From the NCBI GenBank assembly GCA_965262145.1, contig OZ253501.1, positions 3,427,435 through 3,491,434 on the forward strand: a stretch of 64,000 nucleotides of DNA, in the 5' to 3' direction. A program made the translations under genes and the position numbers. The notes beneath the pieces are model-generated. The model was not told the origin of the DNA and searched no databases. It was given only the letters and a program-made list of their open reading frames with translations. Positions 1 through 64,000 of the stretch are shown piece after piece; position 1 is the first letter of the stretch, and the number at the start of each line of letters is the position of its first letter. The DNA comes from Candidatus Latescibacterota bacterium. Its GTDB lineage: Bacteria; Latescibacterota; UBA2968.

Positions 1-1802
1 CCGGGTTTACCAACGGTATTCATAACCTCGCGGAGAAGCTCCTGGTCGGTGATCTTCTCAGCCTGTTGACGGTCACCAGTACGCTCAATAATTTCCCGGC
101 GAAAACGTTCAATCTCCTCAGCAGCCATCTTGCGGAAGTTATTGTCCAGCGCATCACCGGATTCCAGCTCTTCGCTGTTGATCAACAAGGTGCGAGGCCG
201 CGGGTACGGCTCGCCGTACTCGTCAAAGTTGCGAAACAACTCAAAACGACTATTTACAAGCGTTGTTGAACCATCGTCGTTTTCACGGTGAAAGCCGGAG
301 ATATAGTCGTAAACCAGCTTGGAAGTCGTGATATTGTTACACACCACAATAAAGCATGGAGGCACGACAATGCCAGCCTCCTTCATGAGATTGAAGGTCT
401 TTTCATAATGCCCGTACAGAGCCTCTATCGCAGTTTGTAGATCCGTCGGCAAGTTCAGAGGATCGAGCTGTCCAGTCTTGCCCCGTCCTCTCTTCGGCAT
501 GCGGGTGCGGATGTGTTCCCAGAGATTGCGGAACTTCGGCATATCGCCACCGGGGATATTGTCCGCCACCGGTACCCGGGGCAGTTTGACAATGCCGCAT
601 TCGATGGAGTCCATCAGCGAGAAGTCGCACATCGTCCAGGGAAACAATGTTCCTTCGCGATAACCCGACCCGCGCAAAAAGAAGGGGGTTGCGGAAAGAT
701 CCATTACCCGGTTAATACCAAGCTTTTTACCCACCGTTTCAAGCCCGGAAATCCACAGCCGTGCGGCTTCTGTATTCTTTTTAGCTTCTTGTCTATCATC
801 GCCCGTAAGCCTGCCTTCTTCCTACTCACCCGGCTTCTCCCGATAGCAGTGGTGCGCCTCATCGTTGAGAACCATGACATTCTTCATGCCCATGAGTTCG
901 GGCATCACTCGTTGCAACATTTGTCCATCGGTCTCCAAGGTCGTAAGCGCATCGCCTCGTCCCTGAAGCAAGGAACGCCCACCTCTGGATAATTCCATGC
1001 GTTCGCGCAACTTGAAGGCGTGGTAGTTGGTGATAATAATCTTTGCCTTTTCCAGATCGGGCAGCATGTCACTCGGCACCAACTCGCGGCTCTGATAATA
1101 GCTATCCGGGTCATTCGACTGCAACACGCGCAAGCGGTCTTTAATGGTAATACCGGGCGTAACCACCAGGAAACCCCGCGTGAACCTGCTGCTCTGGGGT
1201 CGGCGAACCGCGTTGATGGTCTGCCACGCGATCAACATCGCCATAACGGTGGTCTTTCCCGCGCCTGTCGCCAACTTGAGCGCCAACCGCGACAACTCTG
1301 GATTGGCGTCATTATTCGCGTTTTCCAGATGGTCGAGAAATCCTCTACCCACTTGCCCTATGTTCGGCGCAACCTCAGTGAGCCATATTGCGGTTTCTAC
1401 TGCTTCCACCTGGCAGAAAAAGGGGCGAATACTACTGAATTGGTGGTGCCGCCAGTGCCGAAGCAAGCGGGCAGTCTCCGGGGTCACATGCCATTGGTTC
1501 GGGTTCGGTATCTCGCGCCACCGGTCAATCTGTCGGCGAACACCATTGATAGTCTGCATCAATTCGTATTGCTGATTATCGGTCTCAAGATCCCTCGCGG
1601 CCTTGTCGAACACAAGAGAGGCTTGATTCGCAGATGATCCCCTTTGCTTCTTCGACGTCGGGACCGCCGTAATGAATGAGACCTGTCTTCGGCTTTCGAT
1701 GATTTTTTGGGTTGGCTGTCCTGCCCCATCCAGTTCCCAATGTCGCTCCGGACGCTCATAAGGCGCGTTGAGAACAGGCTTTTCGAAAAATGCATTATTC
1801 AA
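1..1802 (-). pseudogene. Type III restriction res-subunit-like DEAH helicase / restriction endonuclease, interrupted by an in-frame TAG at 822-824; C-terminal part runs off the window
   Basis: ORF 822-1802 has Walker A LATGAGKTT and motif II LNDEAHHCY. The same frame stays open from 821 to 1 and continues with helicase text (MDLSATPFFLRGSGY, IVKLPRVPV). Confidence 0.75.
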
Positions 1803-1843
1803 AACGATGTACCTCGTAAAAAATACTCATGACATACAGAACC

Positions 1844-3607
1844 TCATCTCTGTTCATTGGTCCTCCGTCTTTGGCCCGGGGACTCGTATTCCAGCAGTGC
1901 CGACCTTCCGATCATCTCAACAAACCGCACGACCCATTCAAAACCGTTGGCATCGGTAAGCCGCAAGGGCTGATTCAGTTTGAAATAAACGGGTTGCTGC
2001 TTGCCTTCATCAATAGCGACGTTAATCGCGTAAAGATACATGCGGTCTAGATCGTCGAGGATCGGATTTAGTCGCCCGGTCAAATCGGGCAAATGACCTA
2101 TTCCTTCCGTGAAAATCTCTGATCCTCCCATCGGCAGTGTCTCAAGCTGCACATGGAGTGATTCTGGCGGGTGCCAATCCCGCTCCACATGGGCTGCGTA
2201 CCCCGGTGCCGCGCAGAAAACGGTGATGGGAAGTTCCGAGTAAAACCCGAAACCGACCCGCCCAAACGTATCGGTCTCCCCCTCCATCCATGTCTTGTTG
2301 GGATACAGCGCAACGACCTTTGCACCCGCGAGTGGCTGACCAGAGGCAGATACCGACACTTCACCTTCGATACCAGTTACCGGCGGACGGGCAAAGGGTA
2401 TTGTCAGCCGCAGTTCCGCGCCGTCGAGCAGTTCGTAGTCCGGATCGCGTCCTGTCAGATCCAGCGTCTGCTCATAGATGATCGGCACACCTTCACCGCG
2501 TTGCTCCAGAAAGTACTGCCGGTCGCCAGCACCGGCGATATCCCCTACCGCGAGCATACGCAAGATGGACGCAAGCGTTTCGTTGCGGGTGGCTTGTCGA
2601 TTGCGCATAGCGTCAATGGGCAGCGTGTTGGGCAGGGCACCCGGCGAGTACAACTCAAGGCGATCATCAAAGATAAAGAGCCGTATCTTCGCATTCTCCA
2701 TCGAATAGTCGCGGTGGACCACGGCGTTGACAACGGCCTCGAACACCGCCCGCGGACTGAATTGCGGGACCTCCACCCGTCCGGGGTCCTTGCGCGCCGC
2801 CACCCGCGTGTTGAGCCTGGCGAAATTGACGGCGTCGCGGATCTGCCGATCCAATGGACCAGTGATTGACGCCGCGTCGTGCTGGCTCGCACGACCGAGT
2901 ACCGTGCCGCGATAGCGAACGGCTTCGATCATCGCACCGCTTCTGTGCTCATCCGGACGCGCCGTGCAAAGCAACACCCCGGCAACCGTTGCGCGGGTCA
3001 CACCGTTGTCATCCTCCCGCACCAGCCCCAGCTTTGCGAGTTGGGCCGCGGTGGAATCAGTGGCACGCGAACTTAAGAAACGGTCCACAAGCGTCGCATC
3101 GAGCGTATTGGCCCCTGTCCCAGCGACAATCGCTTCGTCAGGGCCAAGAAGGCCAGAACGCCCCCGCTGTTGAAACAGGCGGTGCAATGCTTCCGACGAT
3201 AACTCCCGCCTGGCACTACCCTGTCGGGAAAGATATCCCCCGGGGCTCTTGTGCACCAACGCACTCTGTTCGACTTCGACGACCAACGCGAACGAACCGT
3301 CTGGCAAGGCCAGCCGTTGGGTGACGAACGCCAACGGGGGACGGATGCTGTCCGAACAAATTTCACCGACAAAGGCTTCCAAAGCATCCATTTGTTTTCG
3401 GTTCATCGACCGCACCTCACCAGCGTCTGACACACTGAAGATCAATGTGCCGCCGATGGTATTGCCAAAAGCAGCCAATTCATCGGCGACCGTCTCCCGA
3501 CGAGGCGCGTGGATGCGATTGCCGGTGAACACGACTTCCTTGAACTCGACGCGGCTGTCCTCTCCAAGTTCGAGTTGCTGTAACAATCTATCGCTATCCC
3601 AGGGCAT
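1844..3607 (-). CDS. AlbA_2 (Schlafen-like) plus HATPase_c_4-like putative DNA-binding protein with a long C-terminal extension
   Basis: N-terminal ELGEDSRVEFKEVVF motif and central VVNAVVHRDYS motif. Start moved to the ATG at 3607, preceded by GGGGAGAGG. Lies 41 nt upstream of the helicase on the same strand. Confidence 0.65.
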   Translation of the reverse strand: MPWDSDRLLQQLELGEDSRVEFKEVVFTGNRIHAPRRETVADELAAFGNTIGGTLIFSVSDAGEVRSMNRKQMDALEAFVGEICSDSIRPPLAFVTQRLALPDGSFALVVEVEQSALVHKSPGGYLSRQGSARRELSSEALHRLFQQRGRSGLLGPDEAIVAGTGANTLDATLVDRFLSSRATDSTAAQLAKLGLVREDDNGVTRATVAGVLLCTARPDEHRSGAMIEAVRYRGTVLGRASQHDAASITGPLDRQIRDAVNFARLNTRVAARKDPGRVEVPQFSPRAVFEAVVNAVVHRDYSMENAKIRLFIFDDRLELYSPGALPNTLPIDAMRNRQATRNETLASILRMLAVGDIAGAGDRQYFLEQRGEGVPIIYEQTLDLTGRDPDYELLDGAELRLTIPFARPPVTGIEGEVSVSASGQPLAGAKVVALYPNKTWMEGETDTFGRVGFGFYSELPITVFCAAPGYAAHVERDWHPPESLHVQLETLPMGGSEIFTEGIGHLPDLTGRLNPILDDLDRMYLYAINVAIDEGKQQPVYFKLNQPLRLTDANGFEWVVRFVEMIGRSALLEYESPGQRRRTNEQR

Positions 3608-3705
3608 GACCTCTCCCCTTTTGCAAATTTCGGCACGCCAGACCATCAACGCATTGCCGCTTCCACTTTGGCCTCAAAGTCCGACTGCACCTCACTGCCA
3701 TCCCC

Positions 3706-4545
3706 TCACCCACCCGGCACAAATTGCCGCAGATAATTCACAGCTTTGGGAACCGCTGTCTCTTCAGCCTCTTCATCCTGTCCTTCATACACGATCGATA
3801 TCCACCCATTGTAATTCACGCCATTTAAAATCTCAAAAATGCGCGGATAATTCAGCCAGACCTCTTCTCCTGTACTGATGCGATAGACCTTTGCGCGAAC
3901 ATGCACGGCAAGGGGGGCTGTTTCTGCAATACTCCCATAGAAATTCAATGCAGGGTCTTCAGTGCCGCGCTGACCACTCGAACCCGGCGATCCGACGTAT
4001 TGTCCCGTATCGAGAATATGGGACAAATAGGGATTATCGACCATCTCGAGAATCCGACGCACGTCTTTACCCGTGCGCGTAACACACCCGTGATTGTGAT
4101 TGTGTAAGCCCAGAACAATGCCCTTTTGTTGTCCATACTCCGCGACCTCCTGCATACAGGGAATCATGCGCGCCCACACCTGTTCTTCAGGCTCATCATT
4201 GCGATTCCACGCCGCAAAAATCCGCACGAGTGGAACACCCATAAATTCTGCAACATCGACCCAGTGCTTGACATCGACCACCACCCCGGACACCTCTTCT
4301 TGGGGCCTGCCAAAATCATTGCTCACGCCAATATACGAAATCGCCAGACCGCGCCTGAGACAGCGCATGCGAATATCCCGCAAATAAGCTGGCTCTTCAG
4401 ATTCCAATGCTCGCGTATGAATATCAATCCCATCCAGACGCAAATCATAAGCTTTGTCGATAAAACCCGCCAAATCAATCTTGCCATCGCGGAACTGATC
4501 TTTGTAACTCAGAGACATACATCCCAATTTCATCATGGCTAACAT
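3706..4545 (-). CDS. sugar phosphate isomerase/epimerase (xylose isomerase-like TIM barrel)
   Basis: 279-aa ORF with the family-typical layout (DGIDIH, GLHNHNHG metal-site-like text). Confidence 0.7.
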   Translation of the reverse strand: MLAMMKLGCMSLSYKDQFRDGKIDLAGFIDKAYDLRLDGIDIHTRALESEEPAYLRDIRMRCLRRGLAISYIGVSNDFGRPQEEVSGVVVDVKHWVDVAEFMGVPLVRIFAAWNRNDEPEEQVWARMIPCMQEVAEYGQQKGIVLGLHNHNHGCVTRTGKDVRRILEMVDNPYLSHILDTGQYVGSPGSSGQRGTEDPALNFYGSIAETAPLAVHVRAKVYRISTGEEVWLNYPRIFEILNGVNYNGWISIVYEGQDEEAEETAVPKAVNYLRQFVPGG

Positions 4546-4562
4546 CCTTTCTTAAAAACGGG

Positions 4563-4592
4563 CGGGTTCGAAACCCGCCCCTACATTTTTAT
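4563..4592 (-). terminator. rho-independent terminator after the aminotransferase gene
   Basis: Minus strand reads GGGCGGGTTTCGAACCCGCCC followed by GTTTTT. Confidence 0.6.
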
Positions 4593-4607
4593 CTGCGACC
4601 ATCTGCG

Positions 4608-5744
4608 TCATCTGCGGATTGCTTCATTCAGCGCATCGAGCAATCGCGCCACATCATCGCTACCATTGTACAAATGCGTAGAAACGCGCACCCGCCCAAA
4701 CTCGCCCCAGCAAAAAACATTGCGTTCTTCAAGGCGATAGACCATCTGGCGACCATCCTCACACGCAAAGCAGGTATTGCCCGACCGCGCTTCCCGATTA
4801 TTTGGCGAAATGACCTCATAGCCCAACTTCGCAAGACCCCGGGACACCTGTTCGGACAAATCGCGTGCGTGATTTTCAATCCTCTCGGGACCAATATCTA
4901 AAATCACACCCAGCGCGTGATCCAGGTGCATAATCACCTGCATAGCTGGATTCCCGGGCTCGAGCTTTTCCGGCATGGGTTGCTCGGCGACCTCGAGATC
5001 GCGCTCGGCGGTTTGCTCGGGCCACACTTTGAGATTGTGCCAGCCAAAACACGTCGATGCGACCTGCTCTTCCGCGCGTTCGCTCAGATAACAAGGAGCC
5101 GTACCATGCGTTGCCAAAAGCCATTTGTAACTGCTGCTTACCGTGAGATCAGTCAAATGCGCTGGCACGCGCAAAACACCCGAAGAATGCGTGGCATCAA
5201 CGGCGAATAACGCACCTTTTTTTTGCGCACCTTCAGAGAGTTGCGCCAAATTCAAACACTGTCCTGTGTAAAATCCCACATGGCTAACTGCGAGAACGCG
5301 CGTGCGAGAATCAACAGCGGCGAGGAGATCCTCTTCGCGCACCCGCCACTGCCTATGCGGCACCAGTCGGACTTCAACGCCTCTGGATCGCAGGTGCTTC
5401 CACGCATACGCCACAGAGGGAAACTCGAGATTATTGGTCACAATATTATCGCCGCGCTGCCAGTCCAACCCCCGCGAAAACCAGCCCATGCCCTCGGCAG
5501 CAGAAGGCATAAACGCGATGCGATTGGCCGGCACATCCCAGAGTTGCCCCATGCGCTTGCGACAGCGTTCTCCGCGGTCGTAAATTTTATCGCGGCCCTT
5601 GTGCGACCCACCCTTGAATTTAGCAAATTCGGCATATACCCCGGCCTGACTTTTGAGCCATGGGGATTCGCCCCCCGTACACAGGTGGGTCATGCCTTCA
5701 ATACCTTCAAAAGCCTCGGGTGAAAGAAGAGGTGCAATTGTCAA
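4608..5744 (-). CDS. class V aminotransferase-fold PLP-dependent enzyme
   Basis: 378-aa ORF; the SSYKWL stretch resembles the PLP-lysine region of cysteine desulfurase-like enzymes. Confidence 0.7.
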   Translation of the reverse strand: MTIAPLLSPEAFEGIEGMTHLCTGGESPWLKSQAGVYAEFAKFKGGSHKGRDKIYDRGERCRKRMGQLWDVPANRIAFMPSAAEGMGWFSRGLDWQRGDNIVTNNLEFPSVAYAWKHLRSRGVEVRLVPHRQWRVREEDLLAAVDSRTRVLAVSHVGFYTGQCLNLAQLSEGAQKKGALFAVDATHSSGVLRVPAHLTDLTVSSSYKWLLATHGTAPCYLSERAEEQVASTCFGWHNLKVWPEQTAERDLEVAEQPMPEKLEPGNPAMQVIMHLDHALGVILDIGPERIENHARDLSEQVSRGLAKLGYEVISPNNREARSGNTCFACEDGRQMVYRLEERNVFCWGEFGRVRVSTHLYNGSDDVARLLDALNEAIRR

Positions 5745-5765
5745 AAGAACTCCTTTCTATATTCT

Positions 5766-5826
5766 CGCCCCGCTACCCAACGGGCGGGCACAGGGGCCTG
5801 CCCCGTAATGCTTTTATACGGGGGCA
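5766..5826 (-). repeat. GTAGGGGCGG-type intergenic repeat (copy 1)
   Basis: The reverse complement GTAGGGGCGGTGCCCCCGTATAAAAGCATTACGGGGCAGGCCCCTGTGCCC aligns by eye with 12272-12330. A short relative forms the 4570-4590 hairpin. Confidence 0.55.
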
Positions 5827-5974
5827 CCGCCCCTACGTTGTATAGATGAACTGCTATCGTTGATCTGTAGATTCAAAACAGATCACTGCCCAATATAGCC
5901 CGTATCTCCCATTCATCCACCAAATAAAATAAGGGTCGTGAAGTCACGACCCTTGAATAATACACTTAATTTAA

Positions 5975-6049
5975 TGGCGACCCCGAGGGGAATCGAACCC
6001 CCGTTGCCGGGATGAAAACCCGGTGTCCTAACCACTGAACGACGGGGTC
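5975..6049 (-). tRNA. tRNA-Glu (anticodon UUC), CCA encoded
   Basis: Cloverleaf folded by hand: acceptor GACCCCG/CGGGGTC, D stem GTTC/GGAC, anticodon arm CCGGG-TTTTCAT-CCCGG, T arm GGGGG-TTCGATT-CCCCT. Confidence 0.9.
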
Positions 6050-6125
6050 GCCTCATAGAGAGGAAAATATATACAAAACCCAAAAATGAAGCAAGACAGA
6101 ATATAAAAAAATAAATCCTCGCGTC

Positions 6126-6154
6126 TTGACAAAATCGCACTCCGGATATACACT
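6126..6154 (+). promoter_or_regulatory. candidate sigma70 promoter for the dehydrogenase gene
   Basis: TTGACA (6126-6131), 17-nt spacer, TACACT (6149-6154). Confidence 0.3.
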
Positions 6155-6192
6155 ATATTTTTTACAAAAACAACTGATAGAAAGGACGCACT

Positions 6193-7155
6193 GTGGCAAA
6201 ATTCAATATCCTGCTCTTTGAACCCGTACATCTCTGTGGACAAGATCACCTTCTCAAAAACGACTGCGATGTCCTCTGGGCAAAAGGATTTGAACCCGAT
6301 CAAATCATCGCCTCAGTCCAAGACGCCGACGGCATTCTCGCACGCGCCCGGGGCATCATCGACGGTCCTGTAATGGATCGCGCACCGCGCCTCAAAGTCA
6401 TAGGTCGCCACGGCATTGGCGTCGATAATATCGACGTTGACGCCGCCACCGAGCGCGGTATCCACGTCGTCAACACACCCGGCGCACCTGTTGAAGCTGT
6501 CGCCGAATATATCGCCATGTCCTTCATAGCCCTGCCGCGAAAAATTGGTCAGGCCGATACCGCGACCCGCTCTGGCGACTGGGCATTCCGAGACCGCGTA
6601 CACGCCCCCGAAATACTCGGCAAAACCCTGGGCATTATCGGTTTTGGTCGCATTGGCCGTCGCCTTGCAGAAATTTGCTCCCTCGGCTTCAGAATGAACG
6701 TCATCTACGCCGATGAATTTCCCGCGTCAGCAGAAGAAGAAAACCGCCTGAATGTGCGCCGCGTGGAATTGGACGACCTTCTATCTACCTCAGACTATAT
6801 CAGCCTCAACGTCCCCCTCCTCGACAGCACGCATCACCTCATCAATGCCGACACACTCGCCCGCATGCAACCCCACGCCATCATCGCCAATTGCAGCCGC
6901 GGACCAGTCATCGACGAACAAGCACTTGTAACCGCACTCAAAAACAAACAGATTGGCGGCGCAATCATCGACGTTTTTGAACAAGAACCCGCAACGCCAG
7001 ACAATCCCCTATGCGAACTCGACAATGTGCTCTTATCGCCCCATTATTCGGGCCACTCGGCCGAATCAATACAAAAAATGGCAATGGTCGCAGCGGATAT
7101 CGTGCGCGTTCTCAACGGACAAAAACCCGAATTTCCCGTCAATGGACCGTTCTAA
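6193..7155 (+). CDS. D-isomer-specific 2-hydroxyacid (phosphoglycerate-like) dehydrogenase
   Basis: NAD-binding GIIGFGRIGRRLA; 320-aa ORF with a non-ATG start. Confidence 0.8.
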   Translation: MAKFNILLFEPVHLCGQDHLLKNDCDVLWAKGFEPDQIIASVQDADGILARARGIIDGPVMDRAPRLKVIGRHGIGVDNIDVDAATERGIHVVNTPGAPVEAVAEYIAMSFIALPRKIGQADTATRSGDWAFRDRVHAPEILGKTLGIIGFGRIGRRLAEICSLGFRMNVIYADEFPASAEEENRLNVRRVELDDLLSTSDYISLNVPLLDSTHHLINADTLARMQPHAIIANCSRGPVIDEQALVTALKNKQIGGAIIDVFEQEPATPDNPLCELDNVLLSPHYSGHSAESIQKMAMVAADIVRVLNGQKPEFPVNGPF

Positions 7156-7166
7156 AGGATTTAATC

Positions 7167-7982
7167 ATGCGATATATCATGCTCGGTAGCGGTGCAGTGC
7201 GAGACAACCCGAATCGCGGTGGACCCTCGCAATTATTGCAAATCGGCAATGAAAACTGGATGTTTGACTGCGGTCGGTCCGCGTGTACAAATCTGGCGCG
7301 CGCAGGTGTAAATTGCGAAAACGTAGATCGGCTATTCTTGACCCACTTGCACTTCGATCACATCGTCGATGTCCCCTATCTCGTATTTGTGGGCTGGGTA
7401 AAGGTACGCAAAAAGCCCTTGCAAATTTATGGACCCGTCGGAACAAAACACTTTGTATCGCATGTGATTCGCCCGCCCTTTGAGCAGGATATTCAAAGCC
7501 GAATTGGGCATGGAAAAGACGACAGTGTACTCGATCCAGAAGTTATCGAGATCGGAGGAAAAGGCGAATTTCTATCCACGGACGACTTTCGATTATCCGC
7601 AACATTCACGGATCACGGCGGTATCCCCACACTCGCCTACCGCGTCGATACAAAAGATCACCGCGTCGTAATTACAGGCGACGGAAATCCCGATGCGGAA
7701 TTTCCAGTATTTTGTCAAAATGCCGATCTGTTGTCCATAGAATGTTCGGGCACGGCTGAATTTTTGGCGACCCAACCCTGGGGATCGTGGCATATTACAC
7801 CGCCAGAAATCGCAGAAATCGCAACCGCGGCCAATGTAAAACGCGTAATGATCAAACATCTGGTAATCGAAGATATCACGGGAGATTTAGAAGCTGTACA
7901 TCGCATGGGCGACCAGATTCGCCAAAAATATAGCGGCGAAGTCATGGTGGGCGAAGATGGGTTAGTGGTCGAGATTGGATAA
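7167..7982 (+). CDS. MBL-fold metallo-hydrolase (RNase Z-like)
   Basis: HLHFDH motif. Start set at the ATG at 7167 (MRYIMLGSG) rather than the long upstream ORF. Confidence 0.75.
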   Translation: MRYIMLGSGAVRDNPNRGGPSQLLQIGNENWMFDCGRSACTNLARAGVNCENVDRLFLTHLHFDHIVDVPYLVFVGWVKVRKKPLQIYGPVGTKHFVSHVIRPPFEQDIQSRIGHGKDDSVLDPEVIEIGGKGEFLSTDDFRLSATFTDHGGIPTLAYRVDTKDHRVVITGDGNPDAEFPVFCQNADLLSIECSGTAEFLATQPWGSWHITPPEIAEIATAANVKRVMIKHLVIEDITGDLEAVHRMGDQIRQKYSGEVMVGEDGLVVEIG

Positions 7983-8006
7983 ATTTATGGATTTAGGAGG
8001 ACTCAA

Positions 8007-8687
8007 ATGATTCTTACAGGGCACCGGGGAGCAGCAGAATTAGAACCTGAAAATACGCGACTATCCATTCAAAAAGCGATAGATCTCGGCGTCGATCAGG
8101 TCGAGATTGACGTGCATCTCACGCGCGATCAGCACCTCGTCGTCATTCACGATGCCACCGTAGACCGAACGACCAATGGACAGGGTGCAGTCGCCGACTT
8201 TACGTTAGAGGAAGTTAAGCGGTTGGACGCCGGCAAAGGAGAGCGCATTCCGACACTACAGGAAGTGATAGATCTGGTGCGCGGGAAGGTGGTTCTTCAG
8301 ATTGAACTGAAAGGGCCCGACACCGCCGAGCCGGTCGTCCGGACGGTTGAGCAAAATAATATAGAAAACGAGGTACTTCTGACCTCGTTTGTCCATGAGC
8401 GGCTACGCGAAGCGCGCCAGCTTAATCCGAGCCTGGCGCTGGGTGCGTTGTGGTCGAATCCACCAGATGATGCGTGTGAACAGGCTATCGATATGGGAGC
8501 GGAAGCGATACACATCCAATATCAGAATATTGACGCCCAGCTCATTCAGAAAGCGCATGCACACGGCCTCATGATCCGCGCATGGAACCCCGACACGGTT
8601 GAGGAGATACAGCGTGTTATCGATCTGGGAGTTGACGCCGTCGGCTCGAATCGTCCAGATCTGTTAATCGCACTTGGGCGTGCATGA
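8007..8687 (+). CDS. glycerophosphodiester phosphodiesterase
   Basis: N-terminal HRGAAELEPENT and EIDVHLTRD motifs. Confidence 0.8.
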   Translation: MILTGHRGAAELEPENTRLSIQKAIDLGVDQVEIDVHLTRDQHLVVIHDATVDRTTNGQGAVADFTLEEVKRLDAGKGERIPTLQEVIDLVRGKVVLQIELKGPDTAEPVVRTVEQNNIENEVLLTSFVHERLREARQLNPSLALGALWSNPPDDACEQAIDMGAEAIHIQYQNIDAQLIQKAHAHGLMIRAWNPDTVEEIQRVIDLGVDAVGSNRPDLLIALGRA

Positions 8688-8828
8688 CGCCAGTTGCTCA
8701 ATTGCCGGATCGCCCATTGTGAAACTTTATGTGATGCCAAATCGTCCACAATATCAAACTGAATACAATATTTGGCTCTGATCCCCGTATTTGTTTATAT
8801 TTTCCAAGGATTTTCTTAAGGGGTAGAA

Positions 8829-10562
8829 ATGCGTTATTCTCAATTATTGACACAAACCCTGCGCGAGGTGCCCGCAGATGCAGAAGCCATCAGTCACCAG
8901 TTGGCCTTGCGCGCGGGTTTAATTCGTCCTCTGGCATCGGGAATTTTTAGTTTTTTGCCGCTGGGATTGCGCGTGAAGCGGAACATCGAACAAATTTTGC
9001 GCGAAGAAATGGAACGGATAGATTGCTTTGAAATTTCGATGCCCGTGGTACAACCCGCGGAGATCTGGCGCGAGAGTGGGCGGTGGAATGATGTGGGCCA
9101 GGAAATGATGCGCATGAAAGACCGCGCAGACCGCGACATGTGCTTGGCAATGACACACGAAGAAGCCGTAACCGATTTGGCGCGTCACATGGTACAGAGT
9201 TACCGACAATTGCCATTGAGCGCGTTTCAGCTTCAGACCAAATTCCGCGACGAACCGCGCAGCCGCGGCGGATTGATTCGCGTACGCGAATTTACGATGA
9301 AAGACGGGTATAGCTTTCACATCGACCAGGCGAGTTTAGATGCATATTATCCGCGCATGTACGAGGCATATCGACGGATATTTGAGCGCGCGGGATTGGG
9401 CGACCACGTCATCGTAGTAGAAAGCGACCCGGGAATGATGGGCGGAACTGAAGCGCATGAATTTATGTACTTAAACCCGGGTGGTGAAGACACTTTGCTC
9501 TTATGTGATACATGCGGTTATCACGCCAATCGACAGGTAGCGATATATAAGCGGGAAGCCATTGAAGCGGAAAATGAAAAACCCCTGCAAAAAGTGGCGA
9601 CTCCCAATTGCAAAACCATCGAAGAAGTGGCGTCATTTCTAAATGTGCCGCAGAGCAAAACAGCCAAAGCCGTGTTTTTTATCGGCACAATAAATGGCGA
9701 AGAGAAATTTATTTTTGCCGTATTGCGCGGCGATCACGAGTTAAACGAAACCAAACTGGCCAATGTGTTGAAGGCACAGGCATTGCGTCCGGCAACAGAC
9801 GAGGAAATCACAGCAGTTGGCGCAGTGCCCGGATATGCGTCGCCAATGGCCGTAAAAAATGCTCTGGTAGTCGTCGATGAAGTTATCTCAAAAGGGACAA
9901 ATTTTGTATCGGGCGCGAATGAGGAAGGGTATCACTGCTTGAATGTCAATGTGGGACGCGATTTTGATCCCGACATCGTCACCGACCTCATCGCCGTAGA
10001 AAAAGGCATGCCCTGTCCAGAATGCGAAACCGCGCTCAACAGCACGCGCGGCATTGAAGTGGGCAATATCTTCAAGCTCGGCACAAAATACAGCGATAGC
10101 ATGGGCGCGAAGGTCCTGGACGAAAATGGCAAAATGCAGTCCCTCGTCATGGGATGTTACGGCATTGGTGTGGGCCGATTATTGGCGTGTATTATCGAAG
10201 CCCATCACGATGACCACGGCATTATCTGGCCGATATCGGTCGCGCCCTTTGAAGTGCATATCGTAGTCCTGACGGGTCGAAAACCCGCAGGAGAACTGGA
10301 AGCCGCCGAAAAATTGTCCGGACAACTAAAAGCCGCGGGACTGGATGTATTGCTCGACGACCGCGATGAACGTGCAGGCGTAAAGTTCAACGATGCAGAT
10401 TTAATCGGTATCCCAATACGATTGACCGTGGGATCGCGCGGCCTGGCCAACGGACAGGTGGAGATGAAACTGCGACATGAAAAAGATCGCTCAGATGTGC
10501 CTCTGGATCAGGTGATAGAACGTGTGTGGCGTGAAGTAAAAAAGCTGAAGACTAACAACTAA
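8829..10562 (+). CDS. proS: proline--tRNA ligase, bacterial type with editing insertion
   Basis: 577 aa with class II aaRS text (REVPADAE...[30 protein letters not shown]). Confidence 0.9.
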
Positions 10563-10581
10563 CAACCCAAAAAGGTTTAAA

Positions 10582-12261
10582 ATGGCAATAACCGAAGACA
10601 CACCAACAGATTTTATTCGAGAAATTGTTCGCGAAGACGTAAAAAATGGCAAGCACAAAAAAATCGTAACGCGCTTTCCCCCAGAGCCAAATGGCTATCT
10701 GCACATTGGTCATGCCAAGGCTTTTTGCCTGGGCTTTGGTCTCGCTGAGGAATTTGACGGACAGTGCAATCTCCGGTTTGACGACACCAACCCAGACCGG
10801 GAAGACACCGAATACGTCGAGTCTATCCAGGAAGATTTGAAGTGGATGGGCTTTGATTGGGGCGACGGATTGTACTTTGCCTCCGACTATTTTGATCAAC
10901 TCTACGATTATGCAGTGGAACTCATTCAGCAGGGAAAAGCCTATGTCTGCGACCTGAGTCCACAGGAGATACGCGATTACCGCGGAACAGTGACAGAGCC
11001 GGGAAAAAACAGCCCCTATCGAAATCGCACCGTGTCGGAAAATCTCGACCTATTTGCGCGAATGAAAAACGGAGAATTTCCCGATGGCGCCTGTACATTG
11101 CGTGCAAAAGCCGATATGGCATCGCCAAATATGAATATGCGCGATCCCGTGATGTATCGCATCAAACACACATCACACCATCGCACGGGTGACAAATGGT
11201 GTATTTATCCAATGTACGATTGGGCACACGGACAATCCGACGCCATTGAGCAAGTCACGCATTCGCTGTGTAGCATTGAATTTGCAGAACACCGTCCCCT
11301 TTACGATTGGTATATCCAGCAATTAGAGATTTTTCCCTCGCGGCAAATTGAATTTGCGCGATTGAATATCACCTATACATTGACCAGCAAGCGCATGCTG
11401 ACCCAACTGGTCGAGCGCGATCTCGTAAACGGATGGAACGATCCGCGCATGCCCACACTTTCGGGTATGCGACGGCGCGGGATACCGCCACAAGCCATTA
11501 AGAATTTTATCTGGCGCGTGGGAATGAACCGGCGGGATACAACGGCGGAAATAGATTTGTTTGAATTCTATATTCGCGAGCACCTGAACAAAGTCGCGCC
11601 CAGAGTAATGGGCGTGATCGACCCCTTGAAAGTGGTCATTGAAAACTATCCCGAAGGCGAAGAAGAGATGTTTGAAGCGATGATCAATCCCGAAGACCCC
11701 GATGCCGGCACGCGCCCCGTGCCCTTTTCGCGGGAACTGTACATCGAGCGGGAAGATTTTATGGAAGATCCCCCCCGCAAATTTTACCGTCTTGCACCTG
11801 GACGCGAGGTGCGGTTGCGCGCGGCGTGTTATATCACATGCCAAGAAGCAGTAAAAGATGACGACGGCAACATTATCGAATTGCGCTGTACCTGGGATCC
11901 AGAAAGTCGCGGCGGCACAACACCCGATAAACGCAGGGTGCGATCAACCCTGCACTGGGTATCGGCGAAACACGCATTGAAAGCCGAGGTCCGATTATTT
12001 GATCGGCTGTTCATGACGGAAATCCCAACCCGAACCAAAGATGGAGAGGATTTCACAGACAACTTAAATCCCGACTCACTGGAAGTGCGTCCCACCTGTT
12101 ATGTCGAGCCGAGCCTGGAAGGGGCAGAAGTTGGCCACGTAGTCCAATTCGAACGGCTGGGCTATTTCTGTGTCGATACGGATTCATCAGATGAAAAGCT
12201 CGTATTGAACCGAACAATCACCCTTCGCGACACATGGGCGAGGATGAGAGGGAAGAAGTGA
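10582..12261 (+). CDS. glnS: glutamine--tRNA ligase
   Basis: HIGH motif (YLHIGHAKA), KMSKS-equivalent LTSKR; 559 aa. Confidence 0.9.
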
Positions 12262-12271
12262 GAAATAAGTA

Positions 12272-12352
12272 GGGGACGGTTCCCGTATAAAGGCACTTAC
12301 GGGACAGGCTCCTGTGCCCCCGTATAGAGTCACTACGGGGCAGGCTCCCGTG
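12272..12352 (+). repeat. GTAGGGG-type intergenic repeat (copy 2, with a partial tandem unit)
   Basis: GTAGGGGACGGTTCCCGTATAAAGGCACTTACGGGACAGGCTCCTGTGCCCCC, then ACTACGGGGCAGGCTCCCGTGCG. Matches 5766-5826 in inverted orientation. Confidence 0.55.
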
Positions 12353-12355
12353 CGT

Positions 12356-12384
12356 CATCGCGGCATGATGTTGAGCCGCGATCC
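12356..12384 (-). repeat. REP-like hairpin ATCGCGGC-N10-GCCGCGAT
   Basis: Same family as 38323-38352 and 38952-38982, in the opposite orientation. Confidence 0.5.
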
Positions 12385-12477
12385 AGGAGGTTTTAGCTGA
12401 CTGCTGACTGCTAATTTCCAAAAAGAAAGTTGCCTGTAATCGGCTAAAAATTTATATTTAGCCCTTCGACACAGTAT

Positions 12478-12551
12478 TGCCCCTTCGTCTAATGGCAAGA
12501 CACTGGATTTTGGTTCCAGGTATCGGGGTTCGAATCCCTGAGGGGCAACCA
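12478..12551 (+). tRNA. tRNA-Gln (anticodon UUG), CCA encoded
   Basis: Hand-folded: acceptor TGCCCCT/AGGGGCA, anticodon arm CTGGA-TTTTGGT-TCCAG, T arm CGGGG-TTCGAAT-CCCTG. Confidence 0.9.
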
Positions 12552-12600
12552 ACAATATCTTCTCGCTGAACTTGACCTATCTACTTCATTGTAAAAGAAA

Positions 12601-12635
12601 GCCCGTCAATCGGTGGTGATCGACGGGCTTTTGTT
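12601..12635 (+). terminator. rho-independent terminator after tRNA-Gln
   Basis: GCCCGTCAATCGGTGGTGATCGACGGGC followed by TTTTGTTTG. Confidence 0.65.
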
Positions 12636-12666
12636 TGTACTCGAGGTGAGCAGAGGGGTATAATTA

Positions 12667-12721
12667 CGATAGCAGTTTATCGGCGTCCTGGAGTTACCCC
12701 GCTTTGGTGGAGTATTTAGGG
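12667..12721 (+). repeat. left copy of the island-bounding inverted duplication
   Basis: CGATAGCAGTTTATC-GGCGTCCTG-GAGTTACCCCGCTTTGGTGGAGTATTTAGGG is the reverse complement of 28780-28888, apart from one roughly 45-nt gap and a few mismatches. Confidence 0.8.
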
Positions 12722-12810
12722 CTTGGGTTTCAAGCCTGTGATTGATGCAGCTTTTCATAAGCTATCGGCGCATAGTAGGCGTCTGTTAAACATCGACGGA
12801 CTTTTATTTT
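12690..12810 (+). repeat. island repeat copy R1 (diverged, full length)
   Basis: Left arm GGAGTTACCCCGCTTTGGTGG, then diverged CCTGTG...TTTTCATAAGCTATCGG...GTTAAACATCGACGG, which tracks the consensus. Confidence 0.55.
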
Positions 12811-13253
12811 CTCAATTTCCACCAGTGGGCAGACTTCACGCCAAACCCTTGTCTGCCAAGAAAAACCATCATAAAACGCCCCACAAACCGCTTGGGGAGC
12901 TGGTGACGCCACGCAATTTAAGCAACTCGCGGTGTTGGCACACTATGTTTTATATGGGGTCGTGGTATATTTCTAACTCATTCAAAGGCGTTTGAACATC
13001 AACTCCGTCTGCACACACGCCGCCCTGTCAAGTGCCCGACCGCGCCGCCTGGTTGATCACCACAACCACAACATTTTGTGGATGCAGTTGGCCGTGGCAA
13101 CACAACATCTTGACGCGCCGGAGACATAGCCAGCGACTGAAATCAACAGGTTATCTCATTCAGCTTTTTCTATTTTGATCTGGACAGGTTGTGGTGACTC
13201 AATTTTCACAGGTCTTTTATTTTTTGTCGTGTACTTTGTTTATATCAACTGGG

Positions 13254-14197
13254 TTATCCGTCTGTTGGTGCCTGCGGATAAAAGCCAGAGAGCAGGGTTA
13301 ATTCCATGCCGGTTTGTGGGTCTGTGATTGGGGTGGCATAACTTATCTTGGGCGAGCCAACGGGATCGCCTACCAATTCACCATCCCCATTCTCATCTAC
13401 CGCCGGATTATCAAAATAATACTCGACAAAACCACCACCTGCAGCGGCTGCAGCGATGAGTTCCTGGACAGCTTTGACACCATTGGGGTCTTCAAAGTTA
13501 ATCAGGTTTTGTCCCTCGAGAGCTGAATTGGCTGCGTGAAATAATATGACGCCATCGCTGTTTAAAACTGCGAGGTAGATGGATCCGTGTTTCCACTTTC
13601 CTCCTTCTTGTCTGAATTCTTCTTCGATGTCTTCGGAAAAGGGGAAGCTTTGCGCGTATTTTTTTGCGGTTTCGACAAATGCTTTCAGGGTTTTTTTGTC
13701 CACTACGTCACGAGCCGTGATCTGCTTTGCTGGCTCCAGAGAGTATGAACCCTTCACCTGTGCCTTTCCACCAATGGGCAAATAGAGTATGATCTTATAG
13801 CCTGCGTTAATTGGTATGCTCGACCAGGAACCGATCTCGCTATCATCTTGCAAGGCACGCGCTTGATAATAACCATTTCCCGATGCGATTTCCACCAGCG
13901 TTTGACCTTTTTCATCGGTTGTGCCCGACCATTGATAGTCGGGAGCCTGTCCTGCAATAGAGCGCGAAAATGCGACGGTTGCACCGCTTGCACCGCTTAT
14001 TGGTGTGCCATCACTATGCAATGTGACCATGACCACAGCCTGTGCTTTGTGATGGGCTACTGCCAATTTGCTCAAGGGACGTCCAATCTGTTCCTCTGTT
14101 CCGACTTCCGATTGCATCACACGCTCTCCGCCGCAGTTCCACATCAGCCCTGCGGCGAGAGCTATGACAACGATACTGCGAATGTTTCTCAACATAG
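13254..14197 (-). CDS. secreted lipoprotein with a Cache_2-like sensor domain
   Basis: Start at the ATG at 14197, preceded by GGGAGG. Lipoprotein signal MLRNIRSIVVIALAAGLMWNCGG. C-terminal YLAVLNSDGVILFHAAN...GGGFVEYYFDNP. Confidence 0.6.
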
Positions 14198-14369
14198 CAA
14201 CCTCCCTGGTAAAAAAGCGTTGTCTCACTGCGAATTTGTCGCAAAATAAAAATCATCACGGCGATAACCTCCAAAGCCAGACCAGATAAATCACCAATGG
14301 GTTAAACTCAATCATCTCTTTCTACTGGGTGAGGCATGGGGTTGAAACTTCTACAATATCTCGGTGTGA

Positions 14370-14435
14370 GAAAATATAACGCTGATGCCCAATGTCAATT
14401 AGCCTTTATACCGGTTCAACTATTGGGGCGCACCT
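14370..14435 (-). promoter_or_regulatory. conserved 66-nt promoter-bearing module P1
   Basis: Minus strand has TTGACA (14398-14393), a 16-nt spacer and TATTTT (14376-14371). Differs from 19915-19980 at 4 positions by my count. Confidence 0.5.
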
Positions 14436-14545
14436 CACCCGATTTAATGGATAGTGCATAAGTTCACCCCAGTCATCCTGTGCCATTAGTTTTTCATAGG
14501 TGATGAGTGATTTATGATATGATCCACCAAGACGGGTCAAGTTCA
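14433..14545 (+). repeat. island repeat copy R2
   Basis: Core TTCACCCCAGTCATCCTGTGCCATTAGTTTTTCATAGGTGATGAGTGATTTAT and right arm CACCAAGACGGGTCAAGTTC. Ends 8 nt from the stop codon at 14553-14555. Confidence 0.8.
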
Positions 14546-14552
14546 ACTGTGT

Positions 14553-16223
14553 CTATTCGACAACATCAATCTTACCAAAGTTATCCACAAAGAGCAAAAA
14601 ATCAGGAATCCCTATCACGCCATTCCCGTCCAAATCAAACCTCGCCTCAAATCCCTCTTGCTCTATACTCAATCCGAACACATCCACAAAGAGCAAAAAA
14701 TCGGAAATATCTACGACCCCATTCCCATCAAAATCGCCATACGTTGCAGTGACATCTGTAACGTTAATAGTTACTGTAATTTCATCACTCAAACGAAAAG
14801 GATCAGTAGCAGTAACAACAATATGGTATGAAGTCCTGCTTTCATAATCTAACTCTACACGCGCTCGCACCTCTCCAACTGAAGGGTCCGATACGTGAAA
14901 AGACGTTTCATCTTGTCCACTTAGTTCATAGGTAAGTATCTCGCCATCGTCATCAGTAGCCGTAACCGTAGCCACAACTGCTGAAATATTATTGTTTTCA
15001 GCGACACTCACACTAATACTATTAGATGCAAAAGAGGGTTTGACACTTGGAATAACCCTTAAAATCTTATCTGTTCCAGTTCCAAATGTTGGATCATCCT
15101 CGTTACGAGGCGAAATATGACCCGTTGCAATATACAAGCAACTATCATGACCAATCACAGGTGTACGAAGCCGACCGTATGTATCTTGCAATTGAGGAAT
15201 AATAAACTCACTTAACGAGCCTATTTCGGGGATTTTGTAAAGACGTAATGATTGTGCTTTTAATGTTGCTACCGCCAAGCGACCTTCCCAATCTTTCCAT
15301 GCACTACCTTTAAGAAAAACACAACCACTCGGAGCTATGGTACTATTTCCCGACGACCACTTAGCATCAATAGCACCGGGGAATTTAGTCTTATCCGTCA
15401 TAGACACATTTTTTTCTATATAAGTGGAACCATCGGAAGCAACAGGGTCCCATCCATAATTACCACCGCTTCGCAATAAATTGATTTCATCTTGATGATT
15501 TGGACCATGATCTGCTAACCACATTTCATTTGTGCCAGGTCTCAAAGCCAAACCTTGCGGATTGCGATGCCCAAATGTATAAACAAGAGGATAATCAGAA
15601 TAAGGATTTCCCGTATCACCTTCGCCTGTTTGTGGATTAACACGCAAAACTTTTCCGTTACGTGATGACGTGTCTTGTGGGGCATTTGCTCTAAATGCGT
15701 CACCAGTCGCAATCCACAAATTTCCATTTGGCCCGAAGCGTATGCGACCACCACCATGAGAGCCTTGATTTGCAACGCCTATATTATCTACAAGAGGGTC
15801 AACCACACGAGTAGCCTGCGTATAATCATTATTTATTGTCCACGCAATGACCTGAATTTTTGGTTCAATGTCCTCTGTATCATGACCCTGATAAGTATAA
15901 AAACGCCTATTCGTCTCGAAATTGGGATCAACAGCAATGGACATAAAACCAGTAATTCTTTCGTTAAATAAATCACTAAAATCAGCGTTAACAATCTTTA
16001 CTGTGCCATTTGTCAATCGAGCACTTAGCCTGCCTTGTCGCTCTGTAAATAGCATTGTCCCGTCAGGCGTAAAAGCCATATCCCACGGTGTCGATAATCC
16101 AGTAACTAACTCTTGAATCGTAAGATTAGGCGTATTACTGTCTTGCGCCTGTACATACGTTACAGAATTAAAAAAGAAAAAACATGCACAAAAAAAAGAT
16201 GATGTACTTGAAAATGAAAACAT
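14553..16223 (-). CDS. PQQ-dependent sugar (sorbosone/glucose) dehydrogenase fused to cadherin-like and dockerin-like repeats
   Basis: HGGGRIRFGPNGNLW and FGHRNPQGLA motifs. C-terminal DFDGNGVVDISDFLLFV and DLDGNGVIGIPDFLLFV repeats. N-terminal signal peptide. Confidence 0.75.
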   Translation of the reverse strand: MFSFSSTSSFFCACFFFFNSVTYVQAQDSNTPNLTIQELVTGLSTPWDMAFTPDGTMLFTERQGRLSARLTNGTVKIVNADFSDLFNERITGFMSIAVDPNFETNRRFYTYQGHDTEDIEPKIQVIAWTINNDYTQATRVVDPLVDNIGVANQGSHGGGRIRFGPNGNLWIATGDAFRANAPQDTSSRNGKVLRVNPQTGEGDTGNPYSDYPLVYTFGHRNPQGLALRPGTNEMWLADHGPNHQDEINLLRSGGNYGWDPVASDGSTYIEKNVSMTDKTKFPGAIDAKWSSGNSTIAPSGCVFLKGSAWKDWEGRLAVATLKAQSLRLYKIPEIGSLSEFIIPQLQDTYGRLRTPVIGHDSCLYIATGHISPRNEDDPTFGTGTDKILRVIPSVKPSFASNSISVSVAENNNISAVVATVTATDDDGEILTYELSGQDETSFHVSDPSVGEVRARVELDYESRTSYHIVVTATDPFRLSDEITVTINVTDVTATYGDFDGNGVVDISDFLLFVDVFGLSIEQEGFEARFDLDGNGVIGIPDFLLFVDNFGKIDVVE

Positions 16224-16238
16224 TAAAACTACTCCATA

Positions 16239-16282
16239 GAGTTACCCCGCTTGCGTAGTGGATTTACCCCATTTTAATAGAC
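16239..16282 (+). repeat. island repeat copy R3 (left arm and start of core only)
   Basis: GAGTTACCCCGCTTGCGTAGTGGATTTACCCCATTTT; lies 16 nt upstream of the ATG at 16223. Confidence 0.6.
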
Positions 16283-16287
16283 AGAAA

Positions 16288-16470
16288 CTATTTCAACAGA
16301 ATCATACTACGCGAAAAAAAATCTCCTACAATAAGACGATAAACATATACCCCACTTGCAACCTGACAATACAGATTATCCTTGCCGTCCCACACTACCG
16401 TATAATCCCTTCTGACAAAGTGGTTTCGGCACTATTGTATATAATGCAGACCTGCCAACGTCACGATGCT
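16288..16470 (-). pseudogene. remnant of a FlgD-Ig/T9SS-type C-terminal sorting domain
   Basis: Minus-strand translation YTVVWDGKDNLYCQVASGVYVYRLIVGDFFSRSMILLK*, with an internal stop just upstream and no start codon. Confidence 0.6.
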
Positions 16471-16650
16471 GCCGGTTAAACAATCGTCAAGACCCTGGCC
16501 ACAATGATTCTATACCGTGATGTCCTCCGGCCGCATCCACAACATTTGACAATCTCCCTTTCGATAGTCTCTTTTTGCCTAAATTTTTCATTAACGGCTT
16601 ACACAAATTGTCCACCGTATTGATTGTAAAAGACCATTGTTATGATGTTA

Positions 16651-18936
16651 TTATGCTCCATGCTTTACCGCTCCATGCTTTACCGATGACAAAAACTCAT
16701 CTAATGACCCCAAGGTCGTCGGTACCGCCGCTTCAATATTACTCATAGGAACACATATTCCAAAGCGTCGCTGCGCTCCGCTTCCCTTGTATGGAACCTC
16801 CTGAAGAATTTCTTTGCCGATCATCTTTGGCAAAATTATTTCCATGAATCGGTTAGCATCTCTACCAAACTTCTGTCGGAATACGCCCTCATTGATCTGC
16901 GTTGCTCTCATAAACACCCTGAGTGCACGCTCTGCAAGAAGGGTATTTCCATCTGCTTTAGGTACCGGTTGTCGTTCCGTCAAGCGGTTCTCAATACTCT
17001 CTACTTCAAATCCTGCCGAAATAAGCTCTTCGCGAATCCTTTCGGGATCATATATACTACGCAATTCGTCAGACTGAGTTATGGTTATACCTGAAACCTC
17101 AGTATCTTCAATCAACGTATCTTCCGCCTGAAAGCCCCTCGAGATTTCTAACCGATGTATCGTACACCGTCCAAATTGACATCTACTGATATGCGTGTCC
17201 TCGAGAGATGTCTCTTGAAAGTAACATCCTTCAAATATGACTTTATAAAATCTCCGGCCCTTAAGGGCATCACTAGCAAACGTAAATTCTTTAATGACAA
17301 CTTCCTGATCAACGGGAAGCAACTCAAGCAATCTTATAACCATGGATGCCGCATTCTCCACAACGTAAGATGAGGGAGCACTTGAATTGACCAACGACTG
17401 GAGAATCCGAAGGACTCTACCAAGATCGCCGGCATTCCTCTTTACCATAATTAGTGCCGCATCACATGTTTGCTGTGGCAAAGGACCCTTTTCTAGAAAC
17501 TCAACTATGTCCCTATCATTATTTGCTAGCAACGTAGTACCTAATGCCTCCCCGAGATAAAATTTACGAAAATCTTCGTGGTCAAACGTATACGACTCCT
17601 CATTCTCTGATGTAGAAACAATTAATGAATGTTGCCTGATACGATTGATAATTTGACGTACAATCACTGTTGGTTTGCCGATCTCACTAGCGAATAACTC
17701 TCCAATCAGATCTAGATAGTCTCCTTTAATTACTTCGCTTGAGAATATCCACATCTCCTTTGCCACTAGTGCCAGTAGCGCATGGTGTTCTTCAGTTGTC
17801 AGCAGAGATTGATGGGGTGTACCAGAACGATCTATCCACTTTTCGCGAGCTTCTCGCTCGACAAGCGTATTAACAAACTGAAAGAAGTAGTCTTCAGGAT
17901 TAGTCCCGAGATGGTCAATTAGAGTATCAACATTTCCACCTTGTGCCTCCTCCACTAGCCGTCTTACCAAGACCGCTCGGGTCAGCAAAGGATGATTTGG
18001 TCCTAACCGTGTACGAACTTTATTGTATATCGTTTCTCTATCTGAAAGGTTTCTCCTCTTCGCATAATTAAGAAAACGTTTTCGATCCCACCTATTGAGC
18101 TTAATATTAGCAAAAGAAACTGATCTATCTCGAATAGCATCAAACAGTCTAGCTTGGGTAGCGAAGTTCCTATACTCAAAGTATGCCTTTCTTGCGGCAA
18201 TTAGAGCTGTTCCGGATGAATCGAGAGTGTTCATCAGGTTCCCCAATGCTGATAATGCCTCTCCAGATGATCCCTCAACGAACATCTCTTCAAAGCCATC
18301 GAAAGCGGGAACCAGTACCCCCAGTTTAACTAGTTCCAAGAATGCGTCATAATAAAAAAACTGGAAGCGTAACCTGTTTACGAGTTCTGCAATTACAATA
18401 TCGTCGAATGTCAAGAAGGAACGTCCGCCAAGGCTGATTGGGATCAGTAACCAGTCCGTCTTCTGGTCCTTGTAGAGTTGTGCCTGATTTCGCGCTATCC
18501 AATTGATGAGTGTGGTCTTCCCCTCGCCCGCATCGGAGGTTAAATAGAGAACTGTCGACGTTCCTACTGCCCGGGAAGATAAAAGATCTGGTATTTGGTT
18601 AGAAACATCCTCAACTTTCTTTTCCCTGTCCTCTGGATTGGCATCAATTTGATCTAGTAACATTCCAGAAGGTGATATGAAATGTGGCTCGAAAGGAACA
18701 TTATCTAGTAATCTATCCGCGAGTTGTGGAATTCTAGCTACACGGTTTACCAACCAGGAATACGCACTATTTTTTTTTCCGTTTTCAGTAATAAGCAGAT
18801 TGCCCTTCTCTTGTTCGACAGACACTTCTATGATCTGGTCTCTAATCTGAACTACCAACTCACTACCAGCCATATCTAAATCTGATTCGCTATCAGCGAA
18901 GGCAATCAGAATTTTTTTTAGATCATTGATATTCAT
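16651..18936 (-). CDS. NACHT/STAND-type P-loop NTPase with a pentapeptide-repeat-like C-terminal region
   Basis: Walker A LTSDAGEGKTTL and Walker B LVPAFDGFEEMF. FEGCYFQETSLEDTHISRCQFGRCTIHRLEI repeat-like block. 761 aa. Confidence 0.7.
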   Translation of the reverse strand: MNINDLKKILIAFADSESDLDMAGSELVVQIRDQIIEVSVEQEKGNLLITENGKKNSAYSWLVNRVARIPQLADRLLDNVPFEPHFISPSGMLLDQIDANPEDREKKVEDVSNQIPDLLSSRAVGTSTVLYLTSDAGEGKTTLINWIARNQAQLYKDQKTDWLLIPISLGGRSFLTFDDIVIAELVNRLRFQFFYYDAFLELVKLGVLVPAFDGFEEMFVEGSSGEALSALGNLMNTLDSSGTALIAARKAYFEYRNFATQARLFDAIRDRSVSFANIKLNRWDRKRFLNYAKRRNLSDRETIYNKVRTRLGPNHPLLTRAVLVRRLVEEAQGGNVDTLIDHLGTNPEDYFFQFVNTLVEREAREKWIDRSGTPHQSLLTTEEHHALLALVAKEMWIFSSEVIKGDYLDLIGELFASEIGKPTVIVRQIINRIRQHSLIVSTSENEESYTFDHEDFRKFYLGEALGTTLLANNDRDIVEFLEKGPLPQQTCDAALIMVKRNAGDLGRVLRILQSLVNSSAPSSYVVENAASMVIRLLELLPVDQEVVIKEFTFASDALKGRRFYKVIFEGCYFQETSLEDTHISRCQFGRCTIHRLEISRGFQAEDTLIEDTEVSGITITQSDELRSIYDPERIREELISAGFEVESIENRLTERQPVPKADGNTLLAERALRVFMRATQINEGVFRQKFGRDANRFMEIILPKMIGKEILQEVPYKGSGAQRRFGICVPMSNIEAAVPTTLGSLDEFLSSVKHGAVKHGA

Positions 18937-18948
18937 AAAATCGCCGCC

Positions 18949-19683
18949 TTAAAAAGAATATTGAGAATAATTTTTTCTTACTGTTGAGGAGTAGTAAGTA
19001 GGTGTGCTACGCCCCTTTTGAGGATGAATGTGATGAACAAAAGCTCCTAGAAATATAGCTGTGCGAATTCCCGGCCAAAGGTCATCATCATTGGTGACCA
19101 CGACAATGTCCGATGTGCTCGAAGATGCAGCGTGAATCAAATCGGCCGTAAGCATCGTGTCAACTAGCTTCTGTTCATGTCGAGTAATTACATCAGCGAT
19201 TTTGACCCCACATGATGAATTAGGGCATCTGCCGGTTTGAAGGAGTGTGTGAGCACCAGCGAGCGGACACATAGCGTTTTGAGTACATGCTTGGAACGGA
19301 AATGCCCTAGGGCGAAGGTTGCTAGGTACACCCCTCACTCTATATGTGTTTAAAATATCCTGCGAAGGATCAATCAAAAGGCTCCGGGCCAACTCCACGG
19401 AAAGGAACACTACACGGCGCATATTGGCGGTACCTAAAGAGAGAGTACCCGGGAAGTAACGACTAATTTGGATGCTTAGATCTTGGGCACGTCGCGACAA
19501 TTGACTTGATCTATACCAGCCACCATAAAGACGAACTGCAATATATGTGCCGTGAGGTAACAAGCCTTTAGGGAGCTTTTTCAAAATCGACTTAACTACG
19601 TGATTCAATCCTTTCTGGGGGTCAATATGTGACACGTTGTCATAGTCAATCAGTACATTAATGAGTTTTCTAAGGGTTAACAC
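18949..19683 (-). CDS. NYN (PIN-like) domain nuclease with a Cys-rich insert
   Basis: GTG start preceded by GGAGAA. N-terminal VLIDYDNV, then QKLVDTMLTADL and DIVVVTNDDDLWPGI, typical of NYN/LabA-like folds. CPLAG...CPNSSC insert. Sits 12 nt upstream of the NACHT gene. Confidence 0.6.
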   Translation of the reverse strand: MLTLRKLINVLIDYDNVSHIDPQKGLNHVVKSILKKLPKGLLPHGTYIAVRLYGGWYRSSQLSRRAQDLSIQISRYFPGTLSLGTANMRRVVFLSVELARSLLIDPSQDILNTYRVRGVPSNLRPRAFPFQACTQNAMCPLAGAHTLLQTGRCPNSSCGVKIADVITRHEQKLVDTMLTADLIHAASSSTSDIVVVTNDDDLWPGIRTAIFLGAFVHHIHPQKGRSTPTYYSSTVRKNYSQYSF

Positions 19684-19844
19684 ATCAGTTCTCCGATAGT
19701 CAGACGATTTTTGCTTGGACGTTTAGCACAGGATTGGAAAGGCGTGCCTCATACTTTTGACTGTATCATTACCAGAGAAAATCTCGGCACCACTGTCGGG
19801 AAATTGACGTTCCCTTTGTCCGAGGTCAGAGCTTCTAAAACGAC

Positions 19845-19892
19845 CTAAGACTTGAGTTGCGCGGAGTGGGACTTCTTGGATTTCTGCGGCAC
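19845..19892 (-). CDS. possible 15-aa leader peptide (MPQKSKKSHSAQLKS)
   Basis: GTG start 5 nt after a strong AGGAGGAG. Lies between promoter module P2 and the NYN gene. Confidence 0.2.
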   Translation of the reverse strand: MPQKSKKSHSAQLKS

Positions 19893-19914
19893 GGTATCTC
19901 CTCCTGTTAGCTAA

Positions 19915-19980
19915 GAAAATACCACGCTGATGCCCAATGTCAATTAGCCTTTATAGCGGTTTAACTATTGGGGCGCACCT
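19915..19980 (-). promoter_or_regulatory. conserved 66-nt promoter-bearing module P2
   Basis: Minus strand has TTGACA (19943-19938), a 16-nt spacer and TATTTT (19921-19916). Near-identical to P1. Confidence 0.5.
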
Positions 19981-19981
19981 T

Positions 19982-20097
19982 GGAGTTCCCCCGTTTTCGC
20001 GTATAATGTAGAAGGTTCACCCCAATCATCCTGTGCCATCAATTTTTTATGGATGATTGGGGATTTATACTGTTATACACCAAAACGGGTCAAGTCC
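19982..20097 (+). repeat. island repeat copy R4
   Basis: Arms GGAGTTCCCCCGTTTTCGCG / CACCAAAACGGGTCAAGTCC. Perfect inner inverted repeat CCCCAATCATCC (20020-20031) / GGATGATTGGGG (20051-20062). Confidence 0.85.
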
Positions 20098-20121
20098 AGT
20101 CCATAATCGCACGGCCCGCTA

Positions 20122-21030
20122 CTAAGGGTTAGCCTCTAATGAACAATCCCACCAGTACTTGATGGTTTCAGGAAGCAGTGAAAGATTTTGACGCGCAAAT
20201 TCGATAAGTTCATTCGGGCAGATGGTAGTCACATTCTGAGGTCTATTACACCCGTACTTACCAGACGCTGCAAACAAAAAGACCTGATCCACCTGGACAT
20301 CTTCCCCATATAAAGATGCGTCAATGCATTGGTTCCCGTGTTTCACCTGAACGCCTGCTGATTGAGACTTGCGATTTACCAGTGTCACTTCGTATCGCGG
20401 TGTATTCTCAGCGTGACTGCTCAACACAACGCGCCAGTCCCCATCTTCTTCCAGATACAGAATAACGAGATCCTCAAGGGCGTAGGGATCCAGAAGTTCG
20501 ATGAAGTGTCCTTTCGGGCGAGGTGGCGCATATGCGGGCACGGTCTTATTCGCAAATAGCCAACACGAATAATCCCGTGCATGTTTATCCCAGATACACT
20601 GAAAAGCGGGACCAAACATTGAGAACCGAGCTTTGATGAGACCTGGAACCTCTGTATCGCGGATTGCTGCTGATCCTGACCTCCTACCAATTATGTAGGC
20701 TGATACGACATGACACATGCCGTACTTTTTGGCATCACAGTCCCATCGGGGCTTTGGCTTACTTTTCACACGTCCGAGTAAATAACCGCCTTCCTCGTCT
20801 CGCGTCCATATCAGGTCGTTTTCTTCAACCCTCATAAAGTCACGAACTGCTGGGGGCACTTTGCCATAATACTTGCGTTGATATTCCAGATACTCATCAC
20901 CCCACAGCCCTTTAGCGTCGTCTGGAACGCCCCAACCTAAGCCCAAAATACCTTCTTTTAGACAGTAATGCACAACATCTTTAGAGTCTATGCCCTTCGG
21001 ACGGAGATGAAGTCGCCAGAGTTCCGCCAT
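20122..21030 (-). CDS. putative Mrr-like PD-(D/E)xK restriction-type nuclease with an unknown N-terminal domain
   Basis: C-terminal LEDLVILYLEEDGDWRVV...PRYEVTLVNR...GVQVKHG resembles the Mrr_cat layout (FE.lv, acidic, QxK). AAGGAGG sits before the ATG. Confidence 0.45.
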   Translation of the reverse strand: MAELWRLHLRPKGIDSKDVVHYCLKEGILGLGWGVPDDAKGLWGDEYLEYQRKYYGKVPPAVRDFMRVEENDLIWTRDEEGGYLLGRVKSKPKPRWDCDAKKYGMCHVVSAYIIGRRSGSAAIRDTEVPGLIKARFSMFGPAFQCIWDKHARDYSCWLFANKTVPAYAPPRPKGHFIELLDPYALEDLVILYLEEDGDWRVVLSSHAENTPRYEVTLVNRKSQSAGVQVKHGNQCIDASLYGEDVQVDQVFLFAASGKYGCNRPQNVTTICPNELIEFARQNLSLLPETIKYWWDCSLEANP

Positions 21031-21147
21031 TGATGTACCTCCTTAAAAAGATTCCTACTTCCGAGCGCGTGATTGGCTTTTTGACCGATTCACCCGCTTT
21101 TCCGCTCTATCACTGCTTCAACGAACTGGGCAACCATCCTTCAGGCT

Positions 21148-21263
21148 GGAATTACCCCGTTTGAGTGAATAGTGTAGAAGGTTCACCCCTATCATCCTGT
21201 GCCATCAGTTTTTCATAGGTGATGTATAATTTATAATATTATACATCAAAACGGGTCAAGTCC
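21148..21263 (+). repeat. island repeat copy R5
   Basis: GGAATTACCCCGTTTGAGTG...TTCACCCCTATCATCCTGTGCCATCAGTTTTTCATAGGTGATG...CATCAAAACGGGTCAAGTCC. Confidence 0.85.
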
Positions 21264-21376
21264 ACTTCCCACATCTTTTGTGAGCCTGTTTTTTCTCTCT
21301 GTGCATAATAAGCTGCTCTGGCAAATGGTTCTAAAAGTTTGTCCATGACAATTTTACTCCTTTCTGGTGAATTAAA

Positions 21377-21410
21377 AAAAGACCGTGCTTACCACAAGCA
21401 CGGTCTTTTT
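21377..21410 (-). terminator. hairpin terminator of gene 22884-23150, separated from it by the IS insertion
   Basis: AAAAAAAGACCGTGCTTACCACAAGCACGGTCTTTTT, with U-runs on both strands. Confidence 0.55.
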
Positions 21411-21417
21411 CGTGGAA

Positions 21418-22850
21418 GAGGTTGTGCTTATCTTAGTTGAAATAGTAGAGGCTCCAATGTAAATTGGATACAGCAGATTCAACCGTGAAAACGCTGTGTC
21501 CTCAACCAAAGGAGCCCGTGATGAAAAAAGTATCGCACAAAGCCCCCAAAGTCAAGACAATCCACAAAGACGATAAAACGCCAGAGAGCCCCACAGAAGA
21601 AGAACTGGACGCACTGGATACACGCATCGCGTTGATCCAGGCCTTGATCCCAATAGGATTAGACGCCGTGGCAGAAGAATTGCAGCAGGAAGTGAGCCGC
21701 TTAGCAGGTGATAGATACACTCGCAAAGAGCAACAAAACCCCAATCGTCGGTGGGGCAGTCAACAAGGGTCTGTGTATCTTTCTGATCAAAAAGTGCCTA
21801 TCTCTGTACCGAGGGTACGTAATGTGGAGACGGATGAGGAAGTCTCCCTGGGGGCCTATCATCATCTTCAGGTTCCCAGACGTATGGATGAAGGACTGCT
21901 GCTTCGCGTGATCAAAGGCATTGCGACAAGGTCTTATCACGCCTGTGCACAAGCGATACCCAAAGCCTTTGGGCTGTCCTCATCAACGGTATCGAGACGT
22001 TTTATCAAGGCGTCGGCACAAAAGCTGAAGCAGTTTCGGGAACGCTCTTTAGCGCAGTATGACCTCGTCGCCCTCTTTATAGATGGCAAGACCTTCGCGG
22101 ATCAGGAGATGATCATTGCCCTCGGCGTCACAGTAGAAGGCGAGAAGATCCCAATAGGCTTTGTCCAGGCTGCCACTGAGAACGAGCGTGTCTGTCGGCA
22201 GTTTATACAGTCCCTCATAGAACGCGACATGGTCTATCACAAGGGCCTGCTGTGTCTTATTGATGGCTCAAAAGGGCTGTATGCTGCCCTTACAAAGGCA
22301 TTGGACGGGTATGTAGTCATCCAGCGTTGCCAATGGCATAAGAGGGAGAATGTGCTTTCCTATCTGCCGAAAAATAAACAAGATGAGATCAAAAAGGCAC
22401 TCCAACACGCCTACGACCTGCCCACTTACAAAGAAGCTAAAACTGCTCTCTTATCCCTTAAACCCGAATTGGCCTTGATCAACGAAGACGCGCTAAACAG
22501 CCTTGAAGAAGGTCTTGAAGAAACACTCAGCTTGCATCGTCTGGGACTGATGCCACACTTGAAGCAGTCCTTTCGTACGACCAACTGCATTGAGTCGCTT
22601 AACTCAATGGTGGCACAACTCACCCGAAATGTGAAGCGATGGACAAACTCTAATCAACGCCGTCGCTGGTTAGCCACTGCACTCTTGGACATCCAACCCC
22701 GCTTGCGAAGGGTCAAAGGCTACAAAAGCCTACCCAGGCTCAGGCGCGCTCTGCACAAGAACTTGAAGATAGATACAGACTGGCAAGACGCGATTGCTGC
22801 TGATTGAATCCAACAGCCTCCATTATTTCAACTAAAAATAGGACTTGACC
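21418..22850 (+). mobile_element. IS256-family insertion sequence, intact, with an 8-bp target-site duplication
   Basis: TCGTGGAA occurs at 21410-21417 and 22851-22858. The terminal inverted repeats align without gaps from both ends (TTAGTTGAAATAGTAGAGGCT / TTAGTTGAAATAATGGAGGCT). 1433 bp. Confidence 0.85.
21521..22807 (+). CDS. IS256-family (Mutator-like) transposase
   Basis: Start at the ATG at 21521 after GGAG. Contains VALFIDG, LIDGSKGL and QRCQWHKRENVLSYLPK, all typical of IS256 transposases. Confidence 0.85.
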   Translation: MKKVSHKAPKVKTIHKDDKTPESPTEEELDALDTRIALIQALIPIGLDAVAEELQQEVSRLAGDRYTRKEQQNPNRRWGSQQGSVYLSDQKVPISVPRVRNVETDEEVSLGAYHHLQVPRRMDEGLLLRVIKGIATRSYHACAQAIPKAFGLSSSTVSRRFIKASAQKLKQFRERSLAQYDLVALFIDGKTFADQEMIIALGVTVEGEKIPIGFVQAATENERVCRQFIQSLIERDMVYHKGLLCLIDGSKGLYAALTKALDGYVVIQRCQWHKRENVLSYLPKNKQDEIKKALQHAYDLPTYKEAKTALLSLKPELALINEDALNSLEEGLEETLSLHRLGLMPHLKQSFRTTNCIESLNSMVAQLTRNVKRWTNSNQRRRWLATALLDIQPRLRRVKGYKSLPRLRRALHKNLKIDTDWQDAIAAD

Positions 22851-22883
22851 TCGTGGAATGCACATAAATGACAACCGATGAGA

Positions 22884-23150
22884 TCATGTCAAATTATTGA
22901 TTTTAACCATGCAAATGTAATGCCTCATGGCCGTTCTCTGGTTTCGGATCGTCTTCTCTGGAACCTTTTTCACTTTCAATTTTTCGGAGATGTTTTCTAT
23001 GTCGTCTTGTGATTTAAGTGTTTCAGGGTTTATTGACATAGACAACTCGTTACAGACACGTTTCAAATATGATATATATGACTTTGTTGAGGCTACACTA
23101 ACTCCTTGTGCCCTTATGTATTTGTTATAGAGTTCACAATGTTCAATCAT
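22884..23150 (-). CDS. 88-aa hypothetical protein
   Basis: ORF only. The start codon lies 1 nt from the left arm of repeat R6. Confidence 0.4.
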   Translation of the reverse strand: MIEHCELYNKYIRAQGVSVASTKSYISYLKRVCNELSMSINPETLKSQDDIENISEKLKVKKVPEKTIRNQRTAMRHYICMVKINNLT

Positions 23151-23151
23151 T

Positions 23152-23365
23152 GGAGCTTCCCCGTTTTGGTGGTGTGTTTAAGGCGTTGGTGGCGATTGGT
23201 ATGGTATATAAACTAGCCAGTGAGGCCCAAAAAACAGGCTTCAGACTACGCGGTTACAGGCTCATCCCCTCGTCATTGAGGGGGTGAAGTTCCACAGCCT
23301 GCGCCATCAGTTTTTCATAGGTGATAGGTGATTTATAATGTTATACACCAAAACGGGGCAAGGCC
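23152..23365 (+). repeat. island repeat copy R6 (expanded by about 100 nt of internal sequence)
   Basis: Left arm GGAGCTTCCCCGTTTTGGTGGTGTGTTTAAGG; right half CCATCAGTTTTTCATAGGTGATAGGTGATTTATAATGTTATACACCAAAACGGGGCAAGGCC. Confidence 0.8.
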
Positions 23366-23424
23366 ACTCCAGTTATTTTTAATGGCATTTCAACAACATT
23401 AAAAATTTCGGGTCTTCACAGGAA

Positions 23425-24942
23425 CTAAAAAATATTCTTATCTTCGTCAACTACAATAGTATCGCCAAATATCTTACTTCTAAGACACATTGCAGTAATA
23501 ACTCGCAAATTTTGAATTGGATCGCCGAATTTACGTTGATATTCAACATACTCATTCAAATCTTGAGCTTCAACAGGATCAGGATGCGAAACAAGTTTAT
23601 TTCTTATTTTATACAACAGATTGAGCCTCCTAATTTCCAATTCATTATTACTATCAATTTTTAGTTCCTGAAGGATATTTTTTTTTAATTTTTCGCTACG
23701 ATCATCTTGAAATAATGCACTAAGTGTAGCAAATAGATGCCCATATTCTGTTAGCTGGTCAGTTTCAAACCATGATTTATGATACCACTCTAATGCTTTC
23801 ATCTCCTGAACATCAGATGACTTTTGGGATAACAATTTTGAATCTAAAATTTTCAACCATTTACAATCTTTCTCTGAAATAATTATATTAGTATGAATGG
23901 GTGGAGTTAAAGGTTGAGTAAAACTTTGACTACATACGCCATAATCAAATCTCATAACATCAGATATAACATCAGTTCTCGCTGTAAATGTCTTTCGCCA
24001 CCGATTGTGCAGATTCAAAGATATTGCACCTAATACAATTCTTTTTAAACGATCATGATCTTCAGGCTGGGCTTTTATGCCCAGCCAAGATGCTACCTCA
24101 ACTTTTTGCAGTATAGAGTTCCTATCAAATGTAGGTGGATACAAATTAGGAGCCTCGATTATTGCATCGCTGTCCTTGAGAAATGACCTAATGCCTGGAA
24201 ACAAAGATTTCACAAGAAAAATTTTTCCGCCTTTTGTATAGTAATCATTTTCGACATCTATAGTACTAGAGGGATATATTGACAAAGAAGACCTAAAAAC
24301 TATGCTACACTTTATCGCAAAATAAGTAGATAAAGTTTTCAGCTCCATACCTGACACTTGTTCATAGAAAGAACCCTTGAATGGCATACTCAAAACTGCA
24401 TCCTTGATGAACCAATAGACATGTAGAGAAGGAAAAAAGTCCTGTAAGTATTCTTTAATTATTTCTTCGTGACGCCGTTTTATATAGGGATATGAATTAT
24501 TTTTAAAATGTGATACCGCCTTATTAAAAAGATCAATTTTTGTATAAGTGCGAACACATAAGTCATCCTCTACAAATCTGAAAGGGCCCTCCTGAAATAT
24601 CCCTGTCCCAGTAAAACTAAAGCATTTAGAATCAATATCGTCTGTGTAACAAAATAAAGATTTGAGTAACAATTTGACAGTTTCTAAATGAAACTCCTCA
24701 TAAAAATGTATTCCTTTAGAAGCAGACTCTAAAATCGAATCGTATAAAAGACTCTTAGCCGTTTCAAAAAGATGTGGATTTCTGCCTTCCGTCAAATCTT
24801 CAAAAATGCTACTGGGAACCATCTGAAAGACCCTACGTCCGTTTTCTTCAATTTTCATCATATATTTTCGACCAGATTCATTTTGAAATATACGATTTCC
24901 ATTTATGTCAGGTTCAATCTCACACCAATTTTTGGGTATCAT
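23425..24942 (-). CDS. 505-aa protein with a C-terminal HEPN-like Rx5H motif (Abi/Apea-like candidate)
   Basis: LLYKIRNKLVSHPD near the C-terminus fits the HEPN Rx4-6H motif. AT-rich gene relative to its surroundings. Confidence 0.45.
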   Translation of the reverse strand: MIPKNWCEIEPDINGNRIFQNESGRKYMMKIEENGRRVFQMVPSSIFEDLTEGRNPHLFETAKSLLYDSILESASKGIHFYEEFHLETVKLLLKSLFCYTDDIDSKCFSFTGTGIFQEGPFRFVEDDLCVRTYTKIDLFNKAVSHFKNNSYPYIKRRHEEIIKEYLQDFFPSLHVYWFIKDAVLSMPFKGSFYEQVSGMELKTLSTYFAIKCSIVFRSSLSIYPSSTIDVENDYYTKGGKIFLVKSLFPGIRSFLKDSDAIIEAPNLYPPTFDRNSILQKVEVASWLGIKAQPEDHDRLKRIVLGAISLNLHNRWRKTFTARTDVISDVMRFDYGVCSQSFTQPLTPPIHTNIIISEKDCKWLKILDSKLLSQKSSDVQEMKALEWYHKSWFETDQLTEYGHLFATLSALFQDDRSEKLKKNILQELKIDSNNELEIRRLNLLYKIRNKLVSHPDPVEAQDLNEYVEYQRKFGDPIQNLRVITAMCLRSKIFGDTIVVDEDKNIF

Positions 24943-25133
24943 GATAAACCCCCGTCCCTTTGGTTACTGTGGTACATAATGCTTTTTTTTGAACACCCTA
25001 TTCTCGAATCGTCAAACCTGTGCCGTTTGTCGGGCTTGATTCCAATATACAGATCACCGTATCACCTTCTTTCCTGTTGGATGTTAGAGAAGACAGGTAA
25101 AGGGCGGTTCTATGAAAACCGCCCGTTAAGCAA

Positions 25134-25162
25134 AATATATCCAACAGCGTCCAGACTGACAA
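25134..25162 (-). promoter_or_regulatory. candidate sigma70 promoter for the HEPN-motif gene
   Basis: Minus strand has TTGTCA (25162-25157), a 17-nt spacer and TATATT (25139-25134). The hairpin GGGCGGTTTTCATAGAACCGCCC follows. Confidence 0.4.
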
Positions 25163-25184
25163 CCGTATTTTTGACTTGTATGCG

Positions 25185-25285
25185 GGATGACTCCGTTTTA
25201 GTGGATAGCGTAGAAGGTTCACCCCAATCATCCTGTGCCATCTTTTCATAGGTGATAAGTATATCCACCAAAACGGGGCAAGTCC
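25185..25285 (+). repeat. island repeat copy R7
   Basis: GGATGACTCCGTTTTAGTGGATAGCGTAGAAGGTTCACCCCAATCATCCTGTGCCATC...CACCAAAACGGGGCAAGTCC. Confidence 0.85.
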
Positions 25286-25287
25286 AG

Positions 25288-25454
25288 TTGGACATTGAAC
25301 CCCGCCTGCGAAGGATCAAAGGCTTCCGAAGTCTGCCCAGGCTCAGACTCGCGTTGCAGAAGGACTTGAAACTCGATACGGACTGGCAAGACGCGCTTGC
25401 TGCTGATTGAACCGACTGGCCTCTTATTATTTCAACTAAAAATAGGACTTGACC
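25288..25454 (+). mobile_element. 3'-terminal remnant of a second, diverged IS256-family copy
   Basis: Aligns with 22685-22850 of the intact IS (transposase C-terminus plus right inverted repeat ...AAAATAGGACTTGACC). Abuts repeat R7. Confidence 0.8.
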
Positions 25455-25594
25455 GGAGGGACCCGCCGGGGCACTAAAGTTGATAGTTGCATACAGAGTT
25501 GCCTTTTATCTATGGTTGCTTTGAAACCACACACCACGTAATATAAAGAATAAATCCGCAACTGCGTAACATCAGTTAAATAGGAGATTTCGAT

Positions 25595-26698
25595 ATGAAT
25601 AGGTTTTTAGTATGGACTATTTTGGTTTACTTAACTCTTGGTTGTTTTTGGGTTGTTTCTGCATCGGAGAAAGATCATGAGGTTAAAGGTAAGGCTGTTT
25701 CTATACCTGGAGAAAGAGACCTTGTTGGCGTATGGAAATTTAAGGATACTGACGCGCATGTGCTGTTGGCTGATAATTTGAAAGATTTTCTTCGCGTTCA
25801 AGGCATGGATTCCGTTCAGGCTGAGACGATGAGTAATACCATGTTGCCCATTTTGGAAGACTTTTTTATAGAAATGTCGGAGGGAATGGAAAGGCGTTTT
25901 TATGCGGACAATACATGGCAAAATAAGATTGGAGATAAAGGGACTTGGCGTATTGATGGTGATAAGCTCGTCGTAACTATTGATGAAGATTTTGTTTTCA
26001 GGTATGGTTGCTTTTTGGATGGTGATAACCTTACTCTTACAATTTCAGGGGCGCAGCTTTTGGATTTGGCTAAACAGTCAAGTGAAAGTTCTGGAGCGGA
26101 TACCGCGATGTTTGATAATTTTATCAAAGAAACGGATGTTGTAAACATAGTTTTTACTTCAGGATCAAGTAATGAAGCTGATATTTTTGGTCTTAAAAAA
26201 GGCATGGGTATTTCGGAAATACGTGCTTTGGGATTTGGTGATCTTGAAGAACAAGTAGAGGGTGTCTATGCTCAGTTTAACCCTAAGGTGCCAATAGGTG
26301 CGTTAAATGCAACTTTTGTTGTTCTGCCTTCTGGTGGACTTGTTAAGGTGTTGTTTAGTTTTGAGGTAAAAGCAGATGAGTATGGTTTTAAAATCAGAGA
26401 AAAATATGAGGAATTGCGTGACCTGCTCGAATGGAAGTATGGAAAAGGTGTTGAGCAGAATTTTTTGCGACCAGATGCAGATTTTATGTTGAAGGATCCA
26501 CCGTTTTATATGATGGCATTGGCGAAGGGGGCGCGTGTTCTTAGTTGGACTAAAGGATTTATACTTGACAATAGGTGGCAACTTCAAGCTGTGGGTGTTG
26601 AAGTGGAAGGCATAGACTTTAATACCGGAATGGTAATAGTTATTTATGAATTTGATGGATTTGAAAAATACATTGATAAACAAAAATCGGGGTTTTGA
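25595..26698 (+). CDS. secreted protein of unknown function
   Basis: Signal peptide MNRFLVWTILVYLTLGCFWVVSA. The only non-mobile island gene on the plus strand apart from the Rpn-like gene. Confidence 0.55.
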   Translation: MNRFLVWTILVYLTLGCFWVVSASEKDHEVKGKAVSIPGERDLVGVWKFKDTDAHVLLADNLKDFLRVQGMDSVQAETMSNTMLPILEDFFIEMSEGMERRFYADNTWQNKIGDKGTWRIDGDKLVVTIDEDFVFRYGCFLDGDNLTLTISGAQLLDLAKQSSESSGADTAMFDNFIKETDVVNIVFTSGSSNEADIFGLKKGMGISEIRALGFGDLEEQVEGVYAQFNPKVPIGALNATFVVLPSGGLVKVLFSFEVKADEYGFKIREKYEELRDLLEWKYGKGVEQNFLRPDADFMLKDPPFYMMALAKGARVLSWTKGFILDNRWQLQAVGVEVEGIDFNTGMVIVIYEFDGFEKYIDKQKSGF

Positions 26699-26701
26699 TT
26701 G

Positions 26702-26790
26702 GATTTGCCCCGGTTTAGTGAACAGTGCAGAAGGTTCACCCCAATCATCCTGTACTATTAGTTTTTCATAGGTGATAGGTGATTTATACC
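26702..26790 (+). repeat. island repeat copy R8 (right arm missing)
   Basis: GGATTTGCCCCGGTTTAGTGAACAGTGCAGAAGGTTCACCCCAATCATCCTGTACTATTAGTTTTTCATAGGTGATAGGTGATTTATAC; starts 4 nt after the stop at 26698. Confidence 0.8.
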
Positions 26791-26818
26791 TCAGCTTATG
26801 GATCGCAGTCCATTTTAT

Positions 26819-27190
26819 TCAGCTATCAATTCTTGATAGCGTAACCTGCTCATAGCAGGCACTTTGGTCGCTTTGGTCTGGATATTGCCCCTCGATCATT
26901 TGCCAAAATTTCCTTCTTTGTCTCTCCTTGCTTTGAAGCTGGAGTAACGGCTGCAACCGATAGACAGATAGGAAACTTAGTCTTGGGTCTGAGTCATCTA
27001 TCTTCAAGATAAAATCTTTAATTTCTTCATCCAGTTTGAGCAACTGTAGAATCAAGTGGATTTTGGGTTGCGAAATGCCCACCTGTTTCGCAAGTGCTCT
27101 CTGAGATTGAACGTGGCCCTTTTTAAGAAGTTCGTGATAATATAAGGCTCTTTTGATATAATTGGGATGTAGCAATTTTCGAGTAACCAA
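26819..27190 (-). CDS. ParB/KorB-like HTH DNA-binding protein, possibly N-terminally truncated
   Basis: RALAKQVGISQPKIHLILQLLKLDEEIKDFI. TTG start. The frame stays open without an ATG up to about 27316, and a neighbouring frame holds ORF 27220-27405. Confidence 0.45.
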   Translation of the reverse strand: MVTRKLLHPNYIKRALYYHELLKKGHVQSQRALAKQVGISQPKIHLILQLLKLDEEIKDFILKIDDSDPRLSFLSVYRLQPLLQLQSKERQRRKFWQMIEGQYPDQSDQSACYEQVTLSRIDS

Positions 27191-27654
27191 TTGTTTTTTA
27201 GTTTTATGTCCGATTGCGATTATGGGCTTATTGTTCCGACGGGTGTGATGGATGGGGAAGTGGTCCCATACGGAAAAAAGTTCAGTGAATGCATCAGTCG
27301 GGCAACCAATTTTTTAAGGTCGTAAATTGTTGCTGCAACTGAGCAACACTTACGGCCTTTTGTTTTTTTATCAAAAGCGATCAACTCTTTCACCATACCG
27401 CTCATTCATCGCTCAAAATATACACTTTTGCCGCCAATGCTTGTGCCCCTCTATCTCAGCTTCAACAGGCAATCCACAAATTCAAGTTGAAAAAAAGAGC
27501 ACAATACAGCATATTGAAAGCATAATGAGGTGCCTGAGTTTCTGTCGAGCCTCCTTTTAGCGCACAATTTTGTGACATTGGCCTGATATTTGCTCGGGTT
27601 CTGACTGTTGCGTTTGTCCAAAATACAACCAACCTTCAGACCAGGGCATCTCAC

Positions 27655-28626
27655 ATGGCAGAATTTGATACGATATCCAAACACCTCACTCAAACTTATC
27701 CCGACGACTTCGCTAACTTCACCCTCGGACGCGAGGACGTTGAAGTTCTTGCAGTCATTGACACAGAGCAATTCACTGTTGAAGTACACCAAACCGATAG
27801 CCTGATTCGCGTGCGTATCGATGGCGAGGAGGCACTGGTACACAACGAGTTTCAAACGACTGATAGCACCAATCCGCCTATGCCGCGCCGCATAGTCGGT
27901 TATATCGGACGTGCCATTGGGCAGCATGGCCTGCCGATATATTCCAACGTGATCTACCTGCGTCCCAATGCTGGGCAGCGCGATCCCGGGTACTATGTCC
28001 AGGAGCGTCCCGGCTACCACATCGCGATTCAGTACAAGGTGATCAGACTGATTGAGATAGAAGGGCAGCGCGTCCTCAATGCAGGGCATTCTGGTCTGAT
28101 CCCTTTCACGCCGTTGATGAAGCCACCAGAAGAGATGACCTCAGATGCGTGGCTACATCAGTGTATTCACACGGCTCGGATGCGCCCCATAGATCGGTCG
28201 TCCAGGGCGGATTATCTCGCAGGCATGGTGGCATTGAGCGAGTTGGTATATGAGTCTGAAACCATTTCTGATATTATTTTGAAGGAGGGCATCATGGATC
28301 TGATCCGCGAATCATCCCTTATCCAACGCTTTACCCAACAAAGCAGAGAGGAAGGCAGAGAGGAAGGCAGAGAGGAAGGCATTGAACAAGGTATTGAACA
28401 AGGCATTGAACAAGGACTCAGGGAAAGTATCCTCGACGTGTTGAAAATTCGATTTGATCTCCGCGAGACAGATCCCATATCTGCTCGCATAGCCGCCATC
28501 GACGATGTGCAACGCCTCAAGCAGTTGCACCGCGCGGCGGTCCAGGTGTCCAATCTTGATGAATTTAGCCGCGATCCAGAACCAAAAGGTGAGAACACCA
28601 TCATTTCTCAAAAGACTCCTTACTGA
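27655..28626 (+). CDS. Rpn/YhgA-like PD-(D/E)xK recombination-promoting nuclease / putative transposase with a DUF4351-like tail
   Basis: N-terminal D...E.Q layout (DSLIRVRIDGEEALVHNEFQT). REEG x3 and IEQG x3 linker followed by ILDVLKIRFD. Confidence 0.65.
   Translation: MAEFDTISKHLTQTYPDDFANFTLGREDVEVLAVIDTEQFTVEVHQTDSLIRVRIDGEEALVHNEFQTTDSTNPPMPRRIVGYIGRAIGQHGLPIYSNVIYLRPNAGQRDPGYYVQERPGYHIAIQYKVIRLIEIEGQRVLNAGHSGLIPFTPLMKPPEEMTSDAWLHQCIHTARMRPIDRSSRADYLAGMVALSELVYESETISDIILKEGIMDLIRESSLIQRFTQQSREEGREEGREEGIEQGIEQGIEQGLRESILDVLKIRFDLRETDPISARIAAIDDVQRLKQLHRAAVQVSNLDEFSRDPEPKGENTIISQKTPY
28343..28414 (+). repeat. in-frame tandem 12-bp repeats inside the Rpn-like gene
   Basis: GCAGAGAGGAAG x3, then G(C/T)ATTGAACAAG x3. 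Confidence 0.9.
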
Positions 28627-28882
28627 TATACCCATACCTGCCACCAATTATCACAGGCGCCAGGCCTTCTGAAAAAGCCCCAGCAAAGTCAAATTGCGGC
28701 TTGGCAACAAATTGTTCTTCCTTGTTGATATACCCCCACTTGCCACCAATTTTCACAGAAGCCAGGCCTTCTGAAAAAGCCCTAAATACTCCACTAAAAC
28801 GGGGTAACTCTAGCTGAGGAAGCCGATAGGCTGACGAAGCATCTTTTACCTCTGAAGTATATAGATAATAGGAGATGAACTG
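28601..28882 (-). pseudogene. start-less 3' fragment of a WG-repeat (KWGYI-type) protein gene
   Basis: The minus-strand frame opens directly after a TAG and has no ATG: ...LPRFSGVFRAFSEGLASVKIGGKWGYINKEEQFVAKPQFDFAGAFSEGLAPVIIGGRYGYISKESFEK*. Confidence 0.6.
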
Positions 28883-28888
28883 CTATCG
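28780..28888 (-). repeat. right copy of the island-bounding inverted duplication
   Basis: The reverse complement CGATAGCAGTTCATC...TATCGGCTTCCTCAGCTAGAGTTACCCCGTTTTAGTGGAGTATTTAGGG matches 12667-12721. Confidence 0.8.
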
Positions 28889-28998
28889 CAGTTGTACACC
28901 GCTCCTTCGACTCCGCTGCGCTCCGCTCAGAATGACAGGTGCAGGATATTGTGCCTCTGCGTAACGTCAGACCTTAATTTAATTCAAAATATGCCCCC

Positions 28999-29030
28999 GA
29001 AAAAAAGCCAAACGAAATTTCGTTTGGCTC
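28999..29030 (-). terminator. rho-independent terminator downstream of tRNA-Pro
   Basis: Minus strand reads AGCCAAACGAAATTTCGTTTGGCT followed by TTTTTTT. Confidence 0.6.
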
Positions 29031-29107
29031 GTATCTTATTTATTCACATCTGTTTATAAAGAACAAAATATTGGGGTTGCAAGAAAAACTCACAACCCCT
29101 TGTTTAT

Positions 29108-29184
29108 TGGTCGAGGTGGAGGGATTTGAACCCCCGGCCCCCTGCTCCCAAAGCAGGTGCTCTACCGGACTGAGCCACACCTCG
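29108..29184 (-). tRNA. tRNA-Pro (anticodon UGG), CCA encoded
   Basis: Hand-folded: acceptor CGAGGTG/CACCTCG, D arm GCTC/GAGC, anticodon arm CCTGC-TTTGGGA-GCAGG, T arm GGGGG-TTCAAAT-CCCTC. Confidence 0.9.
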
Positions 29185-29241
29185 TTTCTACTACCTAAAG
29201 TACGGGATTCGGAAAATATTGTCAATAGAAAGAAGCCAGTT

Positions 29242-30186
29242 TTATCGCGTCCCCGCCATAATCGCCTCGGCCAATTCCATCGTCTTAATCGCCTCCTCTA
29301 AATTTGCCGCGGGAAGCGCGACGGGGCGATCTTCTTTGACGCAATCGATAAAAAATCGGTTCTGTTCGTCTGTACCCGACCCATTTCCGCTCAACGCCAT
29401 TTTCTCCCCATCGCAAAAAACCTCTCCGCGCGACACACCCTCCATATAAGCAGAAATCTCGTGCCCGTGAATCTCATAACGCTCCAGCCTGGCATTGGTC
29501 GTATAATTGTGAATAAGCTGCGCGACAACCCCATTTTCAAACGCGACGAGAGCCGCGTGTACATCCCGATAACCGGACATGGACCGCTGCACCACACTGT
29601 GTACCTCAGAAACATCAGCACCTGCCAAAAAGCGGATGGTATCAATAGCGTGAATCGGCGTTTCAAAAAGCATACAATCCATCAGCACCTCGGAAAACTT
29701 GCCCGAATTGCCCAACTCTGTGATGCTCTTGTGGAACTCCCCCAACAACTGCGTCACAGGGCCGCGATCCAGCACCAGGTTTCGCGCCTCGACAATAATC
29801 GGATGAAATCGCCGATTCCACCCCACCATGGCTTTCGCGCCCGTTTCTTCTGATGCAGCTTTTAACGCTTTGGTTTCTTTTAGGCTCAAACCGGGCGGCT
29901 TTTCCAGAAAAGTATTGACGCCAGCCTCCAAACACGGCAATGCAAGCGTAGCATTTAGGTGTGCAGGAGGCGCGACAAAAACAGCGTCGAGAGCCTCACC
30001 CTCGAGCAACGCGGCAACATCGCCGTATTGCCCTTCAATCCCGTACTCTTCACACACGGACTCGCGGATCTCCACAACCGGATCGCAAACCGCAGCGAGA
30101 TGTACATCTTCAAATCCATTCAAAATTCGGATGTGTCCCCTGCCCCGGCCACCACATCCAATCACGCCAACGCGTACGCTATCCAT
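29242..30186 (-). CDS. Gfo/Idh/MocA family oxidoreductase
   Basis: VGVIGCGGRGRGH Rossmann motif. Start at the ATG at 30186 after GAGGAGG. Confidence 0.8.
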   Translation of the reverse strand: MDSVRVGVIGCGGRGRGHIRILNGFEDVHLAAVCDPVVEIRESVCEEYGIEGQYGDVAALLEGEALDAVFVAPPAHLNATLALPCLEAGVNTFLEKPPGLSLKETKALKAASEETGAKAMVGWNRRFHPIIVEARNLVLDRGPVTQLLGEFHKSITELGNSGKFSEVLMDCMLFETPIHAIDTIRFLAGADVSEVHSVVQRSMSGYRDVHAALVAFENGVVAQLIHNYTTNARLERYEIHGHEISAYMEGVSRGEVFCDGEKMALSGNGSGTDEQNRFFIDCVKEDRPVALPAANLEEAIKTMELAEAIMAGTR

Positions 30187-30196
30187 AATATCCTCC

Positions 30197-31213
30197 TCAA
30201 CCTGTCCACTCCGCGGGATCAATATCTATCCACCTCGCATCAGTTTCGCCCCACTTATTGGGCGCCGTGTCGATCTCGTATTTGGCAAAAACCCGATCTA
30301 TTGCCCGCTTTGTATCCTCATCCAATGTCCACCCCAGAGCACCCATATTGTCCTCCACCTCTTCCGGCTTTCGCGCCCCCACCAGTGCCGTGCTCACAGC
30401 CTGGTGAGACAACACCCAATTCAGCGCCATGTGCGGCAGATTTTTGCCCAGCTCCGCGGCGATTTCCTTCAACTCATTCACCGCCCGGACATTCCGCTGA
30501 AATATACCCGGATCAAACAGGCGCAAGGTCGTATTGCTACCGCCTCTTCTGCGCCAATCATTATCTTCAAAAACCGTATCTTCTGTAAACGCGCCAGCGA
30601 GCAGGCCATAAGCCAGAGAACCGTAAGTCATCACCCCCACACTATTTGCTTCCGCGTATGGAAACGTCCATTCGATATGTCGCCGATCGAACAAATTGCA
30701 CCCGTATTGCAACACATCCGCGCGACGCGCATCCATACACCGCGCAATTTCCGGAGGCGTAAAATTTGACAGCCCTACAAATCGCGTCTTCCCGGCCTGG
30801 ACGATTTCTTCTAAAGCACCCATGGTCTCTTCAAAAGGCGTATCGCGGTCGGGCCAATGCACCAGATACACATCGACGTAATCCGTATTCAGCATCTCCA
30901 AACTTTGCTCAATCGCCCGGTGGACCATCTCTTTGCTGCTATCTCTGCCCTGCTTGTATCCAATGCCGAACTTTGTGACCAAAATCACATCTTTACGCCT
31001 GGGTCCCAATGCCCGTGCAAGCAACCGCTCAGACGTACCACTGCCATATCCCTGAGCCGTATCAAAACAATTGATACCCAGATCGATGGCGCGATTGACC
31101 GCGGCAACGACCTCAGCATCATCAATAGACCCATAACCGCCGCCCAATTCCCAGCATCCAAAACCGATTGCCGAAACCTTCAAACCCGTCTGTCCAAACT
31201 CGCGATATTCCAC
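30197..31213 (-). CDS. aldo/keto reductase
   Basis: 338 aa; GFGCWELGG, DTAQGYG and LVHWPD motifs. Confidence 0.85.
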   Translation of the reverse strand: MEYREFGQTGLKVSAIGFGCWELGGGYGSIDDAEVVAAVNRAIDLGINCFDTAQGYGSGTSERLLARALGPRRKDVILVTKFGIGYKQGRDSSKEMVHRAIEQSLEMLNTDYVDVYLVHWPDRDTPFEETMGALEEIVQAGKTRFVGLSNFTPPEIARCMDARRADVLQYGCNLFDRRHIEWTFPYAEANSVGVMTYGSLAYGLLAGAFTEDTVFEDNDWRRRGGSNTTLRLFDPGIFQRNVRAVNELKEIAAELGKNLPHMALNWVLSHQAVSTALVGARKPEEVEDNMGALGWTLDEDTKRAIDRVFAKYEIDTAPNKWGETDARWIDIDPAEWTG

Positions 31214-31224
31214 AATAACCTCCT

Positions 31225-32301
31225 TTATGCACGTTCAAACTTCGGTTGCCTGGGTGCAAAACCGCGATCCATGCGATAGGGACAGTCTTTCAACGGCAGA
31301 TGCACCCGCTCGCCCCCTCGTTGGTGCGATTCGACAAAAGCAAAAATCAATTCTTGATTGGCATGTGCCAACCGCACACCACACCGCGTCGGTTCACCCG
31401 TATCCAGCGCGTGTGCCAGGTCTTCAATCAAATGCACCGTTGAACTCGTCGGCTCCACCTCTGGAAAATCCCCTAACCCCAGCACATTCCGTCCCCTGTG
31501 ATCGTGCCCAACCACCTCGCGCACCTGCCACCCTGCGCCATTTTGCAAACTCGTCACAACCCCCGCATCGCCCACAGCTTCAACCTCCAAACCGCGTCCA
31601 GAATTGAGGGCATAAGCCGTCACACCATTTTCAAACTGGATAATTCCATGCCCCACCGGATCCGCCTTCAAAATATTCCCTTCAATCTCATCCGCTCCCT
31701 GCGATAGATGTGCCTGCACCCACAACGCGGGATGGTCGCTATTGAGGCGCATCAACAGATCAAAACTGTGACTCGCACCATTGAAAAGAGAACTCGTCTG
31801 ATGAATGATCAGCGACCGCAATTGCCCAATGCGCCCGCTGTCAATCACTTCCTTCATACTGTCATACCCTCGATCCCATCGCCGATTGGTCCCCAAATTG
31901 AAAAACACACCATTGCGCTCACACGCATCGACCATCGCATCGGCATCCGCCATAGAAGCCGCCATCGCCTTCTCCGCATAAATCGCCTTTATCCCGTGCT
32001 CGGCAGCATACACCACAATTTCTGCGCGTTGCTCTGGCTGCGTGGCCACGCTCACAATATCTGGCTCTTCCGTATCGATGAGCGCCCGATAATCCGTGTA
32101 TTGCCGCGCTTTTGGAACCCCATATCGCTCGCCCGCCTGCGCCATCACATCTTCGCGCAGGTCCGAACACGCGACCAAATCCGTTCGATCACAGGCCTCG
32201 TATCCCGCTGCATGGGAATACGCCAGCGTGTGATCCACCTCATTGTCGATAAATGCTCCCATCCGACTGCATCCAATCAGTGCTGCGCGGTATGTTTTCA
32301 T
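31225..32301 (-). CDS. Gfo/Idh/MocA family oxidoreductase
   Basis: N-terminal Rossmann fold (YRAALIGCSRMG) and EKAMA motif. Confidence 0.75.
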   Translation of the reverse strand: MKTYRAALIGCSRMGAFIDNEVDHTLAYSHAAGYEACDRTDLVACSDLREDVMAQAGERYGVPKARQYTDYRALIDTEEPDIVSVATQPEQRAEIVVYAAEHGIKAIYAEKAMAASMADADAMVDACERNGVFFNLGTNRRWDRGYDSMKEVIDSGRIGQLRSLIIHQTSSLFNGASHSFDLLMRLNSDHPALWVQAHLSQGADEIEGNILKADPVGHGIIQFENGVTAYALNSGRGLEVEAVGDAGVVTSLQNGAGWQVREVVGHDHRGRNVLGLGDFPEVEPTSSTVHLIEDLAHALDTGEPTRCGVRLAHANQELIFAFVESHQRGGERVHLPLKDCPYRMDRGFAPRQPKFERA

Positions 32302-32317
32302 AGTCTGCTCCCAAGAC

Positions 32318-33418
32318 CTAAACGTGAAAGATGTACAAATCCCTTTCTTCCAACGGCAGATTTATCCAGGAACTCCCCCGACGGTGGCTCTCTGCCACGG
32401 CAATACATGCCTCAGTGATATGATGGGCAACCTCCACATGCCCCAACGCCGGACGCCCTTGCTCGTAAGCGTCTATCAAATCCTCAAGACACGACACCAC
32501 ATGGCTTTTTGCCTCAACAGGCGCGATCTCTGCATCATCCCACCCCTGGCGTTTGCCGACCATAGTACCAGTTTTTCTCAGCTTTATGCCATCGCCGTTA
32601 TTGATCGAACGAATGCACCCCTTTGTCCCTATCACCTCAAATTCCCATCCGCCGGCGGGTACAGACCAGGCTTCCACGCCATTTTCAAATCGCAATTGAA
32701 AAGTTGCTCTCGGATCAAAAGCAATGTGATTGTCCTCAATTGCAAAATCTCGCGGCAACAATTCACCCCGCACCGCTTCGATCTTCGGGTCGCCCAGAAA
32801 AAAAGAAAGCGTATCTATGGAGTGAATATGCCCGTGCATCAAAGATGAGGCCGCGTAGTGAATAGCTGCTCTGGGTTCACCAATTTCACCCTCGGCAATT
32901 GCGCGACGCACAGCGTGATAGCTCTCGTTAAAACGTCTCAAAACACCCGTATTAAACACAGTAGCATTGGCTTTCACAGCTTCTAAAATCTCATCTGCCC
33001 GCGCTATTGAACTCGCCATGGCCTTCTCCACATACAACATCGGCACCCCAGCATTGGCAAGGCTCACTGTTAAATCCGCATGCGAATCGCCCCTGAAATT
33101 GGCATCGGGTGCTTCATGGGCAGGCTTAAACAAACCCGATGCGGTTGTACACACCGCCACCAGATCGAGCGACTCTCGATCCACCATCTCCAGATAATCC
33201 TCGTACACAGCCTCCACACCCCATCGCCGGGTAAAAGCTGCCCGCTTATCTGCCTGCAAATCGGAGCCAGCGACCAGTTCGAGTTGATCTATCACCTCAC
33301 AACAGGCCGCAATAGAATACGGTTTTACAGCATGCCCTTCATCGTCAATGGTGCTACCCATTCGCCCCAATCCAATAATGCCCACGCGGTAGGTTTTCAA
33401 AACGCACCTCCTATTCAC
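32318..33418 (-). CDS. Gfo/Idh/MocA family oxidoreductase
   Basis: YRVGIIGLGRMG and VEKAMA motifs. Confidence 0.75.
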   Translation of the reverse strand: MNRRCVLKTYRVGIIGLGRMGSTIDDEGHAVKPYSIAACCEVIDQLELVAGSDLQADKRAAFTRRWGVEAVYEDYLEMVDRESLDLVAVCTTASGLFKPAHEAPDANFRGDSHADLTVSLANAGVPMLYVEKAMASSIARADEILEAVKANATVFNTGVLRRFNESYHAVRRAIAEGEIGEPRAAIHYAASSLMHGHIHSIDTLSFFLGDPKIEAVRGELLPRDFAIEDNHIAFDPRATFQLRFENGVEAWSVPAGGWEFEVIGTKGCIRSINNGDGIKLRKTGTMVGKRQGWDDAEIAPVEAKSHVVSCLEDLIDAYEQGRPALGHVEVAHHITEACIAVAESHRRGSSWINLPLEERDLYIFHV

Positions 33419-33500
33419 AATCCCATTTTACAGCCGAATGCTTGCATTATGCCATAAACAAGCGAACAACACAATCACAATTTCGAGCCTATTTTTTGAT

Positions 33501-34955
33501 CTATTGCCCCCGGAAATCATGCCAGAACCGCATCACAAACGCCCAGGCAAACAAACGCATCGCAATAGCATAGGCAATGCTCCCAATCACTCCTCCCAAC
33601 AACAGAGATTCAACATGCCCCAGATCGGTCAATAAACGAACCGCAACCAGCGCAGCGGCGACCAATAGCGTTGTCAGCAATGGTCGAACAAATGATTTCA
33701 AATAATCGGCCATTCGCAGATTGATCAAACGGTTGACCAGTATTTGCGTAACCACGAGAAATAACGCAGCAGCCGCTGAAAGCACGGCGGCGATCCCATC
33801 GATACCATAGCGCACCCCCCAATAGAGCGCGGGTACGAAAACAATCAGATTTACAAGCGTCCATCGGAATGACCAGTCTGCCTTTCCTTTGGCGAGAAAA
33901 ACTGACCCCACAACCGTACCCACAGCTTTAAGCATACCAGCTAAAACCAACAGCCTGAGTGAATTAAGAGCCGGCAATATCTCCTCGCCTTTTACGAACA
34001 ACAAAATCTCTCGCCCATAAATAAAACCACCTATGAGCGCGGGCCAGGCCAAAAGGGCAATCGCAGTAATGGTGCGCGTATATCCCCGTCGCAAAGTCCG
34101 ATTATCGCTCTGCACCACTGAAAAAGCCGGAAAAATTACCCGCGTAAGCACAACACTTGCCCGATTCAATGGAACCATAGTGTATTGATAGGCAAAAGCG
34201 TACATACCCGCAGCAACAGGCCCCAGTAAAACGGGAACAAAATAGACCTTGTCCAGATTATTGTTGATATTGTTGAGCAGATTTGCGCCAGAAACATTGA
34301 ATCCAAATGGCAGGAGATCCTTCAGCTTTGCCCAACTAAACGACAGCGACGGCATCCAGGCAGCAGCAATCCACAAACCGCCCAACAATGCAATCTCTCT
34401 CGCTATTGTATTCCAAACCGCACTTTTTATGCCCCAACCACCAACGAGAAGGCCAATGCCAACAATTGCCGCAATCAACGCAGCGGCCATTTCACTTATT
34501 GCTATGGATTGAAAGCGCAATTCCCGAGCCAGAATCGCTTTCACAATGCCCGAAACAGATGCAAGGGGAATGATCAAAGCCATGGGTTTTGCAATATCAA
34601 AAAACGCCGCAATATTCGGCGTTCTCCCCAACCAGATAATCAGAAGCCACTCACTTGCAATAAACCCGGCAAAAAGCACCACGCCCACAAAAAGACAGGT
34701 CCAAAAAGCAGAAGAAATGTGGACGCGAGAGGCATTCTGGTATTTTACCAGGGCATCATTTAAACCCAATACACCAACCATCTGGAACAAAATTAAAACG
34801 CGCTGTGCCCAGATGAAATACCCCATATCTTCCAGATTTAGAATCCGAAAAAAAATCAGTGTCACGATTAGATGCACGCCCAACCCGCCACTGGTCCAAA
34901 ACGCACCGCGCACCGCTCGTGTTGCCAGAGATTGACTGCTCACATCCTCCCCCAT
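33501..34955 (-). CDS. polysaccharide/oligosaccharide flippase (Wzx/MOP superfamily)
   Basis: 484-aa polytopic membrane protein with Wzx-like N-terminal text (GAFWTSGGLGVHLIVTLIFFRIL). Confidence 0.6.
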   Translation of the reverse strand: MGEDVSSQSLATRAVRGAFWTSGGLGVHLIVTLIFFRILNLEDMGYFIWAQRVLILFQMVGVLGLNDALVKYQNASRVHISSAFWTCLFVGVVLFAGFIASEWLLIIWLGRTPNIAAFFDIAKPMALIIPLASVSGIVKAILARELRFQSIAISEMAAALIAAIVGIGLLVGGWGIKSAVWNTIAREIALLGGLWIAAAWMPSLSFSWAKLKDLLPFGFNVSGANLLNNINNNLDKVYFVPVLLGPVAAGMYAFAYQYTMVPLNRASVVLTRVIFPAFSVVQSDNRTLRRGYTRTITAIALLAWPALIGGFIYGREILLFVKGEEILPALNSLRLLVLAGMLKAVGTVVGSVFLAKGKADWSFRWTLVNLIVFVPALYWGVRYGIDGIAAVLSAAAALFLVVTQILVNRLINLRMADYLKSFVRPLLTTLLVAAALVAVRLLTDLGHVESLLLGGVIGSIAYAIAMRLFAWAFVMRFWHDFRGQ

Positions 34956-34974
34956 TTTTGTTCATGCACATCCT

Positions 34975-36930
34975 CTACCACGAATGCATGTGATGCCCCC
35001 GCCCGGGAAACCAAATCTGATCCACCACATAGGACGTGAACACGGCAAGCCCATAGCCCACCAGCATCCCGACAAAAAAGGGCCGACTGCGCCGATAAAG
35101 CGAAGCTCCCCCAATGCGAAGAATAATAGCTTTGGCGCTCCACGCAATCAAAATAGACATAGTCGAATGCATCGCGTGACCAACCGGCACAATCATCCCA
35201 ATCTGATGCAGGGGCCACCATGTAAAGCGATACCGCAAAAAACTCATAACACTAAAAATGAGTGCTCCAGCACCGATAAACAAATAGCGTTCGGGTTTGT
35301 ATTCGGGCACTTCTTTTAAGGCGTTGACCAGACCGTCGTACACCCGCGGCGGATAGCGCGTAAAAGGAAGATCATTAAAATTATACGCGCCGTGTGTATA
35401 ACTCAAAAAAAGCGTCAGAATCACCGTCCCACCGATCCCAACGATGAGTGTCAAAAGCACGGTCATCAACAAACGCCCCTTTTGCTGCTGGATCAACTCG
35501 CCCAACCTGGCAACGTGAACCAGAGGCACCATAAACATTGCCTTGCTCTGGCAACGCAAGGCAGAAAACAGCGTGATCGAAGTTCTCGCACCCGCCGAAT
35601 AATCTGCCGGATGAAAAAACAGATCTGCGAAACCGGCCTCGCTGATAGGCATGCTCATATACACCACGCCGGTTTCGGCAATCACACGGGCAAGCCCAAC
35701 ATAAGCGATGAATAAACCCAGGGTTAACAGACACGCAAAATTCCATTCCAATCCCATAGTACGCAGCCACAACAGCAAGAACAACACGCTGATCCCAAGC
35801 GAAATAACCGCCATGCGATGCGACATCAACTCATCCGAATCATCCACCGTATCGTCGCCCCATAACGCCTTGCGAAACACATCCTTCAAATGCAACCGCG
35901 CCGTCCAAAATGTCCAGAAGACCAGAGCAATAAATGCACCGGCACTTTGCAGCCCAGCCACCGCATCGCCGGGACCCGTTTTGGCCGTCAATGTGAACCC
36001 AATTCGACGAAAAAAAGCAATCTCATTGAGGTATAGAACATGAAATACCAGAATGGAAAACAACACATCCACATTGGCAAAATACGCAAAGCCAATGGTA
36101 AAAAAATTCACCCCTGTATGCTGCGGCGGATAAAATCGGGCAAAATAAAACCACTGCTGTCCCAACCAGATAATGGGAATACCGGGGTTGAAATACGACA
36201 AAATATTCCACGCTTTGATAAAAAAAATCAGGCCGCATCCAATCCAGAACAACCGATTGTACAAAATGCCCTCCCGCTTTGGCGCGTCGGCAGCCGAGGC
36301 CAGTTCTACCGGAGGACCGAGCACGGGATAGGCCACGCGCTCGTGCTCAGACCACTGTTTTCGCAACATACTCGAAAGCGCGATAGACGCCAGAACAATG
36401 GCTGCGACAACGCTCAACCACCAGAACAGCGGAACAACCCACACATCCCAAGGAATGGATTGTCCCGCAGGCAGGCCCTCGTAAAGCCATTGCATGGCGT
36501 GGCCTTCATTGCTCGGCACCAGCCAATCGGGCAAATGCGGATGGACAAATTCCGACCATTGATTTTCGGGCGTCGCCAGATAATGCGGCACCGAAATCAT
36601 GCCCAGAAAAAAACTCGTCAAACCATAAGCGGGAATGGCCGCACCCAAAAGCCCCATCGCCAACACCACCAGCAACTCGGTTTGACACAGCGCATATCGG
36701 GGCTTTATCCAGCGCACCAACTGATTCAGCAACACCACCAGCACATAGGTACACAACAATACCATTGGGAAATGGCTGATATTCATACGCGATGTATGGG
36801 CGAGATACTCGGCATGCGTATTCCAAAACGCAATCCACAGCACCACGACCATACCAAAAAGAACAGCCCTGAGCGTAATACCCTCGCGCGTTGCTACATC
36901 TGTTGTATTTGAGGTTTGTACTTCGGCCAT
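34975..36930 (-). CDS. 651-aa polytopic membrane protein of unknown function
   Basis: Long ORF with many hydrophobic segments; no family recognised. Confidence 0.55.
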   Translation of the reverse strand: MAEVQTSNTTDVATREGITLRAVLFGMVVVLWIAFWNTHAEYLAHTSRMNISHFPMVLLCTYVLVVLLNQLVRWIKPRYALCQTELLVVLAMGLLGAAIPAYGLTSFFLGMISVPHYLATPENQWSEFVHPHLPDWLVPSNEGHAMQWLYEGLPAGQSIPWDVWVVPLFWWLSVVAAIVLASIALSSMLRKQWSEHERVAYPVLGPPVELASAADAPKREGILYNRLFWIGCGLIFFIKAWNILSYFNPGIPIIWLGQQWFYFARFYPPQHTGVNFFTIGFAYFANVDVLFSILVFHVLYLNEIAFFRRIGFTLTAKTGPGDAVAGLQSAGAFIALVFWTFWTARLHLKDVFRKALWGDDTVDDSDELMSHRMAVISLGISVLFLLLWLRTMGLEWNFACLLTLGLFIAYVGLARVIAETGVVYMSMPISEAGFADLFFHPADYSAGARTSITLFSALRCQSKAMFMVPLVHVARLGELIQQQKGRLLMTVLLTLIVGIGGTVILTLFLSYTHGAYNFNDLPFTRYPPRVYDGLVNALKEVPEYKPERYLFIGAGALIFSVMSFLRYRFTWWPLHQIGMIVPVGHAMHSTMSILIAWSAKAIILRIGGASLYRRSRPFFVGMLVGYGLAVFTSYVVDQIWFPGRGHHMHSW

Positions 36931-37103
36931 AATCCACCTTTCTCAATCACCTGCCTGACATCAGCTACCAAACTAATAACAGGAGACAAAAGATGCAACC
37001 TGCAACAGTGCATCTCTCACCTCCTGTAAATGAATCTACGGAGTGGTTTATCTACGAATGGAGTTCGCACTGACTTTGGGTGACGAGGTTCGTCTATTCG
37101 CCG

Positions 37104-37559
37104 TCACGCAAATCCATCTGCCCGATTTCTGCGCCCCCACAAGCGATGTTCAAAAGTGACAGCGCCAGTAACACTGCACCCCAGCCGCCTGAACCCCACC
37201 GATTCAAAAACGGCCATTGCGCCTGCCCTATCGCCGGGCACAACCACCTCCAACAACCGCAACCCCGCCTCCCGCAAATGCTCTGTCAGCGCGTTGACCA
37301 ACTGCGTTGCCACACCAAAGCGCCGATGCGTGTCACACACCCCAAGCCCCACAATCGCGGCCTGCATCTCATCCTGCAACCACGCCACAAACCCAATCAC
37401 ACAGTCGCTCTGCACGGCCACAAGTGTCTGCTCCACAGCTATGGAAAAACGGTCACCCGAAAAACCCACAACACATTGTGGCCCAATCATTTTCACTAAT
37501 TCTTTAAGTGGTTTTCTATCGGAAACTCGCGCTGGGCGCACGGTTAAATTGGGTAACAT
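37104..37559 (-). CDS. GNAT family N-acetyltransferase
   Basis: HRRFGVATQL acetyl-CoA-binding motif. The start overlaps the upstream stop (TAATG). Confidence 0.75.
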   Translation of the reverse strand: MLPNLTVRPARVSDRKPLKELVKMIGPQCVVGFSGDRFSIAVEQTLVAVQSDCVIGFVAWLQDEMQAAIVGLGVCDTHRRFGVATQLVNALTEHLREAGLRLLEVVVPGDRAGAMAVFESVGFRRLGCSVTGAVTFEHRLWGRRNRADGFA

Positions 37560-38056
37560 TAGTTCTGGACCGAGTCATTCTGCTCGCAGATGTAATCGAA
37601 AACAACAACTGCGACATGGGTGCAAACCGCTGTCACCGTATTCCAATCGTGCCACTGTGCGGCGAGATCCTTGTATTCGGAAAGTTCCGTATCCTCTAAA
37701 TCGTAGGGCAAGGGACTTGAGAGTTGCACCTGTAATTGTTGCAATACGGACTCCCCGTTATCCTGGCGGTACAACCTGTCAAAAGGTCGCATGGCCTCTG
37801 CTATGTCCTGGTCGTCCATTTGGTGTGCAAGTGCAGCAAAGTCGAGATAGTCGCGTGTCGCGCGTTTGAGAATCAGCACACCTTTGATGCGGAGGATTTC
37901 CGATCTGGTTGGAATGGTCAACGTCTCACCCCGATGTTGGAGCATTGTCGTTTCCAGAGGCTCGCCGCGGATCAGTTGACGCACACCCGTCTCAATTCCA
38001 TCGAGGCTACCGAGTACACGATCCCACTCAGGAAGTATCGCGGTGTTTTTTGACAT
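37559..38056 (-). CDS. AbiEii/DUF1814-like C-terminal-domain protein (uncertain)
   Basis: IPTRSEILRIKGVLILKRATRDYLDFAAL resembles the C-terminal region of AbiEii-type nucleotidyltransferase toxins. No N-terminal NTase motif seen. Start set at MSKNT. Confidence 0.35.
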   Translation of the reverse strand: MSKNTAILPEWDRVLGSLDGIETGVRQLIRGEPLETTMLQHRGETLTIPTRSEILRIKGVLILKRATRDYLDFAALAHQMDDQDIAEAMRPFDRLYRQDNGESVLQQLQVQLSSPLPYDLEDTELSEYKDLAAQWHDWNTVTAVCTHVAVVVFDYICEQNDSVQN

Positions 38057-38255
38057 AGTGCATCCAAAAATGATGACGTTGAGCATATGGGTCGGCAACA
38101 CAATGGGCGCAAACGCGCTCGATTTTGTCGAGCAAAGCGCGGTCTTTAAGGGCCGCACGGCGCAACTCGGCCCAATCATCCCAGCGACCGCGACGGATCA
38201 CGTCGTCTATCGCGGCGAGTGTAAAGCGTTGATGATTTAGGTGTCGGTGCTGCAC
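38028..38255 (-). CDS. 75-aa protein, possible antitoxin-like partner
   Basis: Overlaps the downstream gene by 29 nt. No family recognised with certainty. Confidence 0.35.
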   Translation of the reverse strand: MQHRHLNHQRFTLAAIDDVIRRGRWDDWAELRRAALKDRALLDKIERVCAHCVADPYAQRHHFWMHYVKKHRDTS

Positions 38256-38322
38256 AACTCACTCCTCTAGTGCATCGTGGCGTAAATCATGCCCCATATA
38301 GACATGAATAGCAAAATCTTCT

Positions 38323-38352
38323 GGATTGCGGCTAAAACCATGCCGCAATGAC
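38323..38352 (+). repeat. REP-like hairpin GGATTGCGGCTAAAACCATGCCGCAATGAC
   Basis: Stem ATTGCGGC/GCCGCAAT. A second copy lies at 38952-38982 and an inverted relative at 12356-12384. Confidence 0.6.
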
Positions 38353-38408
38353 AATCGCAAGTAAGATTGATATGGGTAGTCTCTTTTGCCGCGATGAACT
38401 AGCCTGAT

Positions 38409-38786
38409 TCACCTCTCCAACAACTCGATTTCATACCCATCGGGATCATCGACAAACGCCATTTTGCGACCTGTGGGGAAAGTCTCTCGCCAATCGCCGG
38501 GCCAAATTTCGAGTCCATTTTTTTCCAGCTCATCGCAAAAGGCAATCAAATCGGACACGCCGATCGCAAAGTGCATCAAATCTTCGGGCACATTCAACTC
38601 GTAATCATCGGAATACGTCAATTCCAGCGTATGCTCGTTGCCCGGCAATTCCAGATGGCAGATCTGATTGCCCGCTGGCGACTTCTCCGAACGGCTCTTT
38701 AGCACAAAACCAAAGTGATCGCAATAATACTGGATCGACTTATCCAAATCGCTCACGCGAATGCGCGTATGAAGAAATACAGCCAT
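38409..38786 (-). CDS. VOC family protein / glyoxalase I-like
   Basis: 125 aa; HTRIRVSDLDKSIQYY and HFAIGV motifs. Confidence 0.8.
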   Translation of the reverse strand: MAVFLHTRIRVSDLDKSIQYYCDHFGFVLKSRSEKSPAGNQICHLELPGNEHTLELTYSDDYELNVPEDLMHFAIGVSDLIAFCDELEKNGLEIWPGDWRETFPTGRKMAFVDDPDGYEIELLER

Positions 38787-38951
38787 GAAAAACTCCTTTC
38801 AAAAATGAACAAAAACGCGATTCACAACTATTGTGATAATCACCAAAGATACACAGGAATGAGACAAAGACAAGAAAATCAGCTTTCAGCTTACAGGCGG
38901 AACCTACAACAGAGCGAAGCAAGTATCAGCCCCCACCCTGCTACCCCCAGT

Positions 38952-38982
38952 GGATTGCGGCTCAAAACCATGCCGCAATGAC
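38952..38982 (+). repeat. REP-like hairpin GGATTGCGGCTCAAAACCATGCCGCAATGAC
   Basis: Near-identical to 38323-38352. The two copies bracket the glyoxalase gene. Confidence 0.6.
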
Positions 38983-39074
38983 GACTTTCATGCACAGGTT
39001 TTACTGGCCGCTGACCGCAAAAAAAAACAGGTCGCGCAAAGCGGAACCTGATTGAGAAAACAAAGTGAGGAAAG

Positions 39075-39455
39075 TTAGACCATGGAGTACGGCGATGGTG
39101 ATGGGGGTTTGACTTTTTGCCCGGGTTCTATACCCAGAGCGCGTTGCACCCGCCGTATGGCGAGGCGGTAGTGACTTTGCACCGCACTTTTTGAGATCTC
39201 TAAAAGCAGCGCGATTTCTGTAAAAGTCTTGCCCTGTGAGCGCAGCAACAAAACCTCGTACTTACGCCCTATCAGCACCGTTTCGATAACGTCTTTGACC
39301 TGAGCCAAACGCACGGGATCTGCCTCGCCAGGCGTTAAATGGCAGATATGACATGGCGCGCCATTTTCCTGCAAATTATCGGAAAGGCGGGCGAGATCTT
39401 CCGGCGCAAAACAAACTTCTCGCACCGTGTTATAATGTAGTTTTTCGCGCTTCAT
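39075..39455 (-). CDS. sigma-70 region-4 / LuxR-type HTH small regulator
   Basis: LLRSQGKTFTEIALLLEISKSAVQSHYRLAIRRV. Confidence 0.55.
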   Translation of the reverse strand: MKREKLHYNTVREVCFAPEDLARLSDNLQENGAPCHICHLTPGEADPVRLAQVKDVIETVLIGRKYEVLLLRSQGKTFTEIALLLEISKSAVQSHYRLAIRRVQRALGIEPGQKVKPPSPSPYSMV

Positions 39456-39685
39456 AGCATTTTGAAAAAATGATAATCCCCGTAAAATTTAGAAAAATAT
39501 GACGCCGTAATTTAGCGGATTTAAACGCACTTGGCAAGAAAAAACACCTTATTGCGAGCCAGACATTAAACTTCTACCAAAGTTGTACCCCACCTCGCAA
39601 ACATCTTGACGAAAAATAATTTATGCTTAAATAAAAAGACAAAACCCTCCCAGTCTTGCCAAACCGAGCAAGGAGACAAAATCCC

Positions 39686-40735
39686 ATGATCGAGCTTATT
39701 ATCGTTGTCGCTGCCGTTATTCTTGCATCTGCCATGTGCTCGCTCTTCGAAGCCGTACTCTATTCTGTACCTATCAGCCATATCGAAACCCTCGCGAGAG
39801 AGAACCAAACCTCTGGGCTTATCTTGCGACGCTTGCGCCAAACCGTCGACCGCCCAATTTCGGCAATCTTATCGCTGAACACCATATCAAATACCGGCGG
39901 CGTCAGCCTGGCGGGATTTCTTTTTGCCACCGCGGTTATGGGAGAGGAAACAGCCGGCGAATCCTTTCCGGGCATTGCCTTTTCCATCGGAATGACCTTC
40001 GTCATCTTATTTTTATCCGAACTCCTGCCCAAAACAATCGGCGTGGTTTACGCGCGCCCGTTGTCGAGCGCCATTGCCCGCCCCCTCCAGTTATTGGTCT
40101 GGATATTTGCGCCATTTATTGTATTATCGCGCCTGGCCACGCGCCTGGTTGCCAAAGAGCAAAAAGAACAGGATATTTCCGATGAAGAACTCATCTCACT
40201 GGCGCGTCTGGGAAGGCGCAGTGGCGCATTAGACCCCACAGAAGCGCGCGTGATACAAAATATACTCTCCCTCAAATCCAAAACCGCAAGTGAGGTCATG
40301 ACCCCCCGAACCGTTGTCTTTTCACTCAAAGACGACCTCCCCGTTGAAGAAGCCCGCAACCAGCGCGGAATATGGTCTTATAGCCGCATTCCCGTTTACG
40401 AGAAAGATTTTGAAGACATTGTCGGCATTGTTTTGCGGCGCGACATCATGGCTGCACTCACCGACGACCGCGGACACAGCAAATTATCAGACCTCATGCA
40501 ACCCGTGCATTTTGTCGCCGAATCGCATAGCCTCGACCGCATCTTGCAAATGTTCCTCGACCGCCGTCAACACCTCTTTGCCGTCATCGATGAATACGGG
40601 GGCCTCGCTGGCGTTCTGACACTTGAAGACGTACTCGAAGAAATTCTCGGCTCTGAAATCGTCGATGAATCCGACCGCGTTGACGACCTGCGCGAACTCG
40701 CCCGCCGCCGCCGTCAGCAAACGATGGATGATTGA
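39686..40735 (+). CDS. CNNM/DUF21 plus CBS-pair hemolysin-family (CorC/TlyC-like) membrane protein
   Basis: Start at the ATG at 39686 after AAGGAG. TM-rich N-terminus, then CBS text (VMTPRTVVFSL, VIDEYGGLAGVLTLEDVLEEILG). Confidence 0.8.
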   Translation: MIELIIVVAAVILASAMCSLFEAVLYSVPISHIETLARENQTSGLILRRLRQTVDRPISAILSLNTISNTGGVSLAGFLFATAVMGEETAGESFPGIAFSIGMTFVILFLSELLPKTIGVVYARPLSSAIARPLQLLVWIFAPFIVLSRLATRLVAKEQKEQDISDEELISLARLGRRSGALDPTEARVIQNILSLKSKTASEVMTPRTVVFSLKDDLPVEEARNQRGIWSYSRIPVYEKDFEDIVGIVLRRDIMAALTDDRGHSKLSDLMQPVHFVAESHSLDRILQMFLDRRQHLFAVIDEYGGLAGVLTLEDVLEEILGSEIVDESDRVDDLRELARRRRQQTMDD

Positions 40736-40763
40736 GCACCAATCCCAAATATGGAGTACCTTT

Positions 40764-41756
40764 ATGCTACGTGTATGCGTCATCGGGCTGGGGCCAATTG
40801 GCAACCGGCACGCTGATATTTATGTTGAAAATCCACTGTCCGAACTCGTAGGCGTATGCGACATTGACGAAACCCGCGCCAATGCGACCGCACAACGCCT
40901 GGGCGTCACCGCCTTTTACAATGTTCAGAAAATGCTTGAAGAACGCAAACCCGATGTGGTAAGCGTAGCCACGGGCGGGTATGAATACAGCAGCGATCAC
41001 TACGCACCCACAATGCAAGCCCTCGAAGCCGGCTGTCACGTCTTGGGCGAAAAACCCATCTCAAATAATATTTCACACGGCGAAGAAATGGTCTCCAAAG
41101 CCAGAGAAATGGGCGTCTGCTATGGCATTGACCTCAACCACCGCTTTACCCCTGCTGCTCGCCTTGCAAAAAAATGGGTTGATGAAGGACGCCTGGGCCA
41201 TCTGCTCTTTGTCAATATGGCGATGTGGATCATGAACCCGGCGGAAAGTTCGCCGTATTATCATCTCAAAGCACTCCACCCACACACCATTGACGTCATG
41301 CGCTATTTCTGCGGCGATATCGAAGCGGTGCAATGTTTCGCCACCAAAGCACCGGGGCGCAAAATATGGTCCACCGCGCAATTCAATATGCGTTTTAAAA
41401 ATGGCGTAGTCGGCTCACTCACGGGCAGTTACGACATCGAGCGCGGGCACCCCATGGAACGCTGTGAAGTTGCCGGAACAGGCGGCCGATTCGTCCTTGA
41501 AGACATGTGGCACGAACTCACCTTCTACCCGGCGGGCAACCTCGAAAAAACCGTGTACACAGACCCGGCATTTGGGGGATTTGGCGACTTTATCGACACC
41601 TTCCGAGACCGCATCGGCACATTTCTCCGCCAGGTCAGAGACGGTGTTGCACCCGAAGACATCGATGGCTCAGGCGAAGACGGCCTCGCCGCGCAAAAAG
41701 TCATTGCCGCAGCGATTGAATCGCTCGACAACGAAACCGTCGTTTATATAAAATAG
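40764..41756 (+). CDS. Gfo/Idh/MocA family oxidoreductase
   Basis: MLRVCVIGLGPIGNRHA and GEKP motifs. Confidence 0.8.
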   Translation: MLRVCVIGLGPIGNRHADIYVENPLSELVGVCDIDETRANATAQRLGVTAFYNVQKMLEERKPDVVSVATGGYEYSSDHYAPTMQALEAGCHVLGEKPISNNISHGEEMVSKAREMGVCYGIDLNHRFTPAARLAKKWVDEGRLGHLLFVNMAMWIMNPAESSPYYHLKALHPHTIDVMRYFCGDIEAVQCFATKAPGRKIWSTAQFNMRFKNGVVGSLTGSYDIERGHPMERCEVAGTGGRFVLEDMWHELTFYPAGNLEKTVYTDPAFGGFGDFIDTFRDRIGTFLRQVRDGVAPEDIDGSGEDGLAAQKVIAAAIESLDNETVVYIK

Positions 41757-41764
41757 GAATATTT

Positions 41765-42808
41765 ATGGACAAGGTTCATATTGGCGTAATCAGCCACGCA
41801 CACGGACACATCAACACATATTGTGGTCAAATGCAGCATTATGACGATGTCGAACTCATCGCCACATGGGACGGCAACAAAGACCGCGGGCGCGAAAACG
41901 CCGACAAATTCGGCATGGAATTTCGCACGTCATCAGACGCCGTGCTCAGCGATCCAAACATCGACACGGTCATGATCGGCATAGAAACCAATCGCCATGC
42001 AGAATACGCACTAATGGCCGCTCAGGCGGGCAAAAACATCCTGCTCCAAAAGCCCATGGCCACCACTCTTGAAGATTGCGACCGCATCATCGAAGCAGTA
42101 AATAAATCGGGCGTCAAATTCAGCATGGCCTTTCAGATGCGGCAGGACCCGGTCAACCGCAAAATCAAAGAACTCGTTGACGCAGGTATAGTCGGAAACA
42201 TCGCGGTTGTTCGCCGAAGACATTGTATCCCGGTTCTGCTCAACCCCCACTTTGTCACCGGGGCATCCAAATGGCACCTCGATCCCATTGCCAATATCGG
42301 AATGTACTTCGACGACGCCACCCATGCCGCCGACTGGTTCTATTGGATCTTTGGCCGCCCTGTCTCGGTAATGGCCGAAATCGACAACATCGTAACAGAT
42401 ACTGCGCCCGATGATAACGGCGTCTCCATCTTTCGCTTTGAAACCGGCATAATGGGCATATTGTTCAACGGCTCCACCACCGTCGCAGGCATCAACACCA
42501 CTGAAATCTACGGCGACAAGGGAACCATAATCCAGGACTACGGCGACGCGCCCTCCACCTCTGCACCGCGATCAGAAGATGCCATTCCACTCAAATACAT
42601 CCGCCGCGGTGAAGATCGCTGGACCGAACTTAAAATGGACATACCCAAAGGGCAGGGCGAGCGCATCGCCGCCATACCTCGTCCATTTATCAACTATATT
42701 CGCGGCCTGAGCGACGAGCGCGTCTCTCCCGAAGAGGGGCGCGTCTCCGTCGAAATGATCCTCGGCGCGTATCAATCCGCCAAAGAAGGTAGAAGAATCA
42801 CCTTCTAA
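41765..42808 (+). CDS. Gfo/Idh/MocA family oxidoreductase
   Basis: VHIGVISHAHGH and LLQKPMA motifs. Confidence 0.75.
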   Translation: MDKVHIGVISHAHGHINTYCGQMQHYDDVELIATWDGNKDRGRENADKFGMEFRTSSDAVLSDPNIDTVMIGIETNRHAEYALMAAQAGKNILLQKPMATTLEDCDRIIEAVNKSGVKFSMAFQMRQDPVNRKIKELVDAGIVGNIAVVRRRHCIPVLLNPHFVTGASKWHLDPIANIGMYFDDATHAADWFYWIFGRPVSVMAEIDNIVTDTAPDDNGVSIFRFETGIMGILFNGSTTVAGINTTEIYGDKGTIIQDYGDAPSTSAPRSEDAIPLKYIRRGEDRWTELKMDIPKGQGERIAAIPRPFINYIRGLSDERVSPEEGRVSVEMILGAYQSAKEGRRITF

Positions 42809-42835
42809 AACCGCAAAAAGTAAAAGGATAATCCA

Positions 42836-43480
42836 ATGCAACAAACCTATCCCGATCTCGATACATACAAACGGCAAGTATTCGCCCGTGAAGATGACTT
42901 GCTCAAAAGCATCATGCCTGCAGCAGTCGAACAGGGTATTCCGCGGATCTCCGTCAGCCCTGAAGCTGGGCAGACCCTGTATTTGCTCGCAAAAACAATC
43001 GGCGCAAAAAAAATTCTCGAATTTGGTGCACTCGCTGGCTATTCGGGTATCTGGCTCGCCCGCGCACTACCCAAAGACGGACGATTCATCACCCTGGAAA
43101 TTGAGCCCAAACACGCCGATGTCACGCGGCGCAACTACGAAAAAGCCGGACTATCAGACCAAACAGATGTGCGCCTGGGCGACGGCGCAGAACTTATGAA
43201 AAACGCGGCGCAGGACGGCCCTTTTGACCTCATCTTCATCGACGCAGACAAAGAAAGCTATCCCAAATACCTCGACTTTGCCCTTGAAAACACGCGCCCT
43301 GGCGGCCTCGTCATCGCCGACAACGCCAATGGACACGGACACGCACACAGAGCACTACCCCAAGGCGATGGCCGCCGCGGCATACAGGACTACAACCGCC
43401 GCGTTGCCAACCACCCCAAACTCATATCCAACATCATCCCCGTAGGCGGCTGGCTCGCCGTCTCGCTTGTTTTAGGATAG
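42836..43480 (+). CDS. class I SAM-dependent O-methyltransferase (family 3, caffeoyl-CoA OMT-like)
   Basis: ILEFGALAGYS SAM motif, FIDADKESY and ADNA motifs. Confidence 0.8.
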   Translation: MQQTYPDLDTYKRQVFAREDDLLKSIMPAAVEQGIPRISVSPEAGQTLYLLAKTIGAKKILEFGALAGYSGIWLARALPKDGRFITLEIEPKHADVTRRNYEKAGLSDQTDVRLGDGAELMKNAAQDGPFDLIFIDADKESYPKYLDFALENTRPGGLVIADNANGHGHAHRALPQGDGRRGIQDYNRRVANHPKLISNIIPVGGWLAVSLVLG

Positions 43481-43635
43481 ACGCAGGCGAACTATATGTA
43501 GTAAATCGCGGCAATCCTAACGAGCAGCCTGGTTTTTAAAATGCACTAAACGCATCACGCTATTCATCTTTGCGAATACCCATCTACAGTTGTCATAACT
43601 CTCGTAGTTGCGTAAATTTGCTACAAGGCTGGAGC

Positions 43636-43881
43636 ATGATCGTCACAAATTATTTTGTCACCGTGCTGCTCGAAAAACATCCTGAAACACTGAGAAATTT
43701 GCGGGCAATTATCGATGCAGTTGACAGTGAAAATATGGTAGGTTATACAGTAGAATCTTCGGGGCGCATTCGTCGATGGGTTTATATTGCCGATGCTAAA
43801 AAATATTTTCGAATTGTCTTTCTTTCCGACGGAAAAACTGTCTTGAACGCCTTTCCAGATAGCAGATATAAAAAGGAGTAA
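43636..43881 (+). CDS. small hypothetical protein, possible toxin-like partner of the DUF2283-like gene
   Basis: ORF directly upstream (3-nt gap) of the DUF2283-like gene. Start uncertain. Confidence 0.3.
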   Translation: MIVTNYFVTVLLEKHPETLRNLRAIIDAVDSENMVGYTVESSGRIRRWVYIADAKKYFRIVFLSDGKTVLNAFPDSRYKKE

Positions 43882-43884
43882 ACC

Positions 43885-44331
43885 ATGAAAGAGCCATTTA
43901 TGTATTTCCCCGATTCAGATACCCTGGAAATTACGCTGGCTCAGGGCCTCGTATCCAAAACCGAAAATGCCGGTGTTGATGGAGAACATGACAATATTCT
44001 CTTTTCCTACGACGACCAGGGGAGGCTCGTATCTATCACAATTGATGCAGCGACTCAGGCTGTGAATTTGTCAGACATCATACAAAATCCTGAAAATACG
44101 ATTAACGGACAGGCTTCAGAAATTTTCACAGTATCGAGCCTGGCAAAATCCTGGAATGTCTCCCCTCACACCATTAAAAAAATCATCAAATCCATGGCGA
44201 AAGCAGGTATTGGGGTTGGCCTTCCAAACAGCGCGAAAGGGCATATTGTCTTGACAGAAGCAGATGCACAGAAAATTGACCAATGGCGCAAAGAATATCC
44301 ACAACCCCATCCAAAGACCGTTGATGTCTAA
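43885..44331 (+). CDS. DUF2283-like protein with a C-terminal HTH-like segment
   Basis: MYFPDSDTLEITLAQG...DDQGRLVSITI resembles DUF2283. FTVSSLAKSWNVSPHTIKKIIK is HTH-like. Confidence 0.45.
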   Translation: MKEPFMYFPDSDTLEITLAQGLVSKTENAGVDGEHDNILFSYDDQGRLVSITIDAATQAVNLSDIIQNPENTINGQASEIFTVSSLAKSWNVSPHTIKKIIKSMAKAGIGVGLPNSAKGHIVLTEADAQKIDQWRKEYPQPHPKTVDV

Positions 44332-44439
44332 AAAATGTCTTAAAATTGTCACCGCGTCATTCTCGGTATGCCAGAACTGACCGCTTGACCCTCGCATTGC
44401 CCTCCTTTATATTTGGTAAAATTCACAGAGGTCGCGTCC

Positions 44440-44922
44440 ATGGTCTATGAAGCCCAAATCGAAGGCATATTTATCGACCGCCAATTCGAAGAGCCGGTCA
44501 TTATGCTGAAAGAAAAAGACGGCGACCACCGCGTGCCAATCTGGATTCAAATGGGCGAAATGTTCTCGCTTGCCCTTCATATCTCAGGCGATGACTACAG
44601 ACCGCCGCGTCCATTTGCGCACGACTTGATCAAAACGGTTATACAAAACCTGCAAGCCAGCGTTCAACACGCGCTTATAACAGACATCATAGACCACGTC
44701 TATCGCGCGCAATTGAACCTCACCTCCCCCGAAACCCCTTTGGAACTCGACGCACGCCCAAGTGACGCGATCTTGATGGCACTCAAATTTGACGCGCCAA
44801 TCTACATTGACGAAAAAGTGATACAAAAAAGTAACGAACTGTCCCAAAACCATCCCCCCGGAACTCTCCAACAGAGACTTCAGAAACTGCACCCAGAAGA
44901 TTTTATCAACTTTGTTCAATGA
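44440..44922 (+). CDS. bifunctional nuclease (BFN/DUF151) family protein
   Basis: VIMLKEKDGDHRVPIWIQMGEM...ARPSDAILMAL pattern. Confidence 0.65.
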   Translation: MVYEAQIEGIFIDRQFEEPVIMLKEKDGDHRVPIWIQMGEMFSLALHISGDDYRPPRPFAHDLIKTVIQNLQASVQHALITDIIDHVYRAQLNLTSPETPLELDARPSDAILMALKFDAPIYIDEKVIQKSNELSQNHPPGTLQQRLQKLHPEDFINFVQ

Positions 44923-46766
44923 AAAAATTGTCCCTACTCCTGCTCCTCCTCCTCTTTTCTGCCCAGATATCGGGTGAGAACTTCAGCCAGAAAGCGGAAA
45001 CCCTCTTCCAACGCGCACTTGCCCATTATAATCAAGACAAATTATCAGACGCCCGGGATGGGTTTATAGAACTCATCGAACGACACCCCTCCAACCAGCG
45101 CACCTCTGCCGCGCGATTCATGCTGGCAAAATCGCACTACAAATTGAAAGCGTACGATCTGGCTCTAGCTGCGTCCATCGCGCTCCAACAACAACACCCT
45201 CGCAGCCGATACACCTCTGAAACCGACCTGATCATTGGCGACTGTTATTTTTCCCAGCATCAGATTTACAACGCCGCCACACAATATGCACGCGTACTCA
45301 CCAGTCGCGCCGACATACGCACCAAAGCGCGTGCAGCCGACCGCCTGGGCCAATTATCGAGCAGCGAAAAACTGACTCAAGACGAGGTCGAAAATCTAAA
45401 AACCGACTTTAATCGCATCGTCATCGACGAGGCCATTGCCTTTGGCAATGCGCACTGGCACATCAAACGCGGCGATCTCGAAATGGGCAACAAACACCTG
45501 TCCTTCTTTCTCGATCACCACCCAAATGGACAATTCACCGCACTCGCGCGCCAAATACTCATATCCAAACGCACCACATCGCCCCAACCCGCCGCTACCC
45601 CCAAACCCCAAAATGCGCGCTACAAAATTGGCGTCATCGCCCCATTGGGCACTCCAAACGGCGAAGACCTGCGCAACGGCATCACGCTTGCGAGAGACCG
45701 CAACCCACTCGCATCTCGCGAACAGGTCGAAATGATATTTGAAGACTCTCAAGGCGATCCCATTCGCGCGGCACGCGCAGCACAGCGCCTCATTGAAGAA
45801 CGCGATGTAATCGCCATCATTGGCGCACTCACAAGCGCGGAAACCACCCCTATCGCAACCATGCTCAGTGCCAAGAAAGTGCCTCTGGTGGCTCCAACAG
45901 CCTCAGACGATGGCATTGCATCCCTCAGTCCCTATGTTTTTCAAGTCAACGCAACACCGGGCGCACAGGGGAGGCGCATTGCAGAACACGCCGTGCAGAA
46001 ACAGGGCTTGCGCACGCTGGCCTCACTCGCATCTCGAGATGATTATGGCCGGCGAATCGCCGGCGAATTTGCCACCAGAGCCGAAGACCTCGGCGCCGAA
46101 GTGCTCATTCAAGAATGGTATGAACCGGGCACCACGGATTATCGCCGTCAATTTGAACGCATCCGCAGCGCGGGCCTGGCGCTTCAAATGCCCGACGACC
46201 TCGCTTCGGAAATTGATTCCTTGGTCCTCGGCAACATACACATCGCCCCACCCCCACCCGTGGTAGTTGACCCCGACACCGTGCAACTCGAAGTTGTCGA
46301 AAGCCTGGACGGTATCCTCATAGCGGGCGGCGCAGAGGACATCTTACTTATTGCCCCCCAATTTCATTCTGCCCTCGTTTTGTCTCAGGTGCTCGGCAGT
46401 GATGGCTGGAACCACGATGAAGTGGCCCGCGACGGGGGCAATTATGTCGATGGTGCTGTTTTTGTGGCGAAATATTACGACCGAAGCCCCCTCGAATCCG
46501 TGCAAAATTTCGTCAACGCCTACCGCTCGCGCTTTGGCAAAGAACAGAATATCGTTGCTGCTCTCGGATACGATGCAATGCTATCCATCCTGCATGCCAT
46601 CAATGCGGGTGGCACCACCCGAGACAGCCTGCGAGACCGCCTCGAAACGCTGACCGACATACCCGGAGCCACCGGCCAAATATCTTTTGGCAAAGGCCAC
46701 CGAGAAAATGCATGGATGTATATGCTCACCATCCGCAATCGCAGAATAGAACCGTATCAGAAGTGA
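44919..46766 (+). CDS. TPR plus type-I periplasmic (LivK/LpoA-like) ligand-binding-domain protein
   Basis: Signal peptide, TPR-like N-terminal half, then YKIGVIAPLGTPNGE...ALTSAETTPIA binding-protein text. Confidence 0.6.
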   Translation: MKKLSLLLLLLLFSAQISGENFSQKAETLFQRALAHYNQDKLSDARDGFIELIERHPSNQRTSAARFMLAKSHYKLKAYDLALAASIALQQQHPRSRYTSETDLIIGDCYFSQHQIYNAATQYARVLTSRADIRTKARAADRLGQLSSSEKLTQDEVENLKTDFNRIVIDEAIAFGNAHWHIKRGDLEMGNKHLSFFLDHHPNGQFTALARQILISKRTTSPQPAATPKPQNARYKIGVIAPLGTPNGEDLRNGITLARDRNPLASREQVEMIFEDSQGDPIRAARAAQRLIEERDVIAIIGALTSAETTPIATMLSAKKVPLVAPTASDDGIASLSPYVFQVNATPGAQGRRIAEHAVQKQGLRTLASLASRDDYGRRIAGEFATRAEDLGAEVLIQEWYEPGTTDYRRQFERIRSAGLALQMPDDLASEIDSLVLGNIHIAPPPPVVVDPDTVQLEVVESLDGILIAGGAEDILLIAPQFHSALVLSQVLGSDGWNHDEVARDGGNYVDGAVFVAKYYDRSPLESVQNFVNAYRSRFGKEQNIVAALGYDAMLSILHAINAGGTTRDSLRDRLETLTDIPGATGQISFGKGHRENAWMYMLTIRNRRIEPYQK

Positions 46767-46913
46767 GGATCGGTGTATGAAGGCGAGTAAATCGAGCATG
46801 ACTGGTCGCAGTCCAGACCAGTTCACTGTGTTGGCATACCGTTTGCATAAGGTCTATTGCAATAACAAATCAACTTATTGTAAATACAGACCTTTATATC
46901 GCAAACGCGCCCA

Positions 46914-48662
46914 ATGCCAGAACATATCTTTCACATCCGCACGCTCGCATGGCACATTGTGTTCACCCTGTGCCTTCCCGCGCTCCTATTGGCACAACCG
47001 CCCGCCATCCACACCGAAAGCGAAGCCGAAGCGTATAACGACTTGTTGCGCGACCTCGAAGGCATAAGCCTCGAACTCAATCGCGCGAGCGCGGAAGACC
47101 TGCTCATTTTGCCCGGTCTCACCCCAGAACTCGCCCAACAAATCATCGCCCATCGCCCCTATCGCACCCTCGAAGAACTCTCCCAGGTGCAGGGTCTATC
47201 GGAAGAACACATCGACCTGATCGCACCCTATCTGTCCCTCGCCCCCTCGCGCCCATGGCGTTTGCAATACACAACCCGCGTCACGCGCCCTTCCAAACGC
47301 GCCAATAGCTTTGGCGACATGCGTCTCTACCAGCGGCTCGAAATCGCTTCGCCCGCACGCCTCTCTGCCTTTTTCCTGACCGAGCGCGACCCAGAAGAAC
47401 CCACCATCACCGATCACGTCACCGGATATATTGCCCTGCCCCTTTCTCGCGTCAACATCATCCTCGGAGATGTGCGTCCAGAATGGGGACAGGGATTGCT
47501 TTTTTCGCGCCGCACCCGCAGCGCGACCGGCCTGAGCTATGCACGCGCCCGCTCTGCCACACAATCGGGCAATCGCACCAGTACAGAACACGGTGCCCTG
47601 CGCGGCATTTGCCTGAGCGGCTCACACGCTCACCTCTTTTGGAACTTGATGTATGGCCAAATGACCTGGGATGCGACCTTTGGCTCTGATACGCGCATCT
47701 ACACCAGCGGCCTTCACCACACCGAAACCTCACAAGCGCGCAAAAACGCACTCCGCGAACGCCTCACAGGCGCGAACATAGCCATTGGCTCCTCGCAAAA
47801 ACACATTGGATTGGCAATCCTCAACACGGCCTTCTCATCCACTGCATCTGACATAACCGGCGAGTCCGCCGTACCGCGCACCGCTCGGGCAGGTGCGTTA
47901 CTCAGCCTCAACGGCCTCTACCGCACCAAACACGTCGCCCTTTTTGGCGAAATCGCTCCCAGGGCTTTCATAACCGGCCTCGTCGCTGGCACGCCTATCC
48001 TGCGTCTCCGCCTCATCGGCAGAGGCTATGGCGCCAGCTTTCACAGTTTGCACGGCGCACCTTATGCCGCATATGGCTCTCCGCCCAACAACGAATGGGG
48101 CGCATTTTTTGGCCTGACCTGGCGCGTGTCCAAACGCAGCCGCCTCGATATCGCCCTGGACCGCCACGGCCGCCTCAGGCCAGAGAAAAGCGCACTGCCA
48201 GAACGAGGCGCTCGCCTGCGGCTCAATTTTGCCCACCGCTTCAGCAGGGGTTTTTCTGCGCGCTTAACCGCCGATGCCAGAAGTGCCACAAATCGCGTAC
48301 CCCGCCAAAGTCTTCGCCTCGTGCTCACCTACAAACACCCCAACCGCGCCATGACCACCTGGCTCCAGCGTGCTCGCGCCGGCACATCGGGAGACGCCGC
48401 CGGACTTCGCCTCCAACTCGGCAAATCAACGGGCTTCTCCCTCGCAATTTGGGCCACCCACCACAAAATCTCATCCTACAACGCGCGTATCTACGACATT
48501 GAACCCGATGTCTGGGGCGGCATACGCTTGCTCACCCTCTCGGGAGACGGCACCAATCGCGGCCTGCGCCTCACCTGGGCAACCGCGCATTTCCGCCTAT
48601 CAACGCGCTACAGCCACCACCGCACCTCCTCGTGGTCCGCACAACTCGACCTCAAGCGTTAG
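46914..48662 (+). CDS. ComEA-like helix-hairpin-helix domain protein with a probable beta-barrel C-terminal region
   Basis: ASAEDLLILPGLTPELAQQIIAHRPYRTLEEL; signal peptide. Confidence 0.55.
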   Translation: MPEHIFHIRTLAWHIVFTLCLPALLLAQPPAIHTESEAEAYNDLLRDLEGISLELNRASAEDLLILPGLTPELAQQIIAHRPYRTLEELSQVQGLSEEHIDLIAPYLSLAPSRPWRLQYTTRVTRPSKRANSFGDMRLYQRLEIASPARLSAFFLTERDPEEPTITDHVTGYIALPLSRVNIILGDVRPEWGQGLLFSRRTRSATGLSYARARSATQSGNRTSTEHGALRGICLSGSHAHLFWNLMYGQMTWDATFGSDTRIYTSGLHHTETSQARKNALRERLTGANIAIGSSQKHIGLAILNTAFSSTASDITGESAVPRTARAGALLSLNGLYRTKHVALFGEIAPRAFITGLVAGTPILRLRLIGRGYGASFHSLHGAPYAAYGSPPNNEWGAFFGLTWRVSKRSRLDIALDRHGRLRPEKSALPERGARLRLNFAHRFSRGFSARLTADARSATNRVPRQSLRLVLTYKHPNRAMTTWLQRARAGTSGDAAGLRLQLGKSTGFSLAIWATHHKISSYNARIYDIEPDVWGGIRLLTLSGDGTNRGLRLTWATAHFRLSTRYSHHRTSSWSAQLDLKR

Positions 48663-48939
48663 CCACTCAGTACCCCGCCTCCCAAGCGGTCAGCAGTCAG
48701 CAGCCAGCTCTCTCAGCCACAGCATCCACCTCTTATCTTTCATCTTTCTTCTTTTACATATTATTTTTTATTGACTAATCAACCGCTTTTATATTATCAT
48801 ACCTCAGATTAGAGCACACAAGAACACGCACCCACAACAGAAAGGAGGAAATCTCTCGTAAGTTGTTGTGCTCAATATCACATCCATTTGGCACGGGCAC
48901 TTTGCGTGTCTCATTCACCCTCTTCTGGAGGAAATTTCA

Positions 48940-49755
48940 ATGATGTATCGACATCTCCCCTTTGTTCTTGTCCTCCTCATTGCATGCAGCTATAGCACGA
49001 GTGATGCGGTCCATCACAAAATGAGCGAGAAAAAAAGTGAAAGCACCGAAACAGTGACCATCTCCGATGCCAGCCTGCGCGCGGTCATTGCAGATTCTCT
49101 CAACAAGGCGAGCGATGCGGCGATCACCGCGGCTGAAATGGCGACTTTAACCATTCTCAGGGCACCAAATTCAGACATCAGCGATTTGACCGGACTCGAG
49201 CATGCCACCAATCTGACAGCGCTGTATCTTGGCCAGGCGCGCGTGGATAATAAGGTCGTCAACAGCAACGCCATCTCGGATATTGCGCCGCTGTCGGGTT
49301 TGACCAAGTTGAGAACGCTGAATCTTTCTCGCAATAAGGTGTCTGACCTCTCGCCGCTTTCTGATTTAACCAACCTGAGGTCGCTGAATCTCAGTGTGAA
49401 CCGCATCATTTCGGATCTTGCGCCGCTTTCTGGCTTGACCAAGCTGAGAACGCTGAATCTTTTCACCAACAAAATCTCGGATATTGCGCCACTGTCGGGT
49501 TTAACCGCCCTGAGAACACTGAGCCTTACCCGCAACACCATATCGGACGTCTCGGCGCTGTCGGGCTTAACCGATTTGAAAAGACTGACTCTCAGGAACT
49601 GCGGCCTCTCGGATATTGCGCCACTGGTTGCAAATACGGGATTGGGCGATGAAGACACTGTTGATTTGAGGGACAATTCCCTAAACGAGGCATCGATGAA
49701 CACGCATGTTCCCGCCTTAAAAGAAAGAGGCGTTAAGGTAAATACCGACAGCTAA
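48940..49755 (+). CDS. leucine-rich-repeat (LRR) lipoprotein, paralog A
   Basis: MMYRHLPFVLVLLIACSYS lipobox, with GGAGGA before the ATG. Repeated LxxLxLxxNxISDIAPLSGLTxL units. Confidence 0.8.
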   Translation: MMYRHLPFVLVLLIACSYSTSDAVHHKMSEKKSESTETVTISDASLRAVIADSLNKASDAAITAAEMATLTILRAPNSDISDLTGLEHATNLTALYLGQARVDNKVVNSNAISDIAPLSGLTKLRTLNLSRNKVSDLSPLSDLTNLRSLNLSVNRIISDLAPLSGLTKLRTLNLFTNKISDIAPLSGLTALRTLSLTRNTISDVSALSGLTDLKRLTLRNCGLSDIAPLVANTGLGDEDTVDLRDNSLNEASMNTHVPALKERGVKVNTDS

Positions 49756-49912
49756 ATGCCTGTTGGGACCTACCCCCTAACCCCCTTTCCACGAGGAAGG
49801 GATCATGTTTTCCCTCCCTGTATCGAGGGACAGAATTAGTTTTAAAACGACTTCTGAGAAGTTCACAGTTCCATTCACCGTCACACGAAAAATCCATTTG
49901 GAGGAAAAAACC

Positions 49913-50692
49913 ATGACGTATCGACATCTTCCCCTGATCCTCGCACTCCTCATTGCATGCAGCTATGGCGCGAGTGACGCCGCCCATCACAAAGCCAACG
50001 AGCAAAAAAGCGAAAGCGCTAAACAAATGGAGCCAAAACCAGTCATGATTGCCGATGCCAATCTGCGCGCAGTTGTTGCAGATTCTCTGAATATGGCGAG
50101 CGATGCGGTGATTACCACGGCTGACCTGGCAAAACTGAAGCGTCTTGTTGCGCAAAATGCAAACATCAGCGATTTGAGCGGCCTCGAGCATGCCAAAAAT
50201 TTGACAGTACTGAATCTTGGTGCTACGCGCGTAGAAAACAAGGTCGTCAACAGCAACGCCGTCTCTGACCTTTCGGCACTTTCCGGTTTGAAAAAACTGA
50301 GAACGCTGAATCTGACCCGCAATAATGTATCCGACATATCGGCACTTTCCGGTTTGAAAAATCTGAGAATACTGAATCTCAGTGTGAACCGCAACATCTC
50401 TGATATTTCGGCACTTTCTGAGGCGACCAAACTGAGAAATCTGAATCTTTCCGGCAACAAAGTCGCGAATATTTCGGCAGTGTCGGGCATGGCAGAGTTG
50501 AAGACCTTGGGGCTAAACAACAACAAAGTCATGGATATAGCGCCGGCCGCAGGCCTGGCCAAGCTGGAAACACTCAATATCAAGCGCAATGCTCTGAATG
50601 AGGCATCGATGAACATGCATGTTGCCTCCTTGAAGAAAAAAGGCGTTAAGGTAAACATGGATGCCATGGAGTCCATGGACAAAGACAAATGA
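49913..50692 (+). CDS. leucine-rich-repeat (LRR) lipoprotein, paralog B
   Basis: MTYRHLPLILALLIACSYG; same architecture and C-terminal LNEASMNxHVxxLKxxGVKVN as paralog A. Confidence 0.8.
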   Translation: MTYRHLPLILALLIACSYGASDAAHHKANEQKSESAKQMEPKPVMIADANLRAVVADSLNMASDAVITTADLAKLKRLVAQNANISDLSGLEHAKNLTVLNLGATRVENKVVNSNAVSDLSALSGLKKLRTLNLTRNNVSDISALSGLKNLRILNLSVNRNISDISALSEATKLRNLNLSGNKVANISAVSGMAELKTLGLNNNKVMDIAPAAGLAKLETLNIKRNALNEASMNMHVASLKKKGVKVNMDAMESMDKDK

Positions 50693-50780
50693 GATACCTG
50701 TGAAAATCTCAGGTCATAACCAAACGAGTTCGCTCAGTGGTTGCTGGGCGAACTCATTGTCGTTAAAAAGAAAAGACATC

Positions 50781-52598
50781 ATGAAATCAATCGCTGCGAT
50801 AATCGTCCTTATGCTGAGTATCCAAACACCCACAGAAACATTCACACCCCCGGATAGGGATCAGATTCTAATGACCTTAAAACCTGGCCACCCGCGCCTG
50901 ATGATGGATGCAAACACCCTCGCACGCATTAAAAAGCAAATTGCCCAGGACACTGTTGCTGCAAAAACCTATCGCAGGATCAAGCGAGAAACCCAGAAAA
51001 TACTCACGCAGAAACCATCGAAATACAGCATCCCGGACGGAAGGCGGTTGCTCTCCACCAGCCGTCGCGTGAAAGAGCGCGTGCGACAACTGGCCTTTCT
51101 CTATCTCATGGAGGGCGAACAACGCCATTTGGAACGCGCCTGGGCCGAACTCGAAGCCGCAGCGCAATTCAAAGACTGGAATCCCGATCACTTTCTCGAC
51201 ACCGCAGAAATGACTTATGCCTTTGCCCTTGGATACGACTGGTTATATAACCATTGGACAGAAGACCAGCGGCGCGTGCTTCGCAAAGCCATTATTGAAA
51301 AGGGCCTCACCCCCGGCTTGATGGCCTATCGTGAAAACGCCTGGTGGACGCGCAATCACAACAATTGGAACCAGGTGTGCAATGGCGGACTTGGCATGGG
51401 TGCACTCGCCATTGCCGATGAAGAACCAGAACTCGCCAACGAAATTCTCCACGCGAGCGTCAAAAGCATTCCCCTATCGATGCATTTTTACGCACCCGAT
51501 GGCGCGGGTATCGAAGGCGTAACCTATTGGGATTATGGTGCGCGTTACAACGTACTCTTTTTATCCAGCCTGTTCAGCGCACTCGGCACGGATTTTGATC
51601 TCACAGCCACACCCGGGTTCAAAGAAAGCGGAGATTATCAGATTTACATTTCGGGCGCAGATCGCTATAGTTTTGACTTTGCCGATTGCGGGTTGCAACG
51701 CGTGAGTTCCCCCATGCACTTCTGGATGGGCAAGCAATACGACATACAACACTACAGTTGGTTTCGTTACGATACGCTCAGGCAATACGGTAGGGGAACT
51801 GTGCTCGACTTGCTATGGTTCGATGACCGTGCAAAAAACTTTGATCCCAGTACACTGCCCCTCAACAAGCACTTTCGCAAAGCCGATGTCGCCACGCTTC
51901 GCACATCGTGGACCAACCCCAATGCGCTGGTCCTGGGCATTCAGGCCGGCGGCAATTACAATCTGGGCATGCACCGCCACCTGGATCAGGGCACGTTCAT
52001 TCTCGAAGCCCTGGGGCAGCGATGGGCTATCGACTCGGGCACGGAACGCGAAACCTATCAGAGACATCGCAACAAACGCCAACGGTGGGAATTTTATCGC
52101 ATCCGCGCCGAAGGGCACAACACCCTCGTGTTCAACCCGGACAAAGCTCCCGATCAAAATCCCAAAGCCGAATGCCCCATTATCACCTTCAAATCCGAGT
52201 CCAATCACACAACTGCGGTTCTCGATCTCACCGACGTTTATATCGATGATGCAACACGCGCACAGCGCACTTTTGAGATGGTAGACCAAAATCATATCGT
52301 GATTACCGACGACATTAAAACAAAATCACCGTCTGAACTCTGGTGGTTTATGCACACGAGAGCCAGTATCAAAACCGACGGCCAAACCGCCCTTTTAACG
52401 CGCAGGGGCAAACATCTCAAAGCGGAAATTTTATCGCCACCCGACGCGATATTTACCGTTCTCGACGCAACTCCCTTGCCCACCTCCCCCAATCCCAAAC
52501 AAGCCGATAACACGGGACGTAGAAAACTGGCGATTCACTTTACAGATGTCACAACTCTGAAGATCAAAGTAAAACTTACGCCAGAGGTACGACCGTAA
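50781..52598 (+). CDS. heparinase II/III family polysaccharide lyase
   Basis: Start at MKSIAAIIV (signal peptide). WNQVCNGG and central HRHLDQGTF motifs are typical of heparinase II/III-like proteins. Confidence 0.7.
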   Translation: MKSIAAIIVLMLSIQTPTETFTPPDRDQILMTLKPGHPRLMMDANTLARIKKQIAQDTVAAKTYRRIKRETQKILTQKPSKYSIPDGRRLLSTSRRVKERVRQLAFLYLMEGEQRHLERAWAELEAAAQFKDWNPDHFLDTAEMTYAFALGYDWLYNHWTEDQRRVLRKAIIEKGLTPGLMAYRENAWWTRNHNNWNQVCNGGLGMGALAIADEEPELANEILHASVKSIPLSMHFYAPDGAGIEGVTYWDYGARYNVLFLSSLFSALGTDFDLTATPGFKESGDYQIYISGADRYSFDFADCGLQRVSSPMHFWMGKQYDIQHYSWFRYDTLRQYGRGTVLDLLWFDDRAKNFDPSTLPLNKHFRKADVATLRTSWTNPNALVLGIQAGGNYNLGMHRHLDQGTFILEALGQRWAIDSGTERETYQRHRNKRQRWEFYRIRAEGHNTLVFNPDKAPDQNPKAECPIITFKSESNHTTAVLDLTDVYIDDATRAQRTFEMVDQNHIVITDDIKTKSPSELWWFMHTRASIKTDGQTALLTRRGKHLKAEILSPPDAIFTVLDATPLPTSPNPKQADNTGRRKLAIHFTDVTTLKIKVKLTPEVRP

Positions 52599-52691
52599 GC
52601 CTGTGCTTTGGTTGAACTTTGCACTTTGCACTATCTTATTTCTTGCTTAAATTTCCCCTATCCTCTCCCTCCCCATAATAACCTATCTACC

Positions 52692-53933
52692 ATGTCCATC
52701 AAATTTCTACACATTGCCGACACCCATATTGGCGTTGAAAACTACGGCCGTCTCGATTCGGGCACGGGCCTTCACACGCGCTTGCAAGACTTTATCAAAA
52801 GCCTTCGGTTTGCGTTTGAAGAAGCACTGAAAGAAGATGTCGATCTCGTCATCTTCGCCGGTGACGCCTATCGCTCATGTGACCCCACGCCCACGCACCA
52901 GCGCGAATTTGCATCTCTCATTCACATGCTTAGCGCCCGCGAAATCCCCATCGTCATGATCACGGGCAACCACGACAGCCCTGTATCTTATGGCAAAGCC
53001 TCATCCGTTGACATCTTTGGCACATTGGGTACCAGGGGCGTCCACATTGCCTCTGAAGACCGCCTTATCCCTATTGACACAAAATCTGGCCTCATTCAAG
53101 TTGCGTGCTTGCCCTGGCTGCACCGCAGCCGCCTGTTGACCCGGGGCACCTATCACAACCTGTCGCAAGAAGAAGTCGTCGAACAACTTCAAGACCTGGG
53201 TGCCCTTCTGATCGACCGTCTGTCCTCACAGGTTGATCCCTCTATCCCCGCCGTTCTCGCGGGTCATCTCGCCGCTGCTGACGCCACCTTGTCCGGCTCT
53301 GAACAAACCGCAATTATTGGACGCGATCCCGTTTTTCTCACCAGCACACTCGCCAACCCCGCCTTTGACTACGTCGCCCTGGGCCACATCCACAAATTTC
53401 AGGACCTCAACCCCAATGCCCAACCCCCTGTCGTGTATTCGGGCAGCATTGAACGCATTGATTTTGGCGAAGAGCGAGAAACCAAAGGCGTCGTCCTGGT
53501 CACGATAGAGACCCAGGAGACAGGGCGGACGACATCTTACAAATTTGTACGCACACCGGCCCGACCCTTTTGCACAGTATCGGTTGACATCGCTCAAGAC
53601 CAGGACCCCACAATAACTATCCTCGAAGCCATAGGCAAACACACCCTGACCGATGCCATTGTGCGCGTCATCTACGATTTGCCCGCCGACCACACAGATA
53701 CCGTTGATCTCAAAGCCATCAAAAATGCGCTCGAAGACGCGTTCATGATCGCCAGCATTGCGCCCAAACCCAGGGTCCAAAAACACCAGCGCAGGGCCAG
53801 CATTTCAGAAGACATGGGCATCAAAGACGCGCTTCACGCATACTTGCAAAACCACCCCAACCTCAAAGAAATCGAAAAAGATCTTCAGCATTACGGCGCG
53901 CAACTCGAAGCCGAACTCAGAGGTAGCGAATGA
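52692..53933 (+). CDS. sbcD: exonuclease SbcD (Mre11-like)
   Basis: FLHIADTHIG, GDAY and GNHD phosphoesterase motifs. Overlaps sbcC by 4 nt. Confidence 0.85.
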   Translation: MSIKFLHIADTHIGVENYGRLDSGTGLHTRLQDFIKSLRFAFEEALKEDVDLVIFAGDAYRSCDPTPTHQREFASLIHMLSAREIPIVMITGNHDSPVSYGKASSVDIFGTLGTRGVHIASEDRLIPIDTKSGLIQVACLPWLHRSRLLTRGTYHNLSQEEVVEQLQDLGALLIDRLSSQVDPSIPAVLAGHLAAADATLSGSEQTAIIGRDPVFLTSTLANPAFDYVALGHIHKFQDLNPNAQPPVVYSGSIERIDFGEERETKGVVLVTIETQETGRTTSYKFVRTPARPFCTVSVDIAQDQDPTITILEAIGKHTLTDAIVRVIYDLPADHTDTVDLKAIKNALEDAFMIASIAPKPRVQKHQRRASISEDMGIKDALHAYLQNHPNLKEIEKDLQHYGAQLEAELRGSE

Positions 53934-56900
53934 TTCCCATAAGCCTTTCCCTACAAAACTTCCTCAGCTATGGCGAAAACGTGCCCCCCCTCGATTTTTC
54001 GGGCTTTCACGTCGCCTGCATATCTGGCCGCAATGGGCACGGCAAATCTGCCCTGCTCGATGCCATCACCTGGGCACTATGGGGTGAAGCTCGCAAATCC
54101 GGCAGTGAACGCCGTCCCAACGACGGTCTGCTGCGGATTGGTACCACTGAAATGCGGGTCGATTTTGCATTTTTTCTTGAAAATGACCGCTATCGCATCA
54201 GCCGTAGCTTTCGCAAAACCGGCAAAAGCGCAACCTCTCGCCTCGAATTTCAGATTTACTCGCCGGAAACGAACGCGTACAAAACCCTCTCAGAAGAAAG
54301 TGCTGTGCGCCAAACACAAGCCAACATCGATACCCTGTTGAGAATGAAATACGAGACCTTTATCAACTCGGCCTTTCTGCTTCAGGGGCGCGCAGACGAA
54401 TTTACGCGCTGCAAAGCGAGCCAGCGAAAAGCCCTCCTCTCAGACATTCTGGGTTTATCGCATTACGACGACCTGTCTTCCCTGGCGCGAGAGCACGCGC
54501 GTAAGGGAGACGTAGAATTTGCAACTGCTCGCGCAAAAAGAGATGACATCGCGCAGACCATAGAGAAACGCGATGAATTTGTAGCACAGCGCGATAGCGT
54601 CAACGCACACCTCCAGGCCTGCAACAGCGAATTGGAAAGCGCGGAAAATCGCCGTGAAGCATTGAGAAAAATACGCACCCAACGCGAACGCCATGAAGCC
54701 GAGCGTGAGACCCTTCAAAAGGACGTATCGCGCATCGCATCGGACATGCGGGAGCAACAAACCGCGTGTGAAAAAGCGCGACAAGACGTGGCAGCCTATC
54801 GCGCAACCCTCGACAGACGCGCCGAAATCACAAACGCAGCCGAAAAATATCGGGCAATTCAAAAAGAAGACGCAGACCTGCAAAAAAAAATACATGCCCT
54901 GAGGCCACTTGAAAAAAGCGCAGGAGAACTCGATCAAAAAATCGCCGACCAGCGTCACGAAGTGGAACGCCGCCTGGGCGAATGGCAAATACGCATTGGG
55001 GATGCTAAACGCGCATTGCGAGAAACAAAAACACTTCTATCCAATCGCCAAACCATTCAAACACAGGTCGAGGCATTGCACAAAGCAAGGCAACAGGACC
55101 GCGAATGGGAGGAGGTGCGCGAAAACCGAGAGCGCGTTGAGCGCAATATTCGAGATATCGAGCGACAAATAGACAGTGCGGTTGAGGCTATAAAAATAGA
55201 TATCAATACCCGCACACATCAAATGCAACAGACCGACACACTAATAGCCAATATTGAAACGCGCAGAGAAACGCGGCAATCTCTCCGTGCCCAAGCCGAA
55301 GAAATCCAATCCCTCGAAACCCAACGCGATGAGATTCGCAACAAAGGCAATGCCCTCAAAATTCAGATCGAAAATGCTCAGGACCGCCTCAAAACCCTGC
55401 ACCAAACCAGCGAAGACATCGCCCAACAGCAGCAAATTTTACAAAATGTTCAAGATGCTTCGTGTCCCCTGTGTGGCAGCGAACTCGACCAGATCCACCG
55501 CGAAGAAGTAGCGGCTAAACTCTCAAATCAGTTACGAGAACAACAGACTCAAACCGCGCAATTGGAATCGGATATTCAAAAAGCTGAAGCAGAACGCGAG
55601 CAGCGCAGGCATCGCTATCAAGATATTAGAAACCAACTTGCACAGCGCGAAGGCATCGCCCAACACCTCGCCGAAGCCGAAGCTGCAGTGAAAGAAGCGG
55701 AAAATGCCGTGCAAACCCGCGAAATATTGTCGGCTGAAATCAACGCCCTGAAAACTCAATTGCGCGAACAAACCCAGAATAGCCCAGATGCGCGCGCCCT
55801 ATCCCACGCCCAAAGTGCGCTTGAAAACCTGACCTATGACCCGGCCGAACACCGCACCATGCGCGAAAAACTCAAATCCTTCGATGCTGTTGAAGCGCAA
55901 AATGCCCAACTCCAACTCGCTGCAGAACAAGAAAAAAAAATCCTCGTGGAATTGCCCACATTTCGACAAAAACGCGACCTCGCACAACAATGGCTGGACG
56001 AAGCCAAATATGCGCCCAACGAACAAGCAGAACGCGAACAGGTGCGCCAGCGTATCCGTACCCTGAATTACAATGCCGAACACCACCAGCGCATTTCTCA
56101 GCAACTCACCAGCTTGCAAGATGCCCCCACACAATACGAACGCCTTCAAGTGGCCGAACGCGACCTTGAAAATGCACAAACGCAATTCAACACCGCAAAA
56201 AATCGCCTATCGAAACTCACAGAGCGCAACGAGCAAACGCAACAGCGCCTGACAGAACTCACCGCAGCCATCAACCGCGCCGAATCAACCCTTGAAGAAA
56301 CCAATGCCCTGGAAAAAAATATTGCACAGATGCGGTCCAAACGCGATGACCTGCTCCAGCAAAATGCCGCCCTGCAATCCAAAATCGAACACTGCGACGC
56401 GCTCGGCTCAGAACAAACCGCAATCGAAAAAAAAATCAAATCCTGCGAGCGCGATATCCGCATCTATCGCGAACTGACCACAGCGTTTGGCAAAGACGGC
56501 ATTCAGGCACTCATCATCGAACAGGCCATTCCAGAAATCGAAGAAGAGGCCAATCGCATTCTCGCGCGCCTGACAGATAACCGCACACAAATCGCCCTGG
56601 AGTCTCTCCGCGACCTCAAAAGCGGGGGTACGCGCGAAACCCTCGACATCAAAATTAGCGACGAACTCGGCGAACGCAGCTACGAGCTCTATTCGGGCGG
56701 AGAAGCTTTTCGCATTGACTTTTCCATTCGCATTGCTCTGTCCAAACTCCTGGCCCGTCGCACGGGCACGCGCCTGCGCACCCTGGTCATTGACGAAGGC
56801 TTTGGCACCCAGGACACCGAAGGACTCGACCACCTTGTGGAAGCTATCCAGGCCATCAGCGGGGATTTTGAAAAAATTTTGATCATTACCCACATCGAAT

Positions 56901-56980
56901 CGCTCAAACAGGCATTTCCCGTACGTATCGAAGTCACCAAATATCCCGATCTGGGATCGCGCTTTGAGGTACTCTACTAA
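53930..56980 (+). CDS. sbcC: exonuclease SbcC (Rad50-like SMC ATPase)
   Basis: Walker A GRNGHGKSA, long coiled coil with zinc hook CPLCG, signature YSGGEAF, Walker B LVIDEGFG. Confidence 0.9.
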   Translation: MIPISLSLQNFLSYGENVPPLDFSGFHVACISGRNGHGKSALLDAITWALWGEARKSGSERRPNDGLLRIGTTEMRVDFAFFLENDRYRISRSFRKTGKSATSRLEFQIYSPETNAYKTLSEESAVRQTQANIDTLLRMKYETFINSAFLLQGRADEFTRCKASQRKALLSDILGLSHYDDLSSLAREHARKGDVEFATARAKRDDIAQTIEKRDEFVAQRDSVNAHLQACNSELESAENRREALRKIRTQRERHEAERETLQKDVSRIASDMREQQTACEKARQDVAAYRATLDRRAEITNAAEKYRAIQKEDADLQKKIHALRPLEKSAGELDQKIADQRHEVERRLGEWQIRIGDAKRALRETKTLLSNRQTIQTQVEALHKARQQDREWEEVRENRERVERNIRDIERQIDSAVEAIKIDINTRTHQMQQTDTLIANIETRRETRQSLRAQAEEIQSLETQRDEIRNKGNALKIQIENAQDRLKTLHQTSEDIAQQQQILQNVQDASCPLCGSELDQIHREEVAAKLSNQLREQQTQTAQLESDIQKAEAEREQRRHRYQDIRNQLAQREGIAQHLAEAEAAVKEAENAVQTREILSAEINALKTQLREQTQNSPDARALSHAQSALENLTYDPAEHRTMREKLKSFDAVEAQNAQLQLAAEQEKKILVELPTFRQKRDLAQQWLDEAKYAPNEQAEREQVRQRIRTLNYNAEHHQRISQQLTSLQDAPTQYERLQVAERDLENAQTQFNTAKNRLSKLTERNEQTQQRLTELTAAINRAESTLEETNALEKNIAQMRSKRDDLLQQNAALQSKIEHCDALGSEQTAIEKKIKSCERDIRIYRELTTAFGKDGIQALIIEQAIPEIEEEANRILARLTDNRTQIALESLRDLKSGGTRETLDIKISDELGERSYELYSGGEAFRIDFSIRIALSKLLARRTGTRLRTLVIDEGFGTQDTEGLDHLVEAIQAISGDFEKILIITHIESLKQAFPVRIEVTKYPDLGSRFEVLY

Positions 56981-58096
56981 ATGCCCCAACCCGACCGACC
57001 CGCATGGCTCGAAGTAAATCTGTCAGCCATTGCGAACAATATTTCCGCAGTCCGTCATTTCGTCTCGCCAACAACGCAGGTCATGGCCATTGTCAAAGCC
57101 AATGCCTACGGACATGGCCTCATACCCGCTGCAAAAGCAACCATAAAAGGCGGCGCATCTGCACTCGGCGTTGCCCTGCTACAAGAAGGCGTTGCCCTTC
57201 GCAGTGCGGGCGTCACAGCACCAGTTGTCGTACTCGCCCCCACCATGCCCGAACAGGCCGACAGCATCGTTGCCCACAACCTGTCTCAAACCATCGGTCA
57301 TCCCGCCGCGATACCACCGCTGGAAGCCGCGGCCAAGCGCCACAATACACGCGCCCGCATACATCTCAAAGTCGATACCGGCATGGGCCGCCTTGGCCTA
57401 TTACCCGACGAGGCACCTGTTCTTGGAAAAAAAATCGCCGAGAATCCCCACTTATTTTTTGAAGGCATTGCAACACATGTAGCCTGGGAATGCGCAGAAG
57501 ACATGGACAAGGCACGCCATCAGATCAAAACATTCGCCGCCTGCCTGTCCAAACTCACAGACATTTCGGTCCCCTGGCGCCACGCCGCCAACAGCGCCAT
57601 GACCGTTCACATGCCCAAATCGCACTTTGATCTCGTGCGCGTGGGATTGCTCACCTATGGCATTCCTCCCACACAAGGTGCAGGCGCGCTCTCGCTTTCT
57701 CCCGCGCTATCCATCAAAGCGCGGATCGTGCAAGTGCGAAATTTTTCTACCGGCCAAACCCTCAGTTACGGCGGCACATACACGCTCACGCGCCCCTCTC
57801 GCATCGCCCTTGTTCCCCTGGGGTATGCCGATGGCTACAACCATCGTATGTCCAATAAATCCCACGTCCTCATCTGCGGAAAACCCTGCCCGGTTGTCGG
57901 TGCAATCTGCATGGACGTCATCATGATCGATGTCACTGATATACCGCCCGTTTTCGGCGGCGAAGAAGTCGTCCTCCTCGGACAACAGGGTAACCGCAAA
58001 ATCACCGTGAACGACCTCGCCCAATGGGCAAATTGTATTTCGCACGAAGTTGTTTCTCTGCTGGGCGCGCGTCTTCCCCGGCACTATATTTCGTAA
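56981..58096 (+). CDS. alr: alanine racemase
   Basis: AIVKANAYGHG PLP-lysine motif; 371 aa. Confidence 0.9.
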   Translation: MPQPDRPAWLEVNLSAIANNISAVRHFVSPTTQVMAIVKANAYGHGLIPAAKATIKGGASALGVALLQEGVALRSAGVTAPVVVLAPTMPEQADSIVAHNLSQTIGHPAAIPPLEAAAKRHNTRARIHLKVDTGMGRLGLLPDEAPVLGKKIAENPHLFFEGIATHVAWECAEDMDKARHQIKTFAACLSKLTDISVPWRHAANSAMTVHMPKSHFDLVRVGLLTYGIPPTQGAGALSLSPALSIKARIVQVRNFSTGQTLSYGGTYTLTRPSRIALVPLGYADGYNHRMSNKSHVLICGKPCPVVGAICMDVIMIDVTDIPPVFGGEEVVLLGQQGNRKITVNDLAQWANCISHEVVSLLGARLPRHYIS

Positions 58097-58179
58097 AACT
58101 TGAACATTGTTTCTATCTCCAAATCCTGTTATCTTTATTTTTCGTTATTCCCAATCCCCCCTTTCTCCTGGGTATCGTT

Positions 58180-59190
58180 ATGCGACCTTTTTTATTTTTT
58201 CTGCTCTTGTGCGTCGGATGTGGCGACCACTTGCCCGAATCCCTCGGTCCCGCCCGCAAACTCATCGTACTGGCCGACTCCACCGATTGGCAGACGCTGG
58301 AAGATCCCCTCCGAGAAATTTTTGAAACCGTTATCTATACGCCCCAGGCCGAGCACGTATATGAAATTGAACGGGGCGATGTCAATTTCCTCGACGCGCA
58401 CAAACACGCCCAGCGCAAAAGTCTCATGATTATCGCGCCTCTCAATGCCAATCACCCCACTGCGCAATTCGTCAAAGAAATCCTCAGCCCCGAAGTGCAA
58501 CAAGCCATTTTAGAGGACCGCGCAAGAGTAACCTGGAAAAAAGACGTGTGGGCCAAAGATCAAACCCTTTATATTGTGTCCGGAAAAGATATAGAAACTA
58601 CCGTTGAAAACCTCTATATGGAATCCGATCGCTTGTATAGCACCCTGGAAAATGCTGTTGATCACAGTGTGCGAGAAAATGTTTATAGCTTTGGCGAACG
58701 CAAAGATGTTACCCAGGAACTCGCCGAGACCTATGGTTGGAATGTGCGCGTGCCCTTTGGCTATCGCATTCTCGAAACCTATCCCAATTTTGTCGTACTC
58801 GCCAGAGACAACCCCAATCGCTGGCTTTCCGTCTATTGGGAAGACGATGTACACCCCGATCAGCTCACCGAAGACTGGGTTATTCAAAAGCGCGACGACA
58901 TCACAAAACAGTGGTTTGGCGGCGACCGCATCGTCCTTGGCGAAGTTATAGTAGGACAGGTCGAATTTGCGGGTAAACTCGCCGTGGTTCTTCAGGGCCT
59001 TTGGGAAAATGAAGCTGCGTGGAAAGGCGGCCCCTTTAAGAGCTATGCTTTTGTCGATGATCTCAACCGACTCTTTTTTATCGACATAGGACTCTACGCG
59101 CCCAACAAAAAAAAGGCTCCCATCTTGAGACGGGTAGATCTCGTAGCCAAATCTTTTACAATCAACCGCGCGTTTTTTCAAGACAAATGA
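58180..59190 (+). CDS. lipoprotein of unknown function
   Basis: Start at MRPFLFFLLLCVGCGD (lipobox). No family recognised with certainty. Confidence 0.5.
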   Translation: MRPFLFFLLLCVGCGDHLPESLGPARKLIVLADSTDWQTLEDPLREIFETVIYTPQAEHVYEIERGDVNFLDAHKHAQRKSLMIIAPLNANHPTAQFVKEILSPEVQQAILEDRARVTWKKDVWAKDQTLYIVSGKDIETTVENLYMESDRLYSTLENAVDHSVRENVYSFGERKDVTQELAETYGWNVRVPFGYRILETYPNFVVLARDNPNRWLSVYWEDDVHPDQLTEDWVIQKRDDITKQWFGGDRIVLGEVIVGQVEFAGKLAVVLQGLWENEAAWKGGPFKSYAFVDDLNRLFFIDIGLYAPNKKKAPILRRVDLVAKSFTINRAFFQDK

Positions 59191-59206
59191 TATTTCTGGA
59201 GCGTAA

Positions 59207-60895
59207 ATGAACAAACCCAATGTGATTTTTGTCTTGACCGATGATCAGGGTTATGGCGATTTATCTTGCCATGGCAACCCGATCATTCAAACGCCGAATT
59301 TGGACACATTGCACGACGAGAGCATTCGGTTTACTGATTTCCACGTCGCGCCCATGTGTACGCCAACGCGCGGCGAATTGTTGACAGGGCAAGACGCGCT
59401 TCGCAATGGCGCGACATTTGTGTGTATGGGGCGGTCGTTGATGAATCCCGAATTGCCGACAATGGCGGATATTTTCGCCATGAATGGATATCGCACCGGT
59501 CATTTTGGCAAATGGCACCTCGGCGACAACTATCCCTACCGTCCCCAGGATAGGGGATTTCACGAAACGATTCACCATCCCGCCTGGGGAATTACATCCG
59601 CTGCGGATTATTTTGGGAATGATTATTTCGATGACCACTATCGGCACAATGGTGTGACTGAGGCTTTTGAAGGGTATTGCACAGATGTGTGGTTTGAAAA
59701 AGCTATGAACTGGATTGATGAACAGGGCGACTCACCGTTTTTTGCTTACATCGCCACCAATGCACCCCATACCCCGCTGTGGGTTCCCGACGAATATCGC
59801 CAGCCCTATCTCGAGCATGTCGCATATAATGTCGCCAGTTTTTACGGAATGATTGCCAATATCGACGAAAACATGGGCAAACTCGACGCCTTTCTTCGCA
59901 AAACTGGACTGCGCGATAATACCATTTTGATTTTTATGACCGATAATGGCACCGCAAATGGAGAAACGGTGTACAACGCAGGCATGCGCGGAAAAAAGAC
60001 CACGCTGTATGAAGGCGGCCACCGGGTTCCGTTTTTTATTCGCTGGCCCAAAGGACAATTGGGAGATCCCCGCGACATCCCCAATCCCACGCACGGTCAG
60101 GATTTGTTGCCAACCATGATCTCCCTCTGCGATCTCGACGAGTCCAAAAACACCGCCTATGATGGCGTTTCTCTAACTGGCCTTTTGCGAGAACGAGAAG
60201 AATTGGAAAATCGGATGCTCGTCGTACAATACGGTCACAATGTCCCAACGGGGAACCGAACCACGCGCAAAGGCAATGCCGCTGTTTTGTGGAATCGCTG
60301 GCGTCTCGTGGATTATACCGAACTATATCACCTCGACAACGATCCTGCACAAGAACACAATATCGCCGACCAACACCCCGATGTCGTGCAAAAGATGCGG
60401 GCGCATTATGATGCGTGGTGGGATAACGTCGGCAAAAATCTCGATATTTACTTTCCCATTTCTATTGGAGCAGATGAGGACAATCCCACGCGATTGTCCA
60501 GTTGTGATTGGATGGGCGTTTATTGCGATAATCCCGGAGGGGTGCGCGGATGCGTGATGGACAGCGGCATCTGGCAACTCGCGGTGGCACAATCTGGAAA
60601 ATACGACATCACCTTGCGCCGCTGGCCCCGTGAATCCGGCCTCGCAATTACAGCACCCGCCCCTGTGATGGAAGGCGTTGACGGCACATTAATGGCGGGA
60701 AAAGCACTGCCCGTAGATCGGGCGTGGATGCAGATTGGCGGCTCTGAACATGAAATAGATGTGCGCCCCAACGACTTGTCCTTAACATTTACAGTGGATT
60801 TGACAAACGGTCCTGCGACTTTGCAAACGTGGTGGATAGACGCGAATGGCAATCGCCTCGCCGGTGCGTATTACGCGACGGTTGCCCGCGTATAA
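59207..60895 (+). CDS. arylsulfatase (formylglycine-dependent sulfatase family)
   Basis: DDQGYGD and the CTPTRGELLTG (CxPxR) motif. Confidence 0.9.
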   Translation: MNKPNVIFVLTDDQGYGDLSCHGNPIIQTPNLDTLHDESIRFTDFHVAPMCTPTRGELLTGQDALRNGATFVCMGRSLMNPELPTMADIFAMNGYRTGHFGKWHLGDNYPYRPQDRGFHETIHHPAWGITSAADYFGNDYFDDHYRHNGVTEAFEGYCTDVWFEKAMNWIDEQGDSPFFAYIATNAPHTPLWVPDEYRQPYLEHVAYNVASFYGMIANIDENMGKLDAFLRKTGLRDNTILIFMTDNGTANGETVYNAGMRGKKTTLYEGGHRVPFFIRWPKGQLGDPRDIPNPTHGQDLLPTMISLCDLDESKNTAYDGVSLTGLLREREELENRMLVVQYGHNVPTGNRTTRKGNAAVLWNRWRLVDYTELYHLDNDPAQEHNIADQHPDVVQKMRAHYDAWWDNVGKNLDIYFPISIGADEDNPTRLSSCDWMGVYCDNPGGVRGCVMDSGIWQLAVAQSGKYDITLRRWPRESGLAITAPAPVMEGVDGTLMAGKALPVDRAWMQIGGSEHEIDVRPNDLSLTFTVDLTNGPATLQTWWIDANGNRLAGAYYATVARV

Positions 60896-60900
60896 AAAAT

Positions 60901-62589
60901 ATGAACTATAACCCAGAAAACCCCCTCATCATCCAGAGCGACCTCACGGTTCTCGTCGAAGTCAATTCGCCCAGATACGAAGCGGCGCGAGATCGGCTTG
61001 TACACTTTGCCGAGTTGGAAAAAAGCCCCGAGCACATACATACCTACCGCGTCAACCCACTCTCGCTCTGGAACGCAGCCGCAGCCGGCTTCACCACTGA
61101 AGAAATCATCGCCACCCTTGAAACCTACGGCAAATACGACATCCCACAAAATGTGGGCGTCGAAATCCGCGAGGCAATGGGCCGCTATGGCAAAGTCTAT
61201 CTCGACAAAGAAGACGGCGCGCTCATCCTGTCCTCTGAGGACTCGCTAATCATCCTTGAGATCTGCCGCCACAAAATCGTCCAGCCCTATATTGAAAAGC
61301 GACTCGACGCCCACCGCATCAGCATTTTGCCCCTCTATCGAGGGCATCTCAAACAGGCCCTCACCCGCATCGGATTCCCGGTCAAAGACCGCGCAGGATA
61401 TCTCAAAGGCAGAACCCTCAAATTTCGACATCGTCAAACTGCTCTGTCGGGAAATCCCTATGCATTGCGCGATTATCAGCGCGAGGCCGTCGATATATTC
61501 CACGCGGGCGGAGGCCCAGATGGCGGAAGCGGCACGGTTGTCTTGCCCTGCGGCGCGGGTAAAACCATGGTGGGCATGGCCGCGATGAATACCCTCCAGT
61601 GCGAAACCCTGATCCTGACCACCAATATCACGGCTTCGCGCCAGTGGAAAGCAGAACTCCTCGACAAAACGAGTCTCACCGACGATCAGATCGGCGAATA
61701 CTCTGGCGAACGCAAAGAAATTCGACCCGTTACCATTGCCACGTACAATATCCTGACCTATCGCAGGAGCCGAGATGAAGACTTTCCCCACTTCAGCATT
61801 TTTAATCAGGGCAATTGGGGACTTATTATTTACGACGAAGTTCACCTGCTTCCCGCGCCCGTATTTCGCTTTACTGCCGAATTGCAATCCCGGCGTCGTC
61901 TCGGTCTCACAGCCACCCTCGTGCGCGAAGACGGCCTCGAAACCGATGTCTTTTCGCTCATCGGTCCCAAACGCTATGACGTGCCCTGGCGAGAGCTTGA
62001 ATCCAGCGGCTGGATTGCAACCGCGGAATGCTGTGAAATTCGCCTGCCATTGCCAGAAGGCAAACGGCTCGGCTATGCCATAGCGGATAGACGCGCCAAA
62101 TTTCGCATTGCATCGGAAAATGCCAGCAAAATCCACATGGTCAAACATCTGATCAAAAAACACGAAGGAGAACAAATCCTCGTCATTGCGCAATACATCC
62201 GCCAGGTCGAATATATGGCACGAGAACTCGACGCGCCGTTGATTATGGGCAAAACCCCCACCGTAGACCGCGACCATCTCTACGAAGAATTTCGAAGGGG
62301 CAAAATCAAACTCCTGGTCGTGTCCAAAGTCGCCAATTTTGCCGTCGATCTGCCCGATGCCAGCGTCGCCATTCAGCTTTCTGGCACGTACGGATCGCGC
62401 CAGGAAGAAGCCCAACGCCTCGGGCGCATATTGCGCCCCAAATCCAATGGCAGCCTCGCCCACTTTTACACCCTCGTCACACGCGATACCCGCGAACAAG
62501 AATTTGCCCGAAACCGCCAGACCTTCCTCACCGAACAGGGCTACCGCTACACCATTCGAGACGCAGACGATGTCTTCGGGGAGGCGTGA
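60901..62589 (+). CDS. XPB/ERCC3-like SF2 DNA helicase
   Basis: Walker A PCGAGKT, YDEVHLL, GLTATLVRED. N-terminal damage-recognition-like domain (LIIQSDLTVLVE). Confidence 0.8.
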   Translation: MNYNPENPLIIQSDLTVLVEVNSPRYEAARDRLVHFAELEKSPEHIHTYRVNPLSLWNAAAAGFTTEEIIATLETYGKYDIPQNVGVEIREAMGRYGKVYLDKEDGALILSSEDSLIILEICRHKIVQPYIEKRLDAHRISILPLYRGHLKQALTRIGFPVKDRAGYLKGRTLKFRHRQTALSGNPYALRDYQREAVDIFHAGGGPDGGSGTVVLPCGAGKTMVGMAAMNTLQCETLILTTNITASRQWKAELLDKTSLTDDQIGEYSGERKEIRPVTIATYNILTYRRSRDEDFPHFSIFNQGNWGLIIYDEVHLLPAPVFRFTAELQSRRRLGLTATLVREDGLETDVFSLIGPKRYDVPWRELESSGWIATAECCEIRLPLPEGKRLGYAIADRRAKFRIASENASKIHMVKHLIKKHEGEQILVIAQYIRQVEYMARELDAPLIMGKTPTVDRDHLYEEFRRGKIKLLVVSKVANFAVDLPDASVAIQLSGTYGSRQEEAQRLGRILRPKSNGSLAHFYTLVTRDTREQEFARNRQTFLTEQGYRYTIRDADDVFGEA

Positions 62590-63437
62590 GACGTAAAAGG
62601 ACCACCCTGATGGCCTTCCGCAAGACCAGATTTTACGCCATTATTGAACTGCCTCGCCCGGTCAACTGTCTCATCGCGTTTGCCTCTGTACTCCTCGGCG
62701 GTTGGCTGGGTATTCACAGTATCCCCCCTCCCCTGCTTTTTGCCGCGCTGTCTGCCGCCCTCATCACTGCAGGGGGCAACGCGCTCAATGACCTGTGCGG
62801 TATTACCGAAGACCGCATCAACAAACCACACCGCCCACTGCCTTCGGGGCGTTTATCCCCTGGCATCGCACGCCTGGAAATGGGTATTTTCCTTCTCGCG
62901 GGTATTCTCCTTGCCCTCCCTTTGCCAACGCCTGCCCTCGCCATCGCCCTCATCGCCGTCACAAGCCTGATCTTTTACAATACCTATCTAAAACGCGTAC
63001 CTCTCATTGGCAATCTCACAGTAAGTGCGCTCGGCGGTCTGGCATTTCTATATGGAGGCGCCGCCGTTAAAACCCTATCTGCCCCCTATCTCATTGCGAG
63101 CTTTGCTTTTTTATTTCACCTCGGTCGTGAACTTCTCAAAGACCTCGAAGACAGTGCGGGCGACCGCCAGTTATCGGGCGGCACTGTGCCCATCTCCTGG
63201 GGCGAAAAAATCGCGCGCATTCTAATCACCGGCATCTTTACAATCCTCATCATTACAACCCCATTGCCCGCGCTCCTGGGTGTTTACAGCTCGATTTATC
63301 TTACTCTGATTCTCCTCCTCAATCTTTTGCTCATCTTCGTCCTCATCCGCCTCTGGCAAAAAGACACACTCGGATACCTGAATAAACTGCTCAAAGCGGG
63401 AATGCTACTGGGACTCACCGCTTTTCTTTTTGCTTAA
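62586..63437 (+). CDS. UbiA family prenyltransferase (DGGGP-synthase-like)
   Basis: NALNDLCGITEDRINKPHRPLPSG motif plus a second Asp-rich KDLEDSAGD; multi-TM. The start may instead be the ATG at 62610. Confidence 0.75.
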   Translation: MRRKRTTLMAFRKTRFYAIIELPRPVNCLIAFASVLLGGWLGIHSIPPPLLFAALSAALITAGGNALNDLCGITEDRINKPHRPLPSGRLSPGIARLEMGIFLLAGILLALPLPTPALAIALIAVTSLIFYNTYLKRVPLIGNLTVSALGGLAFLYGGAAVKTLSAPYLIASFAFLFHLGRELLKDLEDSAGDRQLSGGTVPISWGEKIARILITGIFTILIITTPLPALLGVYSSIYLTLILLLNLLLIFVLIRLWQKDTLGYLNKLLKAGMLLGLTAFLFA

Positions 63438-63621
63438 AAACTAACGTGGGGTTGCTGGCGAAGATTATTGGCAGGTAAACACCGCGCCCACCTTGAATAT
63501 GCGGACAAAATTGGCTATACTAAACGCAGCATTGAATTGGACAACCCCGCCCGCTGGGGAAAGACCGGGAGAATCCATCGCTTTGGACCTGACCAACCCT
63601 TAATGCCCGAGTTCCTTTTTT

Positions 63622-64000
63622 ATGAAACCCACCGACCGCATTGCACAACTCGTTGAACAACTCAACGAACACAATTACCGATATGCCGTACTCGATAATC
63701 CCGTGATTTCTGACCTGGCTTATGACGCCCTCATGCGCGAACTGCGCGATCTGGAAGCGCGACATCCCGATTTGATCCAACCCGATTCCCCCACACAGCG
63801 CGTAACCTCTGACCTGACCCGAGAGTTTCCAACCGTGCAACACGAAGTCCCCATGCTCAGTTTGGACAACACCTATTCAGAAGATGAACTCAGAGACTTT
63901 GAAGCCCGCATTCGCCGCGAACTGCCCGACGAAGAATTGCAATATGTCGCCGAACTCAAAATCGACGGTGTTGCCCTGAGCTTAATCTACGAAAACGGCC
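63622..64000 (+). CDS. ligA: NAD-dependent DNA ligase, 5' partial
   Basis: LNEHNYRYAVLDNPVISDLAYD, MLSLDN, and the ELKIDG adenylation site. Runs off the window. Confidence 0.9.
   Translation, partial: MKPTDRIAQLVEQLNEHNYRYAVLDNPVISDLAYDALMRELRDLEARHPDLIQPDSPTQRVTSDLTREFPTVQHEVPMLSLDNTYSEDELRDFEARIRRELPDEELQYVAELKIDGVALSLIYENG

Follow-up and report, generated by a model that had tools for sequence, protein, structure and literature searches.

A strain-variable island between two tRNA genes of Candidatus Latescibacterota carries repeats with arms resembling IS3-family ends

What are the hairpin-forming repeats that separate the genes of an island between tRNA-Gln and tRNA-Pro in a Candidatus Latescibacterota genome? 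A preliminary description offered two answers: an integrase-less, integron-like array, or an accessory and defence island full of a MITE-like element. We examined the whole 64-kb stretch of DNA, hereafter the window, together with related and metagenomic loci (numbered L001 onwards). We assign a probability of roughly 0.6 to the interpretation that the repeats are non-autonomous, MITE-like derivatives of an IS3 element, perhaps fossil by now, and that the defence island around them is a mosaic.

One repeat family with shared arms and differing interiors

As proposed, a single repeat family occupies the region from 12.69 to 28.81 kb. It comprises eight co-oriented copies or part-copies and one inverted arm (Table 1). 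The arm pattern, with up to three mismatches allowed, has 8 matches and a 30-nt core has 4, against 0.00 expected for each. All full and partial copies share one orientation, as first described. Self-BLAST of the window found zero copies beyond this region, and the repeat is not dispersed in the DNA inspected.

The units are non-coding and 103-216 nt long. Their terminal inverted repeats begin with TG and finish with CA. The left arm, of approximately 21 nt, is TGGAGTTACCCCGTTTTGGTG and the right arm is CACCAAAACGGGKCAAGTCCA. The ends are shared but the interiors differ. The B form measures 115 nt and the long form 216 nt; the D form (~114 nt) carries a promoter-like motif that faces outward, the A form is joined to a gene stub, and some arms stand alone. 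Such an anatomy is usual for MITEs. Both D interiors in the window are truncated; the second is 94% identical to 14369-14435 and has a promoter-like site. Complete ~114-nt D units with a terminal arm occur in L003 (17402-17515 and 10946-11057).

Two supposed copies had to be redrawn. At 12690, where a diverged copy had been described, the arm belongs to the family but the remainder is a distinct module of ~430 nt, with a decayed gene stub that shows homology to a WG_beta_rep fragment. This type A module occurs three times in L017 and partially in L001. The "left part" reported at 16239 is indeed arm sequence, but two arms are present in tandem. The inverted arm, expected near 28780-28810, was located; 28777-28813 matches 12688-12724 over 37 nt (92%). 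In L019, the counterpart of the adjoining stub was assigned to PF14903.

Arms lie close to gene boundaries. The B unit ending at 14545 is 7 nt from the stop codon (14553-14555) of the GSDH-cadherin-dockerin gene, and the long form starts beside a start codon (23148-23150), both as previously noted. Arms also mark breakpoints of rearrangement, where they adjoin truncated sequences. At 21264 the right arm truncates a gene whose L003 version is intact (186 aa), leaving a stub of ~27 codons; L003 10293-10441 matches window 21417-21267. Three IS256 copies likewise break off precisely at an arm, at 25288 in the window, 8759 in L003 and 12966 in L017.

Table 1. Features of the island and its borders (window coordinates)
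Feature	Position	Strand	Remarks
tRNA-Gln(TTG)	12478..12551	+	Left island anchor; ARAGORN and Rfam
Strain-specific insertion, 14,757 bp	12553..27309		Contains every full repeat copy
92-nt module with terminator-like hairpin	12598..12689	+	Between tRNA-Gln and first arm
L-type arm and type A module	12689..13119	+	Arm itself 12689-12709
D unit interior (truncated)	14353..14437	+	Promoter-like TTGACA-16-TATTTT on minus (gene) strand
B unit, full copy	14430..14545	+	Left arm partly deleted; nhmmer E 2.6e-34
Tandem pair of solo L-type arms	16237-16257, 16259-16279	+	13 nt upstream of start codon at 16223
Second D unit interior (truncated)	19914..19980	+	Abuts 19981 B unit
B unit, best-folding	19981..20098	+	Perfect 12-bp inner stem
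B unit	21147..21264	+	Right arm abuts gene stub
IS256/Mutator-family IS	21418..22850	+	Transposase ORF 21464-22807; Pfam Transposase_mut E 1.6e-32
88-aa ORF	22884..23150	-	SAM-like DNA-binding domain; start codon 0 nt from arm at 23151
Long form, 216 nt	23151..23366	+	L arm, WG-stub-like interior, right half of B core, R arm
B unit, short form	25184..25286	+	Internal deletions; right arm 1 nt from truncated IS256 end (25288-25454)
B unit without right arm	26700..26789	+	Left arm 1 nt from stop codon of + strand gene 25595-26698
Older island segment	27310..29061		Common to L008, L009, L018, L019
Inverted L-type arm and WG_beta_rep gene stub	28606..28812	-	Arm 28792-28812; stub with 102-nt tandem duplication
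tRNA-Pro(TGG)	29108..29184	-	Right island anchor

A strain-variable insertion beside tRNA-Gln

Relatives free of an island have 97 nt between tRNA-Gln and the convergent tRNA-Pro. In the window, the same 10 bp, GGGCAACCAA, stand as a direct repeat at both borders of the strain-specific insertion (12543-12552 and 27300-27309); this is the sequence of the tRNA-Gln 3' end. In L008, L009, L018 and L019 this 3' end is joined straight to the sequence from window 27300 onwards. The older segment that follows is 97-98% identical in these four loci and missing from L004-L007. The GC content of the island is 43% (43.2% for the insertion) versus 52-53% for the flanks. The 92-nt module is 95.7% identical to L003 17544-17635, there downstream of another tRNA, tRNA-Pro(CGG), and has a partial inverted copy at 28874-28906.

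The suspected hypervariability was borne out by related genomes. Strains with 96-99% identical GlnS have at least six states at the tRNA-Gln/tRNA-Pro site, from the empty spacer (L004-L007) to unrelated islands. The strains differ by whole blocks and scrambled mosaics, not by insertion or deletion of single cassettes. Repeat units are carried by the island shared between the window and L002, by L017, by a second island, beside tRNA-Pro(CGG), in L003, and by L001. At the tRNA-Gln/tRNA-Pro site no trace of the repeat was found in L004-L007, L009 or L010, and in L008, L018 and L019 it is represented by nothing more than a solo arm joined to the WG_beta_rep stub. None of these other site states (L004-L010, L018, L019) holds a full unit. 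Judged from these comparisons, the repeat is tied to particular islands and not to the hotspot. That the island is an insertion gained by horizontal transfer and variable between strains is indicated by the empty sites, by the direct repeat of 10 bp and by the GC content (43% vs 52%). It is one of at least six alternative hotspot contents in one species-level Candidatus Latescibacterota lineage.

The island holds at least one defence-type gene; a 302-aa ORF is the PADLOC candidate PDC-S02. None of Pfam, NCBIfam and PADLOC reproduced the NACHT, Mrr-like and HEPN labels given earlier. In agreement with the preliminary description, the 43 ORFs scanned, which are the long ORFs of the window other than seven at its two ends (822-8687 and 53930-63437) outside the Pfam scan, include neither a tyrosine nor a serine recombinase. 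The 88-aa ORF has a 93%-identical paralogue behind an arm in L003, and homology between the two modules stops within the arm. We considered this ORF, the only integrase-like one, as an integrase remnant and rejected the idea because its family consists of stand-alone or nuclease-fused DNA-binding domains.

The IS256/Mutator-family IS and the 167-nt IS256 fragment at 25288-25454 had both been overlooked. The former is absent from the 99.9%-identical L002 and has an 8-bp duplication at its site. It inserted recently and does not belong to the repeat family.

Folding, conservation and alternative explanations

Since the arms are TG...CA terminal inverted repeats, the unit folds as a long hairpin. 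The claim that each copy does so was correct for the intact copies at 19981 (-22.8 kcal/mol, z -4.9), where the inner stem is as described, and 21147 (-18.3 kcal/mol, z -4.6). The remaining copies fold weakly (z -1.3 to -2.5). Covariation is negligible (2/35 pairs, with an unfavourable covariation term); sequence is conserved, not merely structure. In full units the left arm is less well preserved than the 30-nt core, of which several copies and L001 have identical versions. An exact search with the core gave one match in 185,579 species-representative genomes, in the same lineage, and none in JGI metagenomes. The right-arm pattern, the only query used for IMG/VR, had no match there. Canonical attC R boxes are, as first stated, lacking from the arms: an RYYYAAC/GTTRRRY pair occurs on neither strand of any unit.

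Could the repeat be a domesticated intergenic element, akin to REP/BIME or Neisseria NIME sequences, whatever its origin? It would then serve as an insulator or terminator hairpin, an mRNA stabiliser or a portable promoter. Equally, it could provide portable homology that helps incoming DNA to exchange with adjacent genes, and spread by recombination, not transposition. The core is better conserved than the arms, even in L001, which represents another species-level genome, and orientation relative to transcription is constant. Promoter-like sites are found in D units, pointing toward the downstream gene, and in B units (TTTTCA-16-TATAAT). The mosaic arrangement, with tandem arms and mixed interiors, is like that of NIME arrays, for which a stimulating effect on the recombination of flanking genes has been suggested (PMC1797815). 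However, promoter-like sites are not above shuffles (40 vs 32.5 +/- 5.2), no T-run follows the hairpin, covariation is wanting and other islands at the same hotspot lack the family. We consider domestication unlikely.

More doubtful still is passive carriage, whereby genome-wide MITE or REP copies of a low-GC donor were imported and never active in this lineage. The low GC of the island, the restriction of units to islands, the lack of a local transposase and the many degenerate copies are compatible with this. Yet no donor was found in the 185,579 representative genomes, JGI metagenomes or IMG/VR, and these units are present in no fewer than three distinct islands whose genes are unrelated. 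Moreover, arms were affected after arrival, by IS256 truncations and by insertion of a second small element.

Least probable is an integron-like system resembling a CALIN array with non-canonical attC sites, in which a recombinase moves cassettes of one gene each into and out of positions downstream of tRNA genes. In its favour are co-orientation of units with genes in four islands, arms 0-15 nt from several start or stop codons, an 88-aa module common to two islands with homology ending in an arm, good single-stranded folding of intact copies and a hypervariable locus. Against it are the missing R''/R' box pair, the absence of an integrase (or, in the 88-aa ORF, its remnant) from the ORFs scanned in the window and from every related island, conservation without structural covariation, arms beside truncated genes and IS copies instead of clean cassette ends, strain differences in blocks and mosaics, repeat-free L009 and L010 islands at the same hotspot, and the positive match of arms to IS3 ends.

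Likeness of the arms to IS3-family ends

The second answer of the preliminary description, an accessory island with a MITE-like element, fared better; the arms are of IS3 type and the insertion between convergent tRNAs is strain-specific. When JGI metagenomes were scanned with the right-arm pattern, a match emerged in L016. The match, TGAGCTTGCCCCGTTTTGGTGG, is identical to the arm at 20/22 nt, of which the pattern itself enforced 18 positions, so its weight comes mainly from where it lies: 10 nt past the stop codon of an rve_2/rve_3 ORF. Database relatives of this ORF are named InsO or IS3-family transposase. No autonomous IS3 element with the ends of the repeat units was found in the loci read, including relatives of the L016 transposase.

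MITEs rely on transposases acting in trans, and a parent IS is assigned via the terminal repeats (PMC3189936). If the repeats are IS3-derived, the arms would be terminal inverted repeats recognised by an IS3-type DDE transposase. This enzyme, encoded at another site of the genome or by an earlier host of the DNA, would have spread the units in trans, with local duplication as an additional route. Most of the island (14.76 kb) probably came as a single block beside the tRNA-Gln 3' end. Adjacent deletions made by the transposase, together with homologous recombination among the copies, would have erased target-site duplications, and also truncated neighbouring genes and IS256 copies. Surviving genes would remain as tightly bounded "cassettes" that make the locus resemble an integron. 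Promoters for the downstream gene may now come from some of the units.

Target-site duplications were found beside none of the full units inspected. Such losses are commonly put down to recombination between copies and adjacent deletions, and insertions of IS150, an IS3-family element, are often accompanied by deletions (PMC11708052). The lack of duplications is consistent with known IS3 behaviour. Several observations nevertheless count against IS3-derived MITEs, among them the missing target-site duplications and autonomous partner. Random transposition does not predict the co-orientation of copies with genes within each island, and better conservation of the core than of the left arms is the reverse of that expected from transposase selection on ends. 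The compared strains showed no case of a single B unit present in one and absent from another. The very low copy number of the unit, likewise not predicted by random transposition, also weighs against this origin.

Known elements have comparable ends. Two IS3-family ISs, from Ralstonia and Caulobacter, were reached through plasmid matches, and the Caulobacter element is annotated as such. The ends of both share the TGnnCTTnCC(C/T)C theme of the arms. In the Ralstonia IS, IRL is TGAGCTTCCCTCG... and IRR is TGACCTTCCCTCTG...; in the Caulobacter IS, which also ends in ...GTGG, they are TGATCCTCCCTCGTTTCAGTGGAC and TGATCTTCCCCCGAGAAAGTGGAC, respectively.

Copies of the repeat and their distribution

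Copies of the repeat were recovered using a repeat finder, alignment and an nhmmer profile, in near base-exact agreement with the preliminary description. The window contains five full and three partial copies, with units of 103-216 nt, and all copies are co-oriented. Each unit ends in arms of ~21 nt that are mutually inverted. With up to three mismatches allowed, the arm pattern matched 8 times, compared with 0.00 expected in shuffles. A 30-nt core, identical across several copies, matched 4 times, again with 0.00 expected. Hence, the repeat family reported between tRNA-Gln and tRNA-Pro is real. The same repeat structure appears in L002, a 99.9%-identical strain assembled independently, and is therefore not an assembly artefact. 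The units are non-coding, with stops in every + strand frame. As had been proposed, intact copies fold into a single long, imperfect hairpin (-22.8 kcal/mol, z -4.9; -18.3 kcal/mol, z -4.6). The folding of degenerate copies was barely above that of shuffles.

Repeat units, mobile elements and states of the tRNA-Gln/tRNA-Pro locus. Positions refer to the window unless a comparison locus (L number) is named.
Feature	Position or locus	Strand or length	Remarks
tRNA-Gln	12478-12551	+	ARAGORN
tRNA-Pro	29108-29184	-	ARAGORN
Full units	14430-14545, 19981-20098, 21147-21264, 25184-25286		repeat finder/alignment/nhmmer
Long-form unit	23151-23366	216 nt	repeat finder/alignment/nhmmer; left part homologous to sequence adjoining arms at 12689 and 28812
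Unit without right arm	26700-26789		repeat finder/alignment/nhmmer
Two tandem arms	16237-16279
Single arm	12689-12709
Inverted arm	28792-28812
B form		115 nt	hairpin unit of the preliminary description
A form	three copies in L017	module up to ~430 nt	arm fused to decayed WG_beta_rep gene stub
D form		~114 nt	interior is a 67-85-nt repeat at 14353-14437 and 19914-19980, absent from the preliminary description
Other IS256 copies, full or partial	25288-25454 (167-nt fragment); L003 8560-8759; L017 12227-12966, 16393-17883
Nested element	L017 14526-14654; L003 ~993-1079, ~5608-5736; L001 ~1300-1351	~129 nt
Empty site	L004, L005, L006 (GlnS 98-99%), L007 (OZ242320.1, 96%)		tRNA-Gln and tRNA-Pro convergent, 97 nt apart, two terminators between
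1.4-kb island	L008, L018, L019		equals window 27300-29061, including solo inverted arm
Partly shared island	L009		window 27300-28572 in common, then unrelated genes
Unrelated island	L010		HTH, CBS, DEAD-helicase, BrxC/D and TerB genes
Scrambled mosaic	L017		four co-oriented arms, two IS256 copies
Repeat-bearing island	window and L002

We searched for the repeat elsewhere with a 25-nt degenerate core pattern, matching five window copies. Across 185,579 species-representative genomes, exact matching returned one locus (L001), on the complete 5.75-Mb chromosome OZ242320.1, away from the tRNA-Gln site. Here, one full unit and two further arms lie among unrelated genes. The core pattern had no match in JGI metagenomes and the right-arm pattern, the only one used there, had none in IMG/VR. 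A second island (L003) was reached via the sole close relative of an 88-aa ORF in the window. It derives from the same metagenome as L002, at similar coverage, and ends beside tRNA-Pro(CGG). The island contains Abi-type and other small genes with IS630 and IS256 debris. One full unit, in which a nested element breaks the left arm, is accompanied by three partial units and by additional arms beyond the units. All 11 arm matches, 9 of them L-type (left), share a single orientation, the same relative to genes as in the window. Further copies occur in L017, a relative's tRNA-Gln/tRNA-Pro locus. No copy was detected in the remaining 47 kb of the window (self-BLAST) or in core-genome parts of L004-L010 and L017-L019, so that genome-wide dispersal, raised as a possible objection, was not seen. 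Together, the scans and the finds in L001 and L003 show that the family is rare, lineage-restricted and island-bound.

The tRNA-Gln/tRNA-Pro locus and its genes

Relatives of the window GlnS are 95-99% identical, and many are on long contigs labelled Candidatus Latescibacterota/Latescibacteria or mislabelled Gemmatimonadota. We fetched the tRNA-Gln/tRNA-Pro locus from 11 of them. The locus is polymorphic, as predicted, with at least six states that include the empty sites of L004-L007. The HiFi sample ERZ25071132 contains no fewer than three strains whose islands differ. Compared with L008 and L009, the window has a discrete insertion of 14,757 bp (12553-27309), which L018 and L019 also lack. 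The block is flanked by a 10-bp direct repeat, GGGCAACCAA, at 12543-12552 and 27300-27309, which consists of the nine 3'-terminal bases of tRNA-Gln followed by A. Its GC content is 43.2%, compared with 52-53% in the flanks, and every full repeat unit is inside it. Insertion at a tRNA 3' end, flanking direct repeats, absence from relatives and atypical GC mark the block as an island. No similarity above shuffles extends past the 10-bp repeat at the insertion ends (the alignment is ~8 nt off position), the terminal 16-24 nt of each tRNA have no second copy, and the island has no integrase gene. The possibility that the repeats are att scars of serial tRNA integration was rejected; they resemble neither tRNA 3' end and there is no second copy of at least 16 nt. 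Since L004-L010 have no full repeat unit, the repeat belongs to particular island DNA and not to the hotspot.

A 92-nt module, which includes a terminator-like hairpin, separates tRNA-Gln from the first arm (12598-12689). The module is 95.7% identical to L003 17544-17635, downstream of tRNA-Pro(CGG), and a partial inverted copy is near tRNA-Pro(TGG) (28874-28906). Hence, island ends at three tRNA genes share this module outside the arm. The module may represent one end of a larger mobile unit, or islands may have exchanged it.

Other variation was evident at and near the locus. Extra insertions in L010 (11972-13383 and 15200-21680) are an AAA_31 two-gene block between glnS and tRNA-Gln and the CBS/DEAD-helicase/BrxC-BrxD/TerB island. 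Upstream of proS, a UPF0175/DUF3368 pair is present in L009 (7499-8234). A second variable spot is found ~9 kb to the left, at window 1-3649 (compare L004-L007 1-3150). It encodes ResIII/restriction-endonuclease and SLFN/AlbA_2-HATPase genes in the window, L002, L008-L010 and L017-L019, and PhyH-family genes in L004-L007.

The gene calls made from sequence alone stood in part. The Cache, GSDH-cadherin-dockerin and ParB-type HTH calls were recovered (Pfam/NCBIfam/PADLOC), together with a weak NYN match; NACHT, Mrr and HEPN were not. A 302-aa ORF (20122-21030) is a full-length match to the PADLOC candidate defence protein PDC-S02 (E 1.7e-60). A difference of ~69 nt at window 20881-20950 breaks this gene into two in L002 (274 + 50 aa). 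At the right end of the block, a 123-aa ORF (26819-27190) matched only HTH_ParB in Pfam (E 8e-8), with a weak PHROG match labelled 'recombinase' (E 2.6e-5). It probably encodes an N-terminally truncated ParB-like protein. PHROGs returned this one weak match and nothing else, and a prophage or satellite was discounted.

The 88-aa ORF (22884-23150) encodes a SAM-like DNA-binding domain of the integrase N-terminal type. Its family, searched with HMMER in 1.84 billion representative proteins, occurs either as stand-alone proteins of ~90 aa or fused at the N terminus of HNH or PD-(D/E)XK nucleases, not of recombinases. A truncated tyrosine recombinase was therefore rejected; nor is the ORF interrupted by IS256. 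The 88-aa module is 92-95% identical between the window and L003, and homology stops within the arm at 23151-23171. In L003 (10001-10922), the 88-aa homologue is followed by a 186-aa gene. Of this gene, the window retains a stub of ~27 codons, which adjoins the right arm at 21264. The two genes may form a two-gene nuclease system.

The preliminary description reported no recombinase in the window. None was found among the 43 ORFs scanned, but an IS256/Mutator-family IS of 1,433 bp (21418-22850) had been overlooked; its transposase ORF is at 21464-22807 on the + strand (Pfam E 1.6e-32). Flanking genes in the scan were housekeeping, with no recombinase. The IS256 insertion must be very recent because it is absent from the 99.9%-identical L002 and an 8-bp duplication, CGTGGAA(G/T), marks the site. 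In three loci, IS256 copies are cut exactly at arms.

Arms and interiors of the units

The arms start with TGGA and end with TCCA (TG...CA type), the left end being TGGAGTTACCCCG... and the right ...CGGGGCAAGTCCA. Scanning JGI metagenomes with the right-arm pattern gave six matches. One of these (L016; TGAGCTTGCCCCGTTTTGGTGG) is identical to the arm at 20 of 22 nt and lies 10 nt past the stop codon of an rve_2/rve_3 integrase-core ORF, whose database relatives are named InsO or IS3-family transposase. The scan pattern itself enforced much of this identity, so the match draws its weight from where it lies, next to the end of a transposase gene. That position and the names of the relatives identify it as the right inverted repeat of an IS3-family IS. 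The same theme is present at both ends of two IS3-family elements, from Ralstonia (TGAGCTTCCCTCG... and TGACCTTCCCTCTG...) and Caulobacter (TGATCCTCCCTCGTTTCAGTGGAC and TGATCTTCCCCCGAGAAAGTGGAC), the latter annotated as IS3. The comparison loci L020 and L021 are unrelated plasmid IS3 elements. Hence, the arms match the terminal inverted repeats of the IS3 family, as in IS3-derived MITEs. IS256 and IS630 were rejected as parents, because the arms bear no relation to the inverted repeats of the copies in these islands (GTGCTTATCTTAGTTGAAATA... and CTAGTGCATCTTGGCAG...).

Around the full units, target-site duplications of 3-5 bp were absent, and the flanks of all full copies differ. Missing duplications are commonly put down to recombination between copies or adjacent deletions, and insertions of IS150, an IS3-family element, are often coupled to deletions (PMC11708052). 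Either process could explain their absence here. An autonomous IS3 with the same ends was found neither in the window nor in the 18 other loci fetched (L001-L019). Among the best 120 listed relatives of the L016 transposase fragment, none is on a contig of this lineage; they are short fragments on other contigs. There was no case of presence/absence polymorphism for a B unit; L002 equals the window there except for the IS256.

The same arms enclose several interiors. In the D form, the interior carries a promoter-like TTGACA-16-TATTTT, pointing outward through the arm to the next gene. Solo arms are mostly 0-130 nt upstream of a start codon. For the A form, PF14903 was called on the L019 counterpart of the WG_beta_rep stub. 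The window has a WG_beta_rep (PF14903) stub at 28606-28813, joined in frame to the inverted arm. A tandem duplication of 102 nt within this stub (28617-28680 / 28719-28782) is missing from L008. The adjoining ORF (27655-28626, + strand) contains a 12-nt tandem repeat of KAER type (28340-28387), and its length is strain-dependent (158-323 aa).

A second, unrelated miniature element of ~129 nt, with terminal repeats ATGCTGTTGCCGAATTC / GAATTCGGCAACAGCAT, is nested in IS3-type arms. It occupies the same position within arms in L003, L001 and L017, with an 8-bp duplication (CGTTTTGG / CACTTTGG). The window arm at 12689 (12689-12724) is the allele without it. Hence, presence/absence polymorphism of a single copy, with its duplication, was observed for this element, which seems to insert preferentially into the arms.

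Origin of the units and comparison with known systems

The preliminary description offered two readings: an integrase-less integron-like array, or an accessory/defence island saturated by a MITE-like element. Our data bear out the second and assign the ends to the IS3 type. We consider it probable (roughly 0.6) that the units are IS3-derived non-autonomous elements in an island acquired as a block beside tRNA-Gln. The units would have spread by transposase acting in trans and by local duplication. The DNA bearing them would have arrived as one block. Unit ends and their mutual homology may then have driven deletions and reshuffling, leaving compact gene modules.

Three rivals retain some probability because neither a partner IS nor duplications were found, conservation is higher in the core than in the left arms, copies are very few and their orientation is strictly uniform. 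The first is a domesticated structural, regulatory or recombination-promoting element, similar to Neisseria NIME arrays (PMC1797815). We regard this as unlikely, though worth weighing given conservation centred on the core and uniform orientation. Next, the units could be passive cargo from a donor, which we think improbable.

A different proposal, which we hold to be improbable, is that the co-oriented IS3-type arms are working cassette junctions, at which a transposase or recombinase in trans moves single genes via left/right-arm pairs. Such pairs, including those from neighbouring units, would move a gene and a promoter-bearing unit in and out of tRNA-downstream islands. Its traces would be the 88-aa module common to two islands, the spacing between arms and start codons, and the end module that is identical beside two tRNAs.

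The last rival, a true site-specific cassette system, is very improbable, and the integron-like array is not supported. A RYYYAAC + GTTRRRY pair was in no unit (regex, 6 units +/-10 nt, both strands); the left arm reads GTTTTGG and the right arm CCAAAAC. Pfam detected no Phage_integrase catalytic domain in 43 window ORFs, with seven long ORFs at the two window ends outside the scan. Covariation is negligible. Only 2 of 35 pairs predicted by RNAalifold have any double change, the covariation term is unfavourable (+2.17), and the arms have two recurrent mismatches but no bulged bases. An Rfam scan of 12000-29500, using a database that has no attC model, found two tRNAs only, and a known RNA family was rejected on its E-values. 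A dif/Xer-like terminus of the D unit (GGTGCGC...), seen by eye, was also rejected, with 7 nt matching and the second arm lacking.

If the units are IS3-derived, they are a well-documented example and not a new principle. IS-derived miniature elements and IS256 copies would be scrambling a tRNA-flanked defence hotspot in the uncultured phylum Latescibacterota. Sequence-only scans for 'integrase-less integrons' call for caution, since debris of this kind can pass for an integron array. The finding would be more significant if the arms proved to be active single-gene junctions: a DDE-transposase-based functional analogue of the integron, assembling defence islands.

Several known systems resemble the array. 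Like attC sites and CALINs, such as Vibrio VCRs, the units are imperfect hairpins of ~100-130 nt between mostly single, co-oriented genes of unrelated function, with tight gene boundaries and no integrase nearby. Unlike attC, they lack RYYYAAC/GTTRRRY boxes, and the order is reversed, the left arm having GTT and the right arm AAC. Sequence is conserved rather than structure, genes are truncated at breakpoints, and the arms match DDE-transposon ends. REP/BIME/REPIN sequences are likewise intergenic hairpin repeats of ~100 nt with two inverted arms. However, REPINs are dispersed in tens to hundreds with a Y1 (HUH) RAYT gene. Here, copies are clustered, the ends are those of a DDE (rve) IS, no RAYT/Y1 transposase was seen and the core has a single exact match in the complete 5.75-Mb relative. 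Hence, the units do not belong with REP/REPIN sequences.

Neisseria dRS3/RS arrays and Correia elements also have ~20-bp repeats bounding variable interiors of 50-150 bp, in arrays beside variable genes and mixed with IS and small repeats (PMC1797815). These intergenic mosaic elements have been proposed to promote exchange of adjacent genes (PMC1797815). Their sequence is unrelated, and NIMEs are dispersed in hundreds per genome. Furthermore, dRS3, a 20-mer with an internal palindrome, is the target of a phage recombinase, whereas the arms here are IS3-type ends. The locus resembles tRNA-linked genomic and defence islands in adjoining the 3' end of a tRNA, a short stretch of which recurs as a flanking direct repeat, and in having lower GC than the flanks. 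Its defence content is strain-variable: PDC-S02 here, BrxC/D-TerB-helicase in L010 and Abi-type genes in the L003 tRNA-Pro(CGG) island. Unlike such islands, it has no integrase gene, a tRNA-end repeat of just 10 bp, a position in the spacer of two convergent tRNA genes and a scrambled interior.

Bacterial MITEs are the remaining comparison. The units differ from these in having no target-site duplications and no autonomous partner found, in being few and confined to few islands, in their co-orientation with genes and in left ends less conserved than the core. Like MITEPsy1/ISPsy2 and integron mobilisation units, they are non-coding and 100-220 nt long (PMC3189936). As in IS-derived MITEs, they have imperfect terminal inverted repeats of an IS family, here IS3, and several interiors per pair of ends. 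Such units rely on transposase in trans, and a pair of copies may bracket genes as a potential composite transposon (PMC3189936).

Follow-up and report, generated by a model that had tools for sequence, protein, structure and literature searches.

bNACHT proteins protect against phage, and pentapeptide repeats are among their listed sensor types (Kibby et al., bioRxiv 10.1101/2022.07.19.500537). The STAND NTPases of Avs (AVAST) systems, which occur both in defence islands and in prophages, recognise conserved phage proteins (Lee et al. 2026, PMC13581612; the words 'NYN' and 'pentapeptide' are both absent from its main text). HEC-03 consists of an ABC ATPase and a PIN protein, both genes of which are needed, and HEC-09, the only standalone NYN candidate that has been tested, protected against none of the phages tried. 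NYN RNases (KHNYN, N4BP1, MARF1) serve eukaryotic antiviral RNA decay, and NYN fusions to death-fold/TRADD-N immune adaptors have been noted in invertebrates. No coupling of the NLR and NYN arms into a single sensor-effector pair is known from eukaryotes.

Here we analysed a gene pair from a Candidatus Latescibacterota genome, located in a 64,000-nucleotide stretch of contig OZ253501.1 (hereafter, the window). We consider it somewhat probable that this pair is a self-contained two-gene NLR-like conflict system (anti-phage or anti-mobile-element) with a NYN nuclease as its effector. The two genes are as follows.

18949..19683, minus strand: gene 1, NYN/LabA-like predicted metal-dependent nuclease, 244 aa (ORF list, Pfam NYN, BFVD, model with pLDDT 85)
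16651..18936, minus strand: gene 2, NACHT-type STAND NTPase, 761 aa (ORF list, AlphaFold model with pLDDT 84, Foldseek)

A GGAG ribosome-binding site lies 7 nt before the GTG start of gene 1, and gene 2 starts with ATG 12 nt past the gene 1 stop (TAA-GGCGGCGATTTT-ATG). These coordinates and the 12-nt gap were given exactly in a preliminary description of the DNA, and the four peptides quoted there (VLIDYDNV, DIVVVTNDDDLWPGI, GEGKTT and LVPAFDGFEEMF) were all found in the translations. Given the number of homologs detected (>1,324 for the NTPase and 467 for the small NYN-like protein, with 1,414 representatives at 50% clustering), both ORFs are real genes rather than chance reading frames. The family comprises over 1,300 clusters at 90% identity.

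The central part of the NTPase is a NACHT module, with the following features.

18052..18561, minus strand: NACHT nucleotide-binding domain (NBD), residues 126-295 (alignment, motifs)
18514-18528, minus strand: Walker A GEGKT, within the NBD
18286-18300, minus strand: Walker B DGFEE, within the NBD
18190-18192, minus strand: sensor-1 R249, within the NBD
17317..18051, minus strand: helical / winged-helix part of the NACHT module, residues 296-540 (alignment, model, Foldseek)
17578-17586, minus strand: invariant F451-D-H453 motif, within the helical / winged-helix part

The NBD is the most conserved part of the protein (68% mean pairwise identity). Its Walker A reads S-D-A-G137-E-G-K140-T141, in which G137, E138, G139, K140 and T141 are invariant across 28 sequences and Ser134 stands where the classical P-loop (GxxxxGK[ST]) has its first Gly. 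All of the Walker B residues D213-G-F-E216-E217 are invariant, with E-E replacing the D-E of the D[GAS]hDE signature, as are sensor-1 R249 and, in the predicted winged-helix domain (WHD), the FDH(451-453)xxF motif, which we take to be the NLR-type WHD His motif. When the model was searched against the PDB with Foldseek, ranks 1-39 were all animal NLRs (NLRC4, NLRP3, NOD2, NAIP5, NLRP and similar chains; E 5.4e-12 to 6e-7, ~700 aligned columns), ahead of ORC/Cdc6; the overall NBD-HD-WHD fold resembles that of NLRs. Structure and motifs thus lend strong support to the NACHT/STAND assignment of the preliminary description, yet the window protein falls far below the gathering cut-off of Pfam NACHT (PF05729; 13.7 vs 26.7 bits, E 0.058). 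It scored 13.2 bits with nSTAND3, and nSTAND_NTPase5 matched 7 of the 28 family members (best E 2.5e-4); at the level of sequence profiles the subclade would therefore be called ambiguous. Overall, the in silico evidence identifies the gene 2 product as a STAND NTPase of the NACHT type whose motifs for nucleotide binding and hydrolysis are intact.

The small protein carries the motifs of a NYN domain, interrupted by a cysteine-rich insert.

19636..19647, minus strand: NYN motif 1, D13-Y-D-N16, at the end of strand 1 (alignment)
19210..19287, minus strand: four-Cys insert, C133, C139, C153 and C158 (alignment, model)
19141..19161, minus strand: NYN motif 2, QKLVD175-TMLTA-D181, inside the Pfam NYN-matched residues 156-207 (alignment)
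19081..19089, minus strand: NYN motif 3, D199-D200-D201 (alignment)

D13, N16, D175, D181, D199 and D201 are invariant in the family, and D15 and D200 are at least 90% conserved. Guided by the Pfam-matched region, we presume that D13/N16, D175/D181 and D199/D201 correspond to the NYN motifs DxxN, KxVD..D and DxD, respectively. The invariant acidic residues are predicted to form a metal site, and the protein to be a nuclease. The Cys-rich insert noted earlier is borne out by the alignment, in which C133, C139 and C158 never vary and C153 is conserved in at least 90% of sequences. Placed after the core strands and before the catalytic helix, it is a putative zinc ribbon.

Pfam NYN (PF01936), the only family matched, was detected in 21 of 28 family members at E <= 0.01 (best 4.1e-7), and several homologs carry precomputed PF01936 matches and the JGI name 'LabA/DUF88'. 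For the window protein itself, the match reached 21.7 bits against a cut-off of 24.2 (E 3.2e-4), and the proteins of both window genes are under all Pfam curated cut-offs. Among the viral structures of BFVD, the first-ranked hit of the model was a LabA-like/DUF88 protein (E 5.9e-3, probability 1.00, TM 0.55) and the fourth a NYN domain protein (probability 0.90). A structure search against the PDB returned nothing significant (best E 1.5e-2, generic Rossmann-like alpha/beta folds), and the family profile had no match among PDB sequences even at E 10. The only PADLOC match was a marginal one to HEC-09 (E 0.01, residues 85-208). The earlier NYN assignment is supported at the family level by the Pfam, BFVD and HEC-09 matches, with the window protein just below the cut-off. 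The small protein belongs to a tight, divergent clade, for which NYN/LabA-like identity has moderate support.

The two genes are linked almost absolutely across phyla, in line with the pairing proposed from the window. The NYN gene was directly upstream of the NTPase gene in 78 of 80 reference-genome loci (on the same strand in 77), and the pair was recovered in all four testable viral contigs and all three reciprocal look-ups. The intergenic gap has a median of 9 nt, the genes overlap in 16/62 cases, and no third conserved gene was found beside the pair. One locus (L063) has the NTPase without the NYN gene; the NYN family without the NTPase was never seen in the loci examined. The two proteins co-diverge (r 0.73-0.84), the NYN protein following the NBD and N-terminal domain best. 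Because no NYN-NACHT fusion was found among the best 150 NYN representatives, we purely infer their physical interaction. The pair is patchily distributed over at least 14 phyla, mostly poorly studied ones of soil and sediment. The search of 185,579 species genomes yielded 153 stretches; being pattern-based, it sets a minimum. One genome has two copies (L018/L019).

In the window, the pair is surrounded by repeats.

19684..19816, minus strand: leader carried along with the cassette (kept with the pair in L001 and L002, blastn)
19914..19980, minus strand: 67-nt repeat, 94% identical to 14369-14435, with the best promoter-like site (repeat search)
19981..20098, minus strand: ~118-nt palindromic inter-cassette repeat, the upstream cassette boundary (repeat search)
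16239..16266, minus strand: arm-only copy of the inter-cassette repeat, the downstream cassette boundary (repeat family D5)

The blastn blocks extended from 16573 to 19816 in L001 (92%) and from 16503 to 19817 in L002 (91%), and in a sister genome the pair was the only content shared at the same tRNA-flanked hotspot. These repeats and the sister-genome comparison bear out the view that the pair is one cassette of a repeat-delimited island, here a variable hotspot flanked by tRNA genes. As for the conserved promoter module also ascribed to the cassette, TTGACA-16-TATTTT at 19916-19943, in the 67-nt repeat, and TTGACC-N17-TATAAA, read from the sequence inside the cassette-delimiting repeat, are consensus matches only, and the scan found 8 promoter-like sites where 8.4 are expected by chance. 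An integron cassette array was considered for the island and rejected, as the order and consensus of the repeat arms (CCCGTTTTGGTG ... CGAAAACGGGG) are wrong for attC (R'' RYYYAAC ... R' GTTRRRY). An integron also calls for an IntI integrase; among the island ORFs tested, Pfam detected no tyrosine recombinase except for a weak 88-aa SAM-like fragment. Taken together, the in silico evidence indicates that gene 1 and gene 2 are translationally coupled, inherited together and moving as one cassette.

This strict co-inheritance and co-divergence, a nuclease gene that comes first and is translationally coupled to a larger protein, and the location in a mobile cassette array would also be expected if the NACHT protein held a constitutively active NYN toxin that is freed by a trigger or by loss of the operon, as AriA releases AriB in PARIS. 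PIN-like nucleases (cf. VapC) are classic toxins of toxin-antitoxin systems, and in one locus (L088) the pair lies beside AbiEii and ParE-like genes. In that case, its main role may be island stabilisation through addiction rather than dedicated phage sensing. However, a 761-aa NACHT protein with intact Walker A and B motifs and a fast-evolving repeat sensor exceeds what an antitoxin needs, known NACHT/STAND systems are activated via oligomerisation instead of release, and a toxin-first model does not predict the NTPase standing alone in L063. We therefore judge such sequestration and release to be unlikely.

The neighbourhood of the pair was profiled for defence genes. Its neighbour is PDC-S02 in the window (E 1.7e-60) and GmrSD/HEC-06-like in L001 (E 1.8e-60), and immediate neighbours elsewhere include ThsB, AriA, NsnA, GmrSD, R-M methylases, PD-T4-2, SoFic and AbiEii. 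About a dozen of the 66 immediate neighbours matched defence-type models, roughly one in five as a raw count. Several others are ordinary metabolic genes, and the window island also has non-defence cassettes, which encode a GSDH-cadherin-dockerin protein and a Cache protein. A prophage in L084 contains the pair, flanked by an integrase fragment on one side and the lysis/tail genes on the other; no copies were found in PLSDB plasmids or in INPHARED phages.

LabA/NYN proteins have non-immune roles, and 391 of 589 STAND clades are not defence-associated. With the metabolic neighbours, and no match to any validated defence model in PADLOC, this would fit a housekeeping or regulatory pair in RNA metabolism, in which an NTP-dependent switch protein governs a LabA/NYN RNase, neither taking part in conflict with phages or mobile elements. 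The scattered occurrence of the pair across phyla, the two copies in one genome, the varying flanks of a cassette in a hypervariable hotspot, the prophage carriage and the share of defence-type neighbours all speak against it, and we regard it as very improbable. The anti-phage role, which we infer from genomic context, is the most likely one because the pair is co-inherited across at least 14 phyla and located in mobile defence hotspots.

The remaining domains of the NTPase flank the NACHT module.

18562..18936, minus strand: N-terminal domain, residues 1-125, acidic, alpha/beta, conserved (alignment, model, composition)
17047..17316, minus strand: pentapeptide-repeat beta-helix, residues ~545-628 (profile, Pfam, pentad count, composition)
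16654..17046, minus strand: C-terminal alpha/beta domain, residues 631-761 (Pfam, profile, model)

The N-terminal domain matches no known family and may serve the NYN protein as an adaptor (partial r of their co-divergence, 0.26). The C-terminal domain likewise matched no known family in the Pfam and profile searches. The block between the NACHT module and the C-terminal domain, earlier described as pentapeptide-repeat-like, proved to be just that. Its 13 tandem pentads, of the A(D/N)LXX type, each have a hydrophobic residue at the centre, its profile matched MfpA (2bm4) at E 1.8e-7 and MfpA/Qnr/McbG-like proteins at E 1.8e-7 to 4e-5, and Pentapeptide_4 was detected in 26 of 28 family members (best E 3.8e-7), the window NTPase alone missing the pentapeptide cut-off (21 vs 38 bits). 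The model shows short beta-strands through residues 546-628. The C-terminal half, i.e., the beta-helix and the C-terminal domain, is fast-diverging, and the pentapeptide block is the most divergent domain of the protein (33% identity vs 68% for the NBD). We predict that the beta-helix is the sensor.

That the beta-helix is instead the effector, a DNA mimic inhibiting gyrase or another DNA enzyme like MfpA and Qnr, with the NYN-like protein as a nucleic-acid sensor or accessory or cutting DNA instead of RNA (PIN-like folds include DNA flap nucleases), would suit the gyrase binders (MfpA, Qnr, McbG-like) that are the closest solved relatives of the block and its acidity (-6 per 100 aa), but is hardly probable at all, given that the block has about 3 coils against about 8 in MfpA/Qnr, that it evolves faster than any other domain, as suits a sensor but not an effector with a conserved host enzyme as its target, that C-terminal repeats in NACHT proteins are sensors, that the acidity is non-specific because the N-terminal domain is equally acidic, and that the invariant acidic set of the NYN-like protein argues for catalysis.

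In the NLR-like conflict system that we favour, the resting NACHT protein would be an autoinhibited monomer that resembles autoinhibited NLRC4 in having the C-terminal half folded back onto its NBD-WHD. Binding of a phage protein to the pentapeptide/C-terminal sensor would relieve this autoinhibition, and nucleotide exchange at K140 would lead to oligomerisation. The clustered N-terminal/NBD side could then recruit and activate the NYN protein, whose metal-dependent cleavage of RNA would result in a growth stop or aborted infection. Plant NLRs use integrated decoys, and the acidic beta-helix could similarly be an integrated DNA-mimic decoy for a phage DNA-binding or DNA-processing protein, the NYN RNase then being switched on. 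We think this quite improbable; if true, NLR sensing and a KHNYN/N4BP1-type RNase would be joined in one prokaryotic operon.

The pair is thus a credible new form of NLR-like immunity in bacteria, one in which a NYN effector has its own gene. If confirmed, a NYN RNase effector would be new for such immunity, and so would its delivery from a separate gene by an N-terminal adaptor domain that has no earlier description, and a compact pentapeptide beta-helix as sensor in place of the TPR, LRR or WD40 arrays that have been studied so far. With so small a sensor, identifying the trigger and solving the structure should be practical. Current defence catalogues miss the mostly soil and sediment phyla that carry this large family, and the coupling of NACHT and NYN, if confirmed, would be a useful comparison for eukaryotic antiviral RNA decay.

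As the preliminary description suspected, the pairing is not a recognised named system: the NTPase had no match in PADLOC-DB v2.0.0 at E <= 1, bNACHT models included, and no published name for NACHT with NYN was found in the literature. The best structural matches of the NTPase model are animal NLRs (NLRC4/NLRP3), for which we make no claim of orthology. With bNACHT proteins it shares the central NACHT with a D[GAS]hDE Walker B and winged-helix extension, and the tripartite layout of N-terminal domain, NACHT and C-terminal repeat sensor. However, the effector has its own gene instead of being a fused N-terminal domain, NYN is absent from the bNACHT effector classes listed, and the domains at the two ends of the NTPase correspond to none of the named NACHT-associated domains. 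A STAND NTPase sensor with nuclease output is also the arrangement of Avs, where most sensors are large arrays of TPR-like type (>=400 aa) and effectors are fused, whereas here the post-NACHT region is about 220 aa with a beta-helix and the nuclease is separately encoded.

HEC-03 and PARIS (AriA/AriB) resemble the pair in combining a large NTPase with a small, separately encoded PIN-like or Toprim nuclease. Their ATPases are ABC/SMC-like rather than STAND/NACHT, the HEC-03 nuclease is a VapC-like PIN rather than a NYN protein, and the PADLOC search revealed no sequence relationship to either system. MfpA, Qnr and McbG-like/AlbG share the right-handed quadrilateral beta-helix repeat and acidic surface, but are standalone dimers of ~190-220 aa with about 8 coils that act on gyrase, whereas the pentapeptide block is one domain of a NACHT protein. 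HEC-09, a MARF1-like NYN candidate, has a NYN domain with conserved Asp and is likewise a proposed defence RNase; it acts as a single gene located within Hma systems, and its product begins with an HTH-like domain, whereas the present family combines a Cys4 insert with an obligate partner of the NACHT type.

Two adjacent minus-strand genes of the window were analysed as a candidate anti-phage pair:

16651-18936 (-), NTPase gene, 761 aa, ATG start
18949-19683 (-), NYN-like gene, 244 aa, GTG start, GGAG ribosome-binding site 7 nt upstream

Both open reading frames have the coordinates and sizes of the preliminary description, and all of its quoted peptides were recovered, with motif coordinates checked via translation. 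The junction reads TAA-GGCGGCGATTTT-ATG, a gap of 12 nt. Both are real genes: the NTPase has more than 1,324 homologs at E ≤ 1e-3, a sequence search found 467 for the small NYN-like protein, and the profile of the latter matched 1,414 representatives (342 with E ≤ 1e-30) in a library of 1.84 billion proteins. The 445-aa protein P0021, encoded on another ENA contig, matches 55% of the window NTPase at 100% identity, so that public data already include this sequence as a gene call that is truncated or split.

The expectation that the two genes occur together elsewhere was borne out. The NYN-like gene lies directly upstream of the NTPase gene in 78 of 80 reference-genome loci (on the same strand in 77 of these 78), the order recurs in all four testable IMG/VR contigs, and reciprocal look-up from three divergent NYN homologs found the NTPase directly downstream in each case. 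One exception is cut by a contig end (L044) and the other is a genuine absence (L063). The latter, at 6465-10253 in a Cloacimonetes MAG, is the sole complete locus with the NTPase gene and without the NYN gene; an upstream ORF on the opposite strand (6465-7421) has an HxHxDH metallo-beta-lactamase-type motif and may encode a different effector or have no connection with the NTPase. In a Longimicrobiales MAG (L005, 7037-7747), the only locus with the NYN-like gene on the opposite strand, the genes are divergent with a 254-nt spacer. On a nanopore-derived contig (L087, 6776-9027), the NTPase frame is broken near residue 46-48, where tblastn gives two segments whose frames differ; the gene was either misassembled or has decayed to a pseudogene. 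The median intergenic gap of the pair is 9 nt, and the genes overlap in 16 of 62 pairs, by 4 nt in nine. No third conserved gene accompanies the pair across the 80 loci, the next commonest neighbour family being found in 12, and no NYN-NTPase fusion was detected in the 150 top-ranked NYN representatives, of which the longest has 403 aa, or in the 120 best NTPase matches.

Assignment of the NTPase to the NACHT/STAND class was upheld despite a Pfam NACHT score of 13.7 bits. For the window protein alone this match, like Pentapeptide_4 (21 bits) and nSTAND3 (13.2 bits), was sub-threshold, and none of the PADLOC models matched. In an alignment of 28 homologs (44-89% identical to the window protein), Walker A (G137-E-G-K-T141), Walker B (P210-A-F-D213-G-F-E-E217), R249 and F451-D-H453 are invariant, and the D-G-F-E-E segment fits the Walker B signature D[GAS]hDE that defines the NACHT subclade (Kibby et al., bioRxiv 10.1101/2022.07.19.500537). 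The AlphaFold model built from this alignment has a mean pLDDT of 84. Its top 39 Foldseek matches in the PDB are all animal NLR chains, led by autoinhibited NLRC4 (4kxf; E 5.4e-12, ~700 aligned columns), then NLRP3, NOD2, NAIP5 and other NLRP proteins, with ORC/Cdc6 chains below. Because of these NLR matches and the invariant motifs, rather than the Pfam score, we accept the protein as a predicted NACHT/STAND NTPase. Its domains are:

residues 1-125, conserved acidic alpha/beta domain matching no known family
residues 126-295, nucleotide-binding domain (NBD), best conserved, 68% mean pairwise identity
residues 296-540, helical and winged-helix region
residues ~545-628, pentapeptide beta-helix
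residues 631-761, alpha/beta domain with no family assigned

Against the sequences of solved structures, the NTPase profile matched pentapeptide-repeat proteins alone and not through the NTPase core. A match of the family profile to MfpA (E 1.8e-7), and also to Qnr and McbG-like proteins, Pentapeptide_4 matches in 26 of the 28 family members, and 13 consecutive pentads with a hydrophobic centre residue (~3 coils) confirm the pentapeptide-repeat block that had been described. It is the least conserved domain (33% identity), in keeping with a sensor that is under pressure to diversify; a net-charge test for DNA mimicry of the block gave no discrimination. Across these comparisons, the NACHT switch is intact and the C-terminal repeat domain is fast-evolving.

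For the small protein, the NYN claim is probable. In its favour, Pfam NYN (PF01936), the sole family match, hits 21 of the 28 family members (best E 4.1e-7), and a LabA-like/DUF88 protein ranks first for the AlphaFold model (pLDDT 85) in a viral structure library (E 5.9e-3, prob 1.00, TM 0.55), with an NYN-domain protein at rank 4. Against it, the window copy scores 21.7 bits, below the cut-off of 24.2, and Foldseek of the model against the PDB returned nothing significant, generic alpha/beta folds only. Several homologs carry precomputed PF01936 matches or are named 'LabA/DUF88 family protein' by JGI; the profile matched no sequence of a solved structure, even at E 10, and the sole PADLOC match was the candidate defence model HEC-09 (E 0.01). 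Invariant in the family are D13 and N16 (DYDN), D175 and D181 (QKLVDtMLtaD), and D199 and D201 (DDD), an acidic pattern that we take to be the three NYN motifs. Cysteines C133, C139 and C158 are also invariant and C153 is at least 90% conserved, and this Cys4 insert resembles a zinc ribbon. Since only the 1,414 representatives matched, the profile stays outside the wider NYN superfamily, and the protein probably belongs to a tight, divergent NYN/LabA-like clade, the fold evidence being marginal. In silico, this partner of the NTPase is obligate, translationally coupled and intact at its acidic site.

The two proteins co-diverge (r 0.73-0.84). With each NTPase domain controlled for the others, the partial r with the NYN protein is 0.33 for the NBD, 0.26 for the N-terminal domain, 0.12 for the C-terminal domain and 0.10 for the pentapeptide block, so that this mirror-tree analysis of non-independent pairs gave a weak ranking with the NBD first, followed by the N-terminal, helical and C-terminal domains and the pentapeptide block. 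These correlations give a weak hint that the NYN protein may contact the NTPase from its N-terminal side.

The pair is rare and patchy, with at least 153 confirmed stretches among 185,579 species genomes from Latescibacterota, Acidobacteriota, Gemmatimonadota, Alpha-, Beta- and Gammaproteobacteria, Bacteroidota, Planctomycetota, Verrucomicrobiota, Spirochaetota, Desulfobacterota, Myxococcota, Binatia, Cloacimonadota and others. A Vicinamibacterales MAG (OZ241843) has two separate copies 2.5 Mb apart (L018 and L019); no NTPase homolog was found in the GenBank plasmid and phage collections. In the window, the pair lies inside a 16.5-kb island (12600-29100) bounded by tRNA genes and built as an array of mainly minus-strand cassettes:

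12478-12548 (+), tRNA gene
13254-14228 (-), Cache-domain protein
14553-16223 (-), secreted-looking glucose/sorbosone dehydrogenase with cadherin and dockerin-like domains
20122-21030 (-), PDC-S02 homolog (PADLOC candidate model) in the adjoining cassette, 302 aa, full-length match, E 1.7e-60, without a Pfam domain
21464-22807 (+), IS256/Mutator-family transposase, Pfam E 1.6e-32
22884-23150 (-), 88-aa ORF, weak match to a phage integrase N-terminal SAM-like domain, E 2.2e-4
29111-29184 (-), tRNA gene
14428-14545, 19981-20098, 21147-21264, 23249-23366 (partial), 25184-25286 and 26700-26817, palindromic inter-cassette repeat, ~120 nt
12691-12718, 16239-16266 and 23153-23180, arm-only copies of this repeat
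28777-28813, inverted copy of this repeat
19914-19980 and 14369-14435, second repeat, 67 nt, 94% identical, carrying TTGACA-16-TATTTT with a TG extension

A related Latescibacterota MAG (L001), ~92% identical to the window DNA, has the same flanks and repeats around an island of ~9 kb with other cassettes, block 16573-19816 alone being in common, and in L002 the pair block directly abuts the tRNA-side flank. Because these loci share only the pair block at a changing island, the pair is one cassette of a hypervariable hotspot, which is not solely a defence island since the Cache and glucose/sorbosone dehydrogenase cassettes, both of a non-defence kind, are present. One copy of the inter-cassette repeat folds at -49 kcal/mol (z = -5.7). 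An integron/attC reading of the array was rejected, as the repeat arms mismatch attC boxes and no IntI was found; the repeat-bounded array may be an undescribed cassette-shuffling element. The 67-nt repeat precedes both the NYN-NACHT and Cache cassettes, and a 15-codon ORF (MPQKSKKSHSAQLKS) behind a strong RBS at 19845-19892 (-) is missing at the 14369-14435 copy; promoter and terminator scans gave counts no higher than chance. The IS256/Mutator element (21424-22844), which has terminal inverted repeats of 30 nt, interrupts the array, and its right end recurs in part at 25288-25454 (82-100% identical). The 88-aa ORF may be what is left of a recombinase, or may encode a small DNA-binding protein.

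At other loci, about a dozen of 66 immediate neighbour genes (a plain count, from a possibly biased sample that left out the longest proteins) matched defence-type models, i.e., ThsB, AriA, mad3, NsnA, PD-T4-2, SoFic, PDC-S01, GmrSD and R-M methylases, the remainder being ordinary metabolic genes. In L001, a neighbour is GmrSD/HEC-06-like (E 1.8e-60), and in L088 the pair is flanked by AbiEii and ParE-like genes. In a prophage (L084, 5141-18229; IMG/VR UViG 2511231013_000001), DNA methyltransferases adjoin the pair, which is flanked on one side by an integrase fragment and on the other by genes for an Rz-like spanin, an endolysin, tail proteins and a tape measure, a position typical for a moron or defence gene. 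As annotated, the contexts of the pair are mobile, and defence-type genes are common in them.

The best-supported reading, on computational grounds, is an NLR-like sensor-effector system. A phage component would bind the pentapeptide/C-terminal region of the NTPase and lift autoinhibition, nucleotide exchange would lead to oligomerisation, the clustered N-terminal side would recruit and activate the NYN nuclease, and RNA cleavage would arrest the cell or the infection. A PARIS-like or TA-like scheme of sequestration and release, or an addiction module, seems unlikely. A housekeeping pair in RNA metabolism is very improbable, and we give least credence to a reversed scheme with the beta-helix as a gyrase-directed effector.

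The main weaknesses of the sensor-effector reading are the marginal NYN fold evidence and the result for HEC-09, a MARF1-like NYN candidate and the only standalone one tested, which gave no protection against any phage tried (Payne et al.). Among the features examined, those defining NACHT proteins are present in the NTPase, which is predicted to work like bNACHT/Avs proteins. The bNACHT sensors include pentapeptide repeats, whereas their effectors are fused domains of classes without NYN (Kibby et al., bioRxiv 10.1101/2022.07.19.500537); here NYN is a separate gene. In a survey of 589 STAND clades (Lee et al. 2026, PMC13581612), the main text describes clustering only of sensors of at least 400 aa and mentions neither NYN nor pentapeptide repeats; the tables may catalogue the NYN-linked clade without a name. 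Because HEC-03 and PARIS, already known, likewise combine an NTPase sensor with a separately encoded nuclease, we do not rank the pair as a new principle, and regard it as a good candidate for experimental study.
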